This document shows positions 1 to 64,000 of a stretch of DNA of 64,000 nucleotides, piece by piece. Under the pieces are notes generated by a model. It was not told where the DNA came from. It ran no database searches and saw only the letters and a list, made by a program, of their open reading frames with translations. Both the position numbers and the translations under genes were made by a program. Location of the stretch: positions 1,376,001 through 1,440,000 of the forward strand of contig JASGHJ010000001.1 in assembly GCA_047602405.1 (NCBI GenBank). The letters run 5' to 3'. Numbering within the stretch: the first letter of the stretch is position 1; each line of letters opens with the position of its first letter. Source of the DNA: Anaeromyxobacteraceae bacterium (lineage in GTDB: Bacteria > Myxococcota > Myxococcia > Myxococcales > Anaeromyxobacteraceae).

Positions 1-121
1 GGGTGAGGCGCACCGCGTCCGCGATCGCCGGCGCGAAGAGCGCCAGGTACAGCGGGACGTGGAGCAGGCAGTAGGCGAGCGCCGGGGTGCCGAGCCCGGG
101 ACGCCCTCGAGATTCCGGCAC
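1..121 (-). CDS. 5' part of a probable membrane protein running off the window start
   Basis: Manual translation from GTG at 121: VPESRGRPGLGTPALAYCLLHVPLYLALFAPAIADAVRLT. Hydrophobic, open to the window edge, not in the ORF track. Confidence 0.4.
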   Translation of the reverse strand, partial: MPESRGRPGLGTPALAYCLLHVPLYLALFAPAIADAVRLT

Positions 122-175
122 GCGGGCGGGAACCTAACCCGACAGGAGGGTGACTCGCCAGCCCGGGGGGCCCGC

Positions 176-1180
176 TCAGGGCCGCCCCGCGCGCGCCGCG
201 GCCTCGAAGAGGCGGATCGCGTCGCGGCGGGTGGAGAGGCCGAGCTTCGCGAGCGCCCGCCGGAGGTGGGTCGCCACGGTGGTGGTCGAGAGGCCGAGCG
301 CGTAGCCGACGTACTTGTTGCCGTGGCCCTGGGCCACGTAGGCGAGGACGTCGCGCTCGCGCGCGGTGAGGGCCCGCGGGTCGCGGACGCCGGGCGGGTT
401 GTGGCGCGCCAGCACGACGCGGCGGCCGTCCGCCTCCACGTGGTCGACGAGCGACCAGCGCCCGTCCACGAGCCCCTGCCAGAGCCCGAGCGCCTCGTCG
501 GGCTCGGTCCGGCGCAGCCGGCCCCGGGCGCGCTCGAGCTTCAGCACCGCGCCGGCGAGGCTCGCCCGTGCGTCCTTCGCCTTCGCCTCGCCCTCGGCGT
601 GCGCGACCTTGCCGGAGGGATCGAGCACCGCGTCCGGGGCGGGCGCCTCGAGGGCCCCGGTCGCGTACGACCGCAGGCGCCGGGCCACGGCGAGGTGGGC
701 CGCGACGAGCGAGAGCCGGTGCGCGAGCCTGGGCGAGAGGCGGATCGGGCTCGCCGAGGGCAGCGTCACCTGGACGGCGTGGCCCGCGGGGTCGAGGCCC
801 ATGATCCCGAGGACGTCCTGGATCCCCATCGCCCGCGACAGCTCGACCGGCGTGTCGGCGGTGGGCGCGCGGCGGCGGCGGATCCGCAGGAGCTGGGTGT
901 CGACCGGCGGCACCGGCTCGAACCAGGCGCGGAGCGTCTCCTGGGGCAGGTCCTGCCAGACCGCCTGCATCCGCTCGATCAGGCCCGGCGGCTGATCCAG
1001 CGACGCGCCGGCGAGCTTCGTCGGGCGCCAGCCCTCGAGGTCGAAGCTCACCGCGGTGATGCCGAAGCCCCGCGCCAGCGGCTGGAAGGCCTCGGCGATC
1101 CGGCGGAGCCACGCCTCGTCCTCCGCGGTGGCCGCGTAGGCTGCCTCGATCACCTGGAGCGGATCGAACCGGGCGCTCAA
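176..1180 (-). CDS. LuxR-family HTH transcriptional regulator (paralog 1)
   Basis: C-terminal LTARERDVLAYVAQGHGNKYVGYALGLSTTTVATHLRRALAKLG is a LuxR/GerE HTH. Overlaps the upstream paralog by 4 bp. Confidence 0.85.
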   Translation of the reverse strand: MSARFDPLQVIEAAYAATAEDEAWLRRIAEAFQPLARGFGITAVSFDLEGWRPTKLAGASLDQPPGLIERMQAVWQDLPQETLRAWFEPVPPVDTQLLRIRRRRAPTADTPVELSRAMGIQDVLGIMGLDPAGHAVQVTLPSASPIRLSPRLAHRLSLVAAHLAVARRLRSYATGALEAPAPDAVLDPSGKVAHAEGEAKAKDARASLAGAVLKLERARGRLRRTEPDEALGLWQGLVDGRWSLVDHVEADGRRVVLARHNPPGVRDPRALTARERDVLAYVAQGHGNKYVGYALGLSTTTVATHLRRALAKLGLSTRRDAIRLFEAAARAGRP

Positions 1181-2169
1181 GACCGTCCCTCGACGCTCGC
1201 GGCCTCGAAGAGGCGGATGGCGTCGCGGCGGGTGGAGAGGCCGAGCTTCGCGAGCGCGCGGCGCAGGTGGGTCGCGACGGTGGTCGCCGAGAGCCCGAGC
1301 GCGTAGGCGACGTGCTTGTTGCCGTGGCCCTGCGCGACGTGGGCGAGCACGTCGCGCTCGCGCGCCGTGAGCGCGCGCGGATCGCGGACGCCCGCCGGGT
1401 TCCGGCGCGCCAGGATCACCCGGCGCCCGTCGGCCTCGACGTGATCGACGAGCGACCAGCGGCCGTCCACGAGGCCGCGCCAGAGCGCGAGCGCCGCGTC
1501 GGGATCCTCGCGCCGGAGCCGGCCGCGGGCCCGCTCGGCGCGGACGACCGCCGCGGCGAGCCCCTCGCGCGCGGCGCGGGCGCGGGCCTCGCCCTCGGCG
1601 TGCTGCACGCGGCCGGACGGGTCGAGCACCGCCTCGGCGCCGAGGCCGGCCGCGGCGCGCAGCCGGCGGGCGGCGGCCAGGTGGGCGGCGACGAGGCCGA
1701 GCCGGTGCTGCGCGCGCGGGGAGAGGTGCACCGTCGTCCGCGACGGCATCGAGACCTGGACGCCATGGCCGGCGGGATCGAGGCCGAGGACCGCCACCAT
1801 GTCGGTGGCACCGGACGCCTCCGAGAGGCGGGCGGGGCTCCGCTCACGCGAGGTGCCGGTGCGGCGCATGCGGGCGAGCAGCGTGTCCACCGGCGGGACC
1901 GGCTCGAACCACTCGCGCAGGACCTCCGGCGGCGCGCGATCCCAGAACGCGAGGATCGCGTCCTCGGGCGGGTCGCTCAGCCCGCCGGCGCCGGCCACCA
2001 CGCCGTGGGTCATCCGCCCCTGCTCGATCACGAAGCTCGCCGCGAGCACGCCCGGCCCCCGGTCGAGCGGCGCGAACGCCTCGGCGATCCCGAGGAGCCA
2101 CGCGCGGTCGCCCGGCGCGCTCGCGTAGGCGGCCTCGAGCACGCGCAGGGGATCGAAGGGGGCGGCCAC
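1177..2169 (-). CDS. LuxR-family HTH transcriptional regulator (paralog 2)
   Basis: Same architecture as 176-1180 (FDPL..EAAY N-terminus, LWxGLVDGRWSLVDHVEADGRR, LuxR HTH). Confidence 0.85.
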   Translation of the reverse strand: MAAPFDPLRVLEAAYASAPGDRAWLLGIAEAFAPLDRGPGVLAASFVIEQGRMTHGVVAGAGGLSDPPEDAILAFWDRAPPEVLREWFEPVPPVDTLLARMRRTGTSRERSPARLSEASGATDMVAVLGLDPAGHGVQVSMPSRTTVHLSPRAQHRLGLVAAHLAAARRLRAAAGLGAEAVLDPSGRVQHAEGEARARAAREGLAAAVVRAERARGRLRREDPDAALALWRGLVDGRWSLVDHVEADGRRVILARRNPAGVRDPRALTARERDVLAHVAQGHGNKHVAYALGLSATTVATHLRRALAKLGLSTRRDAIRLFEAASVEGRS

Positions 2170-2319
2170 CCGGGCATCCTATGCCCGGCGCCGGAAAGAC
2201 GGCGGTTCTCGGCTATCCCTCGGCCAATTGACCACCGTACGCTGGGTCCGGGACGAGCCCCGGTCTCGGCGCGACTTGACGCTGCGCACGGGTGGGTGGG
2301 GACTCGCCCGGACCCGAGG

Positions 2320-3954
2320 TCAGGCCGAGGTGCGCACCACCACGCCGACGGCGGACTCGAGGTAGTTGTACTCAGGGTGAACACGCTCGGCGGTGCGCAG
2401 CGCCCACTCTCGGTCGAAGAGCACCACCACCCGGTCGCGCACGTCGAGCACCACGTGGCCCTCCACCGCGCTGCCGAGCGCGTCGAGGTCCACCGGCGCG
2501 CCGTCCGCGCGCTGGATCCACCGGGCGAGCTGCCAGGGGACGGGCTCGAGGATCACGTCCACGCCGTACTCCGACTCGAGCCGGTACTTCGCCACCTCGA
2601 ACTGCAGCTGGCCCAGCGCGCCGAGCACGAGATCCCCGGCCCGCCCCGCGGGCGGCCGGTAGAGCTGGATGGTGCCCTCCTTCGCGAGCTGCTCGATGCC
2701 GGAGGCGAACTGCTTGCGGCGCAGCGGGTCCTTCAGGAGCAGGCGGCCGAAGCGCTCGGGGGCGAAGCTCGGGATGCCCTCGAAGCTGAAGCGCGAGCCG
2801 CCGGTGAGGGTGTCGCCGATCTCGTAGGTCCCGGGGTCGAACACACCGACCACGTCCCCCGCCCAGGCGTCGTCGACCACGCTGCGCTCGCGGGCCAGGA
2901 ACTGGGTCGGGTTCGCGAGCCGCACCTCCTTGCCGGACCTGACGTGGAGCACCTTCATGCCCCGCGTCATCTTGCCCGAGCAGATGCGGACGAACGCGAC
3001 CCGGTCGCGGTGCGCCTTGTCCATGTTCGCCTGGATCTTGAACACGAACCCGGAGAACTCGTCGCGGGTGGGCTCGACGGGCCCCTGGTCGCTCTCGCGG
3101 GCCCGGGGCGGCGGCTGCAGGTCGGCGAAGGTCTCGAGGAACGCCTCGAGGCCGAAGTTGTTCACCGCCGAGCCGAAGAACATCGGCGAGAGGTCGCCGC
3201 GCAGGAACTTCTCGTGGTCGAACGCGTCGCCGGCGAGCTCGAGCAGCTCCGCGTCGTGCCGCAGCTGCGCGGCGCCCTTCTCGCCCAGCTCCTCCAGCAC
3301 GAGCGGGTCGTCGATGCCGGTGACCTCCACCGGCGGGCGCTCGGCGCCGACGCCCGAGGACGACGAGGCGTGCGCGGCGTCGAAGAGGTACACGCGCTTC
3401 GCGACGCGGTGGTAGACGCCGCGGAAGACGTGGTCCCGGAAGATGGGCCAGGTGATCGGGTAGACGCCGATCCCGAGCACGCTCTCCACCTCGCCGATGA
3501 GCTCGAACGGCTCCCGGCCCGGTCGGTCGAGCTTGTTCACGAAGGTGAAGATCGGGATCTCCCGGTGCTTGCAGACGCGGAAGAGCTTCTTCGTCTGCGC
3601 CTCGACGCCCTTCGCCGAGTCGAGCAGCATCACCGCGCCGTCCACCGCGTGCAGCGTGCGGTAGGTGTCCTCCGAGAAGTCGGCGTGGCCGGGGGTGTCG
3701 AGGAGGTTCAGCTGCAGCCCGCGGTAGGGGAACTGCATCACCGAGGTGGTGATGGAGATGCCGCGCTCGCGCTCCATCTCCATCCAGTCCGACACCGCCG
3801 AGGCGCGGCCGCGCTTCGCCTTGACCGCCCCGGCGAGCTGGATGACGCCGCCGTAGAGGAGCAGCTTCTCGGTGAGCGTCGTCTTGCCCGCGTCCGGGTG
3901 CGAGATGATCGCGAAGGTGCGCCGGCGGGCGCTCTCGTGGGCGAGGATCGTCAT
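2320..3954 (-). CDS. prfC: Peptide chain release factor 3
   Basis: RRTFAIISHPDAGKTTLTEKLLL, SDWMEMERERGISITTSV, DTPGHADFSEDTYR, NKLD, FKIQANMD..HRDR motifs. Confidence 0.97.
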   Translation of the reverse strand: MTILAHESARRRTFAIISHPDAGKTTLTEKLLLYGGVIQLAGAVKAKRGRASAVSDWMEMERERGISITTSVMQFPYRGLQLNLLDTPGHADFSEDTYRTLHAVDGAVMLLDSAKGVEAQTKKLFRVCKHREIPIFTFVNKLDRPGREPFELIGEVESVLGIGVYPITWPIFRDHVFRGVYHRVAKRVYLFDAAHASSSSGVGAERPPVEVTGIDDPLVLEELGEKGAAQLRHDAELLELAGDAFDHEKFLRGDLSPMFFGSAVNNFGLEAFLETFADLQPPPRARESDQGPVEPTRDEFSGFVFKIQANMDKAHRDRVAFVRICSGKMTRGMKVLHVRSGKEVRLANPTQFLARERSVVDDAWAGDVVGVFDPGTYEIGDTLTGGSRFSFEGIPSFAPERFGRLLLKDPLRRKQFASGIEQLAKEGTIQLYRPPAGRAGDLVLGALGQLQFEVAKYRLESEYGVDVILEPVPWQLARWIQRADGAPVDLDALGSAVEGHVVLDVRDRVVVLFDREWALRTAERVHPEYNYLESAVGVVVRTSA

Positions 3955-4005
3955 GTGCTGGAGGCCTGTTCCTTGAGCGGCGCCGCGCTGGCGACGCCGG
4001 AGGTT

Positions 4006-4437
4006 CTACCCCGGCTTGCCCAGGGTGCGCAGCCTGAGGAGGGTGCGGCCGCACTGGGGGCACGCCGGATCCCCGGGGTGGTCCGTCCAGAGCTCGCAGG
4101 CCGGGCAGGCGAAACGGACCGGCGCGCCGTTCGCGCCGGGCTGCTCGTCGGCGGCCGGGAAGACCACCGCGAAGGCCGCCTGCATCGAGGCCATGTACTC
4201 GTAGCGGGCCTGCGGGGTGACGTCGTCGAGCATGACCCCGCGGTGGAAGGTGCGGCCGTTCACGGTCACCGGCGGGGTCGCCTCGAGCGCCGCGAGCTCC
4301 TCGGGCTTCCGCCGCGGCCAGGGCATGTCCGCGAACCAGCGCGCCTTGAACCCGGACCACTGCGGGAGCGTGCGCACCTGCGCGAGCTCCCGGTGGAAGG
4401 CGTCCAGGTCGCGGACGAAGGCGGGCTCGAAGGGCAT
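4006..4437 (-). CDS. Hypothetical protein with C-terminal CxxC...CxxC zinc ribbon
   Basis: Start moved to ATG 4437 (MPFEPAF...). Ends FACPACELWTDHPGDPACPQCGRTL. Confidence 0.6.
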   Translation of the reverse strand: MPFEPAFVRDLDAFHRELAQVRTLPQWSGFKARWFADMPWPRRKPEELAALEATPPVTVNGRTFHRGVMLDDVTPQARYEYMASMQAAFAVVFPAADEQPGANGAPVRFACPACELWTDHPGDPACPQCGRTLLRLRTLGKPG

Positions 4438-4486
4438 GGCGGGCGCATCTTGCGCCGGCGGCCCCGTCCGGGCAAGAAGAGCGGGC

Positions 4487-5074
4487 ATGGCAGACGACCG
4501 GTTCGAGCAGGCGTACCAGGCGGGCGGCGCCGCGTGGGACATCGGGCGCCCGCAGGGCGCCATCGTGCGGCTCGCGGAGGCGGGAGAGATCCGCGGCACG
4601 GTGCTCGACGTCGGCTGCGGCACGGGCGAGAACGCGCTGTACCTCGCGTCGCGCGGCCGCCCGGTCCTCGGCATCGACCTCTCGCAGACGGCGATCGCCA
4701 CCGCGCAGCAGAAGGCCGCCGCCCGCGGCCTGCAGGCGACCTTCCGCGTCCACGACGCGCTCCGGCTCACGAAGCTCCGCTGGCGCTTCGAGACCGCCAT
4801 CGACGTCGGCTTCTTCCACACGCTCGGGGACGAGCAGCGGCGGCCCTACGCGATGGAGCTGTGCGACGCGCTCGGGGCGGGCAGCGTGCTCCACATCCTG
4901 TGCTTCTCGGACGAGGAGCCGCCCGGCCCCGGGCCGCGCCGGGTGGAGGAGTACGACATCCGCGCGACCTTCCGCTCGCTCTTCGCCATGGTGAGGGTCG
5001 AGCGGGCCGAGTTCGAGACGAACCGGCCCGAGGGCAACGCGAAGGCCTGGCTCGCGACGCTGCAGAGGATCTAG
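4487..5074 (+). CDS. Class I SAM-dependent methyltransferase
   Basis: Start ATG 4487 (MADDRFEQAY). AWDIGRPQ, VLDVGCGTGENALYLA, GIDLS motifs. Confidence 0.88.
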   Translation: MADDRFEQAYQAGGAAWDIGRPQGAIVRLAEAGEIRGTVLDVGCGTGENALYLASRGRPVLGIDLSQTAIATAQQKAAARGLQATFRVHDALRLTKLRWRFETAIDVGFFHTLGDEQRRPYAMELCDALGAGSVLHILCFSDEEPPGPGPRRVEEYDIRATFRSLFAMVRVERAEFETNRPEGNAKAWLATLQRI

Positions 5075-5784
5075 AGGCCCTGCGGCACGGCGGTCTTCGA
5101 GGTCCCCTCCCACGCCGCCCCGAACGCGCGGGCCTGGCGGGCGCGGAACGCCTCGCGCGCGGCGGGCAGCCGCTCGCGCAGCGGCGCGGGCAGCCCGGCG
5201 AAGACCCGCTCGAGCACCTCGTCCGCGACGCCCTGCGAGCTCCACGCGAAGCCCTCCGCGTACATCGCGAGCTCCGCCTCGCCGGGGATGGGCATCTCGA
5301 GGGAGGTGTCGGCCCGGAGCTCCGGGATGATCGAGGCCTCCTCGGCGGCGAGGTGCGCGTCGAGGAGCCTCCGCAGCTCCCTCACGACCGCCTCCGCCTC
5401 GGCGCGCGCGTCCGGCGCGGGCAGCCGCGGGAACGCCGCGTCGCCGCGGGCGAGCACGGGGTCGATCGCCCGGTGGTCGATGGAGAGGTTCGTGATGAAC
5501 GGCGCGAGCCCGGGCGCGCGCGACAGCAGCATCGGGAAGAGGCCCGCGTCCTCGGCCGTGTGGTGGCCGTGCAGGGTCTGGTGGAACTTCCCCCACTCCT
5601 CGGCGAGGGCCGCGCCGCGCGCGGCGTCCGCGGGGCCGAGCGCGGGCAGCGCGCGGGCGAAGAGCGCGAGGTCCCGGCGCATGCCGAGGTGGGACATCAT
5701 GACCATCGTCGCGACCGAGGGGGTGCCCGAGGCGTCGAGGAGGCTCGGGGCGAACGCGGTGTGGGCGGGGCCGGGCTGGATCAT
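5071..5784 (-). CDS. Hemerythrin-domain protein
   Basis: HLGMRRD, LHGHHTAED..LFP, DHRAID, HLAAEE..IIP match the HHE cation-binding pattern. Confidence 0.8.
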   Translation of the reverse strand: MIQPGPAHTAFAPSLLDASGTPSVATMVMMSHLGMRRDLALFARALPALGPADAARGAALAEEWGKFHQTLHGHHTAEDAGLFPMLLSRAPGLAPFITNLSIDHRAIDPVLARGDAAFPRLPAPDARAEAEAVVRELRRLLDAHLAAEEASIIPELRADTSLEMPIPGEAELAMYAEGFAWSSQGVADEVLERVFAGLPAPLRERLPAAREAFRARQARAFGAAWEGTSKTAVPQGL

Positions 5785-5796
5785 GGCCGCTCTCCT

Positions 5797-6235
5797 CTAA
5801 CCGCGGGCGTGCGCCGGGTCCATCCACATCACCTCCCAGTGGTGGCCGTCGGGGTCGAGGAAGCTCCAGCCGTACATGAACCCGTGGTCGACCGGATCCA
5901 TCGCGTGGCCGCCGCCGCTCGCGATGGCGCGCTTCACGAGGTCGTCCACCTCGGCCCGGCTCTCGCACGAGAGGGCGTAGAGCGCGGCGGTCTCGCGGGT
6001 GGGATCGCCGGTGGGCCGCTTCGTGAAGGTCCGGAAGAAGGGCTCGGAGAGGAGCATCACGAAGGCCTGCGGGGAGACGATCATGCAGGCGGCCTTCTCG
6101 TCCGTGAAGCGCGGCTCGAAGGTGAAGCCGAGCGCGCCGAAGAAGGTCATCGAGCGGGCGAGATCCTTCACGGGGAGGTTGAGGAAGAAGCAGGCGGGGA
6201 GCGGGCTGGGGGGTCGGGGCGGGCAGGACGGACAT
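5797..6235 (-). pseudogene. VOC/glyoxalase family protein, frameshifted as assembled (one extra base at about 6188)
   Basis: ATG 6235 has a GGAGG RBS. Removing one T from CTG CTT CTT CCT gives RLLFLNLPVKDLARSMTFF...DHGFMYGWSFLDPDGHHWEV. Confidence 0.8.
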
Positions 6236-6341
6236 GGGGGGCCTCCGTGGCGGCGACGTTCATGACCTGGGACGGCGCGTCCCGCCCGATCTCATCGGCC
6301 TCCCCCCGGAGGAACCGCCGCTGGGGTAACATCCGCCGCTC

Positions 6342-7421
6342 ATGCGCGGCACCCTCCGTCACTTCCAGGGCTCGCTCGCCGTCACGGTCGGCGGCCTCGC
6401 GCTCGGCGCGTGGCTCGGCTGGAACCAGGGCCGCGGCTGGGCCGGGGTCGGCGCGACGGTGTTCATCGTGGCGGTGCTCGCGGTCCTCGAGATCTCGATC
6501 TCGTTCGACAACGCGGTCGTGAACGCGACGGTGCTGAAGACCATGACGCCGGTCTGGCGCCACCGCTTCCTCACCTGGGGCATCGCGATCGCGGTCTTCG
6601 GGATGCGGCTCGTGTTCCCGCTCCTCGTGGTGAGCACGGTGGCGCGCATGAGCCCCGCCGAGGCCCTGCGCCTCGCGCTCGTCGATCCGCCCGAGTACGC
6701 GCGCATCCTCGGCTCCGCCCACCACCTCCTCGGCGCGTTCGGCGGGACGTTCCTCGGGCTCGTCTGCCTCCGGTTCTTCTTCAACTCGGAGAAGGACGTC
6801 CACTGGATCCGCTGGCTCGAGCGGCGGCTCGCGAAGCTCGGCCGGATCCGCGCGGTCGAGCTCGGGCTGATGCTGGTGGTGGTGCTCGTCTTCTCGCAGT
6901 ACGTCGGGGACGCCGAGGACCACGCCTTCCTCGCCGCCGGCGTGCTCGGGGTGATCACCTACATCGCGGTCGACGGCTTCGGCGCGATCATGGAGCAGTT
7001 CTCCGAGAACGCCGGGAACGTGGTCCGCGCCGGCTTCGCGAGCTTCCTCTACCTCGAGGTGCTCGACGCGAGCTTCTCGTTCGACGGCGTGATCGGCGCC
7101 TTCGCGCTCACGAACGACCTCCTCGTCATCACCATCGGCCTCGGCATCGGCGCGATGTTCGTGCGCAGCCTGACGGTCATGCTCGTCGAGCGCGAGGCGT
7201 TCGACTCGTTCCGGTACCTCGAGCACGGCGCGTTCTGGGCCATCGGCGCGCTCGCGATCCTGATGTTCGCCGGCGTGGTGGTGGACGTGCCCGAGGTCGT
7301 GACCGGCCTCGTGGGCGCGGTGCTCATCGGCCTGTCGCTCTGGTCGTCGGTCCGGTACCAGGCGCGCCAGGAGAAGAAGCGCCTCGGGACGCCGCCGGGC
7401 TCGTCGAACGGCGCTGGCTAG
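6342..7421 (+). CDS. DUF475/TerC-like integral membrane protein
   Basis: LEISISFDNAVVNATVL, FLTWGIAIAVFGMRLVFP, YLEVLDASFSFDGVIGAFA, YLEHGAFWAI. Confidence 0.88.
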   Translation: MRGTLRHFQGSLAVTVGGLALGAWLGWNQGRGWAGVGATVFIVAVLAVLEISISFDNAVVNATVLKTMTPVWRHRFLTWGIAIAVFGMRLVFPLLVVSTVARMSPAEALRLALVDPPEYARILGSAHHLLGAFGGTFLGLVCLRFFFNSEKDVHWIRWLERRLAKLGRIRAVELGLMLVVVLVFSQYVGDAEDHAFLAAGVLGVITYIAVDGFGAIMEQFSENAGNVVRAGFASFLYLEVLDASFSFDGVIGAFALTNDLLVITIGLGIGAMFVRSLTVMLVEREAFDSFRYLEHGAFWAIGALAILMFAGVVVDVPEVVTGLVGAVLIGLSLWSSVRYQARQEKKRLGTPPGSSNGAG

Positions 7422-7448
7422 TCGAACGGCGCTGGTCAGTCGAACGGC
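7403..7448. repeat. 18-bp tandem repeat (2.5 copies) at the convergent DUF475/astA junction
   Basis: GTCGAACGGCGCTGGCTA / GTCGAACGGCGCTGGTCA / GTCGAACGGC read directly. Confidence 0.85.
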
Positions 7449-8461
7449 ACGAGGCTGAGCCGCTCGCCCGGCTCCACGAGGAGCCGCTCGCGCGCCTTCG
7501 CCGGGAGCCGCACCGTCTCGCCCTCGATGCGCGCCGGCGTCCGCACCGCGCGGAAGCGCACCCGCGCGCCGGGGCGGGCCACGCCGACCAGCCACTCCTC
7601 GGCGTCCCGGTCGAGCGGGGCCGCCGCGAGCTTCACCCTGCGGTGGCGGCGGACCAGCGAGACCTCGGCGAGCTTCGCCTCGTAGTGCGGGCCGCCGTCG
7701 AACGGGTCGATGCGGTGCACGTACGAGAAGCCGATCTTCTCGAGCATGTGCTTCACGGGCTCGCTCGCCGGGCCGACCGCGCCGAGGTGCTTCTGCACGC
7801 CGGGCGGGAAGAGCGTCGCGTAGACGTCCACGCCCGGGAAGAGCTGCTGGATGAACTCCTTGTTCTCGCGGCTCTTCTTGTCGGCGGTCTGGTAGTCGAG
7901 GTCGGTGAAGCGCTTCCCGAACGCCTCCCAGAACGCGCTCCGGCCGTCGGCCGTGAGCGGCGGCATGAGCTCGGCGAGGACCGTCTCGCGGAAGCGGTCC
8001 TGGAACATCGCCATGTAGAGGAAGCGCACGAAGCTGAGCTGCTTGCCGGGCTTGTCCTCGCCGCCGCGCTCGGAGGGGTGGACGACGAGGCCGCCGATCT
8101 CGGTCGGGCCGTCGAAGTGGTAGCCCATCGACAGGACCGGGTGCTTGAAGTGCCGGTCGAGCGTCGAGGAGTAGTGCTCGCGCTCCGAGACGTCGAAGAA
8201 GGTGCACGGCGACTCGCGGGTGCCGTGCTGCGCGATGACCATCGAGGTCCCGACGATGCGCCGGGTGCGCGCCTCCTCGGCGACGAACACGTAGTGCCGC
8301 TCGAGGGGATCGCGGATCTTCCCGGTGAAGCTCCGCACCGACCGGTCGATGATCTTCGCGAGCGCCCGCTCGTCGGCGGGCAGGTTGACCGTGTTGAGGA
8401 CCTGGGCGAGCCGGACGATGCTCGCGAGGTCCGACCGCTGGGCGTCTCGGAGGAGGAGCAT
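7436..8461 (-). CDS. astA: Arginine N-succinyltransferase
   Basis: Start ATG 8461 (MLLLRDAQ). GPTEIGGL, GKQLSFVRFLYMA, VLAELMPP, FWEAFG, IDPFDGGPH motifs. Confidence 0.88.
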   Translation of the reverse strand: MLLLRDAQRSDLASIVRLAQVLNTVNLPADERALAKIIDRSVRSFTGKIRDPLERHYVFVAEEARTRRIVGTSMVIAQHGTRESPCTFFDVSEREHYSSTLDRHFKHPVLSMGYHFDGPTEIGGLVVHPSERGGEDKPGKQLSFVRFLYMAMFQDRFRETVLAELMPPLTADGRSAFWEAFGKRFTDLDYQTADKKSRENKEFIQQLFPGVDVYATLFPPGVQKHLGAVGPASEPVKHMLEKIGFSYVHRIDPFDGGPHYEAKLAEVSLVRRHRRVKLAAAPLDRDAEEWLVGVARPGARVRFRAVRTPARIEGETVRLPAKARERLLVEPGERLSLVPFD

Positions 8462-8623
8462 GGTGGGCCCTGCCGGGCGGGAGGGGTCTAGCACGGCCCC
8501 CACCCGGAGTCACCGGGCGGCACCGGAGGGGCTCGGACGGGGCGGGTGCCAGCCCGGTGCCGGACACGGGGGCGGTGCCGGACATCGTTGCGCGGCGCGG
8601 CGTCGCGTGCCATGGAACCCCCC

Positions 8624-9073
8624 ATGCGCGCGGTGGTGCAGCGGGTTTCCCGGGGCGAGGTCCGGGTCGACGGCGCCGTGACCGGCTCGGTCGGGAAGGG
8701 GCTCGTGGTCCTCCTCGGGGTCGCGAAGGAGGACGGTGAGGCCGACGCCCGGGCGCTCGCCGACAAGGTCGCGGCGCTCCGCATCTTCGAGGACGCCGCC
8801 GGAAAGATGAACCTCGCGGTCGCCGAGGTGGGCGGCGGGGTGCTGGTGGTGTCGCAGTTCACGCTCCTCGGCGACGCCCGCAAGGGCAACCGCCCGAGCT
8901 TCATCGACGCCGCGCCGCCCGAGGCCGCGAACGCGCTCTACGAGACCTTCTGCGCGCTGCTCCGGGAGAAGGGGCTGCCGGTCGGCACCGGCGTCTTCCG
9001 CGCGCACATGGACGTCGAGCTCGTCAACGACGGGCCGGTGACCCTGCTCCTCGACTCCCGCAAGCTGTTTTGA
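8624..9073 (+). CDS. dtd: D-aminoacyl-tRNA deacylase
   Basis: MRAVVQRV start, LRIFED..GKMNL, SQFTL, KGNRPSF, NDGPVT. Confidence 0.96.
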
Positions 9074-9086
9074 CCCGAGGTGAACG

Positions 9087-9437
9087 ATGGCCGACTGCAT
9101 CTTCTGCAAGATCGTGGCGAAGCAGATCCCGGCGCGGGTGGTCCACGAGGACGACCACGTGATCGCCTTCGAGGACCTCAACCCCCAGGCGCCCACGCAC
9201 GTCCTCGTCATCCCGAAGAAGCACGTCGCGACGCTCGACGACGTCGCCCCCGAGGACGAGGCGCTCGTCGGGAAGCTCGTCCGGGCGGGCTCGGCCATCG
9301 TGAAGGCGCGCGGCCTCACCGGCCGCGGCTGGCGCGCGGTCATGAACGCGAACCAGGACGCCGGCCAGACCGTGTTCCACATCCACCTGCACGTCGTCGC
9401 CGGGCGCGCCATGGGCTGGCCCCCGTTCCCGGCGTGA
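9087..9437 (+). CDS. Histidine triad nucleotide-binding protein (HIT/HinT)
   Basis: DCIFCKI, DLNPQAPTHVLVIPKKH, GQTVFHIHLHV. Confidence 0.95.
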   Translation: MADCIFCKIVAKQIPARVVHEDDHVIAFEDLNPQAPTHVLVIPKKHVATLDDVAPEDEALVGKLVRAGSAIVKARGLTGRGWRAVMNANQDAGQTVFHIHLHVVAGRAMGWPPFPA

Positions 9438-9468
9438 CGGGCCAGCCCGGGGCGGCGGAGGCAAGGCC

Positions 9469-9999
9469 GTGACCGAGCTCGACGTCTCGGGCTGGGTCCC
9501 GTTCCCGCTCCCCGAGGTCCTCGCGTTCTTCTCGGACCCGCGGAACCTCCCCCGCATCATGCCCGCGGAGCTCGACGCGCGGATCGTCTCCATCTCCCGC
9601 GTGCCGCCGGCGCCGCCCGGCGATCCCGCCGCCGCCGGGCCCGGCACCGAGATCGCGCTCACGTTCCGGCCCGCGCCGCCCTTGCCGTTCCGCGCCCGCT
9701 GGCGCGCGCGCATCGTCGCCTTCGAGCCGGGCGTCGCGTTCGAGGACGAGCAGGCCGAGGGGCCGTTCGCCGCCTGGCGCCACCGGCACGAGTTCCGCGC
9801 CGAGCGGCGCACCGTCGAGGGCAGGGCGATCGACGGCACGGTCGTGCGCGACCTCGTGCGCTTCGAGGTGGGCTTTCGCCCGCTCGGCGCGCTCGCCGCG
9901 CGCCTCGTGGTGGGGCCGCGGATGCGGGCGGCGTTCCGGCACCGGCAGCGGGCGCTGCCGGGGCTGCTCGAGGCCGCGCGGCGGTTCAGCGCCCCGTGA
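9469..9999 (+). CDS. SRPBCC-family protein
   Basis: FFSDPRNLPRIMP, W.ARIVAFEP...FEDEQ.EGPFAAWRHRHEF, F.HRQ pattern. Confidence 0.75.
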   Translation: MTELDVSGWVPFPLPEVLAFFSDPRNLPRIMPAELDARIVSISRVPPAPPGDPAAAGPGTEIALTFRPAPPLPFRARWRARIVAFEPGVAFEDEQAEGPFAAWRHRHEFRAERRTVEGRAIDGTVVRDLVRFEVGFRPLGALAARLVVGPRMRAAFRHRQRALPGLLEAARRFSAP

Positions 10000-10432
10000 A
10001 CTCGACGCCCGCGCCCAGCTCCGGCCGGCGCGCGCCCCATGCGAACGCGGCGAGCACGAGCGGCAGCGCCACGAGGTCCGTCGGGTCCACGACGATCCGG
10101 TTCGAGGCCCCGAGGAGCGGCACGGTCGCGAGGTCGAGCGCCGCGGTCACCGCGCCCGCCGCCGCCGCCGAGAGCTTCACCGCCGCGAACGCGGCGGCGG
10201 TGACCACCGCGCCGATCGCGAGCCGCCGGCGGCGCGGCCACGGCGTCGCGCACGCGAGCGCCGCGGACAGGAAGAGCGGGAGCACGAAGCAGCCCGCGAG
10301 GTCGGAGAGCTTCCCGGTGATCGCGCCCGGGAACGCGGCCTTCAGCAGGTGATCGTTCAGCGCGAGGAGCGCGGCGGCCCCGAGCGGCAGCGGGCCCGCG
10401 AGCTCCGGGATGGGCGGGAGGCCGAGCTTCAC
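9986..10432 (-). CDS. Conserved hypothetical membrane protein
   Basis: LLALNDHLLK...ITGKLSDLAG...DPTDLVALP with hydrophobic segments. Confidence 0.65.
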   Translation of the reverse strand: MKLGLPPIPELAGPLPLGAAALLALNDHLLKAAFPGAITGKLSDLAGCFVLPLFLSAALACATPWPRRRRLAIGAVVTAAAFAAVKLSAAAAGAVTAALDLATVPLLGASNRIVVDPTDLVALPLVLAAFAWGARRPELGAGVEFTGR

Positions 10433-10510
10433 GCGGGGAGCGTGCGCCCGGGGTACGGGGGCGTCAACGGCCGCGATGACGCGGCCGACGCCCTCGACCT
10501 CCCGCGGTCC

Positions 10511-11933
10511 CTACCGCCGCTTGACCCGGATCTCGACGCGCCGGTTCTGCTCGCGGCCGGACTCGTAGTCGTTCGACGCGATCGGCCTCGACTCGCCGTA
10601 GCCGCGCGTGTCGATGCGCGTCCCCGCGATGCCGCGGCGGACGAGGTAGCGCTTCACCGCGTCCGCGCGGTTCGACGAGAGCAGCCGGTTCTTGCCCGGC
10701 GCGCCCTGGCTGTCGGTGTGGCCCTCGATCACGATGTCGATCGTCGGGTTCTCCTCGAGGATCGTCACGACCTGGTCGAGCAGCGCGAACGACCGCTCGG
10801 AGATGCGCGCGCTCCTCGGCTCGAACTGGATCTTCTCCTCGAGCGCGATCCGGCCGGTCTCGAGGCGGGCGCCGGCCTTCGGGGCGGCGGGGCGCGGCGC
10901 GGGCGGCGGCGGGACCGGGGCGGGCGCGGGCACCTGCGAGGGCGCGGGGGTGGTCCGCGCCGGCGGGGTGGTGGCGCGCGGGGGCGGCGGGAGGGCGGGC
11001 GACGGGCGGACCGCCGCGGGCGTCGCGCGGGCCGGCTCGACGTCGCCGGTGGGCCACGCGAGGCCGAGGAGCGCGCGGTAGCGCGGCGTGCCGGGGGCGT
11101 CGCCGATGCCGGGGCCGCCCATCACGAAGGCGTCGAACGCCGCGACGCGGAAGCGGACGCCTGCGAGCGCCTCGCCGTAGGAGCCCAGCTTGTCGAAGTT
11201 CATGCCGCCGCGCAGCGCGAGCTCGCCGCGCACGCGGCCGGTCGTCGCGAACACGAGCCCGCCGGTGACCTCGTGCTGCAGGGTGACCGGGCCCATGTCG
11301 ACCGCCTTCTGCCGGTAGAGGAAGCCCGCGTCGAGGCCCACCACGAGGCCCGCGAGCCGCGTGCCGACCTCGAGGTGCGGGCGCGCGACGATGCCGTCGG
11401 GGCGCACCACCGAGTTCTTCGCGCCGAGCGGGCCGGAGACGTCCGCGCCGACCGCGACGTCGAGGTCGCCGCGCATGAGCGGGATCTTGAAGCCGACCCA
11501 GGGCGCCGCGAGCGCGGTGCGCTTCGGGTTCGGCACGCCGACCGCGGTGAGGTCGTCGCCGATCTGCCAGGCCCATCACCGGGAGCTCGCCGTGGAGCTC
11601 GAGCCAGGAGGTGGGCGTCCACGCCGCGAGGAGGTGCACCCCGATGCGGTCGGAGATGTAGTCCTCGACGCGGTCGGTGGTGCCGCCGAAGCCGTTGCCG
11701 AGCAGCAGGCCGTCGGAGCGGTAGGCGAGCGGCCGGCCCTCGCCCATGATCACGTACGAGAGGCGGAACGCGCCCGCGGGCGCGAGCGCGCCGGTGCCCT
11801 GGGTGAGCGCGCCCACCGCGGCCGGGTCGAGCCGGAGGCGCTCGAGGTCGAACATCGGGATCTGCGCGCGGGCGACCGCGGGGATGCCGGCGAGGAGCGC
11901 GGCGAGGAGCAGGACCCTCGAGAGACGGTTCAT
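10511..11933 (-). pseudogene. OmpA-family outer membrane protein (beta-barrel, Pro-rich linker, OmpA-C), frameshifted as assembled at about 11572-11574
   Basis: Signal peptide MNRLSRVLLLAALLAGIPAVARA from 11933. C-terminal IEGHTDS...NRLLS.NRA.AV...NRRVE. Removing one G from ATGGGCCTGG joins the frames (VMAWQIGDDL). Confidence 0.82.
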
Positions 11934-12141
11934 CGTGTGTGGACCTCGGCCGGTTGCCGGCAGGTGCGCCGCTGCACGGGCGGTGGAGCGATCGGACGGC
12001 CGGATGCTACCGCGATCGGGCCCCCGTACCGAGATCCCGGCACGGGCCCCCAGCCGGAGCGAGGGACGGCGTATGCTATCCACCCACACGTACTCCCCGG
12101 CACCCTTCACCCGAAGGGAAGGGGGCGGAAGGCCTCGAAAC

Positions 12142-13038
12142 GTGCTCGCCCCGATACCGCGCCGCTCCGTCCTCTACGTCCCCGCGTCGAACGCCCGCGC
12201 CCTCGAGAAGGCCCGCGCGCTCCCGGCCGACGCCATCGTGCTCGACCTCGAGGACGGCGTCGCCCCGGACGCGAAGGGCGCCGCCCGGACGGCCGCGGTC
12301 GGCGCCGTCGCGGCGCTCGCGAGGGCGGTGGGTGGGCCGGGCCTCGCGCCCCGCGAGGTCGCCATCCGCGTGAACCACGCCGCGACGCCGTGGGGCGCCG
12401 ACGACCTCACCGCGGTCGCCCGCTCCGGCGCGGCCGCCGCCGTGCTCCCCAAGGTCGAGTCGCCGGACGAGGTCCGCGCCGCCGCCGCCGCGCTCGCGGC
12501 CGCGGGGGCCCCGGCCTCGCTCGCGCTCTGGGCGATGATCGAGACGCCGCGCGGCGTGCTCGCCGCCGACGCGATCGCCGGCGCCCACCCGCGCCTCGCG
12601 GTCCTCGTGGCGGGCACGAGCGACCTCGTGGCCGACCTCCGCGCCCGGCACGTGCCGGGCCGCCTCCCCGTCCTGACGAGCCTCTCGCTCCTCGTGCTCG
12701 CGGCCCGGGCCCACGGACTCGGCGTGCTGGACGGCGTGCACCTCGACCTCGACGACGGGGCCGGGTTCGAGGCCGCCTGCGACCAGGGCCGGGACCTCGG
12801 CTTCGACGGCAAGACCCTCATCCACCCGCGCCAGCTCGAGCCCGCCAACCGGGCCTTCGCGCCCGCCGCGGCCGCCGTCGACCACGCCCGGCGGGTGCTC
12901 GCCGCCCACGCCGAGGCGCTCGCCCGCGGGAGCGGGGTGGCGGTCCTCGATGGCCGGCTCGTCGAGAACCTGCACGCCGAGGAGGCGAGGCGCCTCGTCG
13001 CGCTCTCGGAGGCGATCGCGGCGCGCGGGATGGGGTAG
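12142..13038 (+). CDS. CitE/HpcH-family CoA ester lyase
   Basis: GTG 12142. RRSVLYVPA, DLEDGVAP, PKVES, AMIETPRG, GFDGKTLIHPRQ. Confidence 0.9.
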   Translation: MLAPIPRRSVLYVPASNARALEKARALPADAIVLDLEDGVAPDAKGAARTAAVGAVAALARAVGGPGLAPREVAIRVNHAATPWGADDLTAVARSGAAAAVLPKVESPDEVRAAAAALAAAGAPASLALWAMIETPRGVLAADAIAGAHPRLAVLVAGTSDLVADLRARHVPGRLPVLTSLSLLVLAARAHGLGVLDGVHLDLDDGAGFEAACDQGRDLGFDGKTLIHPRQLEPANRAFAPAAAAVDHARRVLAAHAEALARGSGVAVLDGRLVENLHAEEARRLVALSEAIAARGMG

Positions 13039-13051
13039 ACTCGGCGGTCCC

Positions 13052-13405
13052 GTGCGAGGAATCCGAGGCGCCACCCAGATCGCCGAGAACAGCGTCGCCG
13101 CCATCGAGGACGCGGTGGTCGAGATGTGCCGCGAGCTCGAGCGGCGCAACCGCATCGGCCCGGCCGACATCACCTGGGCGATCTTCACGGTCACGCACGA
13201 CCTCGACGCCGACTTCCCGGCCCGCGCCGCGCGCACGGCGGGCTGGAGCGCGGTCCCGATGATCTGCTCGCAGGAGATCCCGGTGCCGGGCTCGATGCCA
13301 CGGGTGGTGCGCGTGCTCCTCCACGTCGACTCGGACGGCCCGCGCGACCACGTCTACCTGCGCGGCGCCCAGGCGCTCCGCCCCGACCTCCACGTGAAGC
13401 CCTGA
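13052..13405 (+). CDS. aroH: Chorismate mutase, AroH class
   Basis: [49 protein letters not shown]. Confidence 0.93.
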
Positions 13406-13415
13406 GAGGTCCCTC

Positions 13416-14261
13416 GTGTCCGGCTGGCCCGACGAGAAGAGGTTCCCCAAGGCGGCGCTGAACGCCCGCGCCCGCACGGTCGTGCGCATCGGCCGCGGCC
13501 CGGGCGCCGTCGAGGTGGGCGGCGAGCGGGTGGTGCTCGTCGCCGGTCCGTGCGCCGTCGAGTCGTGGGAGGTGCTGCTCGAGGCGGCGCGCGCCGCGCA
13601 GGCGGCCGGTGCCCGGCTCATGCGCGGCGGGGCGATGAAGCCCCGGACCTCGCCGTACGACTTCCAGGGGCTCGGCGAGGAGGGGCTGAAGCTGCTCGCC
13701 CGCGCGCGCGAGGAGACCGGCCTCGGCGTCGTGACCGAGGTGCTCGACCCGCGCGACGTCCCGCTCGTCGAGGAGTACGCCGACTGCTTCCAGATCGGCG
13801 CCCGCAACATGCAGAACGCGCCGCTGCTCCGCGCGGTCGGCAAGGCGCGCCGGCCGGTGCTCCTGAAGCGCGCGCCCTCCGGCACGCTCGAGGAGCTCCT
13901 GCTCGCGGCCGAGTACGTGCTCGACGCCGGCAACCCGGACGTCATGCTCTGCGAGCGCGGCATCCGCACCTTCGAGCCGGCGACCCGCAACACCTTCGAT
14001 CTCTCCGCGGTCCCGGCGCTGAAGCGACTCACGCACCTGCCGGTCCTCGCCGACCCGTCGCACGGCACCGGCCGGCGCGAGCTCGTCGCGGACATGGCGG
14101 TCGCGGCGGTGGCGGCCGGCGCCGACGGGCTCCTCATCGAGGTCCACCCCCGGCCCGCCGAGGCCCGCTCCGACGGCCCGCAGGCGCTCACGCCGGCCAT
14201 GCTGCTGGCGCTCGCCCCGCGCCTCGCCGCGGTGGCCCGGGCGGTGGGGCGGTCGTCGTGA
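13416..14261 (+). CDS. aroF: DAHP synthase (type I-beta)
   Basis: [54 protein letters not shown]. Confidence 0.93.
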
Positions 14262-15118
14262 GCGGCGCGCAGCCGTCACCTCGGGCGATCCCGGCCGGCG
14301 TCGCGATCGTCGGGCTCGGCCTGATGGGCGGCTCGATCGCGAAGGCGGTGCGCGCGGTGTCGCCCTCGACGCGGCTCGTCGGCGTCGAGCCGCGCGAGGA
14401 CCTGCGCGCGCAGGCGCTCGCGGCCGGCGCGGTCGACGAGGCGCATTCCGCTCCCGGGCCCGCGCTGGCCGGCTGCGGGGTCGCGGTGCTCTGCACGCCG
14501 GTCGCCGCCATCGAGGCGCTCCTCGGCCCGGTCTCGGCGGCGCTCCCCGACGGCGCGATCCTCACCGACGTCGGCGGCGCGAAGGAGAAGGTGCTCGCCG
14601 CCGCCCGGACCGCGGTCCGGCCCGGCGTGCGGTTCGTGGGCGCCCACCCGATGTTCGGCGGGCACGGCGGCTTCGCGGGCTCCTCCGCCGAGAAGTGGAA
14701 GGGCGGCGCGGTCGCGGTCTGCACCGACGGCGACCCCGCGGCGGTCGACGCGGTCGAGGCGCTGCACCGCGCGCTCGGCGCCACCGTCGAGCGCTGCACC
14801 GCCGCCGAGCACGACGAGGCGGTCGCGATGGTCTCGCACCTGCCGTACCTCGTCGCGTCCGCGCTCGCCTCGGCGACCCGCGAGGCGGGCCCGCTCGCCG
14901 CGAGGCTCGCCGGCCCGGGGCTCAAGGACATGACCCGGCTCGCGGCCTTCCCGTTCGACATCCAGGGCGAGGTGGCCCGCCGCAACCGCCACCTGCCCAC
15001 CGCCGCGGCCCGGCTGCGCCGCCACCTCGAGGCGCTCCTCGCCGCGATCGGCGAGTCGCCCGACGCGGCCCGCGGCGCGCTGGAGGCGGCCCGCGCCGCC
15101 CGGGAGGAGCTGTTTTGA
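14258..15118 (+). CDS. tyrA: Prephenate/arogenate dehydrogenase
   Basis: GTG 14258. [44 protein letters not shown]. Confidence 0.88.
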
Positions 15119-16470
15119 GCGGCCCGAAGGCCTCACCCGCGGCGGCCCCGGCGCTGTCGGGGTCCCTCGCCTGCCGGCGCGCTGGCCCGCTCCGGGGCGC
15201 GATCACGGTGCCCGGCGACAAGTCGGTCTCGCACCGGTCGCTCCTCTTCGGCGCGCTCGCCGTCGGCGAGACCCGGGTGACCGGGCTCCTCGAGGCGGAG
15301 GACGTCCGCTCCACGCGGCGCGCGGTCGAGGCGATGGGCGCGACGGTGCGGGAGGATGGGCCCGAGATCGTGGTGACGCCGCCCGAGCGGCTCGGCGAGC
15401 CCGGGGACGTCATCGACTGCGGCAACTCCGGGACGAGCCTGCGCCTCCTCGCGGGCGTGCTCTCGGGCGTGCCCGGCCTCGCGGTGCTCACCGGCGACGC
15501 CTCGCTGCGCAGGCGCCCGGTGAAGCGGGTCATCGAGCCGCTCCGGCGCATGGGCGCGACGCTCTCCGCCCGCGACGGCGACCGGCTGCCGCCGCTCGTC
15601 GTGAAGGGGGGCGGGCTCCGCGGGGCGCGCCACGTCCTCGAGGTCGCGAGCGCGCAGGTGAAGAGCGCGATCCTCCTCGCCGGGCTCCGCGCCGAGGGCG
15701 AGACCACGGTGGTCGAGCCCGAGCGCTCCCGCGACCACACCGAGCGGATGTTCACGGGCATGGGGCTCCCGGTGCGCGTCGACGGCACCGCGGTGACGAT
15801 CGCCCCCGGGCGCCTCGCCGGCGCCCGGGTCGACGTGCCCGGCGACGTCTCCTCGGCCGCGTTCTTCCTGTGCGCCGCGGCCGGCGTGCCGGGCTCCGAG
15901 GTCACCGTGCGCGGGATGGGCACGAACGAGACCCGCACCGGCGTCGTCGACGTGCTGCGCGCGATGGGCGCCGACCTCGCGCTCTCGAACGAGCGGACCG
16001 TCGCCGGCGAGCCGCGCGCCGACGTGACCGTGCGGGCGGCGGACCTCCGCGCCGCCGAGATCCGCGGCGCCCTCGTCCCCCGGCTCATCGACGAGCTCCC
16101 GGTGCTGATGGTGCTCGCCACCCAGGCGCGCGGGACCACCATCATCCGCGACGCGCGGGAGCTCCGGGTGAAGGAGTCCGACCGGCTCGCCGCGATGGGC
16201 GAGACGCTCGCCGCCGCGGGCGCGCGGATCGAGCTCTTCGACGACGGCTGCGCCATCGAGGGGCCGGTGCGGCTCCGCGGCGTGAGCGTCCGGACCCGGC
16301 TCGACCACCGCATCGCCATGTCGATGGCCGTCGCGCAGCTCTTCATGGCGCGCGGCGAGGAGGTCGTGCTCGACGACGTGGCCTGCGTCGCGACCTCGTT
16401 CCCGACCTTCTTCTCGCTGCTCGACGGGCTGTGTTCGAGCGGCGGTCAGGGCCACGGAGGCGCGCGATGA
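15115..16470 (+). CDS. aroA: EPSP synthase
   Basis: TTG 15115 (start uncertain). [48 protein letters not shown]. Confidence 0.95.
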
Positions 16471-17306
16471 ACGTCACCGGCCACACCGCGGTCTACGGCG
16501 TCCTCGGCCACCCGGTCGCACACAGCCGCTCGCCGGCGATGCAGATCGCGGCCTTCGAGGCGTGCGGGATCGACGCCGTCTACGTCGCGCTCCCGGTCCA
16601 GCCCGAGCGGATCGAGGAGGCCCTGAAGGGCGCGCACGCGCTCGGCTTCCAGGGGCTCAACGTCACGGTGCCGCACAAGCAGCGCGCCGCCGCGGCCTGC
16701 GTGACGCTCGATCCCATCGCCCGCGAGATCGGCGCGGCGAACACGCTCCGCCGCACCGCGCTCGGCTGGGAGGGCTTCAACACCGACGCCCCCGCCTGCC
16801 GCGCGCTCCTCGACGCCGCCGGCATGAAGGCGGGCGCCCGCGCGCTCGTGGTCGGGGCGGGCGGCGCCGCGCGCGCCGCGGTCTGGGCGCTCCTGCAGGC
16901 CGGCGCGCACGTGCGGATCGCGTCCCGCCGCCCGGACTCCGCCGACGGGCTCGCGAGGGAGTCCGCCGCGTGGATCCGGGATCCGCGCGTGCGGGTCGAG
17001 CCGGCCGCGTTCGGCGCGCTCGAGGCCGAGGCCGCGGGCTGCGACGTCGTCGTGAACGCGACGCCGATCGGCCTCACCGCCGACCAGGGCCTGCCGGTGA
17101 CGCTCCGCAGCGACCAGCTCGTGGTCGACTTCGTGTACGGCGAGACGGCGTTCGAGGTGGCGGCCCGCGAGGCGGGCGCGCACCTGGTGTCGGGCGAGGA
17201 GATCCTCGTCCGGCAGGGCGCCATCGCCTTCTCGGTCTGGACCGGGCGCCCGGCGCCCGAGGCCGCCATGGCCGCCGCGGTCGCGGCGGGAGGGAAGGTC
17301 ACGTGA
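16467..17306 (+). CDS. aroE: Shikimate dehydrogenase
   Basis: [43 protein letters not shown]. Confidence 0.93.
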
Positions 17307-18445
17307 CGCTGCGCTACCTCACCGCCGGCGAGTCGCACGGCCCGGGGCTCGTCGCCATCGCCGAGGGCTTCCCGGCCGGGCTCGCCGTCGACTTCGGGGC
17401 GGTGAACGCGGATCTCCGCCGCCGCCAGCAGGGCTACGGCCGCGGCGGCCGCCAGAAGATCGAGACCGACGAGGCCCAGTTCCTCGCGGGGCTGCGCGGC
17501 GGGGTGACGACCGGCGCGCCCATCGCGCTCGTGGTCTGGAACAAGGACCACGAGAACTGGAAGGACAACGTCTCGCCGTACGCGCGCGGCGGCCCGAAGA
17601 TCACCCGGGTCCGGCCCGGCCACGCCGACCTCGCCGGCGCGCTCAAGTACGGCCTCGACGACGCCCGCGACGTGCTCGAGCGCTCGAGCGCCCGCGGCAC
17701 CGCCACGATCGTCGCGCTCGGCGCGCTCGCCCGGCAGCTCCTCGCCCGGCTCGGCGTCACGGTCACCTCCCGCGTCACCGCCATCGGCGGCGACGCCTTC
17801 GCGCCCGCCGGGCCGCCCGACGCGGCCCAGCGCGCGGCCATCGAGGCCTCCGACCTGCGCGTCGACGACGAGGCGGTGGCCGCCCGGTGGCGGAAGCTCA
17901 TCGACGACGAGAAGGCGCGCGGCGGCTCCATCGGCGGCGCCTTCGAGGTCTACGCGACCGGGCTCCCCATCGGCCTCGGCAGCCACGTCCACCCCGATCG
18001 CCGGCTCGACGCCCGGCTCGCCGGCGCGCTCTGCGGGATCCAGGCGATCCGCGCCGCCGAGATCGGCGACGGCACGCGCGTCGACCTCACCGGGGACCGC
18101 TTCCACGACGCCATCCACCCCGACGGCCGCGGCTTCCGGCGGGACTCGAACCGCGCGGGCGGCCTCGAGGGCGGGATGACCGACGGCATGCCGCTCAGGG
18201 TGCGGGCGTACATGAAGCCCATCCCGACCATGCTGAAGCCGCTCGCCACCGTGGACCTCGCCTCCCGCGAGGCGACGCAGGCGGTCTACGAGCGGAGCGA
18301 CGTCTGCGCGGTGCCCGCCGCGGCGACCGTCGGCGAGGCGGTGGTGGCCTGGGTGCTCGCCGACGCCGTGCTCGAGAAGTTCGGCGGCGACGCGATGGTC
18401 GACGTCGAGCAGGCGATGCAGGCGTATGCCGCTCGGATCCGCTGA
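17303..18445 (+). CDS. aroC: Chorismate synthase
   Basis: [60 protein letters not shown]. Confidence 0.96.
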
Positions 18446-18929
18446 GACGCTCGCGCTCGCGGGCATGATGGGCGCCGGGAAGTCCACGGTCGCCGCGCAC
18501 CTCGCGCGCTGGCTCGGCCGGCCGCTCGTCTCGCTCGACGCCGCGATCGCGGCGCGGGCGGGGAAGCCCATCCCGGCGATCTTCCTCGAGGACGGCGAGC
18601 CCGCGTTCCGGGCGCTGGAGCGGGCCGCGGTCGCGGCCATCCCGGCGGGCGCGGTGGCGGACCTCGGCGGCGGGGCGTTCTGCGATCCCGCGAGCGCCGC
18701 GCGCCTGCTGCGCGTCGGGCGGGTCGTGTTCCTGGACGTCTCGGCGGCGGAGGCGCGGCGCCGGATCGCGGGGGATGCGGCTTCCAGGGGGAACGCCCGT
18801 CCCCTCGCGGCGTCCTGGGAGCCGCTCCTCGCGCGCCGCCTGCCGCTCTACCGCCGCGCCCACCTCACCGTGTCCGTCGACGGCCTTCACCCCGAGGCGG
18901 TCGCGCGCCGGATCCTGGAGGCCCTGTGA
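18426..18929 (+). CDS. aroK: Shikimate kinase
   Basis: [32 protein letters not shown]. Confidence 0.9.
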
Positions 18930-20017
18930 AGACGAAGCCCCACGCCGAGGTGATCCCCGCCGTCCAGGGAGACCACCGCTACGAGGTCCGCGTCGGGCCG
19001 GGCGCGCTCGCGCCGCTCGCCGGCCTCGCCGGGGATCACGACCACGTCGCCGTGTTCACCGCCCGTCCCGTCGCGAGGACCCCCTTCGCGCGGGCTGCGC
19101 TGCGCGGCCTGGAGGCGACCGGCAAGGTAAAGCTCGTGCACGTCCTCCCGGACGGCGAGCGCGGGAAGACCCTCGCCGAGCTCGGCCGCGCCTCGACCGC
19201 GCTCCTCGCGGCCGGCGCGACCCGGCGGACGCTCGTCGTCGCGGTCGGCGGCGGCGCGGTCTCCGACGCGGCGGGCTTCGCGGCGGCGACCTTCATGCGC
19301 GGCGTGCCGTGGGTGGCCGTGCCGACGACGCTCCTCTCGATGGTCGACGCGGCCATCGGCGGGAAGACCGGCGTGAACCTCCCGGCCATGAAGAACGCCC
19401 TGGGCGCCTTCCACCCGCCCCGCGCGGTCCTCGCCGACACCGCGGCGCTCGAGACCCTGCCCCCGCGGGAGGTCAGGAGCGGCCTCGGCGAGGTCGCGAA
19501 GTACGCGCTCCTCGAGCCGGCGCTGCTCGGACGGGTCGCCGCGCTCGGGCCCCGGCTCCCGGAGGCCGACCTCGTCGCCGCCTGCGCGCGGATGAAGGTG
19601 CAGGTCGTCGCCCAGGACCCGACCGAGCGGGGGCTCCGCAAGCTCCTCAACCTGGGCCACACGTTCGGCCACGGCGTGGAGGCGGCGGGCAAGTTCAGCC
19701 GGTACACCCACGGTGAGTCCGTCTCCGTCGGCATGGCGTTCGCGTTCCGGCTCGCCGCGCGGCTCGGGCGGCTCGGGCCGCTCGCGGTGGCCGAGGCGGA
19801 GGACGCGCTGCGGGCGCTCGGCCTGCCGGTGCGGGTGCCGCCCGCGCTGGCCCGGCGGGCGCTCGCGCTCATGGCGACCGACAAGAAGCGCACCGCCGCG
19901 GGGCTCCGCTGGGTGCTGCCCCGCGCGGAGGGCTCGGCCTGGGTCGTGGACTGGGACGTCGCCGCCGACGGCGCGGCCGTCGAGGCCGCCGCGCGCGAGG
20001 TCTCGAAAAGCCGGTAA
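18926..20017 (+). CDS. aroB: 3-dehydroquinate synthase
   Basis: GGGAVSD..GFAAATFMRG, PTTLLSMVDAAIGGKTGVN, RKLLNLGHTFGH, HGESV, DKK. Confidence 0.94.
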   Translation: MKTKPHAEVIPAVQGDHRYEVRVGPGALAPLAGLAGDHDHVAVFTARPVARTPFARAALRGLEATGKVKLVHVLPDGERGKTLAELGRASTALLAAGATRRTLVVAVGGGAVSDAAGFAAATFMRGVPWVAVPTTLLSMVDAAIGGKTGVNLPAMKNALGAFHPPRAVLADTAALETLPPREVRSGLGEVAKYALLEPALLGRVAALGPRLPEADLVAACARMKVQVVAQDPTERGLRKLLNLGHTFGHGVEAAGKFSRYTHGESVSVGMAFAFRLAARLGRLGPLAVAEAEDALRALGLPVRVPPALARRALALMATDKKRTAAGLRWVLPRAEGSAWVVDWDVAADGAAVEAAAREVSKSR

Positions 20018-20041
20018 GATGCCCGTGGGAGGGGAGACGCG

Positions 20042-20488
20042 ATGATCCTCGTGGTGAACGGCCCGAACCTGAACCTGCTCGGCGAGCGCGAGCCCGAGAT
20101 CTACGGGCGCAGCACGCTCGCGGACGTGGTGGAGCTCGTGCGCTCCGCGTGCAGCGCGTGGGGGCTCGAGGTGAAGAGCTTCCAGTCGAACCACGAGGGC
20201 GCGATCCTCGACTTCCTGCAGGAGCACCGCGCCCGCGCGAAGGGCATCGTCATCAACCCCGGCGCGCTTTCCCACACGAGCATCGCGCTCCACGACTGCC
20301 TGAAGTCGATCCCCGCGCCGGCGGTCGAGGTGCACATCTCGAACGTGCACACCCGGGAGCCCTTCCGGCGCGAGAGCGTCACCGCCGCGGCCTGCCGCGG
20401 GCAGATCGTCGGGCTCGGGATCCGCGGCTACCTGCTCGCCGCCGAGTGGCTCTGCGCCGAGGTCGGGACGCCGCCGAAGGGCCGGTAG
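20042..20488 (+). CDS. aroQ: Type II 3-dehydroquinate dehydratase
   Basis: NGPNLNLLG.REPEIYG, QSNHEG, NPGA..HTS, EVHISNVH.RE.FR. Confidence 0.96.
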   Translation: MILVVNGPNLNLLGEREPEIYGRSTLADVVELVRSACSAWGLEVKSFQSNHEGAILDFLQEHRARAKGIVINPGALSHTSIALHDCLKSIPAPAVEVHISNVHTREPFRRESVTAAACRGQIVGLGIRGYLLAAEWLCAEVGTPPKGR

Positions 20489-20494
20489 CCGGCG

Positions 20495-21502
20495 GTGCCG
20501 CGCGCCGCGGTGCTGCTCCCGGTGCGGGACGCCGCCCGCACGCTCCGGGCCGCCGCGGTCTCCATGCTCCGGCAGACGGAGCGCGACCTCGCGCTCGTCT
20601 GCGTCGACGACGGCTCGACCGACGCGACGCCCGCCGTGCTCGACCGGCTCGCGGCCCGCGACCGGCGGGTGCGGGTCGTGCGCGCGCCGGCGAACGAGGG
20701 CATCGCGCGGGCCCTCGCCCGCGGCCTCGCCGCGTGCGACGCCGAGGTCGTCGTGCGGATGGACGCCGACGACCTCGCCCACCCCGCGCGCGTCGCGACG
20801 CTCCTCGCCGCGCTCGACGCCGATCCCTCGCTCGCCGCGGTGGGGTCGCGGGTGCGGCTCTTCCCGCGCCGCGCCGTGAAGCCGGGCATGGCGCGGTACG
20901 CGGCGTGGCTGAACGGGCTCGTCACCCCGGCGCTCGTCGCCCGCGACCTCCTCGTCGAGGCGCCGCTCGTGCACCCGGCCTCCGCGATCCGGCGGGCCGA
21001 CCTCGAGCGGGTGGGCGGCTGGCGGGAGGGCGACTTCCCGGAGGACTACGACCTGTGGCTCCGGCTCGCGGCCTCGGGGCGCCGGCTCACGAACGTGCCG
21101 GACACGCTCCTCGCCTGGCGCGAGTCGGGCACCCGCCTCACCCGGACCGACCCGCGATATCGCCTGGAGCGCCACGTGGCGCTGAAGTGCGCGCACCTCG
21201 CGGGCGGGTGGCTCGCCGGGCGGACCGAGGTCGCCCTCTGGGGCGCGGGTGAGACCGGACGTGCGTTCGCGGGCGCGCTCGCGCCCCACGGCATCCGCCC
21301 GGCGCTGTTCGTGGACGTGGACCCCAGGAAGATCGGCCGCACGCGGCGCGGGGCGCCGGTGGTGGGGCTGGACGCGCTCGAGCGCGCCCGGGGGCTCCCG
21401 CTCCTCGTCGCCGTGGGCGCGCCCGGCGCGCGCGACCTGATCCGCGCCGAGCTCGCCCGGGCCCGGTTCGGCGAGGGATCGGACTTCCTCGTCGTGTCCT
21501 GA
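20495..21502 (+). CDS. Family 2 glycosyltransferase
   Basis: VDDGSTD, RMDADD, PEDYDLWLR, plus C-terminal Rossmann-like LWGAG.TG...VDVDP.KIG. Confidence 0.88.
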   Translation: MPRAAVLLPVRDAARTLRAAAVSMLRQTERDLALVCVDDGSTDATPAVLDRLAARDRRVRVVRAPANEGIARALARGLAACDAEVVVRMDADDLAHPARVATLLAALDADPSLAAVGSRVRLFPRRAVKPGMARYAAWLNGLVTPALVARDLLVEAPLVHPASAIRRADLERVGGWREGDFPEDYDLWLRLAASGRRLTNVPDTLLAWRESGTRLTRTDPRYRLERHVALKCAHLAGGWLAGRTEVALWGAGETGRAFAGALAPHGIRPALFVDVDPRKIGRTRRGAPVVGLDALERARGLPLLVAVGAPGARDLIRAELARARFGEGSDFLVVS

Positions 21503-21606
21503 GGGGACACGGCCACGCCGGCCGCGCCGCGGCCTCACCCGGAGCGGACCCGGGCCCGCGTGGAGGGGTGAGACCCACACGCCCTCCGTGGTACCCATCG
21601 AAGGCC

Positions 21607-23742
21607 ATGCAGGGGCAGGGGTCCGACGACCGCGTCCGCGAGCTCGAGGAGCGCGTCCGCGTGCTGACCGCGGAGAACGCGCGGCTGCTCGCGGCCCAGG
21701 GCGACAGCCTCGTGCTCGGGTCGATCGCCGAGCACCTCGCCCGCCTCGACGAGACCGACGCCATCGTCCGCAGCGGGCTCGAGCGGATCGGGTCGATGCG
21801 CGAGGTGCCGGTCTGCGCGCTGTGCGAGGAGGTCGAGGGCGGGATGGTCGTCATCTCGTCCCACCTCTCCCGGAACGGCGACGCCCTCGACGGCCGGCTC
21901 CTCCCCGCCACCGGGCGGGTCGTCTCGCAGGTCGAGCACGGCCCGGTGCTGCTCGTGGGCGCCGAGTGCTCCGAGGCCGGGCTGCCGCTCGACGGGCCGC
22001 TGCTCGGCTTCCGCCCGACCGGCGTCCTGCTCGTGCCGTTCCGCGCGCGGCACGTGCCGCGTGGCGTCGCGCTCTTCGCCGACGACCGGCCCGAGCGCGA
22101 GGTGATCGACGCGGTCGACGTGCTCTCGCGCGCCTCCGAGCTCCTGCGGGTCCGCCTCGACACCGTCGCGCTCCTCTTCGAGCTGAAGCTCCTCAACGCC
22201 GAGCTCGACCTCAAGGTCGCCGACCGCACCCGCGCGCTCTCCGCCAGCCAGGAGCGCCTGCGCATCGCGATCGACGCCGCCGCGCTCGCGACCTGGGAGT
22301 GGGACGTCGAGGCGCGCGAGGTGGAGTGGTCGGGCGTGGCGGGCCTGCTCCGCGTGCAGGAGCTGCCCGGCACCATCGACGCCTACCTCGCCCGCGTGCA
22401 CCCCGACGACCGGCCCGCGGTGGCGGCCACCTTCGCGCGCGCCCGCGAGAGCGCCGACCCGCAGCGCGTCGAGCACCGGGTGCCGGTCCCCGAGGGGACG
22501 CGCTGGCTCGAGCTCCACGCCCGCGCCGCGGCGGCCCAGCCGGGCGCGCCGCGCCGGGTCGCCGGCGTCGTGCTCGACGTGACCGACCGGCGCACCCTCG
22601 AGGACGAGCTCCGCCAGGCGCAGAAGATGGAGTCGGTGGGGCGGCTCGCGGGCGGCATCGCCCACGACTTCAACAACCTCCTCACCACCATCCTCGGCAC
22701 GAGCGAGATGGTCCTCGAGTCCTTGCCGCCGCACCACCCGCTCCGCGCCGACATCGCCTCGGTGCGCGACGCGGGCAAGCGCGCCGCCACGCTCACGAAG
22801 CAGCTCCTCGCCTTCAGCCGCAAGCAGAAGCTCGAGGCCCGGGCCGAGGACCTCGCGAGCATCGTGCGGGGGTTCGCCCCGATGATCTCCCGCCTCATCG
22901 GCAACGAGATCAAGGTCCGGCTCGACCTCGCCGTCAGCCTGCCGCCCGTCCTCGCCGACCGCGCCCAGCTCGAGCAGATCCTCCTCAACCTCGCGGTGAA
23001 CGCGCGCGACGCCATGCCGACGGGCGGCGTCCTCACCTTCGGCGCGGCCGAGGCGGCGCGCGGGACGCCGGTGGCCGGGCTGCGCAGCGTGCTCCTGTGG
23101 GTGGCCGACACCGGCGCCGGGATGTCACCCGAGGTGGCGGCGCGCGCGTTCGACCCGTTCTTCACGACGAAGCCGTCCGGCAAGGGCACCGGCCTCGGCC
23201 TCGCGACGGTCTACGGCATCGTCCGCCAGCACAACGGCACCATCACCGTGCGCACCGCGCCCGGGAAGGGCACCCGCTTCGACATCGTCCTGCCGGTCGC
23301 CGAGAAGGCGCAGGCGGCGCCGGTGATCGAGGCGCCGGCGGAGCGGCCCACCACCGGGCAGGGCGAGACCGTGCTCGTGGTCGACGACGAGGAGCTCGTG
23401 CGCACCGCCGTCGCGCGCGCGCTCCAGGCGCGGAACTACACCGTGCTCGAGGCGGAGTCGGCGGCCGAGGCGCTCTCGATCCTCGACAACGCCTCGCAGC
23501 GGATCCAGCTGCTCCTCTCCGACGTGATCATGCCGGGCGGCCGGGGGACCGAGCTCGCCCGGGTGTTCCGCCAGCGGTACCCGGGGAAGCCGGTGCTCCT
23601 CATGAGCGGCTACCTCGAGCCGGACGAGCACGGGGCGCCCGCGGACGTGGTGGTGCTCGAGAAGCCGCTCGCGCCGTCGCAGCTCGCGCGCGCGGTGCGT
23701 GCGGCGCTCGACGGGCTGCCGGTGGATCCGACCGGCTCCTAG
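21607..23742 (+). CDS. Hybrid sensor histidine kinase (PAS, HisKA/HATPase, receiver)
   Basis: QKMESVGRLAGGIAHDFNNLL, NLAVNARDAM, DTGAGM, FFTTKPSGKGTGLGL, LVVDDE...LLSDVIMPG. Start at ATG 21607 or GTG 21568. Confidence 0.92.
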   Translation: MQGQGSDDRVRELEERVRVLTAENARLLAAQGDSLVLGSIAEHLARLDETDAIVRSGLERIGSMREVPVCALCEEVEGGMVVISSHLSRNGDALDGRLLPATGRVVSQVEHGPVLLVGAECSEAGLPLDGPLLGFRPTGVLLVPFRARHVPRGVALFADDRPEREVIDAVDVLSRASELLRVRLDTVALLFELKLLNAELDLKVADRTRALSASQERLRIAIDAAALATWEWDVEAREVEWSGVAGLLRVQELPGTIDAYLARVHPDDRPAVAATFARARESADPQRVEHRVPVPEGTRWLELHARAAAAQPGAPRRVAGVVLDVTDRRTLEDELRQAQKMESVGRLAGGIAHDFNNLLTTILGTSEMVLESLPPHHPLRADIASVRDAGKRAATLTKQLLAFSRKQKLEARAEDLASIVRGFAPMISRLIGNEIKVRLDLAVSLPPVLADRAQLEQILLNLAVNARDAMPTGGVLTFGAAEAARGTPVAGLRSVLLWVADTGAGMSPEVAARAFDPFFTTKPSGKGTGLGLATVYGIVRQHNGTITVRTAPGKGTRFDIVLPVAEKAQAAPVIEAPAERPTTGQGETVLVVDDEELVRTAVARALQARNYTVLEAESAAEALSILDNASQRIQLLLSDVIMPGGRGTELARVFRQRYPGKPVLLMSGYLEPDEHGAPADVVVLEKPLAPSQLARAVRAALDGLPVDPTGS

Positions 23743-24656
23743 GCGCCGGGCGCCGGCGGGTAGGCGTCCACGAGCGCCGCCTTCACCCCGAGGAAGTCCG
23801 GCGGCTCGGGCGCCTCGAGCACGAGCGGCGCGCCGGTGACCGGGTGCCGGAGCTCGAGCCTCCGCGCGTGGAGCATCACCCGCGGCACCGCCACCTCGCC
23901 GACCCGCCGCGGCCCGCCGTACCGCGCGTCGCCGAGGAGTGGCGCGCCGAGGTGCGCGAGGTGCACGCGGATCTGGTGGGTGCGGCCGGTCTCGGGGCGC
24001 GCCTCGACGAGCGCCGCCAGCGGTGAGGTCGCGAGCGTGCGGTAGGCCGTGGCGGCGGCGTCACCGCCGGCGTCGACCCGGCGCAGGCCGGCGCGCTTCG
24101 GGTCCTTCCCGAGCGGCGCGTCCACGCGGCCCTCCGCCGGGGAGGGCGCGCGGGAGGTGAGCGCGAGGTAGGTCTTCGACGGCTCGCCGACGCGGAAGGC
24201 CTCGGCGAGCGCGGCGGCGGCGGCCTTCGTGCGCGCGAGCACGGTGACGCCGCTCGTCTCGCGATCGAGGCGGTGCACGACCGTGACCGGGCCGCCCACG
24301 AGCGCCGCGACGAGGTCGGGCAGCGTGCCGCGGTCGGTGGTGAGCGTGGGCTGGGCCGGCACGCCGGCCGGCTTGTCGACCGCGACGAGGTCGGCGTCCT
24401 CGAAGAGCAGGCGCTCCCGGCCGAGGGTGGCCTCGGCCGCGGGGGCGCGGCCGCCCTCCTCGAGGTTCACCTCGACCTTCTGGCCGGGGTGGAGCGTGCG
24501 CCCGGCCACCTTGCAGCGCCGGCCGTCGAGGAACACGCCGCCGGCCTCGAGCGCCCGCCGCGCGAGGCCGCGCGAGATCCCGCCGCGCGCGGCGATGAAG
24601 CGGTCGATCCGCTCCCGGGCGTCGTCCGGGCCGACGAGGAGCGTGAGCCGCCGCAT
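23739..24656 (-). CDS. RluA-family pseudouridine synthase with S4 domain
   Basis: VDKPAG, VHRLDRETSG, TGRTHQIRVH, GD.RYG, MLHA. Confidence 0.93.
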   Translation of the reverse strand: MRRLTLLVGPDDARERIDRFIAARGGISRGLARRALEAGGVFLDGRRCKVAGRTLHPGQKVEVNLEEGGRAPAAEATLGRERLLFEDADLVAVDKPAGVPAQPTLTTDRGTLPDLVAALVGGPVTVVHRLDRETSGVTVLARTKAAAAALAEAFRVGEPSKTYLALTSRAPSPAEGRVDAPLGKDPKRAGLRRVDAGGDAAATAYRTLATSPLAALVEARPETGRTHQIRVHLAHLGAPLLGDARYGGPRRVGEVAVPRVMLHARRLELRHPVTGAPLVLEAPEPPDFLGVKAALVDAYPPAPGA

Positions 24657-24672
24657 CGAGGGTGCCGGTGCG

Positions 24673-24954
24673 CTACGCGTTCGCGGCCGGGCAGGAGCCG
24701 CACCCGCCGGGCGCGCAGCCGCCGCCGTCGGACTTCGCCTCCGCCTTGTCGGCCTTCCCGGTGATGGCGTTCGCGTTCCGGCCGCCGTAGTCGGTGAGGT
24801 AGAACCCCGAGCCCTTGAGCGCGAAGGAGCCGGCGCTCACGGCCTTCGTCACCTTCGACCCGCAGACGTCGTGCGTCTCGAGGGCCGGCGAGGACATCTT
24901 CTGCAGGACGTCGAACCGTCCGCACCGCGGGCAGTCGTACTCGTAGATGGGCAT
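24673..24954 (-). CDS. FmdB-family zinc ribbon protein
   Basis: MPIYEYDCPRCG.F...QKMS, FALKGSGFYLTDY. Confidence 0.9.
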   Translation of the reverse strand: MPIYEYDCPRCGRFDVLQKMSSPALETHDVCGSKVTKAVSAGSFALKGSGFYLTDYGGRNANAITGKADKAEAKSDGGGCAPGGCGSCPAANA

Positions 24955-25141
24955 GTTCGGTGGCTCCCGTGTTCCGGCGGCGCCCGGCGCGCCGCACCCC
25001 TCCCCGGCAGCGGCCTCGGAGGAGGGGGGAAGGTAGAGGCTGGCGGGCCGGTGTCAAGCGACGGGGCTTGCCAGCCCGGTGCCGGACGATCCAAGAATCC
25101 CGGGCAAGTGCCCGACAAGACGAGGGGAACGGGAGGTGGCC

Positions 25142-26512
25142 GTGGAGGAGCTGGAGCTCGCGCTGGTGCCGGACACGCTCGACGCGCTGACGCGCGCCCT
25201 CGACGAGGTGCGCCACCGGCACGTGGCCGGGCTGGAGCCGGAGCCGGACGTGGCGGGCCCGTTCACGGCGCACGGCGCGGCCGCTCACCGCCGGACGGTG
25301 ACGGCGCTCCGGGAGGCGGGCGACGCGCCGCTCGCCGCCCGGGTCGCCGCGCTCCGGGCCGAGCGCGCCCAGGCCGAGGCCGAGGCGCGCTGGCGGGCCC
25401 TCGAGGCGGGCGTGTCCGTCGTTCGACGGGCTCACGAGCTCCCTGGGGCGGGCGCCGCCACGCTGGCCGAGCTCGAGCTCGCCGGGCTGCGCGAGCGGGA
25501 TCCCGAGCGGCGCCACGCGCTGGCGCGCGCGGCGGCCGGGGCGCTCGAGCCCGCGGCGGCGGCGCGGGAGGCCGCGGTCGAGGCGCGGGCGCGCGCCCGC
25601 GCCGAGGTCGGGCTCGCCCCCGAGTGGCCCGCCGTGGTGGAGGGCGACGGCGTGCTCGCCGCGACCGACGACGCCTGGCGCGACGTCCTCGCGTTCCACG
25701 TGCGGGAGGCGCTCCCCGGCGTCGAGCCGCGCGCGCTCACCCGCGCCGACCTCCTCGCGCTCCTCGCGCTGCCTCGGTGGGACGGGCACTTCCGCGCCGG
25801 CATGCTCGCGATCGGGGTGCGCGCGACGCTCGGCCCCCTCGGCCTCGACGGCGGGCGCGTGCGGGTCGACGACGCGGGCCGCCCGGCCCAGTGGCCCGGC
25901 GCGCACGCGACCGGCGCGCGCGTCTCGTTCCGCCCGCGGGGCGGGGCGAACGACTGGCAGGATCTCTTCGCCGCGCTCGGGCGCGCCCACGCGGCCGCGG
26001 CCCGCCGGCCGCACCGCAGGGAGCCGCTGCTCGCCGAGGCGGTCGCGTGGCTCCTCGCGTCCGTCCTCGAGGAGCCCCGCTGGCTCGCCGAGCGGGCCGA
26101 CGTCGACCGCCCCCGCGCGCGCGACGCCGTGCGCGCGCTCGCGCTCCGCAGGCTGTTCGCGCTGCGCGCCGACGCGGCGGCGCTGCGGGTCGCCACCGAG
26201 GTCGAGCGCGGGCTCTCCGGCGCGGCCTGGCGCGAGGCGCACCGCGAGGCCCTGCACGCCGCGACCGGCGCGGCGTGGGAGGGCGTCCGCGCGAGCCGCG
26301 ACGGCGACGCCGGGGCGCTCGCGGCGCGGGTGCAGGGCGCCGGGGCCGGCGAGGCCCTCCGGCGGGAGGTGCGGGAGCGGTTCGACGAGGACTGGTGGCG
26401 GAACCCGCGGACCGGGCCGTGGCTCGGCGCGCTGCTCGCGGACGGACCGGCGCCGGACCCGCGGGAGGGCGCGCCCGCCGACGCGGCGCGGGCGCTCGCG
26501 GCGGCCTTCTGA
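25142..26512 (+). CDS. Hypothetical protein, degenerate M3-peptidase-like
   Basis: GTG 25142 after GGAGG. C-terminal ERFDEDWWRNPRTG.WL resembles M3-like proteins, but there is no HEXXH. Confidence 0.6.
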   Translation: MEELELALVPDTLDALTRALDEVRHRHVAGLEPEPDVAGPFTAHGAAAHRRTVTALREAGDAPLAARVAALRAERAQAEAEARWRALEAGVSVVRRAHELPGAGAATLAELELAGLRERDPERRHALARAAAGALEPAAAAREAAVEARARARAEVGLAPEWPAVVEGDGVLAATDDAWRDVLAFHVREALPGVEPRALTRADLLALLALPRWDGHFRAGMLAIGVRATLGPLGLDGGRVRVDDAGRPAQWPGAHATGARVSFRPRGGANDWQDLFAALGRAHAAAARRPHRREPLLAEAVAWLLASVLEEPRWLAERADVDRPRARDAVRALALRRLFALRADAAALRVATEVERGLSGAAWREAHREALHAATGAAWEGVRASRDGDAGALAARVQGAGAGEALRREVRERFDEDWWRNPRTGPWLGALLADGPAPDPREGAPADAARALAAAF

Positions 26513-26782
26513 GCGGAGCCGGGCCGCGAGCCGCCCTGCCCCGGACGGACCCTCGAGAACTGCGGCGGCGGCCGGATCGGGGACCGCCGGGCTCCGGCCG
26601 CCGCACGCCGGGTACTCACCCCCGCGCGATGACGGGAGTCACGTGAACCATGCCGCACGGCGCGCGGCCGGTTCCATGGTCATCCGGTCGTCGCGGAGCG
26701 GTCCTGCGAGCGGGTGACATGGGCCGGGTGCGTCATTCACGCAGAGTGATCGGCGGCGACCGGCGCGACCGGGCCGCGGCGA

Positions 26783-27151
26783 TCAGCCCTGTTCGCCGGG
26801 GCCGCGCGCGCCGCCGCCGCCGGACAGCGCGAACAGCTCGGCGCGCGAGCGGACCCCGCACTTCGCGAAGATGCTGGCGATCTGGTTCGCGACGGTGCGG
26901 ACCGAGCGCCCGCGGCGGCGGGCGATGTCGGCGTTCGACAGCCCCTCGCGCACGAGCCCGAGCACCTCGCGCTCGGCCTCCGTGAGGCCGTCGGGCGTGG
27001 CGGGGGCGGCGGTCGGCCACTCGAGCAGCGCGACGTCCTCCTCGCCGGCGATCCTCCACGCCACGAGCCCGCGCGGGGCGGAGAGGCGGGCCGGTGAGGC
27101 GCTCCGCGACCTCGACGCCGACGGGGAGCGAGGACGGGAGAGGGAGCGCAT
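26783..27151 (-). CDS. Small LuxR-type HTH protein
   Basis: LTEAEREVLGLVREGLSNADIARRRGRSVRTVANQIASIFAKCGVRSRAEL. Start at 27151 or 27238. Confidence 0.8.
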   Translation of the reverse strand: MRSLSRPRSPSASRSRSASPARLSAPRGLVAWRIAGEEDVALLEWPTAAPATPDGLTEAEREVLGLVREGLSNADIARRRGRSVRTVANQIASIFAKCGVRSRAELFALSGGGGARGPGEQG

Positions 27152-27234
27152 GTCCGATCCGTAACCCCTCGCAGGGTCCGGATGCAACGTCGAGATTCTC
27201 TGCGCGGGTGGCTTCTCGGAAGGATCGAACGGGT

Positions 27235-28281
27235 TCATGTGGCGCTCCCGGGGTGGGGGCGGCCCCGGGCCCGCCCGGAGGCGGGCGAGCGGTTCGCAGG
27301 GGACGTGGCGGTACCGGACAGGAGGGAGATGAGCTCGCCGCGGGAGCGGACGCCCAGCTTCACGATGGCCCCCTTGAGGTGCGCCGCGATGGTCGCGCCG
27401 GAGAGCCCGAGCGCGTACGCGACGTACTTGTTCGAGTGCCCTTGCACGACGTAGGCGAGGACGTCCCGCTCGCGCGGGGTGAGCGCCTTCGGGTCGGCGG
27501 CGCCGGGCGCGTTGCGGCGGGCGAGCACGAGGCGGCGGCCGTCGGCCTCGACGTGATCGACGAGCGACCAGTTGCCCTCGACGAGGCCGCTCCAGAGGTC
27601 GACCGCGTCGTCCGGGTCCGCGCGGCGGAGCTGGCCGCGGGCCCGCTCGGTGCGCCGCACGGCGGCCGCGAGGCTCGCGCGCGCGGCGGCGGGGCGGGCC
27701 TCCCCCTCGGCGTGCAGCACGCGCCCGCCGGGGTCGAGCACGGCCTCGGGCGGCGCGTGCGCGAGCGCCCGCAGGCGCGCGGCGCTGCCGAGGTGGGCCG
27801 ACACGCGCGAGAGGCGGTGTCGGGCGCGGGGGCCGACGCGGACCGGGCGCGCCGAGTTGAGCCACACCTGCAGGGCGCGGCCGGCGGGATCGCGGGTGGT
27901 GACACCCAGGGCGTCGAGGGCGCCGCGGTCGGCGAACGGGCCGCGCACGGAAGAGAAGTCGGTGGTCGGGAGGCGCGCGATCCGGCGCTGGAAGGTGTCG
28001 ACCGTCGCGGGCGGGTGGAACCAGCGCTCCACGACCGCCTTGGGCGCCGCGCACCAGACCGCCGCGGCGGTCTCGATGTCGAGGGGCACCGGGCCTCGCG
28101 CGGCCTGGGCGACGGGGTGGACCACGCCGCCGCGCACGTCCCAGAGGATGGCGTAGACCCCGAATCCCTGCTCGAGCGGCTCGAACGCGCGGGCGATGCC
28201 GTCGAGCCACGCCGCGTTGTCCGGCACACCCGAGTAGCAGGCCTCGATGGCGAGGATGGGATCGAATCGGCGGAGGCTCAC
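27235..28281 (-). CDS. LuxR-family HTH transcriptional regulator (paralog 3)
   Basis: GTG 28281 (RRFDPILAIEACY). LWSGLVEGNWSLVDHVEADGRR and a LuxR HTH, homologous to the genes at 176-2169. Confidence 0.82.
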   Translation of the reverse strand: MSLRRFDPILAIEACYSGVPDNAAWLDGIARAFEPLEQGFGVYAILWDVRGGVVHPVAQAARGPVPLDIETAAAVWCAAPKAVVERWFHPPATVDTFQRRIARLPTTDFSSVRGPFADRGALDALGVTTRDPAGRALQVWLNSARPVRVGPRARHRLSRVSAHLGSAARLRALAHAPPEAVLDPGGRVLHAEGEARPAAARASLAAAVRRTERARGQLRRADPDDAVDLWSGLVEGNWSLVDHVEADGRRLVLARRNAPGAADPKALTPRERDVLAYVVQGHSNKYVAYALGLSGATIAAHLKGAIVKLGVRSRGELISLLSGTATSPANRSPASGRARGRPHPGSAT

Positions 28282-28494
28282 GGGTCTTTCTGAGTAGACA
28301 GAAGAGCGTTCGTCCGCGTGACACCCGGAATGTCGAAACCGTACCGCGGGGACGGACTCCGCCGGGAGCACGGCGTTTCCTGGGGACCGGTCCTCGGCCG
28401 CAGACCCCGCGCGATGGAACGCAGCCGCCCACGGCGAGGGGACGGGCCGCCGGGCCCGCGAGGGGCCAGCCGGGCCTCCCACCGGGGGTACGCG

Positions 28495-28523
28495 TTGACC
28501 TCGTGTCCGGCACCGGCTAGACC
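28495..28523 (+). promoter_or_regulatory. Putative sigma70 promoter upstream of the ABC-F gene
   Basis: TTGACC (28495-28500), 17-bp spacer, TAGACC (28518-28523). Confidence 0.5.
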
Positions 28524-28664
28524 GGTCGCGGCGCGGCCCTCCGCGCCTCCATGGCCCTCCGCTCCTGACGCCCGCCGCCGCCGCCCTCACCTCGAGCTCG
28601 GGGTGGAGTCGGCACCGCCGTCCGGTCCCCGCATCACCGGGGCAGCCTCCGCAGGAGCACCGCC

Positions 28665-30164
28665 ATGTCATCCCTCCGCCTCGAGCGGGTCTCGTTCTCC
28701 TTTCACGACGCCGCGCCGATCCTCGACGGCGCCGACGTCGAGCTCGGCCCGGGCTTCACGGGCCTCGTCGGCCCGAACGGCGCCGGCAAGACCACCCTCC
28801 TGCGCCTGCTCGCCGGGGAGCTCGTGCCGGACACGGGCCGCGTGAGCGTCCGCCCCGCGGGCGCGCGCGCGGTGATGTGCCCGCAGGAGGTCGCCGTGTC
28901 CGGCACCGCGGTCGCGGCGCTGGTCCAGGCCTGGGCCGAGGGCGACCGGACCGCGCGGCGGCTCGCGGGGGTGCTCCGGCTCGACCCGCCGTCGGAGCCC
29001 GCGCGCTGGGCGACGCTCTCGCCCGGTGAGCGGAAGCGCTGGCAGCTCGCCGCGGCGCTGCTCGAGGCGCCCGGCGTGCTGCTCCTCGACGAGCCCACGA
29101 ATCACCTCGACGCCGGCGGGAAGGCCCTGCTCCTCGAGGCGCTCCGCGGCTTCGACGGCGCGGGCGTGGTCGTCTCGCACGACCGCGCGTTCCTCGAGGC
29201 GCTCACCGTCCGCACGCTCCGGCTCGAGCCGGGCGCGCTCAGGCTCCTCGAGCTCCCCTACGGTGAGGCGCGGGCGGTCTGGGAGGGTGAGGCGCAGGCG
29301 GCCCGGGACCGGCGGAGCGCCGCGCAGGACGGGGCGCGGCGCGCCGCGCGGAAGCTCGCCGACGCGCGCCGGGAGCGCGACGCGGCGGAGCGCGCGAAGA
29401 GCGGCGCGCGGCGCGACCCGAAGGACAGGGACGGCCGCACGCTCGGCGCGAAGACCCGGCGCGACTGGGCGGAGGCGCGGCTCGCCCGCGACGTCGCGGT
29501 CCGGCGCGGGCAGTCGGAGCGGGCGGCGGAGGCGGTGCCGGACGCGCCCGACGGGATCGACCTGGGCCGCTCCGTGTTCGTCGGCTACGAGCGGGCGCCC
29601 CGCGCGCGCGTGCTCGGGCTCGACGGCGAGGACGTGGTGGCGGGCGGGCGGGTGCTCGCGCGGGACGTCCGCGCCTGGGTCGGCCGCGAGGACCGGGTGC
29701 GCCTCGCCGGCCCGAACGGCGCCGGGAAGACGACGCTGCTCCGGGCGCTCCTCGCGAGGGCGCCGGTGCCGGACACGCGCCTCCTGTACCTGCCCCAGGA
29801 GCTCCCGCCCGGCGCGGGGGTGACGCTGCTCGGCGAGGTGCGCGGGCTCGCGCCGGACGTGCGCGGCCGGGTGCTCTCGCTCGTCGCGGCGCTCGGCACC
29901 GAGCCCGCGCGGCTCCTCGCGTCCGCGTCGCCCTCGCCCGGCGAGGCGCGCAAGCTCGCCCTCGCGCTCGGCCTCGGGCGGCACGCGTGGGCGCTCGTGC
30001 TCGACGAGCCGACGAACCACCTGGACCTGCCGACCGTGGAGCGCCTCGAGGCGGCGCTCGCGGCGTACCCGGGGGCGCTCGTGGTCGTCACGCACGACGA
30101 GGCCTTCGCCGGGAAGGTCACGGCGGCGACCTGGACGCTCGAGGAGGGGAGGTTGAGCCGCTGA
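28665..30164 (+). CDS. ABC-F family ATPase (two ABC domains, no TM segments)
   Basis: Two GPNGAGKTT Walker A motifs, two LDEPTNHLD, VSHD/VTHD, and a charged helical linker. Confidence 0.88.
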   Translation: MSSLRLERVSFSFHDAAPILDGADVELGPGFTGLVGPNGAGKTTLLRLLAGELVPDTGRVSVRPAGARAVMCPQEVAVSGTAVAALVQAWAEGDRTARRLAGVLRLDPPSEPARWATLSPGERKRWQLAAALLEAPGVLLLDEPTNHLDAGGKALLLEALRGFDGAGVVVSHDRAFLEALTVRTLRLEPGALRLLELPYGEARAVWEGEAQAARDRRSAAQDGARRAARKLADARRERDAAERAKSGARRDPKDRDGRTLGAKTRRDWAEARLARDVAVRRGQSERAAEAVPDAPDGIDLGRSVFVGYERAPRARVLGLDGEDVVAGGRVLARDVRAWVGREDRVRLAGPNGAGKTTLLRALLARAPVPDTRLLYLPQELPPGAGVTLLGEVRGLAPDVRGRVLSLVAALGTEPARLLASASPSPGEARKLALALGLGRHAWALVLDEPTNHLDLPTVERLEAALAAYPGALVVVTHDEAFAGKVTAATWTLEEGRLSR

Positions 30165-30193
30165 GGCGGGGCCGCGCGGCGCGGCGGGGCCGT

Positions 30194-30547
30194 TTAGACC
30201 TTCTTGCGGAGCGCGCGGACGATCTTCTCCTTCGTCCGGGACGGGCGGGGCGAGACGTGGCCGCGGGCCGGCGCGGGCCGGGCGACGACGCCCTCCTCCT
30301 GCCGCGCCTTCCACTTCAGGTAGACCTCGATCTCGGCGGCGAGGAGCTCGATGCCGAGGTCGCTGTCGACCTCGGCGGCGCGGGAGAGCGCCGCGTGGGC
30401 GGGAGGCGACGCCCCGAGCCGCATGCGGAGGACCTTGTCCTCGTCGGTCGAGAGGGTCCGCGCCGGGCCGCGCCGCAGGCGGGCCTGTGCGTGGCCCTCC
30501 GTCGCGAGCCCCACCGCCGACTTCCGCTTCGTCTCCATGGCCGCCAT
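30194..30547 (-). CDS. Small basic hypothetical protein with a sigma70 region-4.1-like motif
   Basis: Start at 30547 or 30538. TLSTDEDKVLRMRLG...SRTKEKIVRALRKKV. Confidence 0.65.
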   Translation of the reverse strand: MAAMETKRKSAVGLATEGHAQARLRRGPARTLSTDEDKVLRMRLGASPPAHAALSRAAEVDSDLGIELLAAEIEVYLKWKARQEEGVVARPAPARGHVSPRPSRTKEKIVRALRKKV

Positions 30548-30596
30548 GGTAGGCCCGCGGCCTGACGTGTCCAGTTTCGGCGTGCCCCCGAACCCC

Positions 30597-30654
30597 GGGT
30601 GCCGGACACGAGGTATCTGCCGGAAGTTACTGGGTTCGTGGGTGTCCGGCACCC
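30597..30654. repeat. Inverted pair of the 11-bp motif (13-bp arms, 32-bp loop), REP/REPIN-like
   Basis: GGGTGCCGGACAC (30597-30609) and GTGTCCGGCACCC (30642-30654). Confidence 0.85.
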
Positions 30655-30780
30655 CTGGCTGCCCCCTGGCTGCACCCCGGCTCCGGCGCTGGCGCACCTC
30701 GGGGCGCCGTGGGGCCGATCCCTCGGTCCGGGACACTTTTTCCCCTTGTCCGGGTGCGTCCGGCACCGCATCTCCCGGGC

Positions 30781-31245
30781 ATGGACGACTGGAAGCAGAA
30801 CCTCCTCGAGGACGACGCGCGCATCGCGGAGCTCCTCCGGACGACGCGGCGGGTGGCGGTGCTGGGCGTGAAGACCGAGGTGGCGGCGGGCCAGCCCGCG
30901 CACGACGTCCCGCGGTTCCTGCAGGCGGCCGGCCTCGAGATCGTGCCGGTGCCGGTCTACTACCCGGAGGCGAAGGAGATCCTCGGCCAGCCGGTCTTCC
31001 GCAAGGTGGCCGACGTGCCGGGCGCGATCGACGTGGTCGAGGTGTTTCGCCGGCCGCAGGACGTGCCGGGCCACCTCGACGACCTCCTCGCGAAGCGCCC
31101 GCGCGCGGTCTGGATGCAGCTCGGGATCCGCAACGACGCCGCCGCCGAGCGGCTCGCGCGCGCGGGGATCCTGGTCGTGCAGGACCGCTGCATGAAGGTG
31201 GAGTGGGCGCGGCTCGGGCCGCGCCGGGACGGCCGTCCGGCCTGA
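30781..31245 (+). CDS. CoA-binding domain protein (YccU-like)
   Basis: RVAVLG, IDVVEVFRR, AVWMQLGIRN..AA..L..AGI.VVQDRC. Confidence 0.9.
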   Translation: MDDWKQNLLEDDARIAELLRTTRRVAVLGVKTEVAAGQPAHDVPRFLQAAGLEIVPVPVYYPEAKEILGQPVFRKVADVPGAIDVVEVFRRPQDVPGHLDDLLAKRPRAVWMQLGIRNDAAAERLARAGILVVQDRCMKVEWARLGPRRDGRPA

Positions 31246-31281
31246 GCGGAGGGCGGCGGGGCGCGCCGGGAGACGGTACCG

Positions 31282-32289
31282 CTACCTCGCGGGCTCGTCG
31301 TCCTCCGGCCCCTTCTCGTCGGCCTCGGCCGCCTGGGCGCGGGTCTTGAGGCCGGCCGCCTCGAGGGCGGCGGCGACGCCGGGCGGCTTGCGCGCGTCGG
31401 GGAGCGGATCCTTCGGCGGCTTCACGCCGGCGACCGCGCCGCCGACCGCGCGCACCGCGCAGGCGAGCTCCACCTCGACGCGCGTCTGCGGCTGATCGCG
31501 CACGCCGAAGCTGGCCGACAGCTTCACGGCGAGCGGCGCGCCCGTCTCGGCGTCGACCAGGAGCTCGCCCGTGAGCGTGCGGGGCTCGTGGCCGTCGAGG
31601 AACGCGAGGCGCCGGGCGGTGTCGTCGTCCGCCGCGCCCGCCGAGGCGGGCCGCGCGGGCGCGGGCGGGGCCCACCGCGTCGTGTCGAGCGAGAGCGCGT
31701 GGCGCTTCGCGCGGCGGCCGAGGGCGGCGCCGTCGCCCGCCGCCGTGACGGTGAGGGCGGGGCCGGCGAGCCGCAGCACGTCGGCGGCGAGGCCGAGGCT
31801 CTCGTCGCGGAAGCGCTTCGCGTCGCGGCCGCGGTCGGTGGGCCGCTCGCGCCAGGGCGCGAACTCGCCGCGCGCGTAGGTCGCGCCGCCGGCCCAGATC
31901 ACGTGGCGGCCGGTGAGGCCGCCGGGGCCCCGGCCGCCGTCCACGACCGCGTCGACCTCGAACTCGCCCGTCGGGAGCTGCCGCAGCCGGTGGCGCTCGG
32001 TCGTGTGGATGCGCCGCGCGTCGTCGCCCTTCCGCGAGACGGTCCACTCCACCGTGCCCGCCCACTCGAACGACCCGAGCCGCCGCGCGAGCTCGTCGCC
32101 GTCCATGGCGATCGCCCGCTCCGGCGACGCAGGGGCGGTGGCCGCCTCGTGGGCCGCCTCGGCGCTGGCCTCCGCGTCGCGCGAGAAGATCCGCCTGCGC
32201 TCCCGGGCGTCCTCGCCGCGCGAGCAGGCGGAGGCCGCGAGGGCGAGCGCGAGGGTGCAGGCGAGCGTGGGGACGGAGGGCCGGCGCAT
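31282..32289 (-). CDS. Hypothetical lipoprotein
   Basis: ATG 32289, signal MRRPSVPTLACTLALALAASA-C. Coherent GC-rich codon use. Confidence 0.7.
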   Translation of the reverse strand: MRRPSVPTLACTLALALAASACSRGEDARERRRIFSRDAEASAEAAHEAATAPASPERAIAMDGDELARRLGSFEWAGTVEWTVSRKGDDARRIHTTERHRLRQLPTGEFEVDAVVDGGRGPGGLTGRHVIWAGGATYARGEFAPWRERPTDRGRDAKRFRDESLGLAADVLRLAGPALTVTAAGDGAALGRRAKRHALSLDTTRWAPPAPARPASAGAADDDTARRLAFLDGHEPRTLTGELLVDAETGAPLAVKLSASFGVRDQPQTRVEVELACAVRAVGGAVAGVKPPKDPLPDARKPPGVAAALEAAGLKTRAQAAEADEKGPEDDEPAR

Positions 32290-32494
32290 CGGGGAGGAGT
32301 AGGAACGCCGACTGTAGAACGGAAGCCCGCGGCGCGCCACGGGTTGCCCCGGCGTCCGTGGCGCCAGCCGCGGCAGCCACGGCCGGGTGCCGGACACGAG
32401 GGGGCCGGTGCCGGACACACCCGAGGAGCCCCGTCCCGCCCGGTCCGGCCGCAAACGGGCGGAGCCCGCGGGAGCGGGGTAAGCTCGCCCCCGA

Positions 32495-34051
32495 ATGGAA
32501 CCGGTCGCTCAGAACGTGGAGAGCCCGGCCCCGGCCCCCGGGAGCCAGGCGGGCGCCCGCCCGAGGGCCGACACGCGCCTGCACCGCAGGGTCGCGCTCG
32601 TGACCGCCGGCGTGCTCGCCGTCGCGGTCTCGGCGGTGACCCTCTCCTCGTACCTCAGCATGCGCGACCAGCTCCTCGGCGCGCTCCAGCAGAAGGCCAC
32701 CGCGCTCGTCGACGGCGGCGCCATCGCCCTCTCCTCCGACGCCATCCTCACGAAGGTCCGCGCGCAATCCTGGTGCGATCAGCTCGGCGACCGCGAGTGG
32801 GACCTCGCCTACGTGCTCGTGCGCGACCCCGCGGGCCGCGTCATCGCGTCGGTCTCCTCGCCGGGGTTCGAGACCGAGCGCGAGCGCGACGAGACCACCC
32901 ACACCCGCGGCCTCATCCCCGAGCCGGTCGGCGGGTCCATCGAGCTCGGCCTCGACCGCAAGACGACGCTCTCCCGCGCCCGCTCCACGCTCTGGGACGC
33001 CATCCAGATCGGGGTGGTGCTGCTCGTCGTCTTCGCCGCCTTCGGCGGGTGGGCGACGCTCTCGCTCATCGGCCGCGTCGGCAAGGTCGCCGAGACGGCC
33101 TCGCTGCTCGCGCGCGGCGACCTGCGCGTCGTGCCCCAGGTCCAGGGCGACGACGAGATCGGCTCGCTCGGCCGCAGCATGGAGGAGCTCGTGCAGGGCC
33201 TCCGCCGGACGGTCGGCGACCTGCAGGGCGCGTCGGAGGCGATCGGCCGCCAGGCGCTCGCGGTCGCCGAGACCGCCGCGGCGCAGCTCGGCTTCACCCG
33301 CGAGCAGGCCAGCGCCCTCGACCGCGCGAGCGCGCAGGTGCGCGAGGTCTCCCAGGCCTCCCGCCAGGCGGCGGAGTCCGCCCGCTACGTGATCGACGTC
33401 GCCGATCGCTCCGAGACGCTCTGGAAGGACGGCGGGGCCGCGGTGCAGGAGGGGCTCCTCGGCCTGAAGGAGCTCGACGGCCGGGTCGCCGACATCGCGC
33501 TCGCGGTGACCGAGCTCTCCGAGCGCATGGTCGAGATCGCGGGCACCGTCTCCACGCTGCGCGACCTCGCCGAGCAGACGAACGTGCTCGCGCTCAACGC
33601 CTCCATCGAGGCCTCCAAGGTCGGCGAGGAGGGCAAGGGCTTCGCGGTCGTGGCGGGCGAGATGCGCAAGCTCGCGGAGCGCTCGCGGCGCTCGGCCGAG
33701 GAGGTGCGCGGCGCGCTCGCCGAGCTGCAGCGCTCGACGCGCCAGGTGGTGACGGCGACCCAGGGCGGCTCGGAGCGCGCCCGGAGCGCGGTCGCCGGCG
33801 CCGAGCGCGCCGAGTCGACCATCTCGGCGCTCGCGACCGCGCTCGAGGACACCTCGAAGGCCGCCCGCGGCATCGCCGACGTGAGCCGCCGGCAGGCCGA
33901 CGAGATGGACCGGATCGCGGGCTCCGGCGAGGAGCTCCGCACGAAGATGTCGCAGACGCTCGACGGCGCCGAGCGCCTCAAGCACACCGCCGGCGACATG
34001 ACCCGCGTGGCCTCGCGCCTCGCCTCGCTCGTCGCGGCGTACCGCCGCTAG
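32495..34051 (+). CDS. Methyl-accepting chemotaxis protein
   Basis: Two TM segments, HAMP (DEIGSLGRSM), signalling motif LAEQTNVLALNASIEA..GEEGKGFAVVA.E.RKLAERS. Confidence 0.92.
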   Translation: MEPVAQNVESPAPAPGSQAGARPRADTRLHRRVALVTAGVLAVAVSAVTLSSYLSMRDQLLGALQQKATALVDGGAIALSSDAILTKVRAQSWCDQLGDREWDLAYVLVRDPAGRVIASVSSPGFETERERDETTHTRGLIPEPVGGSIELGLDRKTTLSRARSTLWDAIQIGVVLLVVFAAFGGWATLSLIGRVGKVAETASLLARGDLRVVPQVQGDDEIGSLGRSMEELVQGLRRTVGDLQGASEAIGRQALAVAETAAAQLGFTREQASALDRASAQVREVSQASRQAAESARYVIDVADRSETLWKDGGAAVQEGLLGLKELDGRVADIALAVTELSERMVEIAGTVSTLRDLAEQTNVLALNASIEASKVGEEGKGFAVVAGEMRKLAERSRRSAEEVRGALAELQRSTRQVVTATQGGSERARSAVAGAERAESTISALATALEDTSKAARGIADVSRRQADEMDRIAGSGEELRTKMSQTLDGAERLKHTAGDMTRVASRLASLVAAYRR

Positions 34052-34052
34052 C

Positions 34053-35870
<1,818 letters not shown>

Positions 35871-35958
35871 GTTCCTCCAGGGCCAAGTCTAGCCACGCCC
35901 GGCGCCGGGATCGAGCGGAACGGCGGCCGCCCGTCGGGCCCGCGTGTCCGGCACCGGG

Positions 35959-37594
35959 CTAACCCCCGGCGACGAGGAGCTGGGCCAGCACGAGCTTCGC
36001 GAGCGTCGCGGCCGGGTAGGTCGCCGCGTAGCCCACGCTCGGGATGTCGTTCCCGGTCCGCTCGAGGGCGTGGCCGAGGACCGCCGGCTGGGTGTGGATC
36101 CCGGCCACCATGCCCATCGCGAGGCTCATCGGGATCTCGAGGAGCCGGTGGGCGACCCACAGCGCGGCGAGCGCGGTCGCGAAGGTGATCGCCACGCCGG
36201 CGCCGAGCAGCACGAGCCCCCGGGTGCCCGAGAAGGTCGCGAGGAAGCCCGAGCCGGCGCGGGTGCCGATCCCCGCCAGGAACAGGATGAGGCCGATCTG
36301 CCGGAGCGCGACGCTCGCCGAGAAGGGCAGGGTCCAGACGCGTCCGGCGGTGCGGTCGAGCGTGCCCGCGAGGAGCGCCACCACGAGCGGGCCGCCCGCG
36401 AAGCCGAGCGAGACGGTGACCCCGCCGGGGAGCGGGATGGGCACCATGCCGAGCGCGAGCCCGAGCGCGAGCCCTGCCGCGAAGGAGAGGATGTCGACCT
36501 CGCTCGCCGCCCGGTAGGAGTCGCCGAAGTAGGCCGTGACCGCCGGGAGATTGCGGACCGCGGCGAGCACCCGCACCCGGTCGCCGAGCTCGAGGCGCAT
36601 GTCGTCGGAAGGCAGGAGGTCCACGTCCCCGCGGCGCACGCGGGTCACCACCGCGCCGAGCGTGTGGGCGAGGTCGAGGTCCTTGAGCGGCCGCCCGGCG
36701 ACCTCCGGGCTCGACACGAAGATCCGCCTCAGGTCGAAGGCGCGGCGGTCGAGGTCGAGCCGCTCCTCGCTGCGCCGGCCGAGCCGCGCGATCACGCGCT
36801 CGAGCTCCGCCTCGGTGCCGACCACCGTGACGAGGTCGCCCCGCCGGAGGCGCGCCTCGGGCGCGACGAGCTGCAGCTCCGCGCCGCGGCGCATGCGGCT
36901 GAAGATGACCCGCCAGCGCAGGCCGCGGACGAGCTCCTCGACGGTGAGCGCGCCCATGTCCTCGGCGACCTCCACGGTCGCGCTCGCGAGCGGCTCGTTC
37001 GCCGCGCCCAGCTCGGCGAGCCGCTTCGCCTCGGCGGCGAGGTCGGGCTTCCAGAGCGCGGCGCCCAGCCGGAGCGCGAGCACCACGCCCGCGACGCCGA
37101 GCGGGTAGCAGATGGAGTAGGCGACGACCGGCTCGGAGACCACCCGGCCCGGGCTCGCGGCGCGCAGCGACTCGACCGCCGCGGCGAGGGCGGGGGTGTT
37201 GGTGAGGGCGCCCGCGAAGAGGCCGGCGGCGGTGCCGCGGTCGAGCCCGAGCGCCGCGCGCAGGGCCGCGACGCCCACCGCGGCGACCGCGACCACGCCG
37301 ACCGCGAGGAGCGAGTCGCGCAGCCCGTCGCGGCGGAGCGAGGCCACGAACGCGCGGCCCGACGAGAGGCCGACCGTGTAGACGAAGATCGCGAGCCCGA
37401 GCATGTAGACGATCTCGGGGAGCGCGAGGCTCGGGTCGACGGCGCCGGCGGCGAGGCCCACGAAGAGGCACCGCCGCCACGCCGAGCTCGCTGCCGCGCA
37501 GGCGCAGCCGGCCGAGCGGGTACCCCACCGCCGCCACCAGGAAGAGGAGGAGGAGGGGGTTCTTCGCGAGGAGCGGGACGAGCAGGTCCTTCAC
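35959..37594 (-). pseudogene. Aspartate:alanine exchanger (YidE/YbjL) family transporter, frameshifted as assembled at about 37467
   Basis: N-terminus MKDLLVPLLAKNPLLLLF...LGVAAV continues as LFVGLAAG...GALTNTPAL if one C is removed. Two TrkA-C-like domains, GIHTQPAVL. Confidence 0.85.
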
Positions 37595-37663
37595 GGGCGG
37601 GCGAGTCTACGCCGGGTCGGGCCCGGGGCCACGCGCCCGTTTGGCGCGGGCGGTCCGGCGGGG

Positions 37664-37960
37664 TCAGTTGTTCTCGTCGAGCGGGCCGAGGTCGGCCCGG
37701 GAGTCGATGCCGAGGTAGCGCAGGAGCCGGACGTGGTGGCGCCGCAGGCCGCGGACGGCGACCTTGCCGCGCCCCTTCGCGAGCGCCTGGGCGAGCACCG
37801 CGACGCCGAAGTCGTGAAACTCGCGGACGCCGGTGAGGTCCACCTCGAGCTGCTCCTCCGGACGCGCCGCGATGACCGCGTCGGCCACCCGGCGCGCGGC
37901 CGGCAGGTCGAACGTGCCTTCGAGGCGGAGCACCCGCGAGGTCTTGCCCTGTTCGTCCAC
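37664..37960 (-). CDS. STAS-domain protein
   Basis: LRLEGTFD, VDLTGVREFHDFGVAVL, VRGLRRHHVRLLRYLG. GTG start uncertain. Confidence 0.72.
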   Translation of the reverse strand: MDEQGKTSRVLRLEGTFDLPAARRVADAVIAARPEEQLEVDLTGVREFHDFGVAVLAQALAKGRGKVAVRGLRRHHVRLLRYLGIDSRADLGPLDENN

Positions 37961-38216
37961 GTGCCTGTCCGGCACCGCAGCGTGGAAGATCCATGCCGGG
38001 GTGAGCGCATGTGCGCGGAGGGGCGGCCAGCGTGGAAAGGGGCACGGCAGCCGGGGCTTGAGGGTGTCCGGCACCCGCGGTCCGGCTCGCCCGGACGGCC
38101 GGATCGGTCGACCCTGGGTCGAGTGGCACCGGGTCTCGGGTGGTGTCCGGCACCCGCAGCTCTGGCGCTGGCGGTGAGGTCGGTGCCCGGCGGGGTGTGT
38201 GCAGACGGGGCGGGTC

Positions 38217-39317
38217 CTACGGCTGGCCGGCCGGCGCCGGAGGTGCCGGACGCGGCTCCCCCGCCTTCTCGCAGCCCTCGAAGAGCTGCTCGACGCGGTC
38301 GCCCGCGAGCGCCATCTCCACCGAGAAGCTGCCCTTGTCGTCGAGGACCCTCGCGTGCTCGAGGAGCTCCGCCATGCGCCGGTCGTCCCTCGCCTGGGCC
38401 TCGACGCGCGCCGCCGCGAGCGCGCCGCCGATGGACCGCGCGATGTCCGAGAGCCCGGCGCCGTCGTCGCCGCGCACGCGCACGACGGACGCGACGTCGT
38501 TCATCGCGTCCACGTGGAACTCGACCCGGGACGCCGCGGCGGCGATCCGCTGCGCGAGCTCGGGATCCTTCTGGCCGAAGAGCCGCTGGACGGCGGTGCC
38601 GGGCACGACCCCGTACGCCTCGCCGTACGCCATGTCCTCGGGGATGCCGGTCTCGGGCGCCGGGGCGCGGCCCTCGAGCTGGTCGATGGAGCGCCGCAGG
38701 GACGCCTCGTCGCCCATGAGGACGAGGCCGTCGCCCCAGGTCGCGATGGCCGGCCCGCTCCCGCCGCCCCGCTGCCGGTAGAGGCGGCCGCCGTCGCCAT
38801 AGGACGAGGCGTCCGTGTTCCGCTCCAGCTGATCGCGCCGCATCCGGTCGAAGAAGCCCGACACGACCACGCTGTCGCCCGCGAAGCCGACGCGGTCGAC
38901 GTCCTTCAGCGGGTCGACGCCGATCTCCCGCTCGATCTTCGCGAACGTGTCCGGATCCCGCGCGAGCAGGCACGCGACGAGCCGCTCGCCGAGGCGCGAA
39001 TGCCGGAGCGCGTTCGCCTCGAGCACCACGACCGGCCGGTCGGCCGTGACGGGCAACGACACGAGGAAGGGATCGCGCCGGGGGGGCTCGGCCTGCGCGG
39101 GGCCCGGGCCGGGCGCCTGGGGGAGCACCAGCGTCGCCCGCGCGCGGGCGCGCTCCTCCTCGGCGGGGCGCATGTGGGACGGGAAGTCGACGCGCGTCCG
39201 CGTGGTCGGCGCCGGCTCGCGTTCGCCGAGCGAGAGCACGAGGGCCCCGAGGACGAGGAGCAGCGCGGCGAGCGCGATCCAGCGGAGGCGGCGGCTGCGG
39301 CTCTGCTTCGGGTCCAT
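38217..39317 (-). CDS. Membrane-anchored hypothetical protein, third gene of the ABC exporter operon
   Basis: ATG 39317 just after the permease stop. N-terminal TM WIALAALLLVLGALVLSL. Confidence 0.72.
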   Translation of the reverse strand: MDPKQSRSRRLRWIALAALLLVLGALVLSLGEREPAPTTRTRVDFPSHMRPAEEERARARATLVLPQAPGPGPAQAEPPRRDPFLVSLPVTADRPVVVLEANALRHSRLGERLVACLLARDPDTFAKIEREIGVDPLKDVDRVGFAGDSVVVSGFFDRMRRDQLERNTDASSYGDGGRLYRQRGGGSGPAIATWGDGLVLMGDEASLRRSIDQLEGRAPAPETGIPEDMAYGEAYGVVPGTAVQRLFGQKDPELAQRIAAAASRVEFHVDAMNDVASVVRVRGDDGAGLSDIARSIGGALAAARVEAQARDDRRMAELLEHARVLDDKGSFSVEMALAGDRVEQLFEGCEKAGEPRPAPPAPAGQP

Positions 39318-39319
39318 CG

Positions 39320-40156
39320 CTAGAAGTCCTTCCGGTCGAAGAGGGCCACGGCGCCGGCGAGCGCGGCCCCGGCGAAGAGCAGCGCCCCCGCGACCTGCAC
39401 CGCGACCTGCCGGGCGTCGAGCGGCGCCGCGATCGCCACCTGCGCTGCGTGGCGGGCGAGCTCCGAGATGCGCGGCAGGGGCGACGTGAGGACCAGGAAG
39501 GCCGCCCGGGAGAGCCCCGGGGAGAAGAGCGGCGCGAGGGTGGCGCGCTGCCCGGCGACGATGCCGAGGACCAGCAGCGCGGCGCCGGCGCCCGCCGAGA
39601 GCGCCGCCGAGCGCGCGGCCATCGCGGCGAGGATCATGACCGCGTACACCGCCGTGAAGCCCACCGCCGAGAACGCGGCGGCGGCCACCGGGCCCCAGTC
39701 GAAGAACCCGGACTTCACCCAGATGATGAGCGAGAGCCCGAGGCCTCCGTAGAGCGCCCCGCCGAACACCAGCGTGAGGACGCCGAGGAAGGTGCCGGAC
39801 ACGAGCTCGGAGCGGCGGACCGGCAGGGACAGCAGGTGCTCGATCCGGCCGGGGGCGAGCAGCGTCGGCGCGAAGTCGGCGCAGGCCAGGACGCCGAAGA
39901 ACGCGCCGCCGTAGAAGACGACGTACGAGAGCCCCTCGAAGAGGGGCCGGAGCGCGACGTCCACGGAGCGGATCTCGTGGGTGTGCGGCCCGCCCGAGAG
40001 GAACCGCGAGGCCGCGAGCGCGCCGTCGACGACCTCGAGCTCGAGCCCGAAGCCGACCAGCAGGAGGAGCCCGGTGACCGCGACCCCGAGCGCGAGCACC
40101 CAGCGCCGGGCGCGGGCCTCCCGGAGGAGATCGCGGGCGACGGCGAGCGTCCTCAT
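39320..40156 (-). CDS. ABC-2 type transporter permease
   Basis: Six hydrophobic segments, GRIEHLLSLPVRRSEL..G.FLG, C-terminal F.RKDF. Confidence 0.85.
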   Translation of the reverse strand: MRTLAVARDLLREARARRWVLALGVAVTGLLLLVGFGLELEVVDGALAASRFLSGGPHTHEIRSVDVALRPLFEGLSYVVFYGGAFFGVLACADFAPTLLAPGRIEHLLSLPVRRSELVSGTFLGVLTLVFGGALYGGLGLSLIIWVKSGFFDWGPVAAAAFSAVGFTAVYAVMILAAMAARSAALSAGAGAALLVLGIVAGQRATLAPLFSPGLSRAAFLVLTSPLPRISELARHAAQVAIAAPLDARQVAVQVAGALLFAGAALAGAVALFDRKDF

Positions 40157-41088
40157 GCGGCCTTCCCTCCCGCTCCCGGCGGGCTCCCGGACGAGATCGC
40201 CGCCGCGAGCACGTCCTCGAGGTCGCGGGACTCCGCCGTGAGCTCGACCACGAGCGCCCCGGCGTCGCGGGCCTGGTCGAGCGCCAGGTTGAGCGCCTCG
40301 GGGCCCTCCCCGGCGAACCGGTGCGCACCCTGCGTGTCCGGCACGAAGCCGGCGGCCTCGAGCGCCGGCCCGGGGGCGCCCGGCGCGAACCGGACCCGCC
40401 AGGCCGGGCGGGTCGCGGTGAGCGCATCGAGCGGCCCCTCGCGGACGATGCGACCGCCCACGAGGATCCCGACGCGGCCGCAGATGCGCTCGGTCTCCGC
40501 GAGGAGGTGGCTGTTGAGGAGGAGGGTCGCGCCGCGCGCGAGGGCCCGGCCGAGGAGGTTGCGGACCTCGACCCGGCCGATGGGGTCGAGGCCGTCGGTC
40601 GGCTCGTCGAGCACGAGGAGCTCGGGGTCACCCACGAGCGCGGCGGCGAGCCCCACCCGCTGGCGCATGCCCTTCGAGAAGCCGCCGGTCCGCCGGCGGG
40701 CCGCCTCGGCCACCCCGACCTCCTCGAGGAGCCGGAGCGCACCCCCGGGCCCGAGCCGGACACCCTTCATGCGCGCGACGCTCTCCAGGATCTCGAGCGG
40801 GGTCCACGCGGGCGAGAGGCGGAGCCGCTCGGGCAGGTAGCCCACCCGCGCGCGGACCTTCGGGTCCTCGGGGTCCCCGCCCAGGAGCCGGACGGTGCCG
40901 GACGTGGGCCGGACCACCCCGAGGAGCGCCTTCACGAAGGTCGTCTTGCCGGCGCCGTTCGGACCGATCAGGCCGAACGCGGTGCCGCCGGGGATGGCGA
41001 GGTCGAGCCCGCGCAGGGCGTCCTGCCCGCCCCGCCCGAGCAGGCCGGCGTACCGCTTCGTCAGTCCCTGGGCCTCGATCGCCAGCAC
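40153..41088 (-). CDS. ABC transporter ATP-binding protein
   Basis: GPNGAGKTT, FSKGMRQR, LDEPTDGLDP, NSH. Start near GTG 41088. Confidence 0.9.
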   Translation of the reverse strand: MLAIEAQGLTKRYAGLLGRGGQDALRGLDLAIPGGTAFGLIGPNGAGKTTFVKALLGVVRPTSGTVRLLGGDPEDPKVRARVGYLPERLRLSPAWTPLEILESVARMKGVRLGPGGALRLLEEVGVAEAARRRTGGFSKGMRQRVGLAAALVGDPELLVLDEPTDGLDPIGRVEVRNLLGRALARGATLLLNSHLLAETERICGRVGILVGGRIVREGPLDALTATRPAWRVRFAPGAPGPALEAAGFVPDTQGAHRFAGEGPEALNLALDQARDAGALVVELTAESRDLEDVLAAAISSGSPPGAGGKAA

Positions 41089-41202
41089 GTCCAGGCATCC
41101 TACGTCGTCCGGCGCCACGGAATTTCGCCGTGTCCGGCACCACCGGTTTCGCCGCGGGCCGCCTCGACTCCTGACCGGGACTCTGCTTGACTCCGGGCAC
41201 GC

Positions 41203-42475
41203 ATGAAGCCCTCCGCCCCCCGCTCCGGAGTGCCGGGCGCGTCGGTCGTGCTCGGCCCGGCCGTGGTCGTCGCGGCCCTCGGCTACTTCGTCGACATCTA
41301 CGACCTCATCCTGTTCAACATCGTGCGCATCCCGAGCCTCACCGCGCTCGGGGTGCCCAGGGCGGAGCTCATCGACGTCGGCGCCAGCATCATCAACTGG
41401 CAGATGACGGGGATGCTGCTGGGCGGGATCGGGTTCGGGATCATCGGCGACAAGATCGGACGCCTGCAGATCCTGTTCGGCTCGATCACGCTCTACTCGA
41501 TCGCCACGATCGCGAACGGGTTCGTGGGCATGCAGGACGTCCTGCCCGCGCTCTGGGAGTACCGCGCCCTGCGGTTCGTCGCCGGGGTGGGGCTCGCGGG
41601 CGAGCTCGGCGCCGGCGTCACGCTCGTCGCGGAGGTGCTGCCCGCGCGCCTGCGGGGCTACGGCACGATGCTCGTCGCCTCCGTCGGGGTGTCCGGGGCG
41701 GTGGTCGCGAACCTCGTCGCGAAGCACATGGACTGGCGCATCGCGTACTGGGTGGGCGGCGGGCTCGGCCTCGTGCTCCTCATCCTGCGGATCGGCGTGC
41801 GCGAGTCGTCCATGTTCGACCGGGTGAAGGGCGCCGCGGGCGTCCGGCGGGGCCACTTCCTCGAGCTCTTCACGAGCGGCAAGCGGCTCGGGAAGTACGC
41901 CGCGTCGATCCTCATCGGCGTGCCGATCTGGTTCTCGAACCGAGATCCTCATCGCCTACTCGCCGGAGTTCGCGCCCGCCCTCGGCGTCACCGGCCCGAT
42001 CTCGGCCGGGGACGCGGTGATGATGTTCTACGGCGGGCTCGTGGTCGGCGACCTCACGAGCGGCATGCTCTCCCAGGCGCTGCACTCGCGCCGCAAGGTG
42101 GTGCTGTCGTTCGTGCTCGCGCTGCTCGGCGCGAACGTCCTCTACTTCGTGCTCGGCCGCGGGGCTTCGCCCGGGCTCTTCCTCGCCCTGTGTGGCCTCC
42201 TCGGGTTCACCGGCGGGTACTGGGCGATCTTCATCACCATCGCGGCGGAGCAGTTCGGGACCAACATCCGCGCGACCGTCGCCACCACCGTGCCGAACTT
42301 CGTGCGCGGCCTCGTGGTGGTCGTGAACGCGATGTTCCTCGCGACGAAGGGCTCCCTCGGCCTCGCCGGCGCGGCCGCCGCGGTGGGCGCGGTCTGGTTC
42401 ACCGCCGCGCTCGTCGCCGCGTACGGGCTGCGGGAGACGTTCGGCATCGACCTCGACTACGTCGAGCCGGACTAG
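41203..42475 (+). pseudogene. MFS transporter, frameshifted as assembled at about 41940
   Basis: GYFVDIYD, GDKIGR, RFVAGVGLAGE. Removing one C from AACCGAGATC gives NEILIAYSPEF, continuing to AEQFGTNIRAT...LRETFG. Confidence 0.85.
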
Positions 42476-42488
42476 CGCCGGAGGTCCC

Positions 42489-43277
42489 GTGCTGCGCGTG
42501 ACCCACGTCGGGACGGCCTGCGCGGTCCTCGAGGTCGAGGTGCCGGACACGCCTCCCCTCCGGCTCCTGACCGACCCGGCCTTCGACCCGCCCGGGCGCC
42601 GCTACCACTTCGGCTGGGGTACCTCGTCCACGAAGCTCGAGCGGCCCGCCGTGGACCCCGCCGCGGTCGGCCGGCTCGACGCGGTCCTCCTGTCCCACGA
42701 CCAGCACGCCGACAACCTCGACGACGCCGGCCGCCGGCTCATGGCCGCGGCGCCCTGCGTGGTCACCACCCGCAGTGCCGCCCGCCGCATCGCGGGTGCC
42801 GGACACGCGGGGGTCCGGGGGCTCCGGCCCTGGGAGTCGGTGCAGATCGGCCCCGTCCGGATCACCGCGACGCCCGCGCGGCACGGGCCGCCGCTGTCGC
42901 TGCCGTTCGTGGGGCCGGTGATCGGCTTCGTGCTCGAGTGGACGGGCCAGGAGCGCGGGGCCGTGTACGTCACCGGGGACACCGTGCGGTTCGCCGCCCT
43001 CGCCGAGGTCGGCCGCCGCTTTCGCGTCGGGACGCTGGTCGTGCACATGGGCGGCGTCGGGTTCCCGCTCTACGGGCCCATCCGGTTCACGATGCGGGCC
43101 CGTGACGCCGCGCGGCTGGCGCGCGAGCTCGGCGCCGGGACCATCGTCCCGGTGCACTACGCAGGCTGGAGGCACTTCCTCGAGCCGAGGGCCGAGGCGG
43201 AGCGGGCCTTCGCGGCCGCCGGCTTCGACGAGCGGGTCCGCTGGCTCGAGCCCGGCGTCGCGACGGTCATCGCCTAG
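42489..43277 (+). CDS. MBL-fold metallo-hydrolase
   Basis: LLTDP, LSHDQHADNLD, PARHGP, YVTGDT, VPVHY.GW.HF. Confidence 0.88.
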   Translation: MLRVTHVGTACAVLEVEVPDTPPLRLLTDPAFDPPGRRYHFGWGTSSTKLERPAVDPAAVGRLDAVLLSHDQHADNLDDAGRRLMAAAPCVVTTRSAARRIAGAGHAGVRGLRPWESVQIGPVRITATPARHGPPLSLPFVGPVIGFVLEWTGQERGAVYVTGDTVRFAALAEVGRRFRVGTLVVHMGGVGFPLYGPIRFTMRARDAARLARELGAGTIVPVHYAGWRHFLEPRAEAERAFAAAGFDERVRWLEPGVATVIA

Positions 43278-43280
43278 GTC

Positions 43281-44723
43281 CAATGCCGCTCACTTAAGCC
43301 CTCGGCGTTTCCGGGGGTAGTTGCTCATCTTGATCTTCACGGCCCTCGGGTAGGACCGCAGCCGTCGCTTCGGCAGGATGAAGTGCACGACGTCTTCCCG
43401 GAGGCGGCGGAGGTGCTCCGGGATGCGTCCCGCGCTCTCTAGGGAGAGCGTTAGGAGGGCGTGCTCGATGTACATGAGCGCGTTCTTGAAGCTGACGCGG
43501 TCGGGCGTGACGCCGGCGTCCTCGGCCATGCGCTCCATCTCGAGCCGGACGAGGTTGTACGCGAGGGCGAGGCCCCAGAGCTCCTGGGAGACGCCGCGAG
43601 GAGTCCTGCTGCGCGTCGTCTCCTCGCGGTCGAGCATGACAGTCTTGACCTCGTCGTAGCCGAGCTCGATCTCCCAGCGCTCGTGGTAGAGCGCGACGAT
43701 CTCGGCCGCCGGGTAAACCTCCGGGTCCGTCATCGACGTCAGCAGGGTCTGAGGCTTGAAGCCCTTCCGCTGATAGCGGATCGCCCGCATCTCCCAGCGC
43801 TCGGGGAGGTCAGGGTTCTCTCGGCGGGCGTCCCGGTGGACGGTCTTCTCGACGAGCCAGTCGCCGCGCCCGAGCGAGCGGACTACCTTCCAGGCCGTGT
43901 CGCTCTTCGCGCGGATGAGCCAGTGCCTTCGATGCCCGTGGCTCGCAATGCCGATGAGCAGCGCCGACGAGAGGAAGTTGCGATCCACGATGCACAGCGA
44001 CTCGTCCGGCACGAGCGGCCACAACTCCCTGGCGAGAGCGATCTCGCTGCCCGACTGTGGACCGAAGCGGGCCGCCGCCAGCAGGTGCGAGCGGAGGGCC
44101 ATCAGCGTGACGAGGCGTGCCATCGGATACGCGCTCTCGCCTCGGGAGCTCACGGCGTAGCCGAAATGATCGCGGTTCGCTTCGGAGTCCGGGAGACGGA
44201 CGGTCGTGCCGTCCACGCCGTAGACGGCGAGCCCGCGCCACGCGTGCCGGCGCGCACTCTCGTGCGCCCACTTTTCGGCGCTGCGTTCGAACAGCCAGCG
44301 GATGGGCTCGCTGCCCAGCCGCTCGCGCGCCTGGGTCACCGAACTCGAGGCCGCGCGCGGGCGCCGCCCCGGTAGCGCGAGATCGAGCTCCGCGACGATC
44401 TCGGCGATGGGCTTGTTACGGTAGATGCCCATCCCGAGCACGAGCCAGACGACCTGCTCGGCTGGAAGGCGGCGCCGGCGGATGGTGGCCGTCCCGGTGG
44501 CCTGAAGGGCTTCCTCGATCCATTCGGGATCGAGGCTCGCCTGGAACCTATCCAGCAACTCGCCCGAGCTGTCCTCTTGGGCGGAAACGGGGCGACGCGG
44601 CATGGGATCGCCCTCCGGGCGATCGCCGCATCATGATCTCCTGGATCGCCGCGGCAACTCTGCTGCCCCGGCCTCCAAAATCCCCATCGGTCTCGATCGG
44701 TTGGCGCTAACCGATCGGCATTG
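43281..44723 (-). mobile_element. Complete IS4-family insertion sequence (1443 bp)
   Basis: Imperfect terminal IRs CAATGCCGCTCACTTA / CAATGCCGATCGGTTA. 10-bp direct repeat CGCCTAGGTC at 43271-43280 and 44724-44733. Confidence 0.93.
43290..44603 (-). CDS. IS4-family DDE transposase
   Basis: IRRRRLPAEQVVWLV N-terminal domain, VDGT, DRNF, and the YREK motif LYHERWEIELGYDEVK. Confidence 0.94.
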   Translation of the reverse strand: MPRRPVSAQEDSSGELLDRFQASLDPEWIEEALQATGTATIRRRRLPAEQVVWLVLGMGIYRNKPIAEIVAELDLALPGRRPRAASSSVTQARERLGSEPIRWLFERSAEKWAHESARRHAWRGLAVYGVDGTTVRLPDSEANRDHFGYAVSSRGESAYPMARLVTLMALRSHLLAAARFGPQSGSEIALARELWPLVPDESLCIVDRNFLSSALLIGIASHGHRRHWLIRAKSDTAWKVVRSLGRGDWLVEKTVHRDARRENPDLPERWEMRAIRYQRKGFKPQTLLTSMTDPEVYPAAEIVALYHERWEIELGYDEVKTVMLDREETTRSRTPRGVSQELWGLALAYNLVRLEMERMAEDAGVTPDRVSFKNALMYIEHALLTLSLESAGRIPEHLRRLREDVVHFILPKRRLRSYPRAVKIKMSNYPRKRRGLK

Positions 44724-44869
44724 CGCCTAGGTCCGCGCCGCGGACCTCACGTCCGCCGCGCGGACCCCTGGCCCATCCCCCGGTCGTGTCCGGCACCGAT
44801 GGAAGCACTGGGAGAGAAGGGGCTCGCGCCGGGCGCGCCCCTGGCCCGGACCTTGCTCTACCCCGCCCC

Positions 44870-45547
44870 ATGCCTCGCATGGCGCGCCGCCAGCTCGTGA
44901 CGAAGGGTTCGATCAACCACGCGGTGTGGCAGACCCACAACCTCGAGGCCTTCTTCGACGCGCCCGGCGCCCGCCAGAAGTTCTACGAGCTCCTCCTGAA
45001 GTACAAGGCCGAGCACCGGGTCCGGATCCACTCCTACGTCTTGATGGGCACGCACCCTCACGTCGTCTGCCTGAGCGAGAAGGGCCAGGAGGACTTCTCC
45101 ATGTTCTGGAAGAAGGTCAACCAGGCCTTCGCGAAGTGGTTCAACAAGCAGACGAAGCGGCGCGGACAGGTCGTGATGGAGCGGCTCGAATCCCCGCGCA
45201 TCCAGGACGAGCGCCACGCGCTCGCCGTCATGCGCTACGTCGACAGGAATCCGGTGCAGGCGAAGCTCGTGAAGACGCCCAAGGACTGGAGGTACTCCAG
45301 CCACCGGCACTACGCGTACGGGGAGGCCGACCCGCTCGTCGACGACGCGCCCGCGTACCTCGCGCTCGGCGATCACCCGCTGAAGCGGCGCAGGGCATAC
45401 CTCCACCTCTTCGCGGAGCCGCTCGAGGTGAAGGAGGAAGCTGCCGACGCCGCCTACGTGAAGAAGCCGTTCATCGGCGAGAAGGAATGGGCGGAGCGGA
45501 TGAAGAAGGCCGCGGCCGCGGCGCGCGCGGCGCCCCGACCACCCTGA
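44870..45547 (+). CDS. REP-associated tyrosine transposase (RAYT/TnpA-REP, HUH Y1 family)
   Basis: MPRMAR start, YVLMGTHPHVV (HuH), MRYVDRNPV.A.LV..P.DWRYSS (catalytic Tyr and NP/WSS motif). Confidence 0.88.
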   Translation: MPRMARRQLVTKGSINHAVWQTHNLEAFFDAPGARQKFYELLLKYKAEHRVRIHSYVLMGTHPHVVCLSEKGQEDFSMFWKKVNQAFAKWFNKQTKRRGQVVMERLESPRIQDERHALAVMRYVDRNPVQAKLVKTPKDWRYSSHRHYAYGEADPLVDDAPAYLALGDHPLKRRRAYLHLFAEPLEVKEEAADAAYVKKPFIGEKEWAERMKKAAAAARAAPRPP

Positions 45548-45600
45548 GGCCGATGAAGATCCCGTGGACGCGGCGCGCGTCCTCCTGCACAACTCCCCCC

Positions 45601-46119
45601 GTGTCGCTCTACGTGGTCGACGTCGAGGCGGACGGGCCCATCCCGGGCAAGTACTCCATGGTGTGCTTCGGCGCCGTGCTCGTCGAGCCCGGCCTGGGCC
45701 GCACCTTCTACGGGACGACGCGCCCGATCTCGGACGCGTGGCTGCCCGAGGCGCTCGCGATCTCGGGCATCACGCGGGAGCAGCACCTGACCCACGACGA
45801 GCCCGGCGAGACCATGGCCGCGTTCGCGAAGTGGATCGCGGAGACCACGCGCGGCAAGCCCGTCTTCTTCTCGGACAACCTCGCGTTCGATTGGCAGTAC
45901 GTGAACTGGTACTTCCACACGTACCTCTCCGTGAACCCGTTCGGCTGGAGCGGCAGGCGCATCGGCGATCTCTACTGCGGCATGGTGAAGGACGCCTACG
46001 CGCCGTGGAAGCACCTGCGGAGGTCGGCGCACGATCACCATCCGGTGAACGACGCGCGCGGCAACGCGGAGGCGCTGCTCGCGCTCGTCGACATGGGCCT
46101 GAAGCTGCAGATCCGCTGA
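45601..46119 (+). CDS. DEDD-type 3'-5' exoribonuclease domain protein
   Basis: VVDVEADGPIPG.YSM, DNLAFDWQYVNWYF, HDHHPVNDARGNAEA. Start at 45601 or 45553. Confidence 0.8.
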   Translation: MSLYVVDVEADGPIPGKYSMVCFGAVLVEPGLGRTFYGTTRPISDAWLPEALAISGITREQHLTHDEPGETMAAFAKWIAETTRGKPVFFSDNLAFDWQYVNWYFHTYLSVNPFGWSGRRIGDLYCGMVKDAYAPWKHLRRSAHDHHPVNDARGNAEALLALVDMGLKLQIR

Positions 46120-46125
46120 TCGGCC

Positions 46126-46752
46126 GTGCTCGCGCTCCTCTCGCAGGGGGCCCTCCTCGGGCTCTCGTCGTCCGCCCAGCCGGGCCCGTTCCAGGGCTAC
46201 CTCGTCGCGCGCTCGCTGCACGCCGGCTTCCGGCGAAGCTGGCCCATCGCGATCGTGCCGCTCCTCTCGGATCCTCCGGTGATCGCCGTCCTGCTCCTCG
46301 TCCTCCAGCGGGTGCCGGACACGCTCCTCACCTGGCTCGGGGCGGCCGGGGGCGTCGTCGTGATCTGGCTGGGCGTGGGCGCGCTCCGGCAGGCCCTGCG
46401 CGTGTCCGGCACCCCGCCGGTGTCCGGTACCCCGGGTTCTCCTGGCGAGGAGCCGCGCGGGCTCGTGCGGGCGACGCTCGTGAACCTCACGAACCCGAAC
46501 GCGTGGATGTTCTGGAGCCTCTTGGGGGGCCCGACGCTCACGTCCGCGTGGCGGCGCTCGCCGCTCGAGGCGGTCGCGTTCCTCGCCGGCTTCTACGCGT
46601 GCCTCGTGGGCGGGAACGTGCTCCTCGTGGCGCTCGCGGGTCGCGCCGCGGCGGCCGGCCCTCGCCTCGCCCGCACCCTCGGTCTCGCCTCGGGGGCCGG
46701 GCTCCTCGCCTTCGGCCTCTGGCAGCTCGGCCGAGCCCTGGCGCGCGCCTGA
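46126..46752 (+). CDS. LysE-family translocator
   Basis: G...G.S...QPGP, NLTNPNAWMFW, six hydrophobic segments. Confidence 0.85.
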   Translation: MLALLSQGALLGLSSSAQPGPFQGYLVARSLHAGFRRSWPIAIVPLLSDPPVIAVLLLVLQRVPDTLLTWLGAAGGVVVIWLGVGALRQALRVSGTPPVSGTPGSPGEEPRGLVRATLVNLTNPNAWMFWSLLGGPTLTSAWRRSPLEAVAFLAGFYACLVGGNVLLVALAGRAAAAGPRLARTLGLASGAGLLAFGLWQLGRALARA

Positions 46753-46789
46753 ACCCGGCGGACGCCCCGGGCGTGATAGCTTCCGCCCG

Positions 46790-47584
46790 ATGCAGTCACG
46801 CCTCCGCTCCGTCCTGGCGCTCGCCGCCGCCGCCGCCGTCGGCGGCCTGGGGACCTGGGGCTTCCTCACGCTCTCGCCCGCCCCGCGCCCCGAGGTGCCA
46901 GCCGAGGCGCCCGCGAAGCCGTCGCCGGCCTACCCGGGCGGAAAGCCCATCGACGCCGCGGCCATCCAGTCCGGGACCCTCGCCGTCGAGCGGATGCCGC
47001 CGGAGGTGACCGGCGCGCTCGAGGTCCACGGCGCCGAGCTCGTGAAGGCCGAGAAGGCGCTCGCGACGAAGCAGGCCCGGATCATCGGCCTCTGCGCCCC
47101 CGGCTCCGCGATCCGGGTGGTCGGCGAGGACGGCAGCGTCGTCTGCCAGCGGCTCCCCCGGGGCGTCGCCTCGGTCTCCGCGGTCGGCGCGACGCCGCGG
47201 GTCTCCTCGTCCGGCACGATGCAGGGCACCGTGCCCGGCGCGGTCGGCCGCTACCAGACCTCCGGCGACGACGACTTCCTGGTCGCGCCCATCGCGCTGC
47301 CCGACGGCGCGATCGTGACCGGCCTCAGCTACATGTACTGGGACGTCGACGAGAAGGTGGACGGCGGCGCCTACCTCTACCGGAGCGACGACACCGTCAT
47401 CGCGGGCGTGGCGACGCAGGGCGCGAAGGCGGAGGTCCGGGTGGCCGAGACCGACCGCACCGACGCGACCGCCCGGCGCATCGACAACGCCGGCTTCGCG
47501 TACCACGTCTACATGCAGACGTCGTCGGCCGCCGGCGCGAGCCTCATGCCCATCGCCGTGACCGTCACCTACCGTCTCCCGTAG
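46790..47584 (+). CDS. Exported or membrane-anchored hypothetical protein
   Basis: N-terminal hydrophobic segment, CAPGSAIRVVGEDGSVVC motif, beta-rich C-terminus. Confidence 0.65.
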   Translation: MQSRLRSVLALAAAAAVGGLGTWGFLTLSPAPRPEVPAEAPAKPSPAYPGGKPIDAAAIQSGTLAVERMPPEVTGALEVHGAELVKAEKALATKQARIIGLCAPGSAIRVVGEDGSVVCQRLPRGVASVSAVGATPRVSSSGTMQGTVPGAVGRYQTSGDDDFLVAPIALPDGAIVTGLSYMYWDVDEKVDGGAYLYRSDDTVIAGVATQGAKAEVRVAETDRTDATARRIDNAGFAYHVYMQTSSAAGASLMPIAVTVTYRLP

Positions 47585-47594
47585 GACCGCCCAG

Positions 47595-48743
47595 ATGCCC
47601 GCACGCTCGCTCGGCCGGATCCGCCGGCTCGTCGTGAAGGTCGGCACCGGCACCCTCACCGACCGCACCGGCCGCTTCGATCACGAGAACTGCGCCCGGC
47701 TCGCGAAGGAGCTCGCCGAGGCCGCGAAGGGTCGCACCCTCGTCCTCGTCACGTCGGGGGCGGTCGCCCTGGGCGCCGAGCGGCTCGGGCTCGTCCGGCA
47801 CCGCGGGAAGCCCTGGGACATCCCCACGAAGCAGGCCTGCGCGGCGGTCGGACAGCCCCACCTCATGGCGGCGTGGGGCGACGCGCTCGTCCGGCATGGC
47901 CTCGAGGTCGGCCAGGTGCTGCTCACCGCCGACGACCTCGCCTCGCGCAAGCGCTTCCTCAACGCGCGCCGCACGTTCCAGCGGCTGCACGAGCAGGGGG
48001 TCGTCCCGGTGGTCAACGAGAACGACACCGTCGCGGTCGACGAGATCAAGGTCGGCGACAACGACACGCTCGCCTCCCTCGTCGCCGGCTGCGTCGAGGC
48101 CGACCTCGTCGCGATGCTGACCGACGTCGAGGGGCTCTACGACCGGAACCCCTCCGAGCCCGGCGCGGCGCTGGTGCCGGACATCCCCCGGATCACCGCC
48201 GAGATCGAGCGGATCGCCGGCGGCGCCGGCAGCGAGCGCAGCGTGGGCGGGATGGCCACGAAGGTCCGCGCGGCCCGGCGCCTCTCGGCCCAGGGTGTCA
48301 CGACCGCGCTCCTCTCCGGCCGCCGCGCCGGCGCGCTCGCCGCCCTGCTCGCCGGCGACCGCGTCGGCACCGTCTTCGCCCCGGGCAAGGAGCGCCTCTC
48401 CTCGCGCCAGGGCTGGCTGGCCGCCGCCGCGCGCGGCAAGGGCGTGATCCTCGTCGACGCCGGCGCCCGCCGTGCCCTGACCGAGCAGGGGCGCTCGCTC
48501 CTTCCCTCCGGGGTGAAGGGCGTGGAGGGCCAGTTCGGGGTGGGTGACCCCGTCGACATCGCGGTCGACGCCGACCGGCCCTTCGCGCGCGGCCTCGCGG
48601 GCTACGGCGCGGACGAGGTGCGCCGCATCGCGGGCCTGAAGACGAGCGAGATCGTCCGGGCGCTCGGGTATAAGTACCTGGACGAGGTCGTCCACCGGAA
48701 CGACCTCGTCGTCCTCGACGCGGAGCGGGAAGAGCGGGAATGA
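47595..48743 (+). CDS. proB: Glutamate 5-kinase
   Basis: [39 protein letters not shown]-terminal PUA domain. Confidence 0.96.
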
Positions 48744-50122
48744 AGTCGGCAGCCGTCCAGAAGTCGCGGCCCAGGAAGGCGCACGCTCCGGCGGCGACGC
48801 CCGCCCTCGCTCGGCCCGAACCCGCAGGTCCGGCCCCCGCCGCCCCCGGGAAGGCGGGCCTCGCGGCCGAGATGCGCAGCATGGCGCTCGCCGCGCGGGA
48901 GGCGTCGCGCGCGCTCGGCCGGGCCACCACCCGCCAGAAGGACCGCGCGCTCGTCGCCGCCGCGGGGGCCCTTGAGCGGCGCGCGAAGCGGATCCTGGCC
49001 GCGAACGCGAAGGACGTCGCCGCCGCCGTGAAGGCCGGCCGCCCGGAGGCGCTCGTCGACCGCCTCCGCCTCGACGAGGCGCGCCTCGCCGGCATCGCGG
49101 TGGCGCTCCGCGAGATCGCGGCGCTCCCCGACCCGGTGGGCGAGGTCACCCGGAGCTGGACGCGCCCGAACGGCCTCTCGGTGAGGAAGGTCCGCATCCC
49201 GCTCGGCGTCGTCCTCATGGTCTACGAGGCGCGGCCGAACGTGACGGTGGACGCCGCCGCGCTCTGCCTGAAGAGCGGCAACGCCGCCATCCTCCGCCCG
49301 GGCTCCGAGGCGCTGCGCTCGTCGCTCGCGCTCGCCGAGGCGTTCGCCGAGGGGCTCCGCGAGGCCGGACTGCCCGCCGCGGCCGCGCGGGTCGTCCCCA
49401 CCGCCGACCGCGAGGCGACGTTCGAGCTGTTGAAGCTCGACGACCTCATCGACCTCGCCATCCCGCGCGGTGGGCCGTCGCTCATCCGCGCGGTGGCCGA
49501 GCGGTCGCGCGTACCGCTCGTGAAGCACTACCAGGGCGTCTGCCACCTCTTCCTCGACGCCTCCGCCGAGGTCGAGAAGGCGGTCGCCATCGCGGTGAAC
49601 GCGAAGGCCTCGCGGCCCGGCGTGTGCAACGCGCTCGAGTGCCTGCTCGTGCACCGCCGCGCCGCCGCGAAGCTCCTCCCCGAGGTGGGCCGCGCGCTCG
49701 TGAAGGCGGGCGTGCAGCTCCGGGCGGATCCCGCCGCGCTCGAGCTCCTGAAGGCCGCGAAGGTGAAGGCGGTCGCGGCCGGGCCCGACGACTTCGGCAA
49801 GGAGTTCCTCGACCTCGTGCTCGCGGTGCGGGTGGTGCCGGATCTCGACGGCGCCCTCGACCACATCGCGCGGTACGGCTCCCTGCACACCGAGGCGATC
49901 CTCACGCGCGACCTCGCGAACGCCCGCCGCTTCGAGCGGGAGGTGGTCGCGAGCGCGGTCGTGGTGAACGCCTCCACGCGGTTCAACGATGGCGGCGAGC
50001 TCGGGCTCGGCGCCGAGATCGGCATCTCCACCACGAAGCTCCACGCGTTCGGGCCCATGGGGCTCGCCGAGCTCACGGCCCAGAAGTACGTGGTCGAGGG
50101 CGACGGTCAGGTGCGTGGCTAG
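48740..50122 (+). CDS. proA: Gamma-glutamyl phosphate reductase
   Basis: PLGV...[52 protein letters not shown]. Confidence 0.96.
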
Positions 50123-50153
50123 ACTCGAATTCACCGAAGGTACCGGGAGACAC

Positions 50154-50723
50154 ATGGCGAAGAAGGCGGTCAAGAAGGCTCCGGCGAGGAAGAAGGCGCA
50201 GCGCGGCGGCAAGAAGGGCCCGGCCCCGAAGGGCAAGAAGGTCCAGGCGCCCGGGAAGAAGGCGCCCCCGCGCGGCGCGAAGCCGGCGCGCAAGGGGCCG
50301 CCCGCGAAGGCGCCCCGCATCGGCAAGGAGGCCTCGCTCGCCGTGCCGGCCGCGCCGCCGCCGAAGCGGCCGCCGAACGACGAGGCGCACGCGACCGCGC
50401 TCGCGATCGCGAACGCCGGCCTCGACAAGAAGGCCGAGGACGTCGTGCTCCTCGACGTGCGCGGCCTCACCGGCTACGCTGACTACTTCGTGATCATGAC
50501 GGCCGACTCCGATCGCCAGGCCTCCGCGATTGCCGACCACCTCGACGAGAAGATGAAGGACGCCGGCGTCACGAAGGTCGGCTCGGAGGGCTACGAGACC
50601 GGCCGCTGGATCCTCGTCGACTACGGCGACGTCGTCGCCCACGTGATGAGCCGCGACTCGCGCGAGCTCTACGACCTCGAGGGGCTCTGGGCGGACGCCC
50701 CGCGGACGAAGCTCGAGGGCTAG
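50154..50723 (+). CDS. rsfS: Ribosome silencing factor with Lys/Ala/Pro-rich N-terminal extension
   Basis: DKKAEDV..LDV, ADYFVI, WILVDYGDVVAHV...R..YDLEGLW. Confidence 0.92.
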   Translation: MAKKAVKKAPARKKAQRGGKKGPAPKGKKVQAPGKKAPPRGAKPARKGPPAKAPRIGKEASLAVPAAPPPKRPPNDEAHATALAIANAGLDKKAEDVVLLDVRGLTGYADYFVIMTADSDRQASAIADHLDEKMKDAGVTKVGSEGYETGRWILVDYGDVVAHVMSRDSRELYDLEGLWADAPRTKLEG

Positions 50724-50735
50724 CGCCCCGCCGCG

Positions 50736-51350
50736 ATGCCCGTCCGGCACCGCGATCGCGGCGAGAGGCTCGACCACTTCGTCGCCGGTGACGTGGGCGA
50801 CGAGGTCCTCGTCCGGTGTCCGGGCTGCGGCGGCCGCGCGGTCGCCCGCCCGGACCCGCGGGGCGCAGGCGGCGCGACCCTGACGTGCGCCGCGTGCGGG
50901 CTCGCCCGCCGCCGCGCGGAGCCGGAGGCCGCGCCCCGGGACCGCCGCTGCCCGCGCTGCGAGCGCTGGATCCCGGCCTCCGCGTGGGCGCCCGCCGGCG
51001 ACGGGCGCCGCCACGACGCGCGGTGCCCGCGCTGCGGCAACGTGGTCCGCGCCGCGATCGAGGCGTGGTCCACGCTGACCGGCGCCCCCGTCGACCCGTG
51101 GTTCCGGGAGCCGCTCTGGCTGCAGGCGCCCTGCGCGGGCGAGCTCCTCTGGGCCTACAACCGCCGCCACCTCGAGCACCTGGCTGCGATTGTCGGCGCC
51201 ACGCTCCGCGAGCGCCCGGGCCGCCCGGGCGGGAACGCGAGCATGCTCTCCCGCCTGCCCCGCTGGATGAAGGCCGCGAAGCACCGCGAGGAGGTCCTGC
51301 GGGCCATCGCGGCGCTCCGACGGCGCTGGCCCCTGAGTCCGGCCCGCTGA
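50736..51350 (+). CDS. Multi-CxxC zinc-ribbon hypothetical protein
   Basis: CPGC, CAAC, CPRC, CPRC, then DPWF..PLWLQ..C...LWAYN..HL...LP.WMK.AK.R. Confidence 0.72.
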   Translation: MPVRHRDRGERLDHFVAGDVGDEVLVRCPGCGGRAVARPDPRGAGGATLTCAACGLARRRAEPEAAPRDRRCPRCERWIPASAWAPAGDGRRHDARCPRCGNVVRAAIEAWSTLTGAPVDPWFREPLWLQAPCAGELLWAYNRRHLEHLAAIVGATLRERPGRPGGNASMLSRLPRWMKAAKHREEVLRAIAALRRRWPLSPAR

Positions 51351-51381
51351 AGCCACGGTGCCTGCCCGCTAGAACCCCGGC

Positions 51382-52311
51382 ATGCCACAGGTGCCGGACA
51401 CGAACCTCCCACAGGTGCCGGACACGCGCCTCCGCGGGAAAGTCGCCGTGGTGACCGGGGCTTCCCGGGGTGCCGGACGAGGCGTCGCGATCGAGCTGGG
51501 CGCGGCGGGCGCGACCGTCTACGTCACCGGCCGCACCACGCGCGGGGCGTCGCCGCCCTCGGGCTACGCCCGGATCGTCGAGCTCTCGAAGCTCCCGGCC
51601 ATGCCCGGCAACATCGAGGACACCGCCGAGGAGGTCACCCGCGCCGGCGGCCGGGGCATTCCGGTGAAGGTCGACCACACCCGGGACGAAGAGGTCCGCG
51701 CCCTCTTCGAGCGGCTCGACCGCGACGAGGGCCGCCTCGACCTCCTCGTGAACAACGCCTGGGGCGGGCACGAGGCCTTCGACGGCCGCTTCGAGGCGCC
51801 GTTCTGGGAGCACGACCTCGCGCAGTGGGACGCGATGCTCGACCGCGGCGTCCGCAACCACCTCCTCGCCTCCCGCCACGCCGCGCCGCGGATGGTGCGT
51901 GCCGGACACGGCCTGATCGTCACGACCACCTTCTGGGACCGGGGCCGGTACCTGCGCGGCATGCTGGCGTACGACCTCGCGAAGGCCGCGATGACCCGCC
52001 TCGCGTTCGGCATGGCCGAGGAGCTGCGGCCCCACGGCGTCGCCTCCGTCGCGGTCTCCCCGGGCTGGATGCGCACCGAGCTCGTGCTCGCCGGCCACCA
52101 CGCCACCGAGGCCACCTGGCGGGAGCGCCCGGAGCTCGCGTCGACCGAGTCGCCGCGCTACCTCGGCCGCGCGGTCGCCGCGCTCGCGGCCGACCCCGAC
52201 GTGCTCCGCGCCTCGGGCGAGGTCCTCCGCGTCGCCGACCTCGCGGAGCGCTACGGCTTCACCGACGTCGACGGCCGCCGGCCGAAGGCGTTCGAGCTGC
52301 CGGAGCGGTGA
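51382..52311 (+). CDS. SDR-family oxidoreductase
   Basis: VTGASRGAGRG, LVNNA, YDLAK (YxxxK), SPGWMRTE. Confidence 0.9.
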   Translation: MPQVPDTNLPQVPDTRLRGKVAVVTGASRGAGRGVAIELGAAGATVYVTGRTTRGASPPSGYARIVELSKLPAMPGNIEDTAEEVTRAGGRGIPVKVDHTRDEEVRALFERLDRDEGRLDLLVNNAWGGHEAFDGRFEAPFWEHDLAQWDAMLDRGVRNHLLASRHAAPRMVRAGHGLIVTTTFWDRGRYLRGMLAYDLAKAAMTRLAFGMAEELRPHGVASVAVSPGWMRTELVLAGHHATEATWRERPELASTESPRYLGRAVAALAADPDVLRASGEVLRVADLAERYGFTDVDGRRPKAFELPER

Positions 52312-52327
52312 CGGGCGCGCGCCGCCG

Positions 52328-53124
<797 letters not shown>

Positions 53125-53128
<4 letters not shown>

Positions 53129-53940
53129 GCGTCCATCCCCCGGTGCCAGCGCAGGAGCCAGCCGTTGAGCCGCGCCATCGCGAGGTCGATGCCGAGCCCC
53201 GCGACGCCGATCGACGCCATGCCCGCGATGACCTTGTCCGACCAGAAGTACTCGCGCGCCTCGAGGATGCGGTAACCGAGCCCGGAGTTCACCGCGATCA
53301 TCTCGGCGACGATGACCACGATGAACGCGACGCCGATGCCGATGCGGACGCCGGAGAGGATGTAGGGCATCGCGGCCGGGACCATGATGCGCCGGAACAC
53401 CGTCCACTCGGAGGCGCCCAGGTTCCGGGCGGCGCGCAGGTAGATCCCGTCCACGTGGCGCACGCCCGCGATGGTGTTCATCAGGACCGGGAAGAACGCG
53501 CCGAGCGAGATGAGGAAGAACGCGGGCGGGTTCCCGAGGCCGAACCAGAGGATCGCGAGCGGGATGTACGCGATCGGCGGGATGGGCCGGAGGATCTGCA
53601 CGAGCGGGTTGAAGAGCGCGTACGCCATGGGCCGCGCGCCCATGACGAGGCCGAGCGGCAGCGCGAGCCCCGCCCCGAGCGCGAAGCCGCCGCCGACGCG
53701 CACGAGCGAGGCGAGCGCGTCGTGCGGCAGCTCCCCCGAGAAGAGCCACGCGACGTACGACCCGGCGGCGGGGTCGTACGCCTCGACGGGCTTCGCGTAC
53801 TGGATCCAGCGCAGGAGGACGCGGGACGGGGCGGGCAGGACCAGCGGCGACACCCAGCCCATCCGCGAGACGAGCTCCCAGAGCCCGAGCGCGACGGCCG
53901 GGACGAGGAGCGCCTTCACGAGCTCGAGCGCGCGGCGCAC
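53125..53940 (-). CDS. NitT/TauT-type ABC transporter permease
   Basis: LRPIPPIAYIPLAILWFG, EAA-like AARNLGAS, AEMI...SGLG. Confidence 0.92.
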
Positions 53941-53997
53941 CCTACGTCGGCCTCCGCCGGCGTGCCTCCCCCGCGCCGGCCCGCGCCGCCGGACGCC

Positions 53998-54960
53998 TCA
54001 CTTCACGCCCGCCTTCTGCTTCGCCTTCTGGAGGAGATCGAGCTTCACCCAGTCGGTGGCCTTTGGCGGGGCGTCCATCTTGCCGACGCCGTACTTCACC
54101 ATGAGGTCGGTGGTGATTTGGATGTGCTCGGCGGTCACGTCGTAGGTGTAGGGCGAGTTGCCGATGGCGTCCTTGAAGTCCTGGCCGGTGATCTGCCCCT
54201 TGAACATCTGCTCGACCACGTACTTCTCGGCCAGGGCGGGATCGGCGAGGAAGGTCTTCGTCACGTCGACGAAGCAGTCGAGCACCTTCTGCGCGACGGC
54301 CGGCTTCTCCTTGTAGAGCTTCTCGGTCATGACGAGCACGCGCACCGGCTCGCCGAGCGGCGTGTCGTACGGCTTCATCATCTCCTTGCCGAAGCCCTTG
54401 TTGATGGCCTGGGACGACTGCGGCTCGGACTGGCACATGGCGTCGATCTGCTTCTGCATGAGCGCCTGGTTGAGGTCCGCGAACGGCAGGTAGACGAGCT
54501 GCACGTCCTTGCCGGGCTTGTCCGACCAGGTGAGGCCGGCCTTCGCGAGCTCGGCGAGGAGCAGGAGCTCCTGCGCGCCGCCGCGGGCGACGCCCACCTT
54601 CTTGCCCTTGAGGTCCGCGACCGCCTTGAGCGGCTGGTCGGTCGCGGCGACGAGGCGCGCGCCACCCTTCGCGAAGCCGGCCACCACGTAGATCTGCCCG
54701 CCGCCCGCCCGGTTCGCGATCGCCGCGTCGGCGGCGGAGGCGGCGAGGTCGACCTCGCCCTTCACGATGGCCGGGAAGATGTCGATCCCCTTCGGGAAGA
54801 CGATCTCCTGCACGTCGAGGCCGAACTTCTTGCAGTGGTCCTTCATGTACGAGACCGCGCCGTAGTGCGCGAACTTCAGGTTGCCGAGCCGGACGACGTC
54901 CTGGGCGGCGGCGGGGAGGGCGACCGCGACGAGCGCGGCGGCGAGGAGCGGACGGAGCAT
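53998..54960 (-). CDS. NitT/TauT/SsuA-type ABC substrate-binding protein
   Basis: Signal peptide from ATG 54960, DLKGKKVGV, IDAM...EP, and operon context. Confidence 0.9.
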   Translation of the reverse strand: MLRPLLAAALVAVALPAAAQDVVRLGNLKFAHYGAVSYMKDHCKKFGLDVQEIVFPKGIDIFPAIVKGEVDLAASAADAAIANRAGGGQIYVVAGFAKGGARLVAATDQPLKAVADLKGKKVGVARGGAQELLLLAELAKAGLTWSDKPGKDVQLVYLPFADLNQALMQKQIDAMCQSEPQSSQAINKGFGKEMMKPYDTPLGEPVRVLVMTEKLYKEKPAVAQKVLDCFVDVTKTFLADPALAEKYVVEQMFKGQITGQDFKDAIGNSPYTYDVTAEHIQITTDLMVKYGVGKMDAPPKATDWVKLDLLQKAKQKAGVK

Positions 54961-55124
54961 GGGGAGATTCCTCCTCCGGCGGGGGCCGGGTTCACGGAGC
55001 GTGGCTGCGGGCAGCCGGGAGAGCGTACCGTCCGGTGAGGGGCGCGGGGGCTCCCGCTTGGGGGTCCGCCGCCGCAGCCGGGCCCTTGCCCGAAACACGG
55101 GCAGGCCCCGGCCGTACGTGCCGC

Positions 55125-56595
55125 ATGCCCCTCGCACCGTCGCTCCTCGCCGCCCTGGCCCTCTCGGCGGGCGTGTCCGGCACCGCTTCCCCCGTGTCCG
55201 GCACGGCTTCCCGCGTGTCCGGCACCGCCGGTCCCCCCGTGTCCGGCACCCCGGCCTCCGCGCCCGCCCACCCGGACGCCGTCGACCGGCTCCTCGCGGA
55301 GGCCATGGCCCGGGCCCACGTGCCCGGCGCGGCCGTCGCGGTGGTCCGGGGCGGCAAGGTCGTGAAGCTCGGGGTCTACGGCCTCGCCGACCTCGAGCAC
55401 GGGGTGAAGGTGACCCCGGCCTCCGCCTTCCAGATCGCCTCCACGACGAAGCTCCTGACCGGCGTGCTCCTCGCCCGGTTCGTCGAGCAGGGGAAGCTCT
55501 CGCTCGACGACCCGCTCTCGAAGCACCTCGACGCGGTGCCGGACACCTGGCGCGCCGTCACGCTGCGGCAGCTCGCCACCCACACCTCCGGGCTCCCGCC
55601 CACCGCGCCGGACCCGAGGCTCGGCCCGGTGCCGGAGGCCGCCCGCGCCGCGCTCGCCGCGACGCCCGCGGCGCGGCCGGGCGAGCGCGCGGAGTACGGC
55701 TCGCTCGACTTCACCGTGCTCGCGGCGGTCCTCGAGAAGGCCGGCGGGAAGCCGTTCCCGCGCCTGCTCGAGGACGAGGTCCTGCGCCCCGCCGGCATGC
55801 GCGACGCGCGGTTCGAGGCCGCCCGCGACGAGGGGCTCGTCCGCAGCGCCGACGTGGTGCCGGGCCGGGTCACCACCTACCGCTTCGGCGGCGGCGCCCA
55901 GCGCGTCGCCTGGTTCCTCTACCCCGAGTACACGTGGGCGGCCGGCGGGCTCTTCGCGTCGGTCCGCGATTCTCGCGGCCTTCGTCGCGGCCCTGCAGCG
56001 CGGGGCGCTCGTCTCGCGCGAGGCGCTCGACCGGATGGCGGAGCCCCCGACGCTCGCCGACGGCCGGCCCGGCGCCTTCGGTGCGGGTTGCACCGTGGGC
56101 CGCCACCGCGGCTTCAGGACCCTCGGCCACAGCGGCGGCCCCGCGCTCGCCGACGTCCTCCTCTTCCCCGAGCTCGACCTCGGGGTGGTCGTGCTCACCA
56201 ACCAGAAGCTCCTCCAGCCCGAGCTCGCCGAGCTCGTCGCCGACCTCTACCTCCCCGCCGACCGGCGCCCGCCGCCCGGGCCCGCGCCGGCCGACGCGGC
56301 GCCGGAGGCCACCGCCCGCGTGCGCGCCGTGCTCGAGGGTATGGCGCGCGGCGCCGTCGACCCGGCGCTGCTCGCGCCGGGGCACCGCGAGGACGCGCCC
56401 GTGCTCTCGGAATGGGGCCCGGTCGGCGTCGGCCTGTGGGGCCCGCTCACCGGCATCGCGCTCGCGGAGGAGCGGCGGGAGGGGAGCCGCTGGACGCGCT
56501 GGTACCGGGTGAGCTTCGGGGCACGGACGCAGCGGATCCGCGCGACGCACGCGCCCGGCGGTGAGGTGGAGGAGTTCGAGCGGGAGCCGGAGTAG
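55125..56595 (+). pseudogene. Serine hydrolase (beta-lactamase/PBP-like), frameshifted as assembled at about 55970
   Basis: FQIASTTK (SxxK), LATHTSG, GHSGG. Removing one T from GATTCTCGCG gives DLAAFVAALQ, which joins ORF 56035-56595. Confidence 0.82.
55173..55249 (+). repeat. Four tandem copies of GTGTCCGGCAC (periods 21, 21, 24 bp) encoding VSGT repeats
   Basis: Copies at 55173, 55194, 55215, 55239. Translation VSGTASP VSGTASR VSGTAGPP VSGTP. Confidence 0.92.
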
Positions 56596-56695
56596 GGCGA
56601 CCGCCTGCGGTGTCCGCCCGCGGGCGGGCGTTCATTTGTCGCACCCCGCCCGGCGCCGGCCCCGGCTACACTGCGCGCGAAGTCGGGAGGGGATC

Positions 56696-57313
56696 ATGAC
56701 ACATCGGGCGGCGATGGTCCTCGCGCTCGCGCTGGCGCTCCAGGCGTCGTCGGCGCGCGCCCAGGAGCGCCTCACCCAGGGGCGGCGCACCTGGTACGCG
56801 GGCGTGGGCCTCGGCGCCGGCGGCGGCGGCCTCCGCATCGGCGACCGGGATCGCTCGTTCGAGGACGTCCTCGGCCGGTCGGCCCCCATCGCCGCGGTGG
56901 CGATCCGGTTCGGCAGCGCGCTGTCGGACGAGCTCATGGTCGGCTTCGAGGGCAGCGCCGTCGGCGCGGTGGCGTCGAAGCCCTCCGAGCAGGTGCAGCT
57001 CAACCGCTACGACCTCGGCGTCACCTGGCTGCCGCGCGTGGACGGTCCGTTCCTCCGCGTGGCCGCCGGCCGCACGGTGGTCGGGGTGAAGAGCGACGGG
57101 CCGGAGCTCTACGGCAGCGGGACGTACGGTGGCTGGAACGCCGCGCTGGGAGGCGGGTGGTCGCAGCCGCTCTTCGGCTCGGGCCTCCACGCCGTGCTGC
57201 ACGTCGCCTACGAGGTCCACACCGTCGCGAAGGCCGGGCTGGTCGACGTGACCTCGGGGCGCGGCTGGTCCGCCACGCTCGGCCTCGACTGGTACGGGAG
57301 GAGCAGCCCATGA
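56696..57313 (+). CDS. Probable small outer-membrane beta-barrel protein
   Basis: Signal peptide ending SSARA, alternating beta strands, C-terminal LGLDWY. Confidence 0.65.
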   Translation: MTHRAAMVLALALALQASSARAQERLTQGRRTWYAGVGLGAGGGGLRIGDRDRSFEDVLGRSAPIAAVAIRFGSALSDELMVGFEGSAVGAVASKPSEQVQLNRYDLGVTWLPRVDGPFLRVAAGRTVVGVKSDGPELYGSGTYGGWNAALGGGWSQPLFGSGLHAVLHVAYEVHTVAKAGLVDVTSGRGWSATLGLDWYGRSSP

Positions 57314-58629
57314 CACGCCTGACCTTCACCGCCGTCGTCGCCGCGCTCCCGCTCGCGCTCGTCTGCGGCTGCTCCACGGACGCGAGCGGCCTCGGCTGCC
57401 CGCCCGGGACGTTCGCGTCGGGAGGCCGGTGCGTCTCGAGCTACACCTGCGGCGCCGGCACGCACGAGGAGGGCGGCGCCTGCGTGGCCGACGCGGGGGC
57501 CACCTGCGGCGCGGGCACGCACGCGGAGGGGTTCGTCTGCGTGCCCGACGAGCCGGACGTCGTCACCTGCGGCGCGGGCACGTACCTCGGCCCGGGCAAC
57601 GCCTGCCTGCCGTACAACCCGACGACGCCGGTGACCTGCGGGGCGGGCACCCACCTCTCCGGCACCACCTGCGTCGCGGACACGCAGATCACCTGCGGTC
57701 CGGGCACTCACCTCGACGCCGGCGTCTGCTACCCGAACCCCCCCGCCTCCTGCGGCCCGGGCACCCACCTCTCGGGCGCGCAGTGCGTGCCGGACGCCGT
57801 CCTGAGCTGCGGCGCGGGCACCCACCTCGACGTGGACCGGTGCGTCGCGGACGCCACGACGACCTTCGAGCTCCGCGTGGCCGGCACCTCCCTCACGGCG
57901 GACGGGTACTCGAAGTTCCCGGTCCTGGTGCTCGGCCGGAACGCCGACGGTACGCCCTCGAACGCGGACGTCATCCTCTGGTCGTCGCGCCCCGGCTCGG
58001 GGACGTTCACGCCGTCGCTGTTCGCGCTCGGCCCCTTCGGCAGGACCGTCTCGTTCGTGCCGTGCAGCGCGGCCTCCCAGGGGTGCACGGGGCCCACCGA
58101 GTTCCTCCTCGCGCTCGCGAGCGCGCCCGACGTGGTCGTCGCGAAGGTCGGCCCGGTGCAGCTCACCGCGCCCGCGGGGGTCGGGAGCGCGGCGCCGTGC
58201 CTGCTCGGGGGGAACGCGCTCTACTTCGACGGGAGCGGCTACATCTTCACGGGCACCCAGACCGTCACCGACGGCGCGTGGTCGACGCCCAACTCCAGCG
58301 CGAGCGCGGTGCGGCTCTGGCTCACCCCCTCCCAGCGCAGCCAGGGCCTGTGGTGGGATCTCGAGTTCTCGTCCACGCAGCTCGGGCAGCCGCTCGCGGC
58401 GCAGGTCTACGAGGGGGCCGAGCGGGCGCCGTTCGCCTCCCCGGGCCACCCGGGCATCGACATCGGCGGCGACGGCCGCGGATGCAACACGATCTCCGGG
58501 CGCTTCCAGATCCACGAGCTCGCCTGGGCGGGGACCGCGCTCTCCCGCTTCACCGCGAGCTTCGAGCAGTTCTGCGAGCAGGCCCCGACGAACGTGCTCC
58601 GCGGCTGCGTGCACTACGAGGCGCCGTAG
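57310..58629 (+). CDS. Cys-rich repeat lipoprotein
   Basis: Lipobox-like LVCG-C, about 8 repeats of CG(A/P)GTH...C(V), C-terminal GDGRGCNT..GRF.I.E...FTASFEQ.CE domain. Confidence 0.78.
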   Translation: MTRLTFTAVVAALPLALVCGCSTDASGLGCPPGTFASGGRCVSSYTCGAGTHEEGGACVADAGATCGAGTHAEGFVCVPDEPDVVTCGAGTYLGPGNACLPYNPTTPVTCGAGTHLSGTTCVADTQITCGPGTHLDAGVCYPNPPASCGPGTHLSGAQCVPDAVLSCGAGTHLDVDRCVADATTTFELRVAGTSLTADGYSKFPVLVLGRNADGTPSNADVILWSSRPGSGTFTPSLFALGPFGRTVSFVPCSAASQGCTGPTEFLLALASAPDVVVAKVGPVQLTAPAGVGSAAPCLLGGNALYFDGSGYIFTGTQTVTDGAWSTPNSSASAVRLWLTPSQRSQGLWWDLEFSSTQLGQPLAAQVYEGAERAPFASPGHPGIDIGGDGRGCNTISGRFQIHELAWAGTALSRFTASFEQFCEQAPTNVLRGCVHYEAP

Positions 58630-58647
58630 CCGGGGCGGCCGCCGCGC

Positions 58648-59715
58648 TCACATCCGCACGAGCCAGGCCGTGAGGCCGGCGGCCACGGCGAGGAGCGCGC
58701 CCACCGCGAGCTTCAGGGCGGGGCTGGGCAGGCTCGGCTGCGGGAACTCGACGGAGGTGCGCGGCCCATGGGCCGCGTCGGCGAACGCCGTCGAGGCGAG
58801 CGTGGAGAGCTCGATGCGCGTGAGCGCGAGCGCCTCGGTGACGAAGCCGCGGTGGGTGAGCATGGCCACGAGGCGCGCGCGGGCGTGCAGGCCCCGGGGC
58901 AGCATCCGGCGCGCCTGCCGGTCGAGCGCCTCCGCGAGCGCGGCCGCGCTCTGCCAGCGCCGCGCCGGGTTCTTCGCGAGGCAGCGCTCGACGATGCGGG
59001 CGAGCCGCCACGGGCAGTCCTTCGCGAGCGCGCGGACGCGGCGGTGGCGGCCCTTGCGGATGGCGGTGAAGAGCTCCTGCGCGGTCTTCCCGGAGAACGG
59101 CTTCTCACCGGTGAGGAGCTCGTAGAGCGAGACGCCGAGGGCCCACACCTCCGAGGCGGGGGAGCCGGGCGCGCCCTCGAGGACCTCGGGCGCCATGTAC
59201 GAGGGGCTGCCGACGAGCATGCCGTCGCTCGTCAGCGCGTGATCGCTCTCGGCCTTCGCGATGCCGAAGTCCATGAGCTTCACCTCGCCGAGCCGGGAGA
59301 CCATCACGTTCGCCGGCTTCACGTCGCGGTGGAGCAGCTTCTCGAAGTGCACGTAGTCGAGCGCCTCGGCGACGCGCGCGCCGATCACCGCGGCGCAGTC
59401 CGGCGGCAGCGCGCCGCCCTCGGCGAGGATCCTCGCGAGGTCGGCGCCGTCGACGTAGTCGGTGACGAGGAACAGCCCGTCGTCCTTCTCGACGAGGTCG
59501 TGCACCGCGACGATCGCCTCGTGCCGCAGGCGCGCGTACGCCTTCCCCTCGCGGCGGAAGCGCTCGAGCACCTCCGCGTGCTTCACGAGCTTCGGGTCGA
59601 GCGCCTTCACCGCGACCGGCCGGTCGAGGGCCTCCTGCACGGCCTCGTAGACCACGCCCATGCCGCCGCGGCCGATCTCGCGGACGATGCGGGCGGTTCC
59701 GACCTTGCGGATCAT
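58648..59715 (-). CDS. Hanks-type Ser/Thr protein kinase
   Basis: IGRGGMGVVY, VAVK, HRDVKPAN, DFG, YMAPE, C-terminal TM segment. Confidence 0.93.
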   Translation of the reverse strand: MIRKVGTARIVREIGRGGMGVVYEAVQEALDRPVAVKALDPKLVKHAEVLERFRREGKAYARLRHEAIVAVHDLVEKDDGLFLVTDYVDGADLARILAEGGALPPDCAAVIGARVAEALDYVHFEKLLHRDVKPANVMVSRLGEVKLMDFGIAKAESDHALTSDGMLVGSPSYMAPEVLEGAPGSPASEVWALGVSLYELLTGEKPFSGKTAQELFTAIRKGRHRRVRALAKDCPWRLARIVERCLAKNPARRWQSAAALAEALDRQARRMLPRGLHARARLVAMLTHRGFVTEALALTRIELSTLASTAFADAAHGPRTSVEFPQPSLPSPALKLAVGALLAVAAGLTAWLVRM

Positions 59716-59987
59716 CAAGCGAGAGCGTGCACCGGGCGGCCGCCGGGCCGCAAGGCGCACAACCTGCGCGCGCAAGGGGTGCGCCCGGCGTCCCGTGCGC
59801 GCCCGCACCCGCCCCTTGACCGGATGTACGGGACGCGCCGCGTCGACGGTGCCGGACACGCGCGGGATCGCACGCCGGGCCTGCGACGATCTGGTACCAT
59901 CCGGGCCCCTTCGCAGTGGCGAACCCCACTGCGCTCCTCGCCAGGCGCCCCCGCCGGCGGCGGAGCGCACGGTCGAGGAGAAGACGG

Positions 59988-63617
<3,630 letters not shown>

Positions 63618-63630
63618 CGCGCCGCCCGGC

Positions 63631-63676
63631 CCCCTCACCCCGACCCTCTCCCCCACGCCGGCGCGCGGGGGAGGGG
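63631..63676. repeat. CCCCTCACCCCGACCCTCTCCCC...GGGGGAGGGG hairpin (REP-like element, possible terminator)
   Basis: Lies between convergent nifJ and the next gene. Resembles the widespread CCCTCACCCC.ACCCTCTCCC-N-GGGAGAGGG intergenic repeat. Confidence 0.65.
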
Positions 63677-63708
63677 TGTCGGGTCCATCCACGGGGCGAT
63701 CGGGCCGA

Positions 63709-64000
63709 TCACCAGCGCCGCACCGGCCACGCGCCGAAGCGCCACGCGCGGTCGTTCATGAACATCGCGCCCGAGGGCAGCGGCATCGCCCCGCACCAGT
63801 CGTCGAGCCAGTAGTCCGTCCACCACACGCCGCCCTCGGCGTGCAGGAACGCGCCGCTCGTCGACGGCCCCTGCAGGTGCCCGAGCTCGTGCGGCTCCGG
63901 GAGCTTCCAGTCCCCGGGCGCCGACCCGTCGGTGAGGCCGCACGCCCCGTCCCCGAGCGCCGCCGCCCACCGCATCGCGTCGGTCCAGGCGAGCCCGTCC
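63709..64000 (-). CDS. 3' end of a DUF1566/Lcl-like domain protein (partial)
   Basis: W.DAM.WAAAL.DG.CGLTDGSAPGDWKLP..HEL pattern, open to the window end. Confidence 0.62.
   Translation of the reverse strand, partial: DGLAWTDAMRWAAALGDGACGLTDGSAPGDWKLPEPHELGHLQGPSTSGAFLHAEGGVWWTDYWLDDWCGAMPLPSGAMFMNDRAWRFGAWPVRRW

Follow-up and report, generated by a model that had tools for sequence, protein, structure and literature searches.

An 11-bp word of an Anaeromyxobacteraceae genome peaks on a RAYT/TIRYT-type transposase gene and is very likely linked to that enzyme's family

Short exact words that are abundant in genes, conserved beyond codon needs and gained by substitution are familiar as HIP1 of cyanobacteria and as uptake sequences, and other short words, ram with RacA and matS with MatP among them, are chromosome-domain organiser sites with their own binding proteins. 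The available part of the ricS/RicO account describes sites without polarity that are concentrated over several hundred kilobases near the origin (bioRxiv 10.64898/2026.03.06.710092). The closest described systems are those of Y1 HUH transposases. TIRtrons have a transposase (TIRYT) with Y---NP and SS motifs and inverted terminal words without GTAG hairpins; most, not all, have GGGGWSAS in their ends, and in some genomes the terminal words are moderately abundant repeat families (PMC3733652, available text). They have been equated with TnpA-Y1 subclass 2.1, which the available text of that account describes as without identified REPs (PMC6006769). REP/REPIN-RAYT systems such as E. coli TnpA-REP (4er8) combine an HUH enzyme, inherited vertically as one gene copy, with numerous cognate repeats, which are genome-wide, extragenic, mainly downstream or convergent, and marked by a GTAG tag and a 20-50-nt hairpin (PMC8266576, PMC5581495, in the parts available); how RAYT-type enzymes spread repeats is stated there as unresolved (PMC8266576).

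The window, by which we mean the whole 64,000-nucleotide stretch analysed, holds 31 exact copies of an 11-mer within 8557..59859, in both orientations (14 GTGTCCGGCAC and 17 GTGCCGGACAC; Table 1). Our recount gives the same figures as the initial annotation, whose estimate of about 0.1 copies expected by chance is also borne out (mean 0.09, maximum 1, in 100 dinucleotide shuffles), as is the absence of the word from prfC, the aro genes, hflX, proBA, nifJ and the IS4 transposase in the gene table. Its division into 19 coding and 12 intergenic copies became 14 coding and 17 non-coding with our own gene caller, a split that hinges on start codons and on genes missed by the caller. The enrichment stays under the codon-preserving null that had been proposed as a check, the 14 coding copies comparing with a mean of 2.57 and a maximum of 7 in 100 synonymous-codon shuffles. 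The 13-mer CGTGTCCGGCACC is the favoured form (21 of the 31), and single-mismatch variants of the word are enriched only about 2-fold. The proposed density of about one copy per 2 kb describes the window and fails genome-wide, where C1 carries 122 copies and C2 22, 144 in all over 6.16 Mb; the window holds their densest stretch.

Table 1. Coordinates of word copies and associated features in the window.
Feature	Position	Strand	Remarks
Tandem stutter array, 4 copies	55173..55249	+	spacing 21, 21, 24 bp
Tandem pair 21 bp apart, divergent intergenic gap	32387..32418	-	
Tandem pair 24 bp apart, SDR gene 5' end	51391..51425	-	one further 24-bp unit in G010
Opposite-orientation pair, divergent gap	30599..30652	.	
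Coding copy VPDT, glycosyltransferase	21095..21105	-	in register with 28/28 outgroup orthologs, word absent from all 28
Coding copy VSGT, gene 39320-40156	39792..39802	-	Ser versus Val, Leu or Ala in 9/9 outgroups
Coding copy VPDT, ABC ATPase	40334..40344	+	same length as 8/10 outgroups
Two coding copies, LysE gene	46312..46412	.	46312: VPAG to VPDT in register; 46402: VSGT in inserted linker
Three coding copies, ABC-F ATPase gene	28824..29776	.	in register with the sole outgroup found
RAYT/TIRYT-type HUH Y1 transposase P0001, previously unannotated	44879..45547	+	222 aa; at density peak
Word copy 83 bp upstream of RAYT start	44786..44796	+	orientation reversed relative to the canonical left end in the family; G010 copy degenerate
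IS4-family element, 10-bp target duplication	43281..44723	-	inserted 155 bp upstream of RAYT; absent from G010; without word

The distribution of the word is regional. Within 0.95 Mb around the replication origin, a domain spanning dnaA and parS, lie 103 of the 144 copies, 47 of them in coding DNA. The genome maximum, 34 copies in 50 kb (equalled in 8 of 6058 such intervals), is centred on the RAYT gene, 360 kb from dnaA. Up to 20 kb from the gene there are about 80 copies per 100 kb and, at 50-400 kb from it, about 10 per 100 kb on the origin side and 0-3 on the terminus side; there is also an origin-centred shoulder of about +/-400 kb. The skew toward the origin side (28 versus 8 collapsed sites, P=0.001) is not predicted by a distance-only model, and a rearrangement at C1 1.47 Mb was rejected as its cause because synteny with G010 and G021 is unbroken there. 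In G010 density likewise peaks on the RAYT ortholog, with the same origin-side domain as in the present genome (G000). Leading and lagging strands carry 59 copies each, so that a Chi/KOPS-like polarity was rejected, and no IS608-type strand bias is seen, with 38 in-frame copies reading VSGT and 33 reading VPDT; like ram, ricS and matS, the word is non-polar and confined to one chromosomal domain. It is absent from the terminus, which from the KOPS switch we take to lie on C2 at about 1.7 Mb, and a Ter/matS signal was rejected on this ground and because MatP was not found.

Of 127 divergent gaps 20 contain the word, and of 60 convergent gaps 1 does (P=0.002 and 0.01, weighted by length), the opposite of this genome's own REP-like repeat, which favours convergent gaps (52 versus 11). 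This reversed preference and the lack of a hairpin leave unsupported the likeness to hairpin REPs that had been suggested. At the word, the 41-mer folding energy shows no excess (-8.1 versus -7.7 for random, sd 3.1), and in 76 of the 103 domain copies the flanking bases are C/C, which cannot pair. The copies have no GTAG tag, and a longer hidden element was rejected, flank identity being at the random level. As in REP/REPIN systems, a cognate single-copy RAYT lies nearby and shares the fold of TnpA-REP; unlike theirs in the parts of the accounts available (PMC8266576, PMC5581495), the repeats here are not genome-wide and lie in divergent gaps and coding DNA.

The gene at the peak, P0001, had been overlooked in the initial annotation. 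An upstream ATG at 44870 would make it 225 aa. Its motifs THPH, YVDRNP and WRYSS are all intact, with catalytic residues H59-P60-H61 and Y120-V-D-R-N-P; among 60 homologs H59, H61 and N124 are invariant and Y120 nearly so. By these HUH and Tyr motifs, and by profile and fold, P0001 is a TnpA-Y1 class 2 protein (RAYT/TnpA-REP superfamily): it matches NF047646 at E 2e-18 and 66.6 bits, below the cut-off of 80, and the Y1_Tnp profile under cut-off, and 4er8 is both its sole sequence match and its top Foldseek match. A C-terminal HTH (Bac_DnaA_C, HTH_23, HTH_28) gave no Pfam match at E 0.1, and none is among the listed fold matches. Its subfamily has one copy in the genome (a genome-contig scan with P0001 as lone query gives 2 loci), and ten further RAYT-like genes in G000 were rejected as the source, the word being among the top local words of none. 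The gene occupies one fixed position in G000 and G010, its dN/dS of 0.153 points to purifying selection, and the inverted-end layout is lost in both genomes. Four sequencing runs, available only in contig form, contain relatives of about 90% similarity and are thus uninformative on activity.

Within the genus, profiling of the word, another check proposed earlier, did find it elsewhere, in a patchy pattern: 4 of 37 genomes are word-rich. Among the congeners, 3 of 9 with the enzyme are word-rich and 0 of the 27 without a match to it (kin are not independent); the other 6 of the 9 are not word-rich despite having the enzyme, and at several homolog loci there is no word at all. Of the 57 copies in G020, 42 are no more than 7 kb from RAYT homologs, and for G012 the figure is 32 of 43 at up to 30 kb; the orthologous counterpart of the window region has 1 copy per 20 kb in G020 and 0 in G012, and in both genomes the word forms arrays beside a RAYT gene elsewhere. 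Origin-arm DNA has 0 copies in 800 kb of G021 and G015 (G021 left arm not included) and 2 in 400 kb of G023. The megabase halo is a trait of the two-genome lineage G000/G010.

Related elements have a gene bracketed by inverted GGTGCCGG-NNNN ends, with a 4-base variant specific to each homolog. The left end is present in 22 of 29 loci, the right in 16 and both in 15 (some loci are duplicates). Sister words of other homologs, NNNN-CCGGCACC, serve as inverted ends, and in G015 a RAYT lies within 10 kb of 26 of the 31 copies of the sister word GACTCCGGCACC, as it does for 11 of the 14 copies in G007. In a quick tree, which leaves out rows covering <150 residues or <34% identity, core words follow protein clades (CCGGCAC, CCGTCAC, CCGTCTG), and the proteins of G012/G020, which share the word, are not the sister group of the G000/G010 protein.

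The word and its enzyme are best classed as a variant of TIRtron/TIRYT; HIP1, uptake sequences and REPs do not fit them. The Y1 HUH motifs, moderately abundant terminal repeats and missing GTAG hairpins are shared, and inverted terminal words are found in the wider family but not in G000 or G010 themselves; against the available text of PMC3733652, whose TIR-sequence figure was not compared, the ends here read GGTGCCGG(A/G) and not GGGGWSAS, P0001 has THPH in place of NH[VYF]H and no C-terminal HTH match, and an 11-13-bp word with unrelated flanks replaces a long TIR. The parts of the accounts available (PMC3733652, PMC6006769) describe no distance gradient, in-register coding gains or letter-perfect retention. 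The supplement text searched for both papers contains neither 'Anaeromyxobacter' nor the core, either of which their image, eps or doc files could hold, and the literature searched yielded no description of the word in Anaeromyxobacter.

Comparison of G000 with G010 shows how strongly copies are kept. Coding copies are retained at 31 of 33 sites versus 77 of 186 (41%) for flanks, and non-coding copies at 32 of 42 versus 69 of 238; the word is the best-kept of 608 frequent coding 11-mers (median 0.54). More than 200 kb from the RAYT gene, 9 of 11 coding sites are kept perfectly, which is far for an enzyme acting in cis and counts against a writer. Twelve coding copies are found only in G010, against a mean of 0.91 for 33,916 control words; the corresponding number for G000 is 2, where the IS4 element upstream of the gene may have stopped gains. 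They differ by one base (5), two (4), three (2) or five (1), which fits patching and point mutation with selection alike and does not separate them. Of 9 such sites examined, 4 could be polarised by outgroups, which are distant (about 45-80% amino-acid identity), and all 4 are gains, one consisting of two non-synonymous changes in the 4-mer adjoining an existing core. The ortholog alignments that had been called for show coding gains by in-register substitution without indels; arrays and linkers depart from this, with 17-27-bp duplication. Coding copies override amino-acid preferences, with non-conservative changes in unrelated genes. The original claim that the word is a signal at the DNA level, under active spread or selection, is therefore supported, since the word outlives codon-preserving nulls, tops coding retention and overrides those preferences.

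That the word belongs to this TIRYT/RAYT-type family, as its terminal sequence, we regard as very likely. On balance it is also probable that the enzyme encoded where the word is densest, acting mostly in cis, writes and maintains the copies. In the G000/G010 lineage the ends are lost, and the word has spread over about a megabase into promoter regions and protein-coding genes. We suggest that the enzyme would bind the word or its CCGGCAC core, nick one strand via a 5'-phosphotyrosine and rejoin it to a nearby word-bearing strand. One outcome would be stutter duplications of 17-27 bp at existing copies, matching the intergenic gaps and linkers; the other, which the coding pattern suggests, would be short in-register patches that complete near-matches and restore decayed copies. 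Single-stranded DNA would come from promoter-side, negatively supercoiled regions, and the reach of a cis-acting protein in the folded chromosome would account for the origin-side skew. More tentatively, a domesticated HUH transposase might edit in place, turning near-matches into the 13-bp end word and repairing decayed copies, with a halo that maps, and may help organise, the origin macrodomain.

Cis-acting enzymatic drive is, we infer, the best reading, and binding-site selection its main rival. An immobilised RAYT could be a reader and not a writer, domesticated as a DNA-binding regulator or origin-domain organiser whose sites host selection accumulates by point mutation. The promoter-side preference, near-perfect retention several hundred kilobases from the gene, the origin-centred shoulder, the many single-substitution gains and purifying selection on the gene are all consistent with this. 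We consider it rather doubtful, given that copies are scattered across unrelated genes, where they impose non-conservative changes, that the steep rise in density at the gene and the stutter arrays next to homologs resemble by-products of local activity, that the catalytic residues are intact and Pfam finds no HTH domain, and that the trait is confined to two genomes. It is unlikely that a separate chromosome-organising protein of the ram/RacA, ricS/RicO or matS/MatP type binds the word near the origin, with RAYT as bystander or historical source: the non-polar concentration across dnaA and parS and its sharing by G010 agree with such a protein, but the peak lies on the transposase gene and not on oriC, the word comes from a mobile-element end family, in G012 and G020 it adjoins RAYT genes and not the origin arm, MatP was not found, and the origin arms of G021, G015 and G023 are empty or nearly so.

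A genome-wide HIP1- or uptake-like signature tied to methylation or transformation is very improbable, and is largely refuted by the distribution of the word. Like such words, this one is indeed short and exact, sits inside genes with a favoured frame, arises by substitution and is strongly conserved, and it contains CCGG. The likeness drawn in the initial annotation nevertheless fails, the word being centred on one gene, confined to one region and to four genomes of the genus, with only 22 copies on the 3.76 Mb of C2; PF00145 has no match in G000 or G010, on which ground C5 methylation was rejected. Practically negligible is an artefact of composition or codon usage in a 75% GC genome, already refuted for the domain. 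About 7-16 copies are indeed background, and coding copies on C2 are merely about 2-fold over the synonymous shuffle; but an order-5 Markov model predicts 6.7 copies genome-wide against the 144 counted, the domain has 47 coding copies versus 8.9 under synonymous shuffles, and the reversed word yields 4. The genome-wide count that had been proposed thus confirms an excess, one that is regional and not genome-wide.

Across congeners the family shows a series of states, from inverted ends through local stutter arrays to a megabase halo in core genes. Because the system consists of a single enzyme and a single 11-13-bp word, with natural variants of both the 4 bases and the core, direct tests of specificity and cleavage, and of drive against selection, are within reach. 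Our findings suggest that transposase footprints are among the iterated words taken for HIP1-like or origin-domain signals, and looking for a Y1 gene where density peaks would reveal them. If in-place editing is true, it would provide a direct path from a transposon end to a HIP1- or matS-like chromosomal signature, and the enzyme would be a natural short-patch genome editor.

The window holds 31 exact copies of the word (14 forward and 17 reverse), as the initial annotation had counted, against 0.09 in dinucleotide shuffles; 21 of them have the form CGTGTCCGGCACC, and the genes listed there as word-free indeed contain none. Its division into 19 coding and 12 intergenic copies is corrected by our own gene calling to 14 coding and 17 non-coding. 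Under a codon-preserving null (synonymous shuffling), the excess it had described persists in coding DNA of the window (14 versus 2.57 expected) and of contig C1 between 0.55 and 1.5 Mb (47 versus 8.9), and is weaker on contig C2, where only 16 copies are found versus 6.9. The reading frame giving VSGT or VPDT is used by 71 of the 78 coding copies in the whole genome, and the word encodes all 20 VPDT peptides of the C1 domain.

Genome-wide, this bacterium (G000) carries 144 copies versus 6.7 expected from an order-5 Markov model. The suggestion of a genome-wide signal resembling HIP1 or uptake sequences did not survive, as 103 copies lie in 0.95 Mb of C1, a domain whose borders were set post hoc with the data already seen, against 26 across 4.56 Mb of DNA farther away. 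Because dnaA (1.062 Mb) and what we take to be parS-type sites (1.055-1.058 Mb) lie there on C1, and a presumed KOPS polarity switch lies at ~1.7 Mb on C2, we place the domain on the origin side. Five copies on C2, apparently in a protein repeat, are background copies, since G015 and G035 show the same 276-bp-based spacing.

Word copies form no hairpin and are not part of a longer element; they occur in 20 of 127 divergent gaps and 1 of 60 convergent ones. A REP-like repeat of G000 beginning CCCGAGCGTAG (176 copies genome-wide, 38-fold above an order-5 Markov model) continues into a GC hairpin and lies mostly in convergent gaps, the reverse of the word's preference. Judged by the missing hairpin, the regional distribution and the opposite gap preference, the word is neither a REP nor a HIP1-type or uptake sequence.

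The density peak coincides with P0001, a TIRYT/RAYT-type HUH Y1 transposase gene. The 50 kb centred on it contain 34 copies, the genome maximum, which 8 of 6058 windows reach. Up to 20 kb from the gene there are ~80 copies per 100 kb, and at 50-400 kb ~10 on the origin side and 0-3 on the terminus side. In the close relative G010 the density likewise peaks on the RAYT ortholog. P0001 is a class 2 TnpA-Y1: it matches E. coli TnpA-REP 4er8 in sequence and fold, and profile NF047646 at E 2e-18, below the cut-off, with a weak Y1_Tnp match. Its dN/dS to G010 (0.153) is similar to that of the median gene, its dS (0.37) twice the median of 0.18, and its GC content 67% versus 75% in local DNA. No second member of the P0001 subfamily occurs in G000; ten further RAYT-like genes are all distant, and the word is absent from their top local words. 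One of these, at C2 3.727 Mb, has its own local word adjoining (15 of 27 copies). The four copies of another Y1 transposase suggest recent transposition of a RAYT-like gene.

Coordinates of features in the window and of repeats and transposases elsewhere in G000
Feature	Position	Description
RAYT gene P0001	window 44879-45547 (+)	222 aa; motifs THPH, YVDRNP, WRYSS
IS4-family element	window 43281-44723	upstream of RAYT (155 bp away), with 10-bp target duplication; G000 only, not in G010
Rv2179c-like 3'-5' exonuclease gene	window 45601-46119	directly downstream of RAYT
Four LuxR/GerE-domain genes	window 176-2169, 26783-28281	two tandem pairs
Y1 transposase other than P0001	C1:2221343, C2:3257163, C2:2523911, C2:581805	~296 aa; four 99%-identical copies
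TCCGTCTCCGA arrays	C2:3741343-3741757, C2:7300-7493, C1:2166861-2166895	12-bp-based spacing; largest within called ORF
RAYT-like gene	C2:3726575	14 kb from largest TCCGTCTCCGA array
Five word copies in apparent protein repeat	C2:2313421-2315364	276-bp-based spacing

The tie between word and enzyme family extends to relatives. Among 36 congeners, some of them non-independent kin, only G010 (178 copies), G012 (43) and G020 (57) are word-rich, the others having 1-14; RAYT homologs occur in nine, these three included, and the 27 in which none was found, incomplete genomes included, have at most 13 copies each. G048, of another family, has 36 copies scattered over 9.4 Mb. Near the RAYT homologs lie 42 of 57 copies in G020 (within 7 kb) and 32 of 43 in G012 (within 30 kb), in irregular stutter arrays, and orthologs of the window region hold 1 (G020) and 0 (G012) per 20 kb. 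Elsewhere the core CCGGCAC follows another four bases: GACT- in G015 and G007 (26 of 31 and 11 of 14 copies within 10 kb of a RAYT), TCCT- in G021 (less confined, many of its 64 copies being scattered), GTGC- in G001, ATGC- in G026 and ACGT/TCGT- at metagenome loci. CCGGCAC occurs 302 times versus 69 expected at 45 homolog loci (at least 46% identity) and 60 versus 33 at 33 more distant ones, some of the loci being duplicates; at several homolog loci no word was seen. In a quick tree, core CCGTCAC marks one well-supported clade and CCGTCTG a deeper group, and the G000/G010 protein stands alone on a long branch, the same-word G012/G020 proteins not being its sisters. RAYT positions 101 and 137 carry a different residue in each core-word group, a lead only, since there are just two changes. 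Other homologs adjoin arrays of CAGCGACTCGTCGAGTC, CGAGAGTCCCG and CCCCAATCCCC (L059/L158 on G047:C58, L055 on G040:C6, L053 on G039:C18). At metagenome loci L166, L170 and L178 the word lies on both sides in both orientations, possibly as independent halos like that of G000.

Inward-facing GGTGCCGG lies ~50-280 bp upstream of the homolog at 22 of 29 loci with enough flank, ~220-380 bp downstream at 16, and at both ends at 15. Neither end is found at the G000 gene, and the upstream match in G010 falls in the neighbouring gene. TIRtrons/TIRYT (PMC3733652) and subclass 2.1 (PMC6006769) are the closest systems. P0001 works like a TIRtron but is no typical member, because neither the GGGGWSAS nor the HTH features of TIRtrons are found in its system and the G000 copy has lost its ends. 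Our literature search found no description of the word, in a comparison covering parts of the 2013 TIRtron paper (PMC3733652) other than its TIR-sequence figure.

When G000 and G010 are compared, the intergenic copies vary in tandem units ~17-27 bp long. In ortholog alignments of the kind the initial annotation had proposed, 13 of 17 coding sites with a counterpart in G021, G015 or G023 are gap-free and four lie in inserted linkers. The coding word occupies variable positions, often with part of the core pre-existing; at eight VPDT sites the first four bases agree with outgroups at an identity of 0.17-0.58 and the core at 0.71-0.94, with the same, weaker contrast at five VSGT sites. It can override protein preference, placing Ser against a hydrophobic residue in 9 of 9 outgroups; one site common to G023 probably reflects ordinary conservation. 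In coding DNA G010 keeps the word at 31 of 33 sites (flanks, 41%) and in non-coding DNA at 32 of 42 (flanks, 29%), the best retention among 608 frequent 11-mers. Private coding copies number 12 in G010 and 2 in G000, control words averaging 0.9 each; 12 is reached by 2 of 33,916 words, this one among them. Nine G010-only sites were examined with outgroups, and the four that could be wholly or partly polarised are all gains, one converting ATGT to VSGT through two changes within the 4-mer.

HUH enzymes nick DNA via a 5'-phosphotyrosine and transfer strands on single strands (PMC8266576). A cis-acting enzyme of this kind would stutter existing copies and would patch near-matches into the word, and we lean towards this account of the halo around P0001. 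An IS608-like route is disfavoured because there is no leading/lagging bias, the word having no strand polarity (59 versus 59). The main rival, selection for binding sites of a domesticated binder, seems to us rather unlikely; the promoter bias of the copies, their long-range retention and the origin-side skew around RAYT (28 versus 8, P=0.001, with no synteny break to account for it) fit selection at least as well as a cis enzyme. The IS4 element may, speculatively, have silenced RAYT in G000, which has two private coding gains versus 12 in IS4-free G010.

Follow-up and report, generated by a model that had tools for sequence, protein, structure and literature searches.

A short terminal-repeat word concentrated around a TIRYT-like HUH nuclease gene in an Anaeromyxobacteraceae genome, probably written in cis and mostly by replacement

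Can one HUH nuclease gene seed the DNA around it, host genes included, with a very short sequence word? The question is raised by a 64,000-nucleotide stretch of an Anaeromyxobacteraceae genome (GCA_047602405.1, contig JASGHJ010000001.1, positions 1,376,001 to 1,440,000), which we call the window; positions below count from its first letter. The original prediction was that an intact RAYT-like gene at 44870-45547 acts on an 11-bp word tolerated inside genes and forms a minimal REP system with it, and it treated the link between gene and word as circumstantial. The link turns out to be far stronger, with a density peak at the gene and co-occurrence across 92 genomes; the word is common in the window because the nuclease gene is there. 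We consider it likely that the word is a TIRtron-like end, concentrated at a nuclease gene that has no brackets and mostly replacing equal lengths inside genes, and that the nuclease writes it in cis.

The reading frame at 44870-45547 (+ strand) is intact in sequence and translation and gives 225 amino acids from its ATG, including THPH, Y123 in YVDRNP, and WRYSS. The predicted HuH motif (H62-P63-H64) and catalytic tyrosine (Y123, in Y-x3-NP) are there, and H62, H64 and Y123 are invariant in 12/12 aligned homologues, as are N127 and P128 of the Y123-x3-NP motif; S143 and S144, the SS motif of the proximal tail, are also invariant in the aligned homologues. The middle residue of HuH is proline in 11 of the 12 aligned members and matches none of the class 2 residues (L, V, I, F, Y or M). 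The protein scores below the cut-offs of both NF047646 (REP_Tyr_transpos; 66.5 bits, cut-off 80) and PF01797 (20.5, cut-off 23). The best match of its predicted fold (pLDDT 80.8) is E. coli TnpA-REP 4er8 (E 5e-7), which is also the best match in profile comparison (E 3e-6). No Pfam match to a C-terminal HTH (Bac_DnaA_C, HTH_23, HTH_28) was found in 12 members at E 0.1. The closest relative (G010) carries the nuclease locus in synteny, and its orthologue is 86% identical with dN/dS 0.17 over codons 1-186. We take the nuclease to be an intact enzyme under purifying selection. Its gene is single copy in the genome. The closest homologues are in records of Anaeromyxobacter, Anaeromyxobacteraceae, Myxococcales and an uncultured delta proteobacterium; plasmid homologues, among the matches listed (10 of 21 records), are only 28-35% identical, and the sequencing-run matches listed include no RNA data set, just contigs of a relative that is ~92% identical.

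The consensus of the word is 13 bp, GGTGCCGGACACG; the unit measures 12-13 bp, longer than the 11 bp of the original prediction. We counted 144 core copies in the window's own genome (G000), with 122 on the contig that carries the nuclease gene (C1), where a fifth-order Markov model expects 3.4, and 22 on the other contig (C2). The window has 31 exact 11-mers between 8557 and 59859, in both orientations, 15 of them in predicted genes and 16 intergenic; its shuffles have a mean of 0.09 and at most 1. The 50-kb bin containing the nuclease gene holds 33 core copies, and the cumulative number is 32 at 20 kb from the gene, 75 at 300 kb and 119 at 1 Mb. Expressed as density, there are 80 copies per 100 kb overall (40-100) within 20 kb of the gene, 15-25 at 20-40 kb, and, out to 320 kb, ~10 to the left of the gene but 2.5 to its right, with a tail reaching ~1 Mb. 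On C2 the density is 0.58, about 140 times lower, and five of the copies there (2.313-2.315 Mb) count as background, since they encode part of a unit that is repeated in a protein. The genome has seven other Y1 loci, which belong to another family; within 15 kb of each there are 0-1 copies, where the nuclease gene has 24, and at two of the seven a different local word is found. The copies are about six times denser between genes than inside, and the intergenic ones favour divergent gaps (21 gaps hit, 12.6 expected). They show no strand or left/right polarity in this genome, although relatives show polarity. The word folds into hairpins no better than shuffles do, with z near 0 at four sites.

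The individual copies named in the original prediction, at 44786 (84 bp upstream of the ATG), 46312 and 46402, with a near-copy at 46420, are all where it placed them. The one before the ATG (44785..44797, - strand; 11-mer at 44786 on +) is in reverse orientation relative to the bracket of mobile relatives. We considered it as the anchor of the system and rejected it, since it is not intact in G010 and so has no special role of this kind. An intergenic array of four words lies at 55173..55249 (-), with spacings of 21, 21 and 24 bp.

We looked for the nuclease (protein match at E 1e-15 or better) and the word in 92 genomes of the family, many of which are incomplete and in which kin are not independent. 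The nuclease was matched in 39 of them. The 12-mer reaches at least 11 copies in seven genomes (120, 150, 50, 26, 18, 13 and 11), all of which carry the nuclease clade, and has 0-6 copies in the 53 genomes with no match. The expected co-occurrence holds for every word-rich genome but not in reverse, as 32 of the 39 carriers are poor in this word (no more than 8 copies); many of these have other words. G010, with 150 copies, peaks at the nuclease gene as G000 does, but the two loci are syntenic and so are not independent. At unrelated loci, 19 of the 26 copies of G012 lie within 30 kb of the nuclease gene, 39 of the 50 of G020 within ~7 kb of two nuclease genes, and 12 of the 16 ACGT-word copies of G116 within ~12 kb of the gene. 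Halos of an AGTC word surround the gene at unrelated loci in G015 (26/31) and G007 (11/14), and 12 of 16 copies are in a halo near the gene in G003. No clear halo of a degenerate word was seen in G001 and G072 among the matches listed, and a 10-mer search in G021 gave 165 copies against 120 for the control, a background that is too high.

The other words fall into an order that agrees in part with the enzymes. A quick tree of the window's gene and 70 of 80 loci, ten short or partial ones being left out, separates a myxobacterial clade of 42 rows on a long branch (SH-aLRT 100). In 30 of these rows the top local word has the core GGTGCCGG with a variable 3' tail (ACAC, ACGT, AGTC, GCAC, ACAT, GCAT, AGGA, AGGT or ACG); in the other 12 the top local repeat does not have this core. 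The expectation that orthologs would match words of their own is partly borne out by the halos of several variants and by tails that follow several subclades, e.g. ACGT in a subclade of 10 rows, one of them with ACAT. However, ACAC occurs in at least three separate branches, so the co-variation of tail and enzyme is partial. The genome-wide enrichment of the ACGT word is modest, with 12-28 copies in the genomes of genus g24 and 10-18 in nine others, among them G002, which has 12 and no nuclease match. GGGGTCAG-type words were seen only at distant homologues (29-33% identity), a point of likeness to TIRYTs.

What the word is can be read from the relatives. In 20 of 39 non-duplicate relatives it forms inverted ends around the gene, forward at 44-200 bp before the start and reversed at ~190-260 bp after the stop, and these ends are often stuttered together with host flank and accompanied by 5'-anchored fragments. 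The nuclease gene in the window has neither an outer forward word nor a reverse word at +190 to +260, and G000 and G010 have lost their brackets. Since the word is the tip of inverted ends in relatives, we class the system as TIRYT- or TIRtron-like and not as a classical REP, and the idea of a minimal REP system is given up. The paired histidines and the catalytic tyrosine in Y-x3-NP agree with the definition of TnpA-Y1 class 2, the RAYTs in the broad sense (PMC6006769); the proline between the histidines does not. The TIR motif GGGGWSAS, found in most but not all TIRYTs, is replaced by GGTGCCGG in this clade. No GTAG/GTGG-footed hairpins of 20-40 nt flank the gene, as they do in a classical REPtron, and with 79 of 144 copies in predicted genes the word is far from almost wholly extragenic. 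The protein also differs from IS200/IS605 (subclass 1.1), having 225 and not ~150 residues, Y-x3-NP and not Y-x3-Q, a single copy and no tnpB. Because of its other core, the proline in HuH and the missing HTH tail, the clade is filed as TIRYT-like rather than as a proven TIRYT member.

Upstream of the gene, a GG-N8-TTGC box at 44842..44857 (+), which we take to be a sigma54-type promoter from its consensus, ends 13 nt before the ATG, and the transcript is probably leaderless. Such a box lies 13-17 nt before the start in 38 of 40 clade members, and 9-16 nt before the start in 22 of the 5074 called genes of the whole genome. A pair of GGTCCGC-N3-GCGGACC palindromes at 44730..44766 forms a strong predicted hairpin (-20.4 kcal/mol, z -6.46). 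It is kept in G010 and partly in seven other relatives, and is a candidate activator site or subterminal structure. The palindrome also precedes three other Y1 genes and one gene of the YifB/ComM family. We rejected it as a REP family, as it has only ~20 scattered matches, several of them upstream of Y1 genes. With the box in 38 of 40 members and the palindrome common to other Y1 genes, the expression of the nuclease is probably controlled.

The genes next to it encode an IS4 transposase, an exonuclease with a weak Rv2179c-like match, and LysE; as predicted, tnpB is not among them. Likewise, no repeated GTAG/CGTC-hairpin REP occurs within ~3 kb of the gene, where the only multi-copy matches are IS4 sequence, and no Rfam RNA was found near it. 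The IS4 element (43281..44723, -; 10-bp target duplication) is not part of the word system. It has five near-identical copies in the genome and is missing from G010, which indicates a recent insertion; one long metagenome contig of a relative skips it too. The DEDD-type exonuclease (45553..46119, +) is a core host gene, present in 20 of 20 outgroup loci, none of which has such a nuclease gene ahead of it. The MFS gene that here precedes the MBL-fold gene directly adjoins the exonuclease in 9 of the 20; in the window the nuclease gene sits between the MBL-fold gene and the exonuclease. The link is therefore incidental, and we dismissed the exonuclease as a partner of the nuclease.

Inside genes the word mostly stands in place of other sequence. 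According to a simple gene caller, predicted genes hold 55% of the copies, of which 72 are in the frame read as VPDT or VSGT, and 64 genes are touched, background included. Outgroup DNA is available for 18 in-gene sites, 17 of them alignable, and 11 of the 17 have no indel; the remaining six are N-terminal or loop sites. In lysE, the word at 46311..46323 (+; 11-mer at 46312 on -) is read VPDT and replaces outgroup codons that are mostly VPAG. There is no indel relative to 17 aligned outgroup lysE genes, and CAG GTG CCG GCG GGG has become CGG GTG CCG GAC ACG. In a gene that we call TatC-like from a reading of its sequence, TTC TTC GGG ACG has become GTG TCC GGC ACG, again with no change of length. 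Other length-neutral sites are in a GT2 glycosyltransferase (21095..21105, +; VPRT/VPEL to VPDT), an unnamed 458-aa gene (25166..25176, +), an ABC ATPase gene with three words (28824, 28896 and 29766, together 28824..29776; five outgroups), and an ABC permease (39792, VSGT) and ABC ATPase (40334, VPDT) at 39792..40344 (two outgroups). An SDR gene (51391..51909, +) has a length-neutral internal word at 51899 and an N-terminal tandem pair at 51391 and 51415, which is three copies in G010. The MBL-fold gene has a five-codon insertion, VPDTP, at 42540..42554 (+) that is missing from 7/7 homologues (47-61% identity), and a word in another frame (GAGH) at 42796..42806 (+), where the loop is 2-5 codons longer than in homologues. 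Two words in a loop of lysE (46402..46430, -; 11-mer at 46402 on +, one-mismatch copy at 46420) are read VSGTPPVSGT; the one-mismatch copy is exact in G010 and the loop is longer than in most outgroups. For loci of other clades, with G000 as the sole outgroup and most sites having no homologue to compare, length-neutral sites number 4/4 (L196, in genes 60-87% identical to G000), 6/7 (L175), 6/7 (L186) and 3/4 (L167).

At the 11 neutral sites, 6.8 of the 13 outgroup bases already agree with the word, where the background of the same genes gives 4.8 (p ~1e-5), and agreement is strongest at CCG; protein selection could cause part of this. The sites differ from the outgroups by ~6 of 13 bases on average, many of the differences changing amino acids. 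With no more than 50-72% protein identity to the outgroups, the ancestral state is an approximation. From these alignments the word in genes appears mostly to overwrite rather than to insert. The original idea of an enzyme acting on a very short word tolerated in genes thus stands as far as the tie of nuclease and word goes, through the halo, the co-occurrence, the other loci and the bare surroundings of other Y1 genes, and is to be corrected in that insertion is the minor mode.

The spectrum of near-copies bears on how a word comes about. Near the gene there are 24 exact copies against ~0.2 expected and 17 with one mismatch against ~0.8; the excess is small at two and three mismatches and nil at four. 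Fragments anchored at the 5' end of the word are enriched near the gene (9 versus 1.0), and 3'-anchored ones are not. This fits one-step writing better than stepwise build-up. Between G000 and G010, 35 aligned word sites are shared, 13 are found in G010 only and 5 in G000 only, with a few of the unshared sites being alignment artefacts; there are also tandem gains of 13 and 24 bp, and loci at which the two genomes have the word in opposite orientations. Within the aligned region, G010 has kept all 15 of the in-frame coding copies of G000 intact, against a codon-based expectation of 10.5 on one branch (p 0.005), and a symmetric test gives 17/22 (p 0.01-0.02). Among 18 neighbouring word pairs within 60 bp, 13 are spaced 21-24 bp apart, the spacers being mostly unshared. 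The conservation and the arrays fit re-writing beside bound copies, and also selection on binding sites. Donor and recipient flanks share nothing beyond chance on the inner side (16 versus 15.2 expected); a weak excess on the outer side (34 versus 19, p 0.01) is not relied on.

As the word is piled around the gene and replaces equal lengths in host genes, the enzyme likely writes its own end sequence. HUH enzymes nick single-stranded DNA and keep the 5' end on the tyrosine, and the freed 3'-OH can prime synthesis or attack the link, according to the available text of PMC8266576; for several transposases of bacteria, the coupling of transcription to translation is known to result in cis action (PMC6182136, available text). 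Such coupling may hold the nuclease near its own gene. It would bind a copy of the word and nick single-stranded DNA through its catalytic tyrosine, and ~10-13 nt might then be copied from the GGTG end by strand transfer or nick-primed template switching, two routes that sequence cannot tell apart. The recipient would be a nearby site that already matches the word in part (CCG core) and would lose a variable number of bases. Selection would retain in genes only products that keep the frame and are tolerated (VPDT or VSGT, net 0 or +15 nt), and repeated action beside existing copies could give the arrays at 21-24 bp and perhaps restore copies that have decayed. On balance we lean towards the full form of this proposal, with somewhat less confidence than in the core reading: a stationary HUH nuclease acting as a cis-limited writer that overwrites partial matches with a 13-bp site in one step, less and less often with distance over up to a megabase, recoding dozens of proteins without breaking them, with enzyme variants writing different tails, in a process that would be neither transposition nor point mutation nor REP insertion as known so far. 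IS608-type transposition shows a lagging-strand bias, and the lack of strand bias in word orientation is counted against writing. Length neutrality and the pre-existing match could also both stem from selection filtering any mutational process.

The nuclease could instead bind the word and never write it. The copies would then arise by ordinary point mutation and serve a domesticated protein as local binding sites, which selection or a repair ratchet would preserve, as has been proposed for HIP1. The in-frame conservation just described, the prior resemblance of target sites, a spacing of about two helical turns in the arrays, and the intergenic density with its divergent gaps would all suit such a protein. 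Point mutation should leave intermediates, yet there is little excess at 2-4 mismatches, and it does not readily give ~6 changes in 13 bases, many of them changing amino acids, a clean five-codon insertion or a reversal of orientation at one locus. The catalytic residues are invariant and bracketed multi-copy elements also have halos, and we judge this explanation unlikely. We regard it as quite unlikely that the copies are footprints of local hops by the element or by a gene-less miniature followed by imprecise excision. In relatives the word does form the tip of the ends of bracketed, multi-copy elements, and these ends stutter with host flank; one net insertion was observed, and REPs are concentrated near their gene in Marinomonas (PMC8266576, available text). 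But footprints should usually add bases, against 11 length-neutral sites in 17, and an element inserted in passing would disrupt genes, the TatC-like one among them. A search for tip-to-tip excision scars found none near the nuclease gene and two such junctions in the genome, and the two largest halos (G000 and G010) surround a single bracket-less gene at a fixed site.

That the nuclease gene is a bystander, and the word the property of something else at the locus (the exonuclease, IS4, a chromosome-organising protein of the host or another Y1 enzyme), is very improbable. The tail of the halo is asymmetric, being stronger on the left, and the genome does hold other Y1 genes, but these have 0-1 copies nearby. 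All 20 outgroup loci have the exonuclease, in genomes that are mostly without the word, IS4 is absent from a genome with 150 copies, and halos follow the nuclease clade to unrelated loci. This explanation is largely refuted, and writing in cis by the nuclease is the reading we keep. On that likely reading the enzyme changes host proteins while writing its end word into nearby DNA. Should overwriting prove real, clustered multi-nucleotide changes in proteins encoded near such genes would have a source that has been overlooked, and a small protein tool for short scarless DNA writing might come of it. A single gene with a single 13-bp substrate, tails that vary in nature, a measurable distance curve and before-and-after sites make the question directly testable.

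Much of the setting has been published, namely TIRtrons, families of TIR repeats, REPs in genes and REP clustering near the gene (PMC3733652 and PMC8266576, available text). In the literature available to us, neither this clade nor length-neutral overwriting nor decay over a megabase was found to be described; searches on the motif strings gave no relevant paper, those on TIRYT gave the 2013 and 2018 papers only, and the text supplements of PMC3733652 and PMC6006769 have no match to Anaeromyxobacter or the GGTGCCGG core. In the available text of these two papers, a TIRtron is a Y1 gene flanked by terminal inverted repeats (Di Nocera 2013, PMC3733652), and TIRYT is equated with TnpA-Y1 subclass 2.1 (Quentin 2018, PMC6006769). 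Our system resembles TIRYTs in its HUH/Y1 gene of ~225 aa with Y-x3-NP and SS motifs, in the TIRs in place of REP hairpins in relatives, and in repeat copies that occur as singles, dimers and clusters (PMC3733652). It differs in its GGTGCCGG core instead of GGGGWSAS, the absent C-terminal HTH, the HuH proline and the bracket-less copy here, and also in distance decay, in-gene copies and length-neutral overwriting relative to TIRYTs as the available text of PMC3733652 and PMC6006769 describes them.

With RAYTs (TnpA-REP, 4er8) it shares the predicted fold and the catalytic core, the single copy and, presumably, the spread of a cognate repeat, and RAYT/REP systems also have repeats near the gene (in Marinomonas) and some REPs in genes (PMC8266576 and PMC5581495, available text). 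For Group 1 RAYTs, the flanking 16-mers are only weakly abundant in what is available of PMC5581495. Unlike RAYT/REP systems, it has no GTAG guide and no stable hairpin, and its word is 13 bp instead of 20-40; unlike REPs, more than half of the copies are in predicted genes, mostly replacing sequence, and the intergenic ones favour divergent gaps and not positions downstream of genes. Among conserved words inside genes for which conversion is the proposed origin, the closest parallel is cyanobacterial HIP1 (PMC4390886 and PMC5861425, available text, also for the following points). It too is short, over-represented in genes and more conserved than controls, with a proposed origin by conversion of near-matches, but it is genome-wide and tied to methyltransferases and a proposed mismatch-repair ratchet, whereas our word is centred on one HUH nuclease gene and has no large pool of intermediates. 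The cyanobacterial short dispersed repeats cited there are likewise very small mobile repeats with a defined target preference, and SDR5 inserts into HIP1 according to citations of Elhai 2008. Finally, the cis-acting transposases of Tn5, Tn10 and IS911 (PMC6182136, available text) are also kept near their own genes, and coupled transcription and translation of this kind would explain the halo; those are DDE enzymes that move whole elements, whereas here only the 13-bp end word accumulates.

Single sites in the source genome (G000) hint at how the 13-bp word concentrated around its HUH/Y1 nuclease gene (44870..45547, plus strand) may have changed. At two shared loci, window 35944 and C1:1466272 of G000, the word has the opposite orientation in the syntenic closest relative (G010), a flip suggesting that one reading of this near-palindrome was converted into the other. 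In the start region of an SDR gene (window 51382-51425), the outgroup G024 encodes MPDTN and already has a near-match to the word, while two exact words are found in G000 and three in G010. This series, with G024 as its one outgroup, could reflect a near-match that was converted and then stuttered.

The palindrome GGTCCGC-N3-GCGGACC lies upstream of the window nuclease gene (44730-44766), and the insertion point of the IS4 element (window 43281-44723) is at its foot. There are 120 word copies in the IS4-bearing G000 versus 150 in the IS-free G010, with 5 and 13 unshared word sites, respectively. The lower number of words in G000 may represent lower activity. The palindrome recurs in G000 (C1:2322664 and C2:3137584, 3486149 and 3727541) ahead of a YifB/ComM-family ATPase gene and of three Y1 genes that belong to a different family. 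The ATPase gene also has the sigma54-type box 13 nt ahead of its start, and the same box is found at a RadC-like and a GIY-YIG-like gene (both names read from sequence). The genes may belong to a common DNA-uptake or repair regulon.

Within that second Y1 family, two G000 genes (C2:3727200 and C2:3486500) each have a local word of their own, with 11 of 12-13 and 5 of 7 genomic copies, respectively, lying within 15 kb of the gene. No local word was found around the multi-copy member of that family. Another two words are over-represented in the genome, one with 176 copies and the other with 150; both are distributed uniformly along contigs C1 and C2 and do not peak at any Y1 gene.

Thirteen of the 14 genomes of the genus g24 (with loci such as L175, L177, L188 and L202) have the nuclease gene, which adjoins the same UvrD-like gene (also named from its sequence) in all five loci compared. 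The compared loci have the word in common at orthologous coding sites, and its halo is tight (~12 kb). The g24 gene is a long-resident and possibly domesticated copy. In the bracketed relatives L243 and L244, where the word forms the end tip of the element, long direct repeats of host sequence (~25-70 bp) flank the element on both sides. Such long host repeats are unusual for Y1 elements, and their presence suggests replicative insertion.
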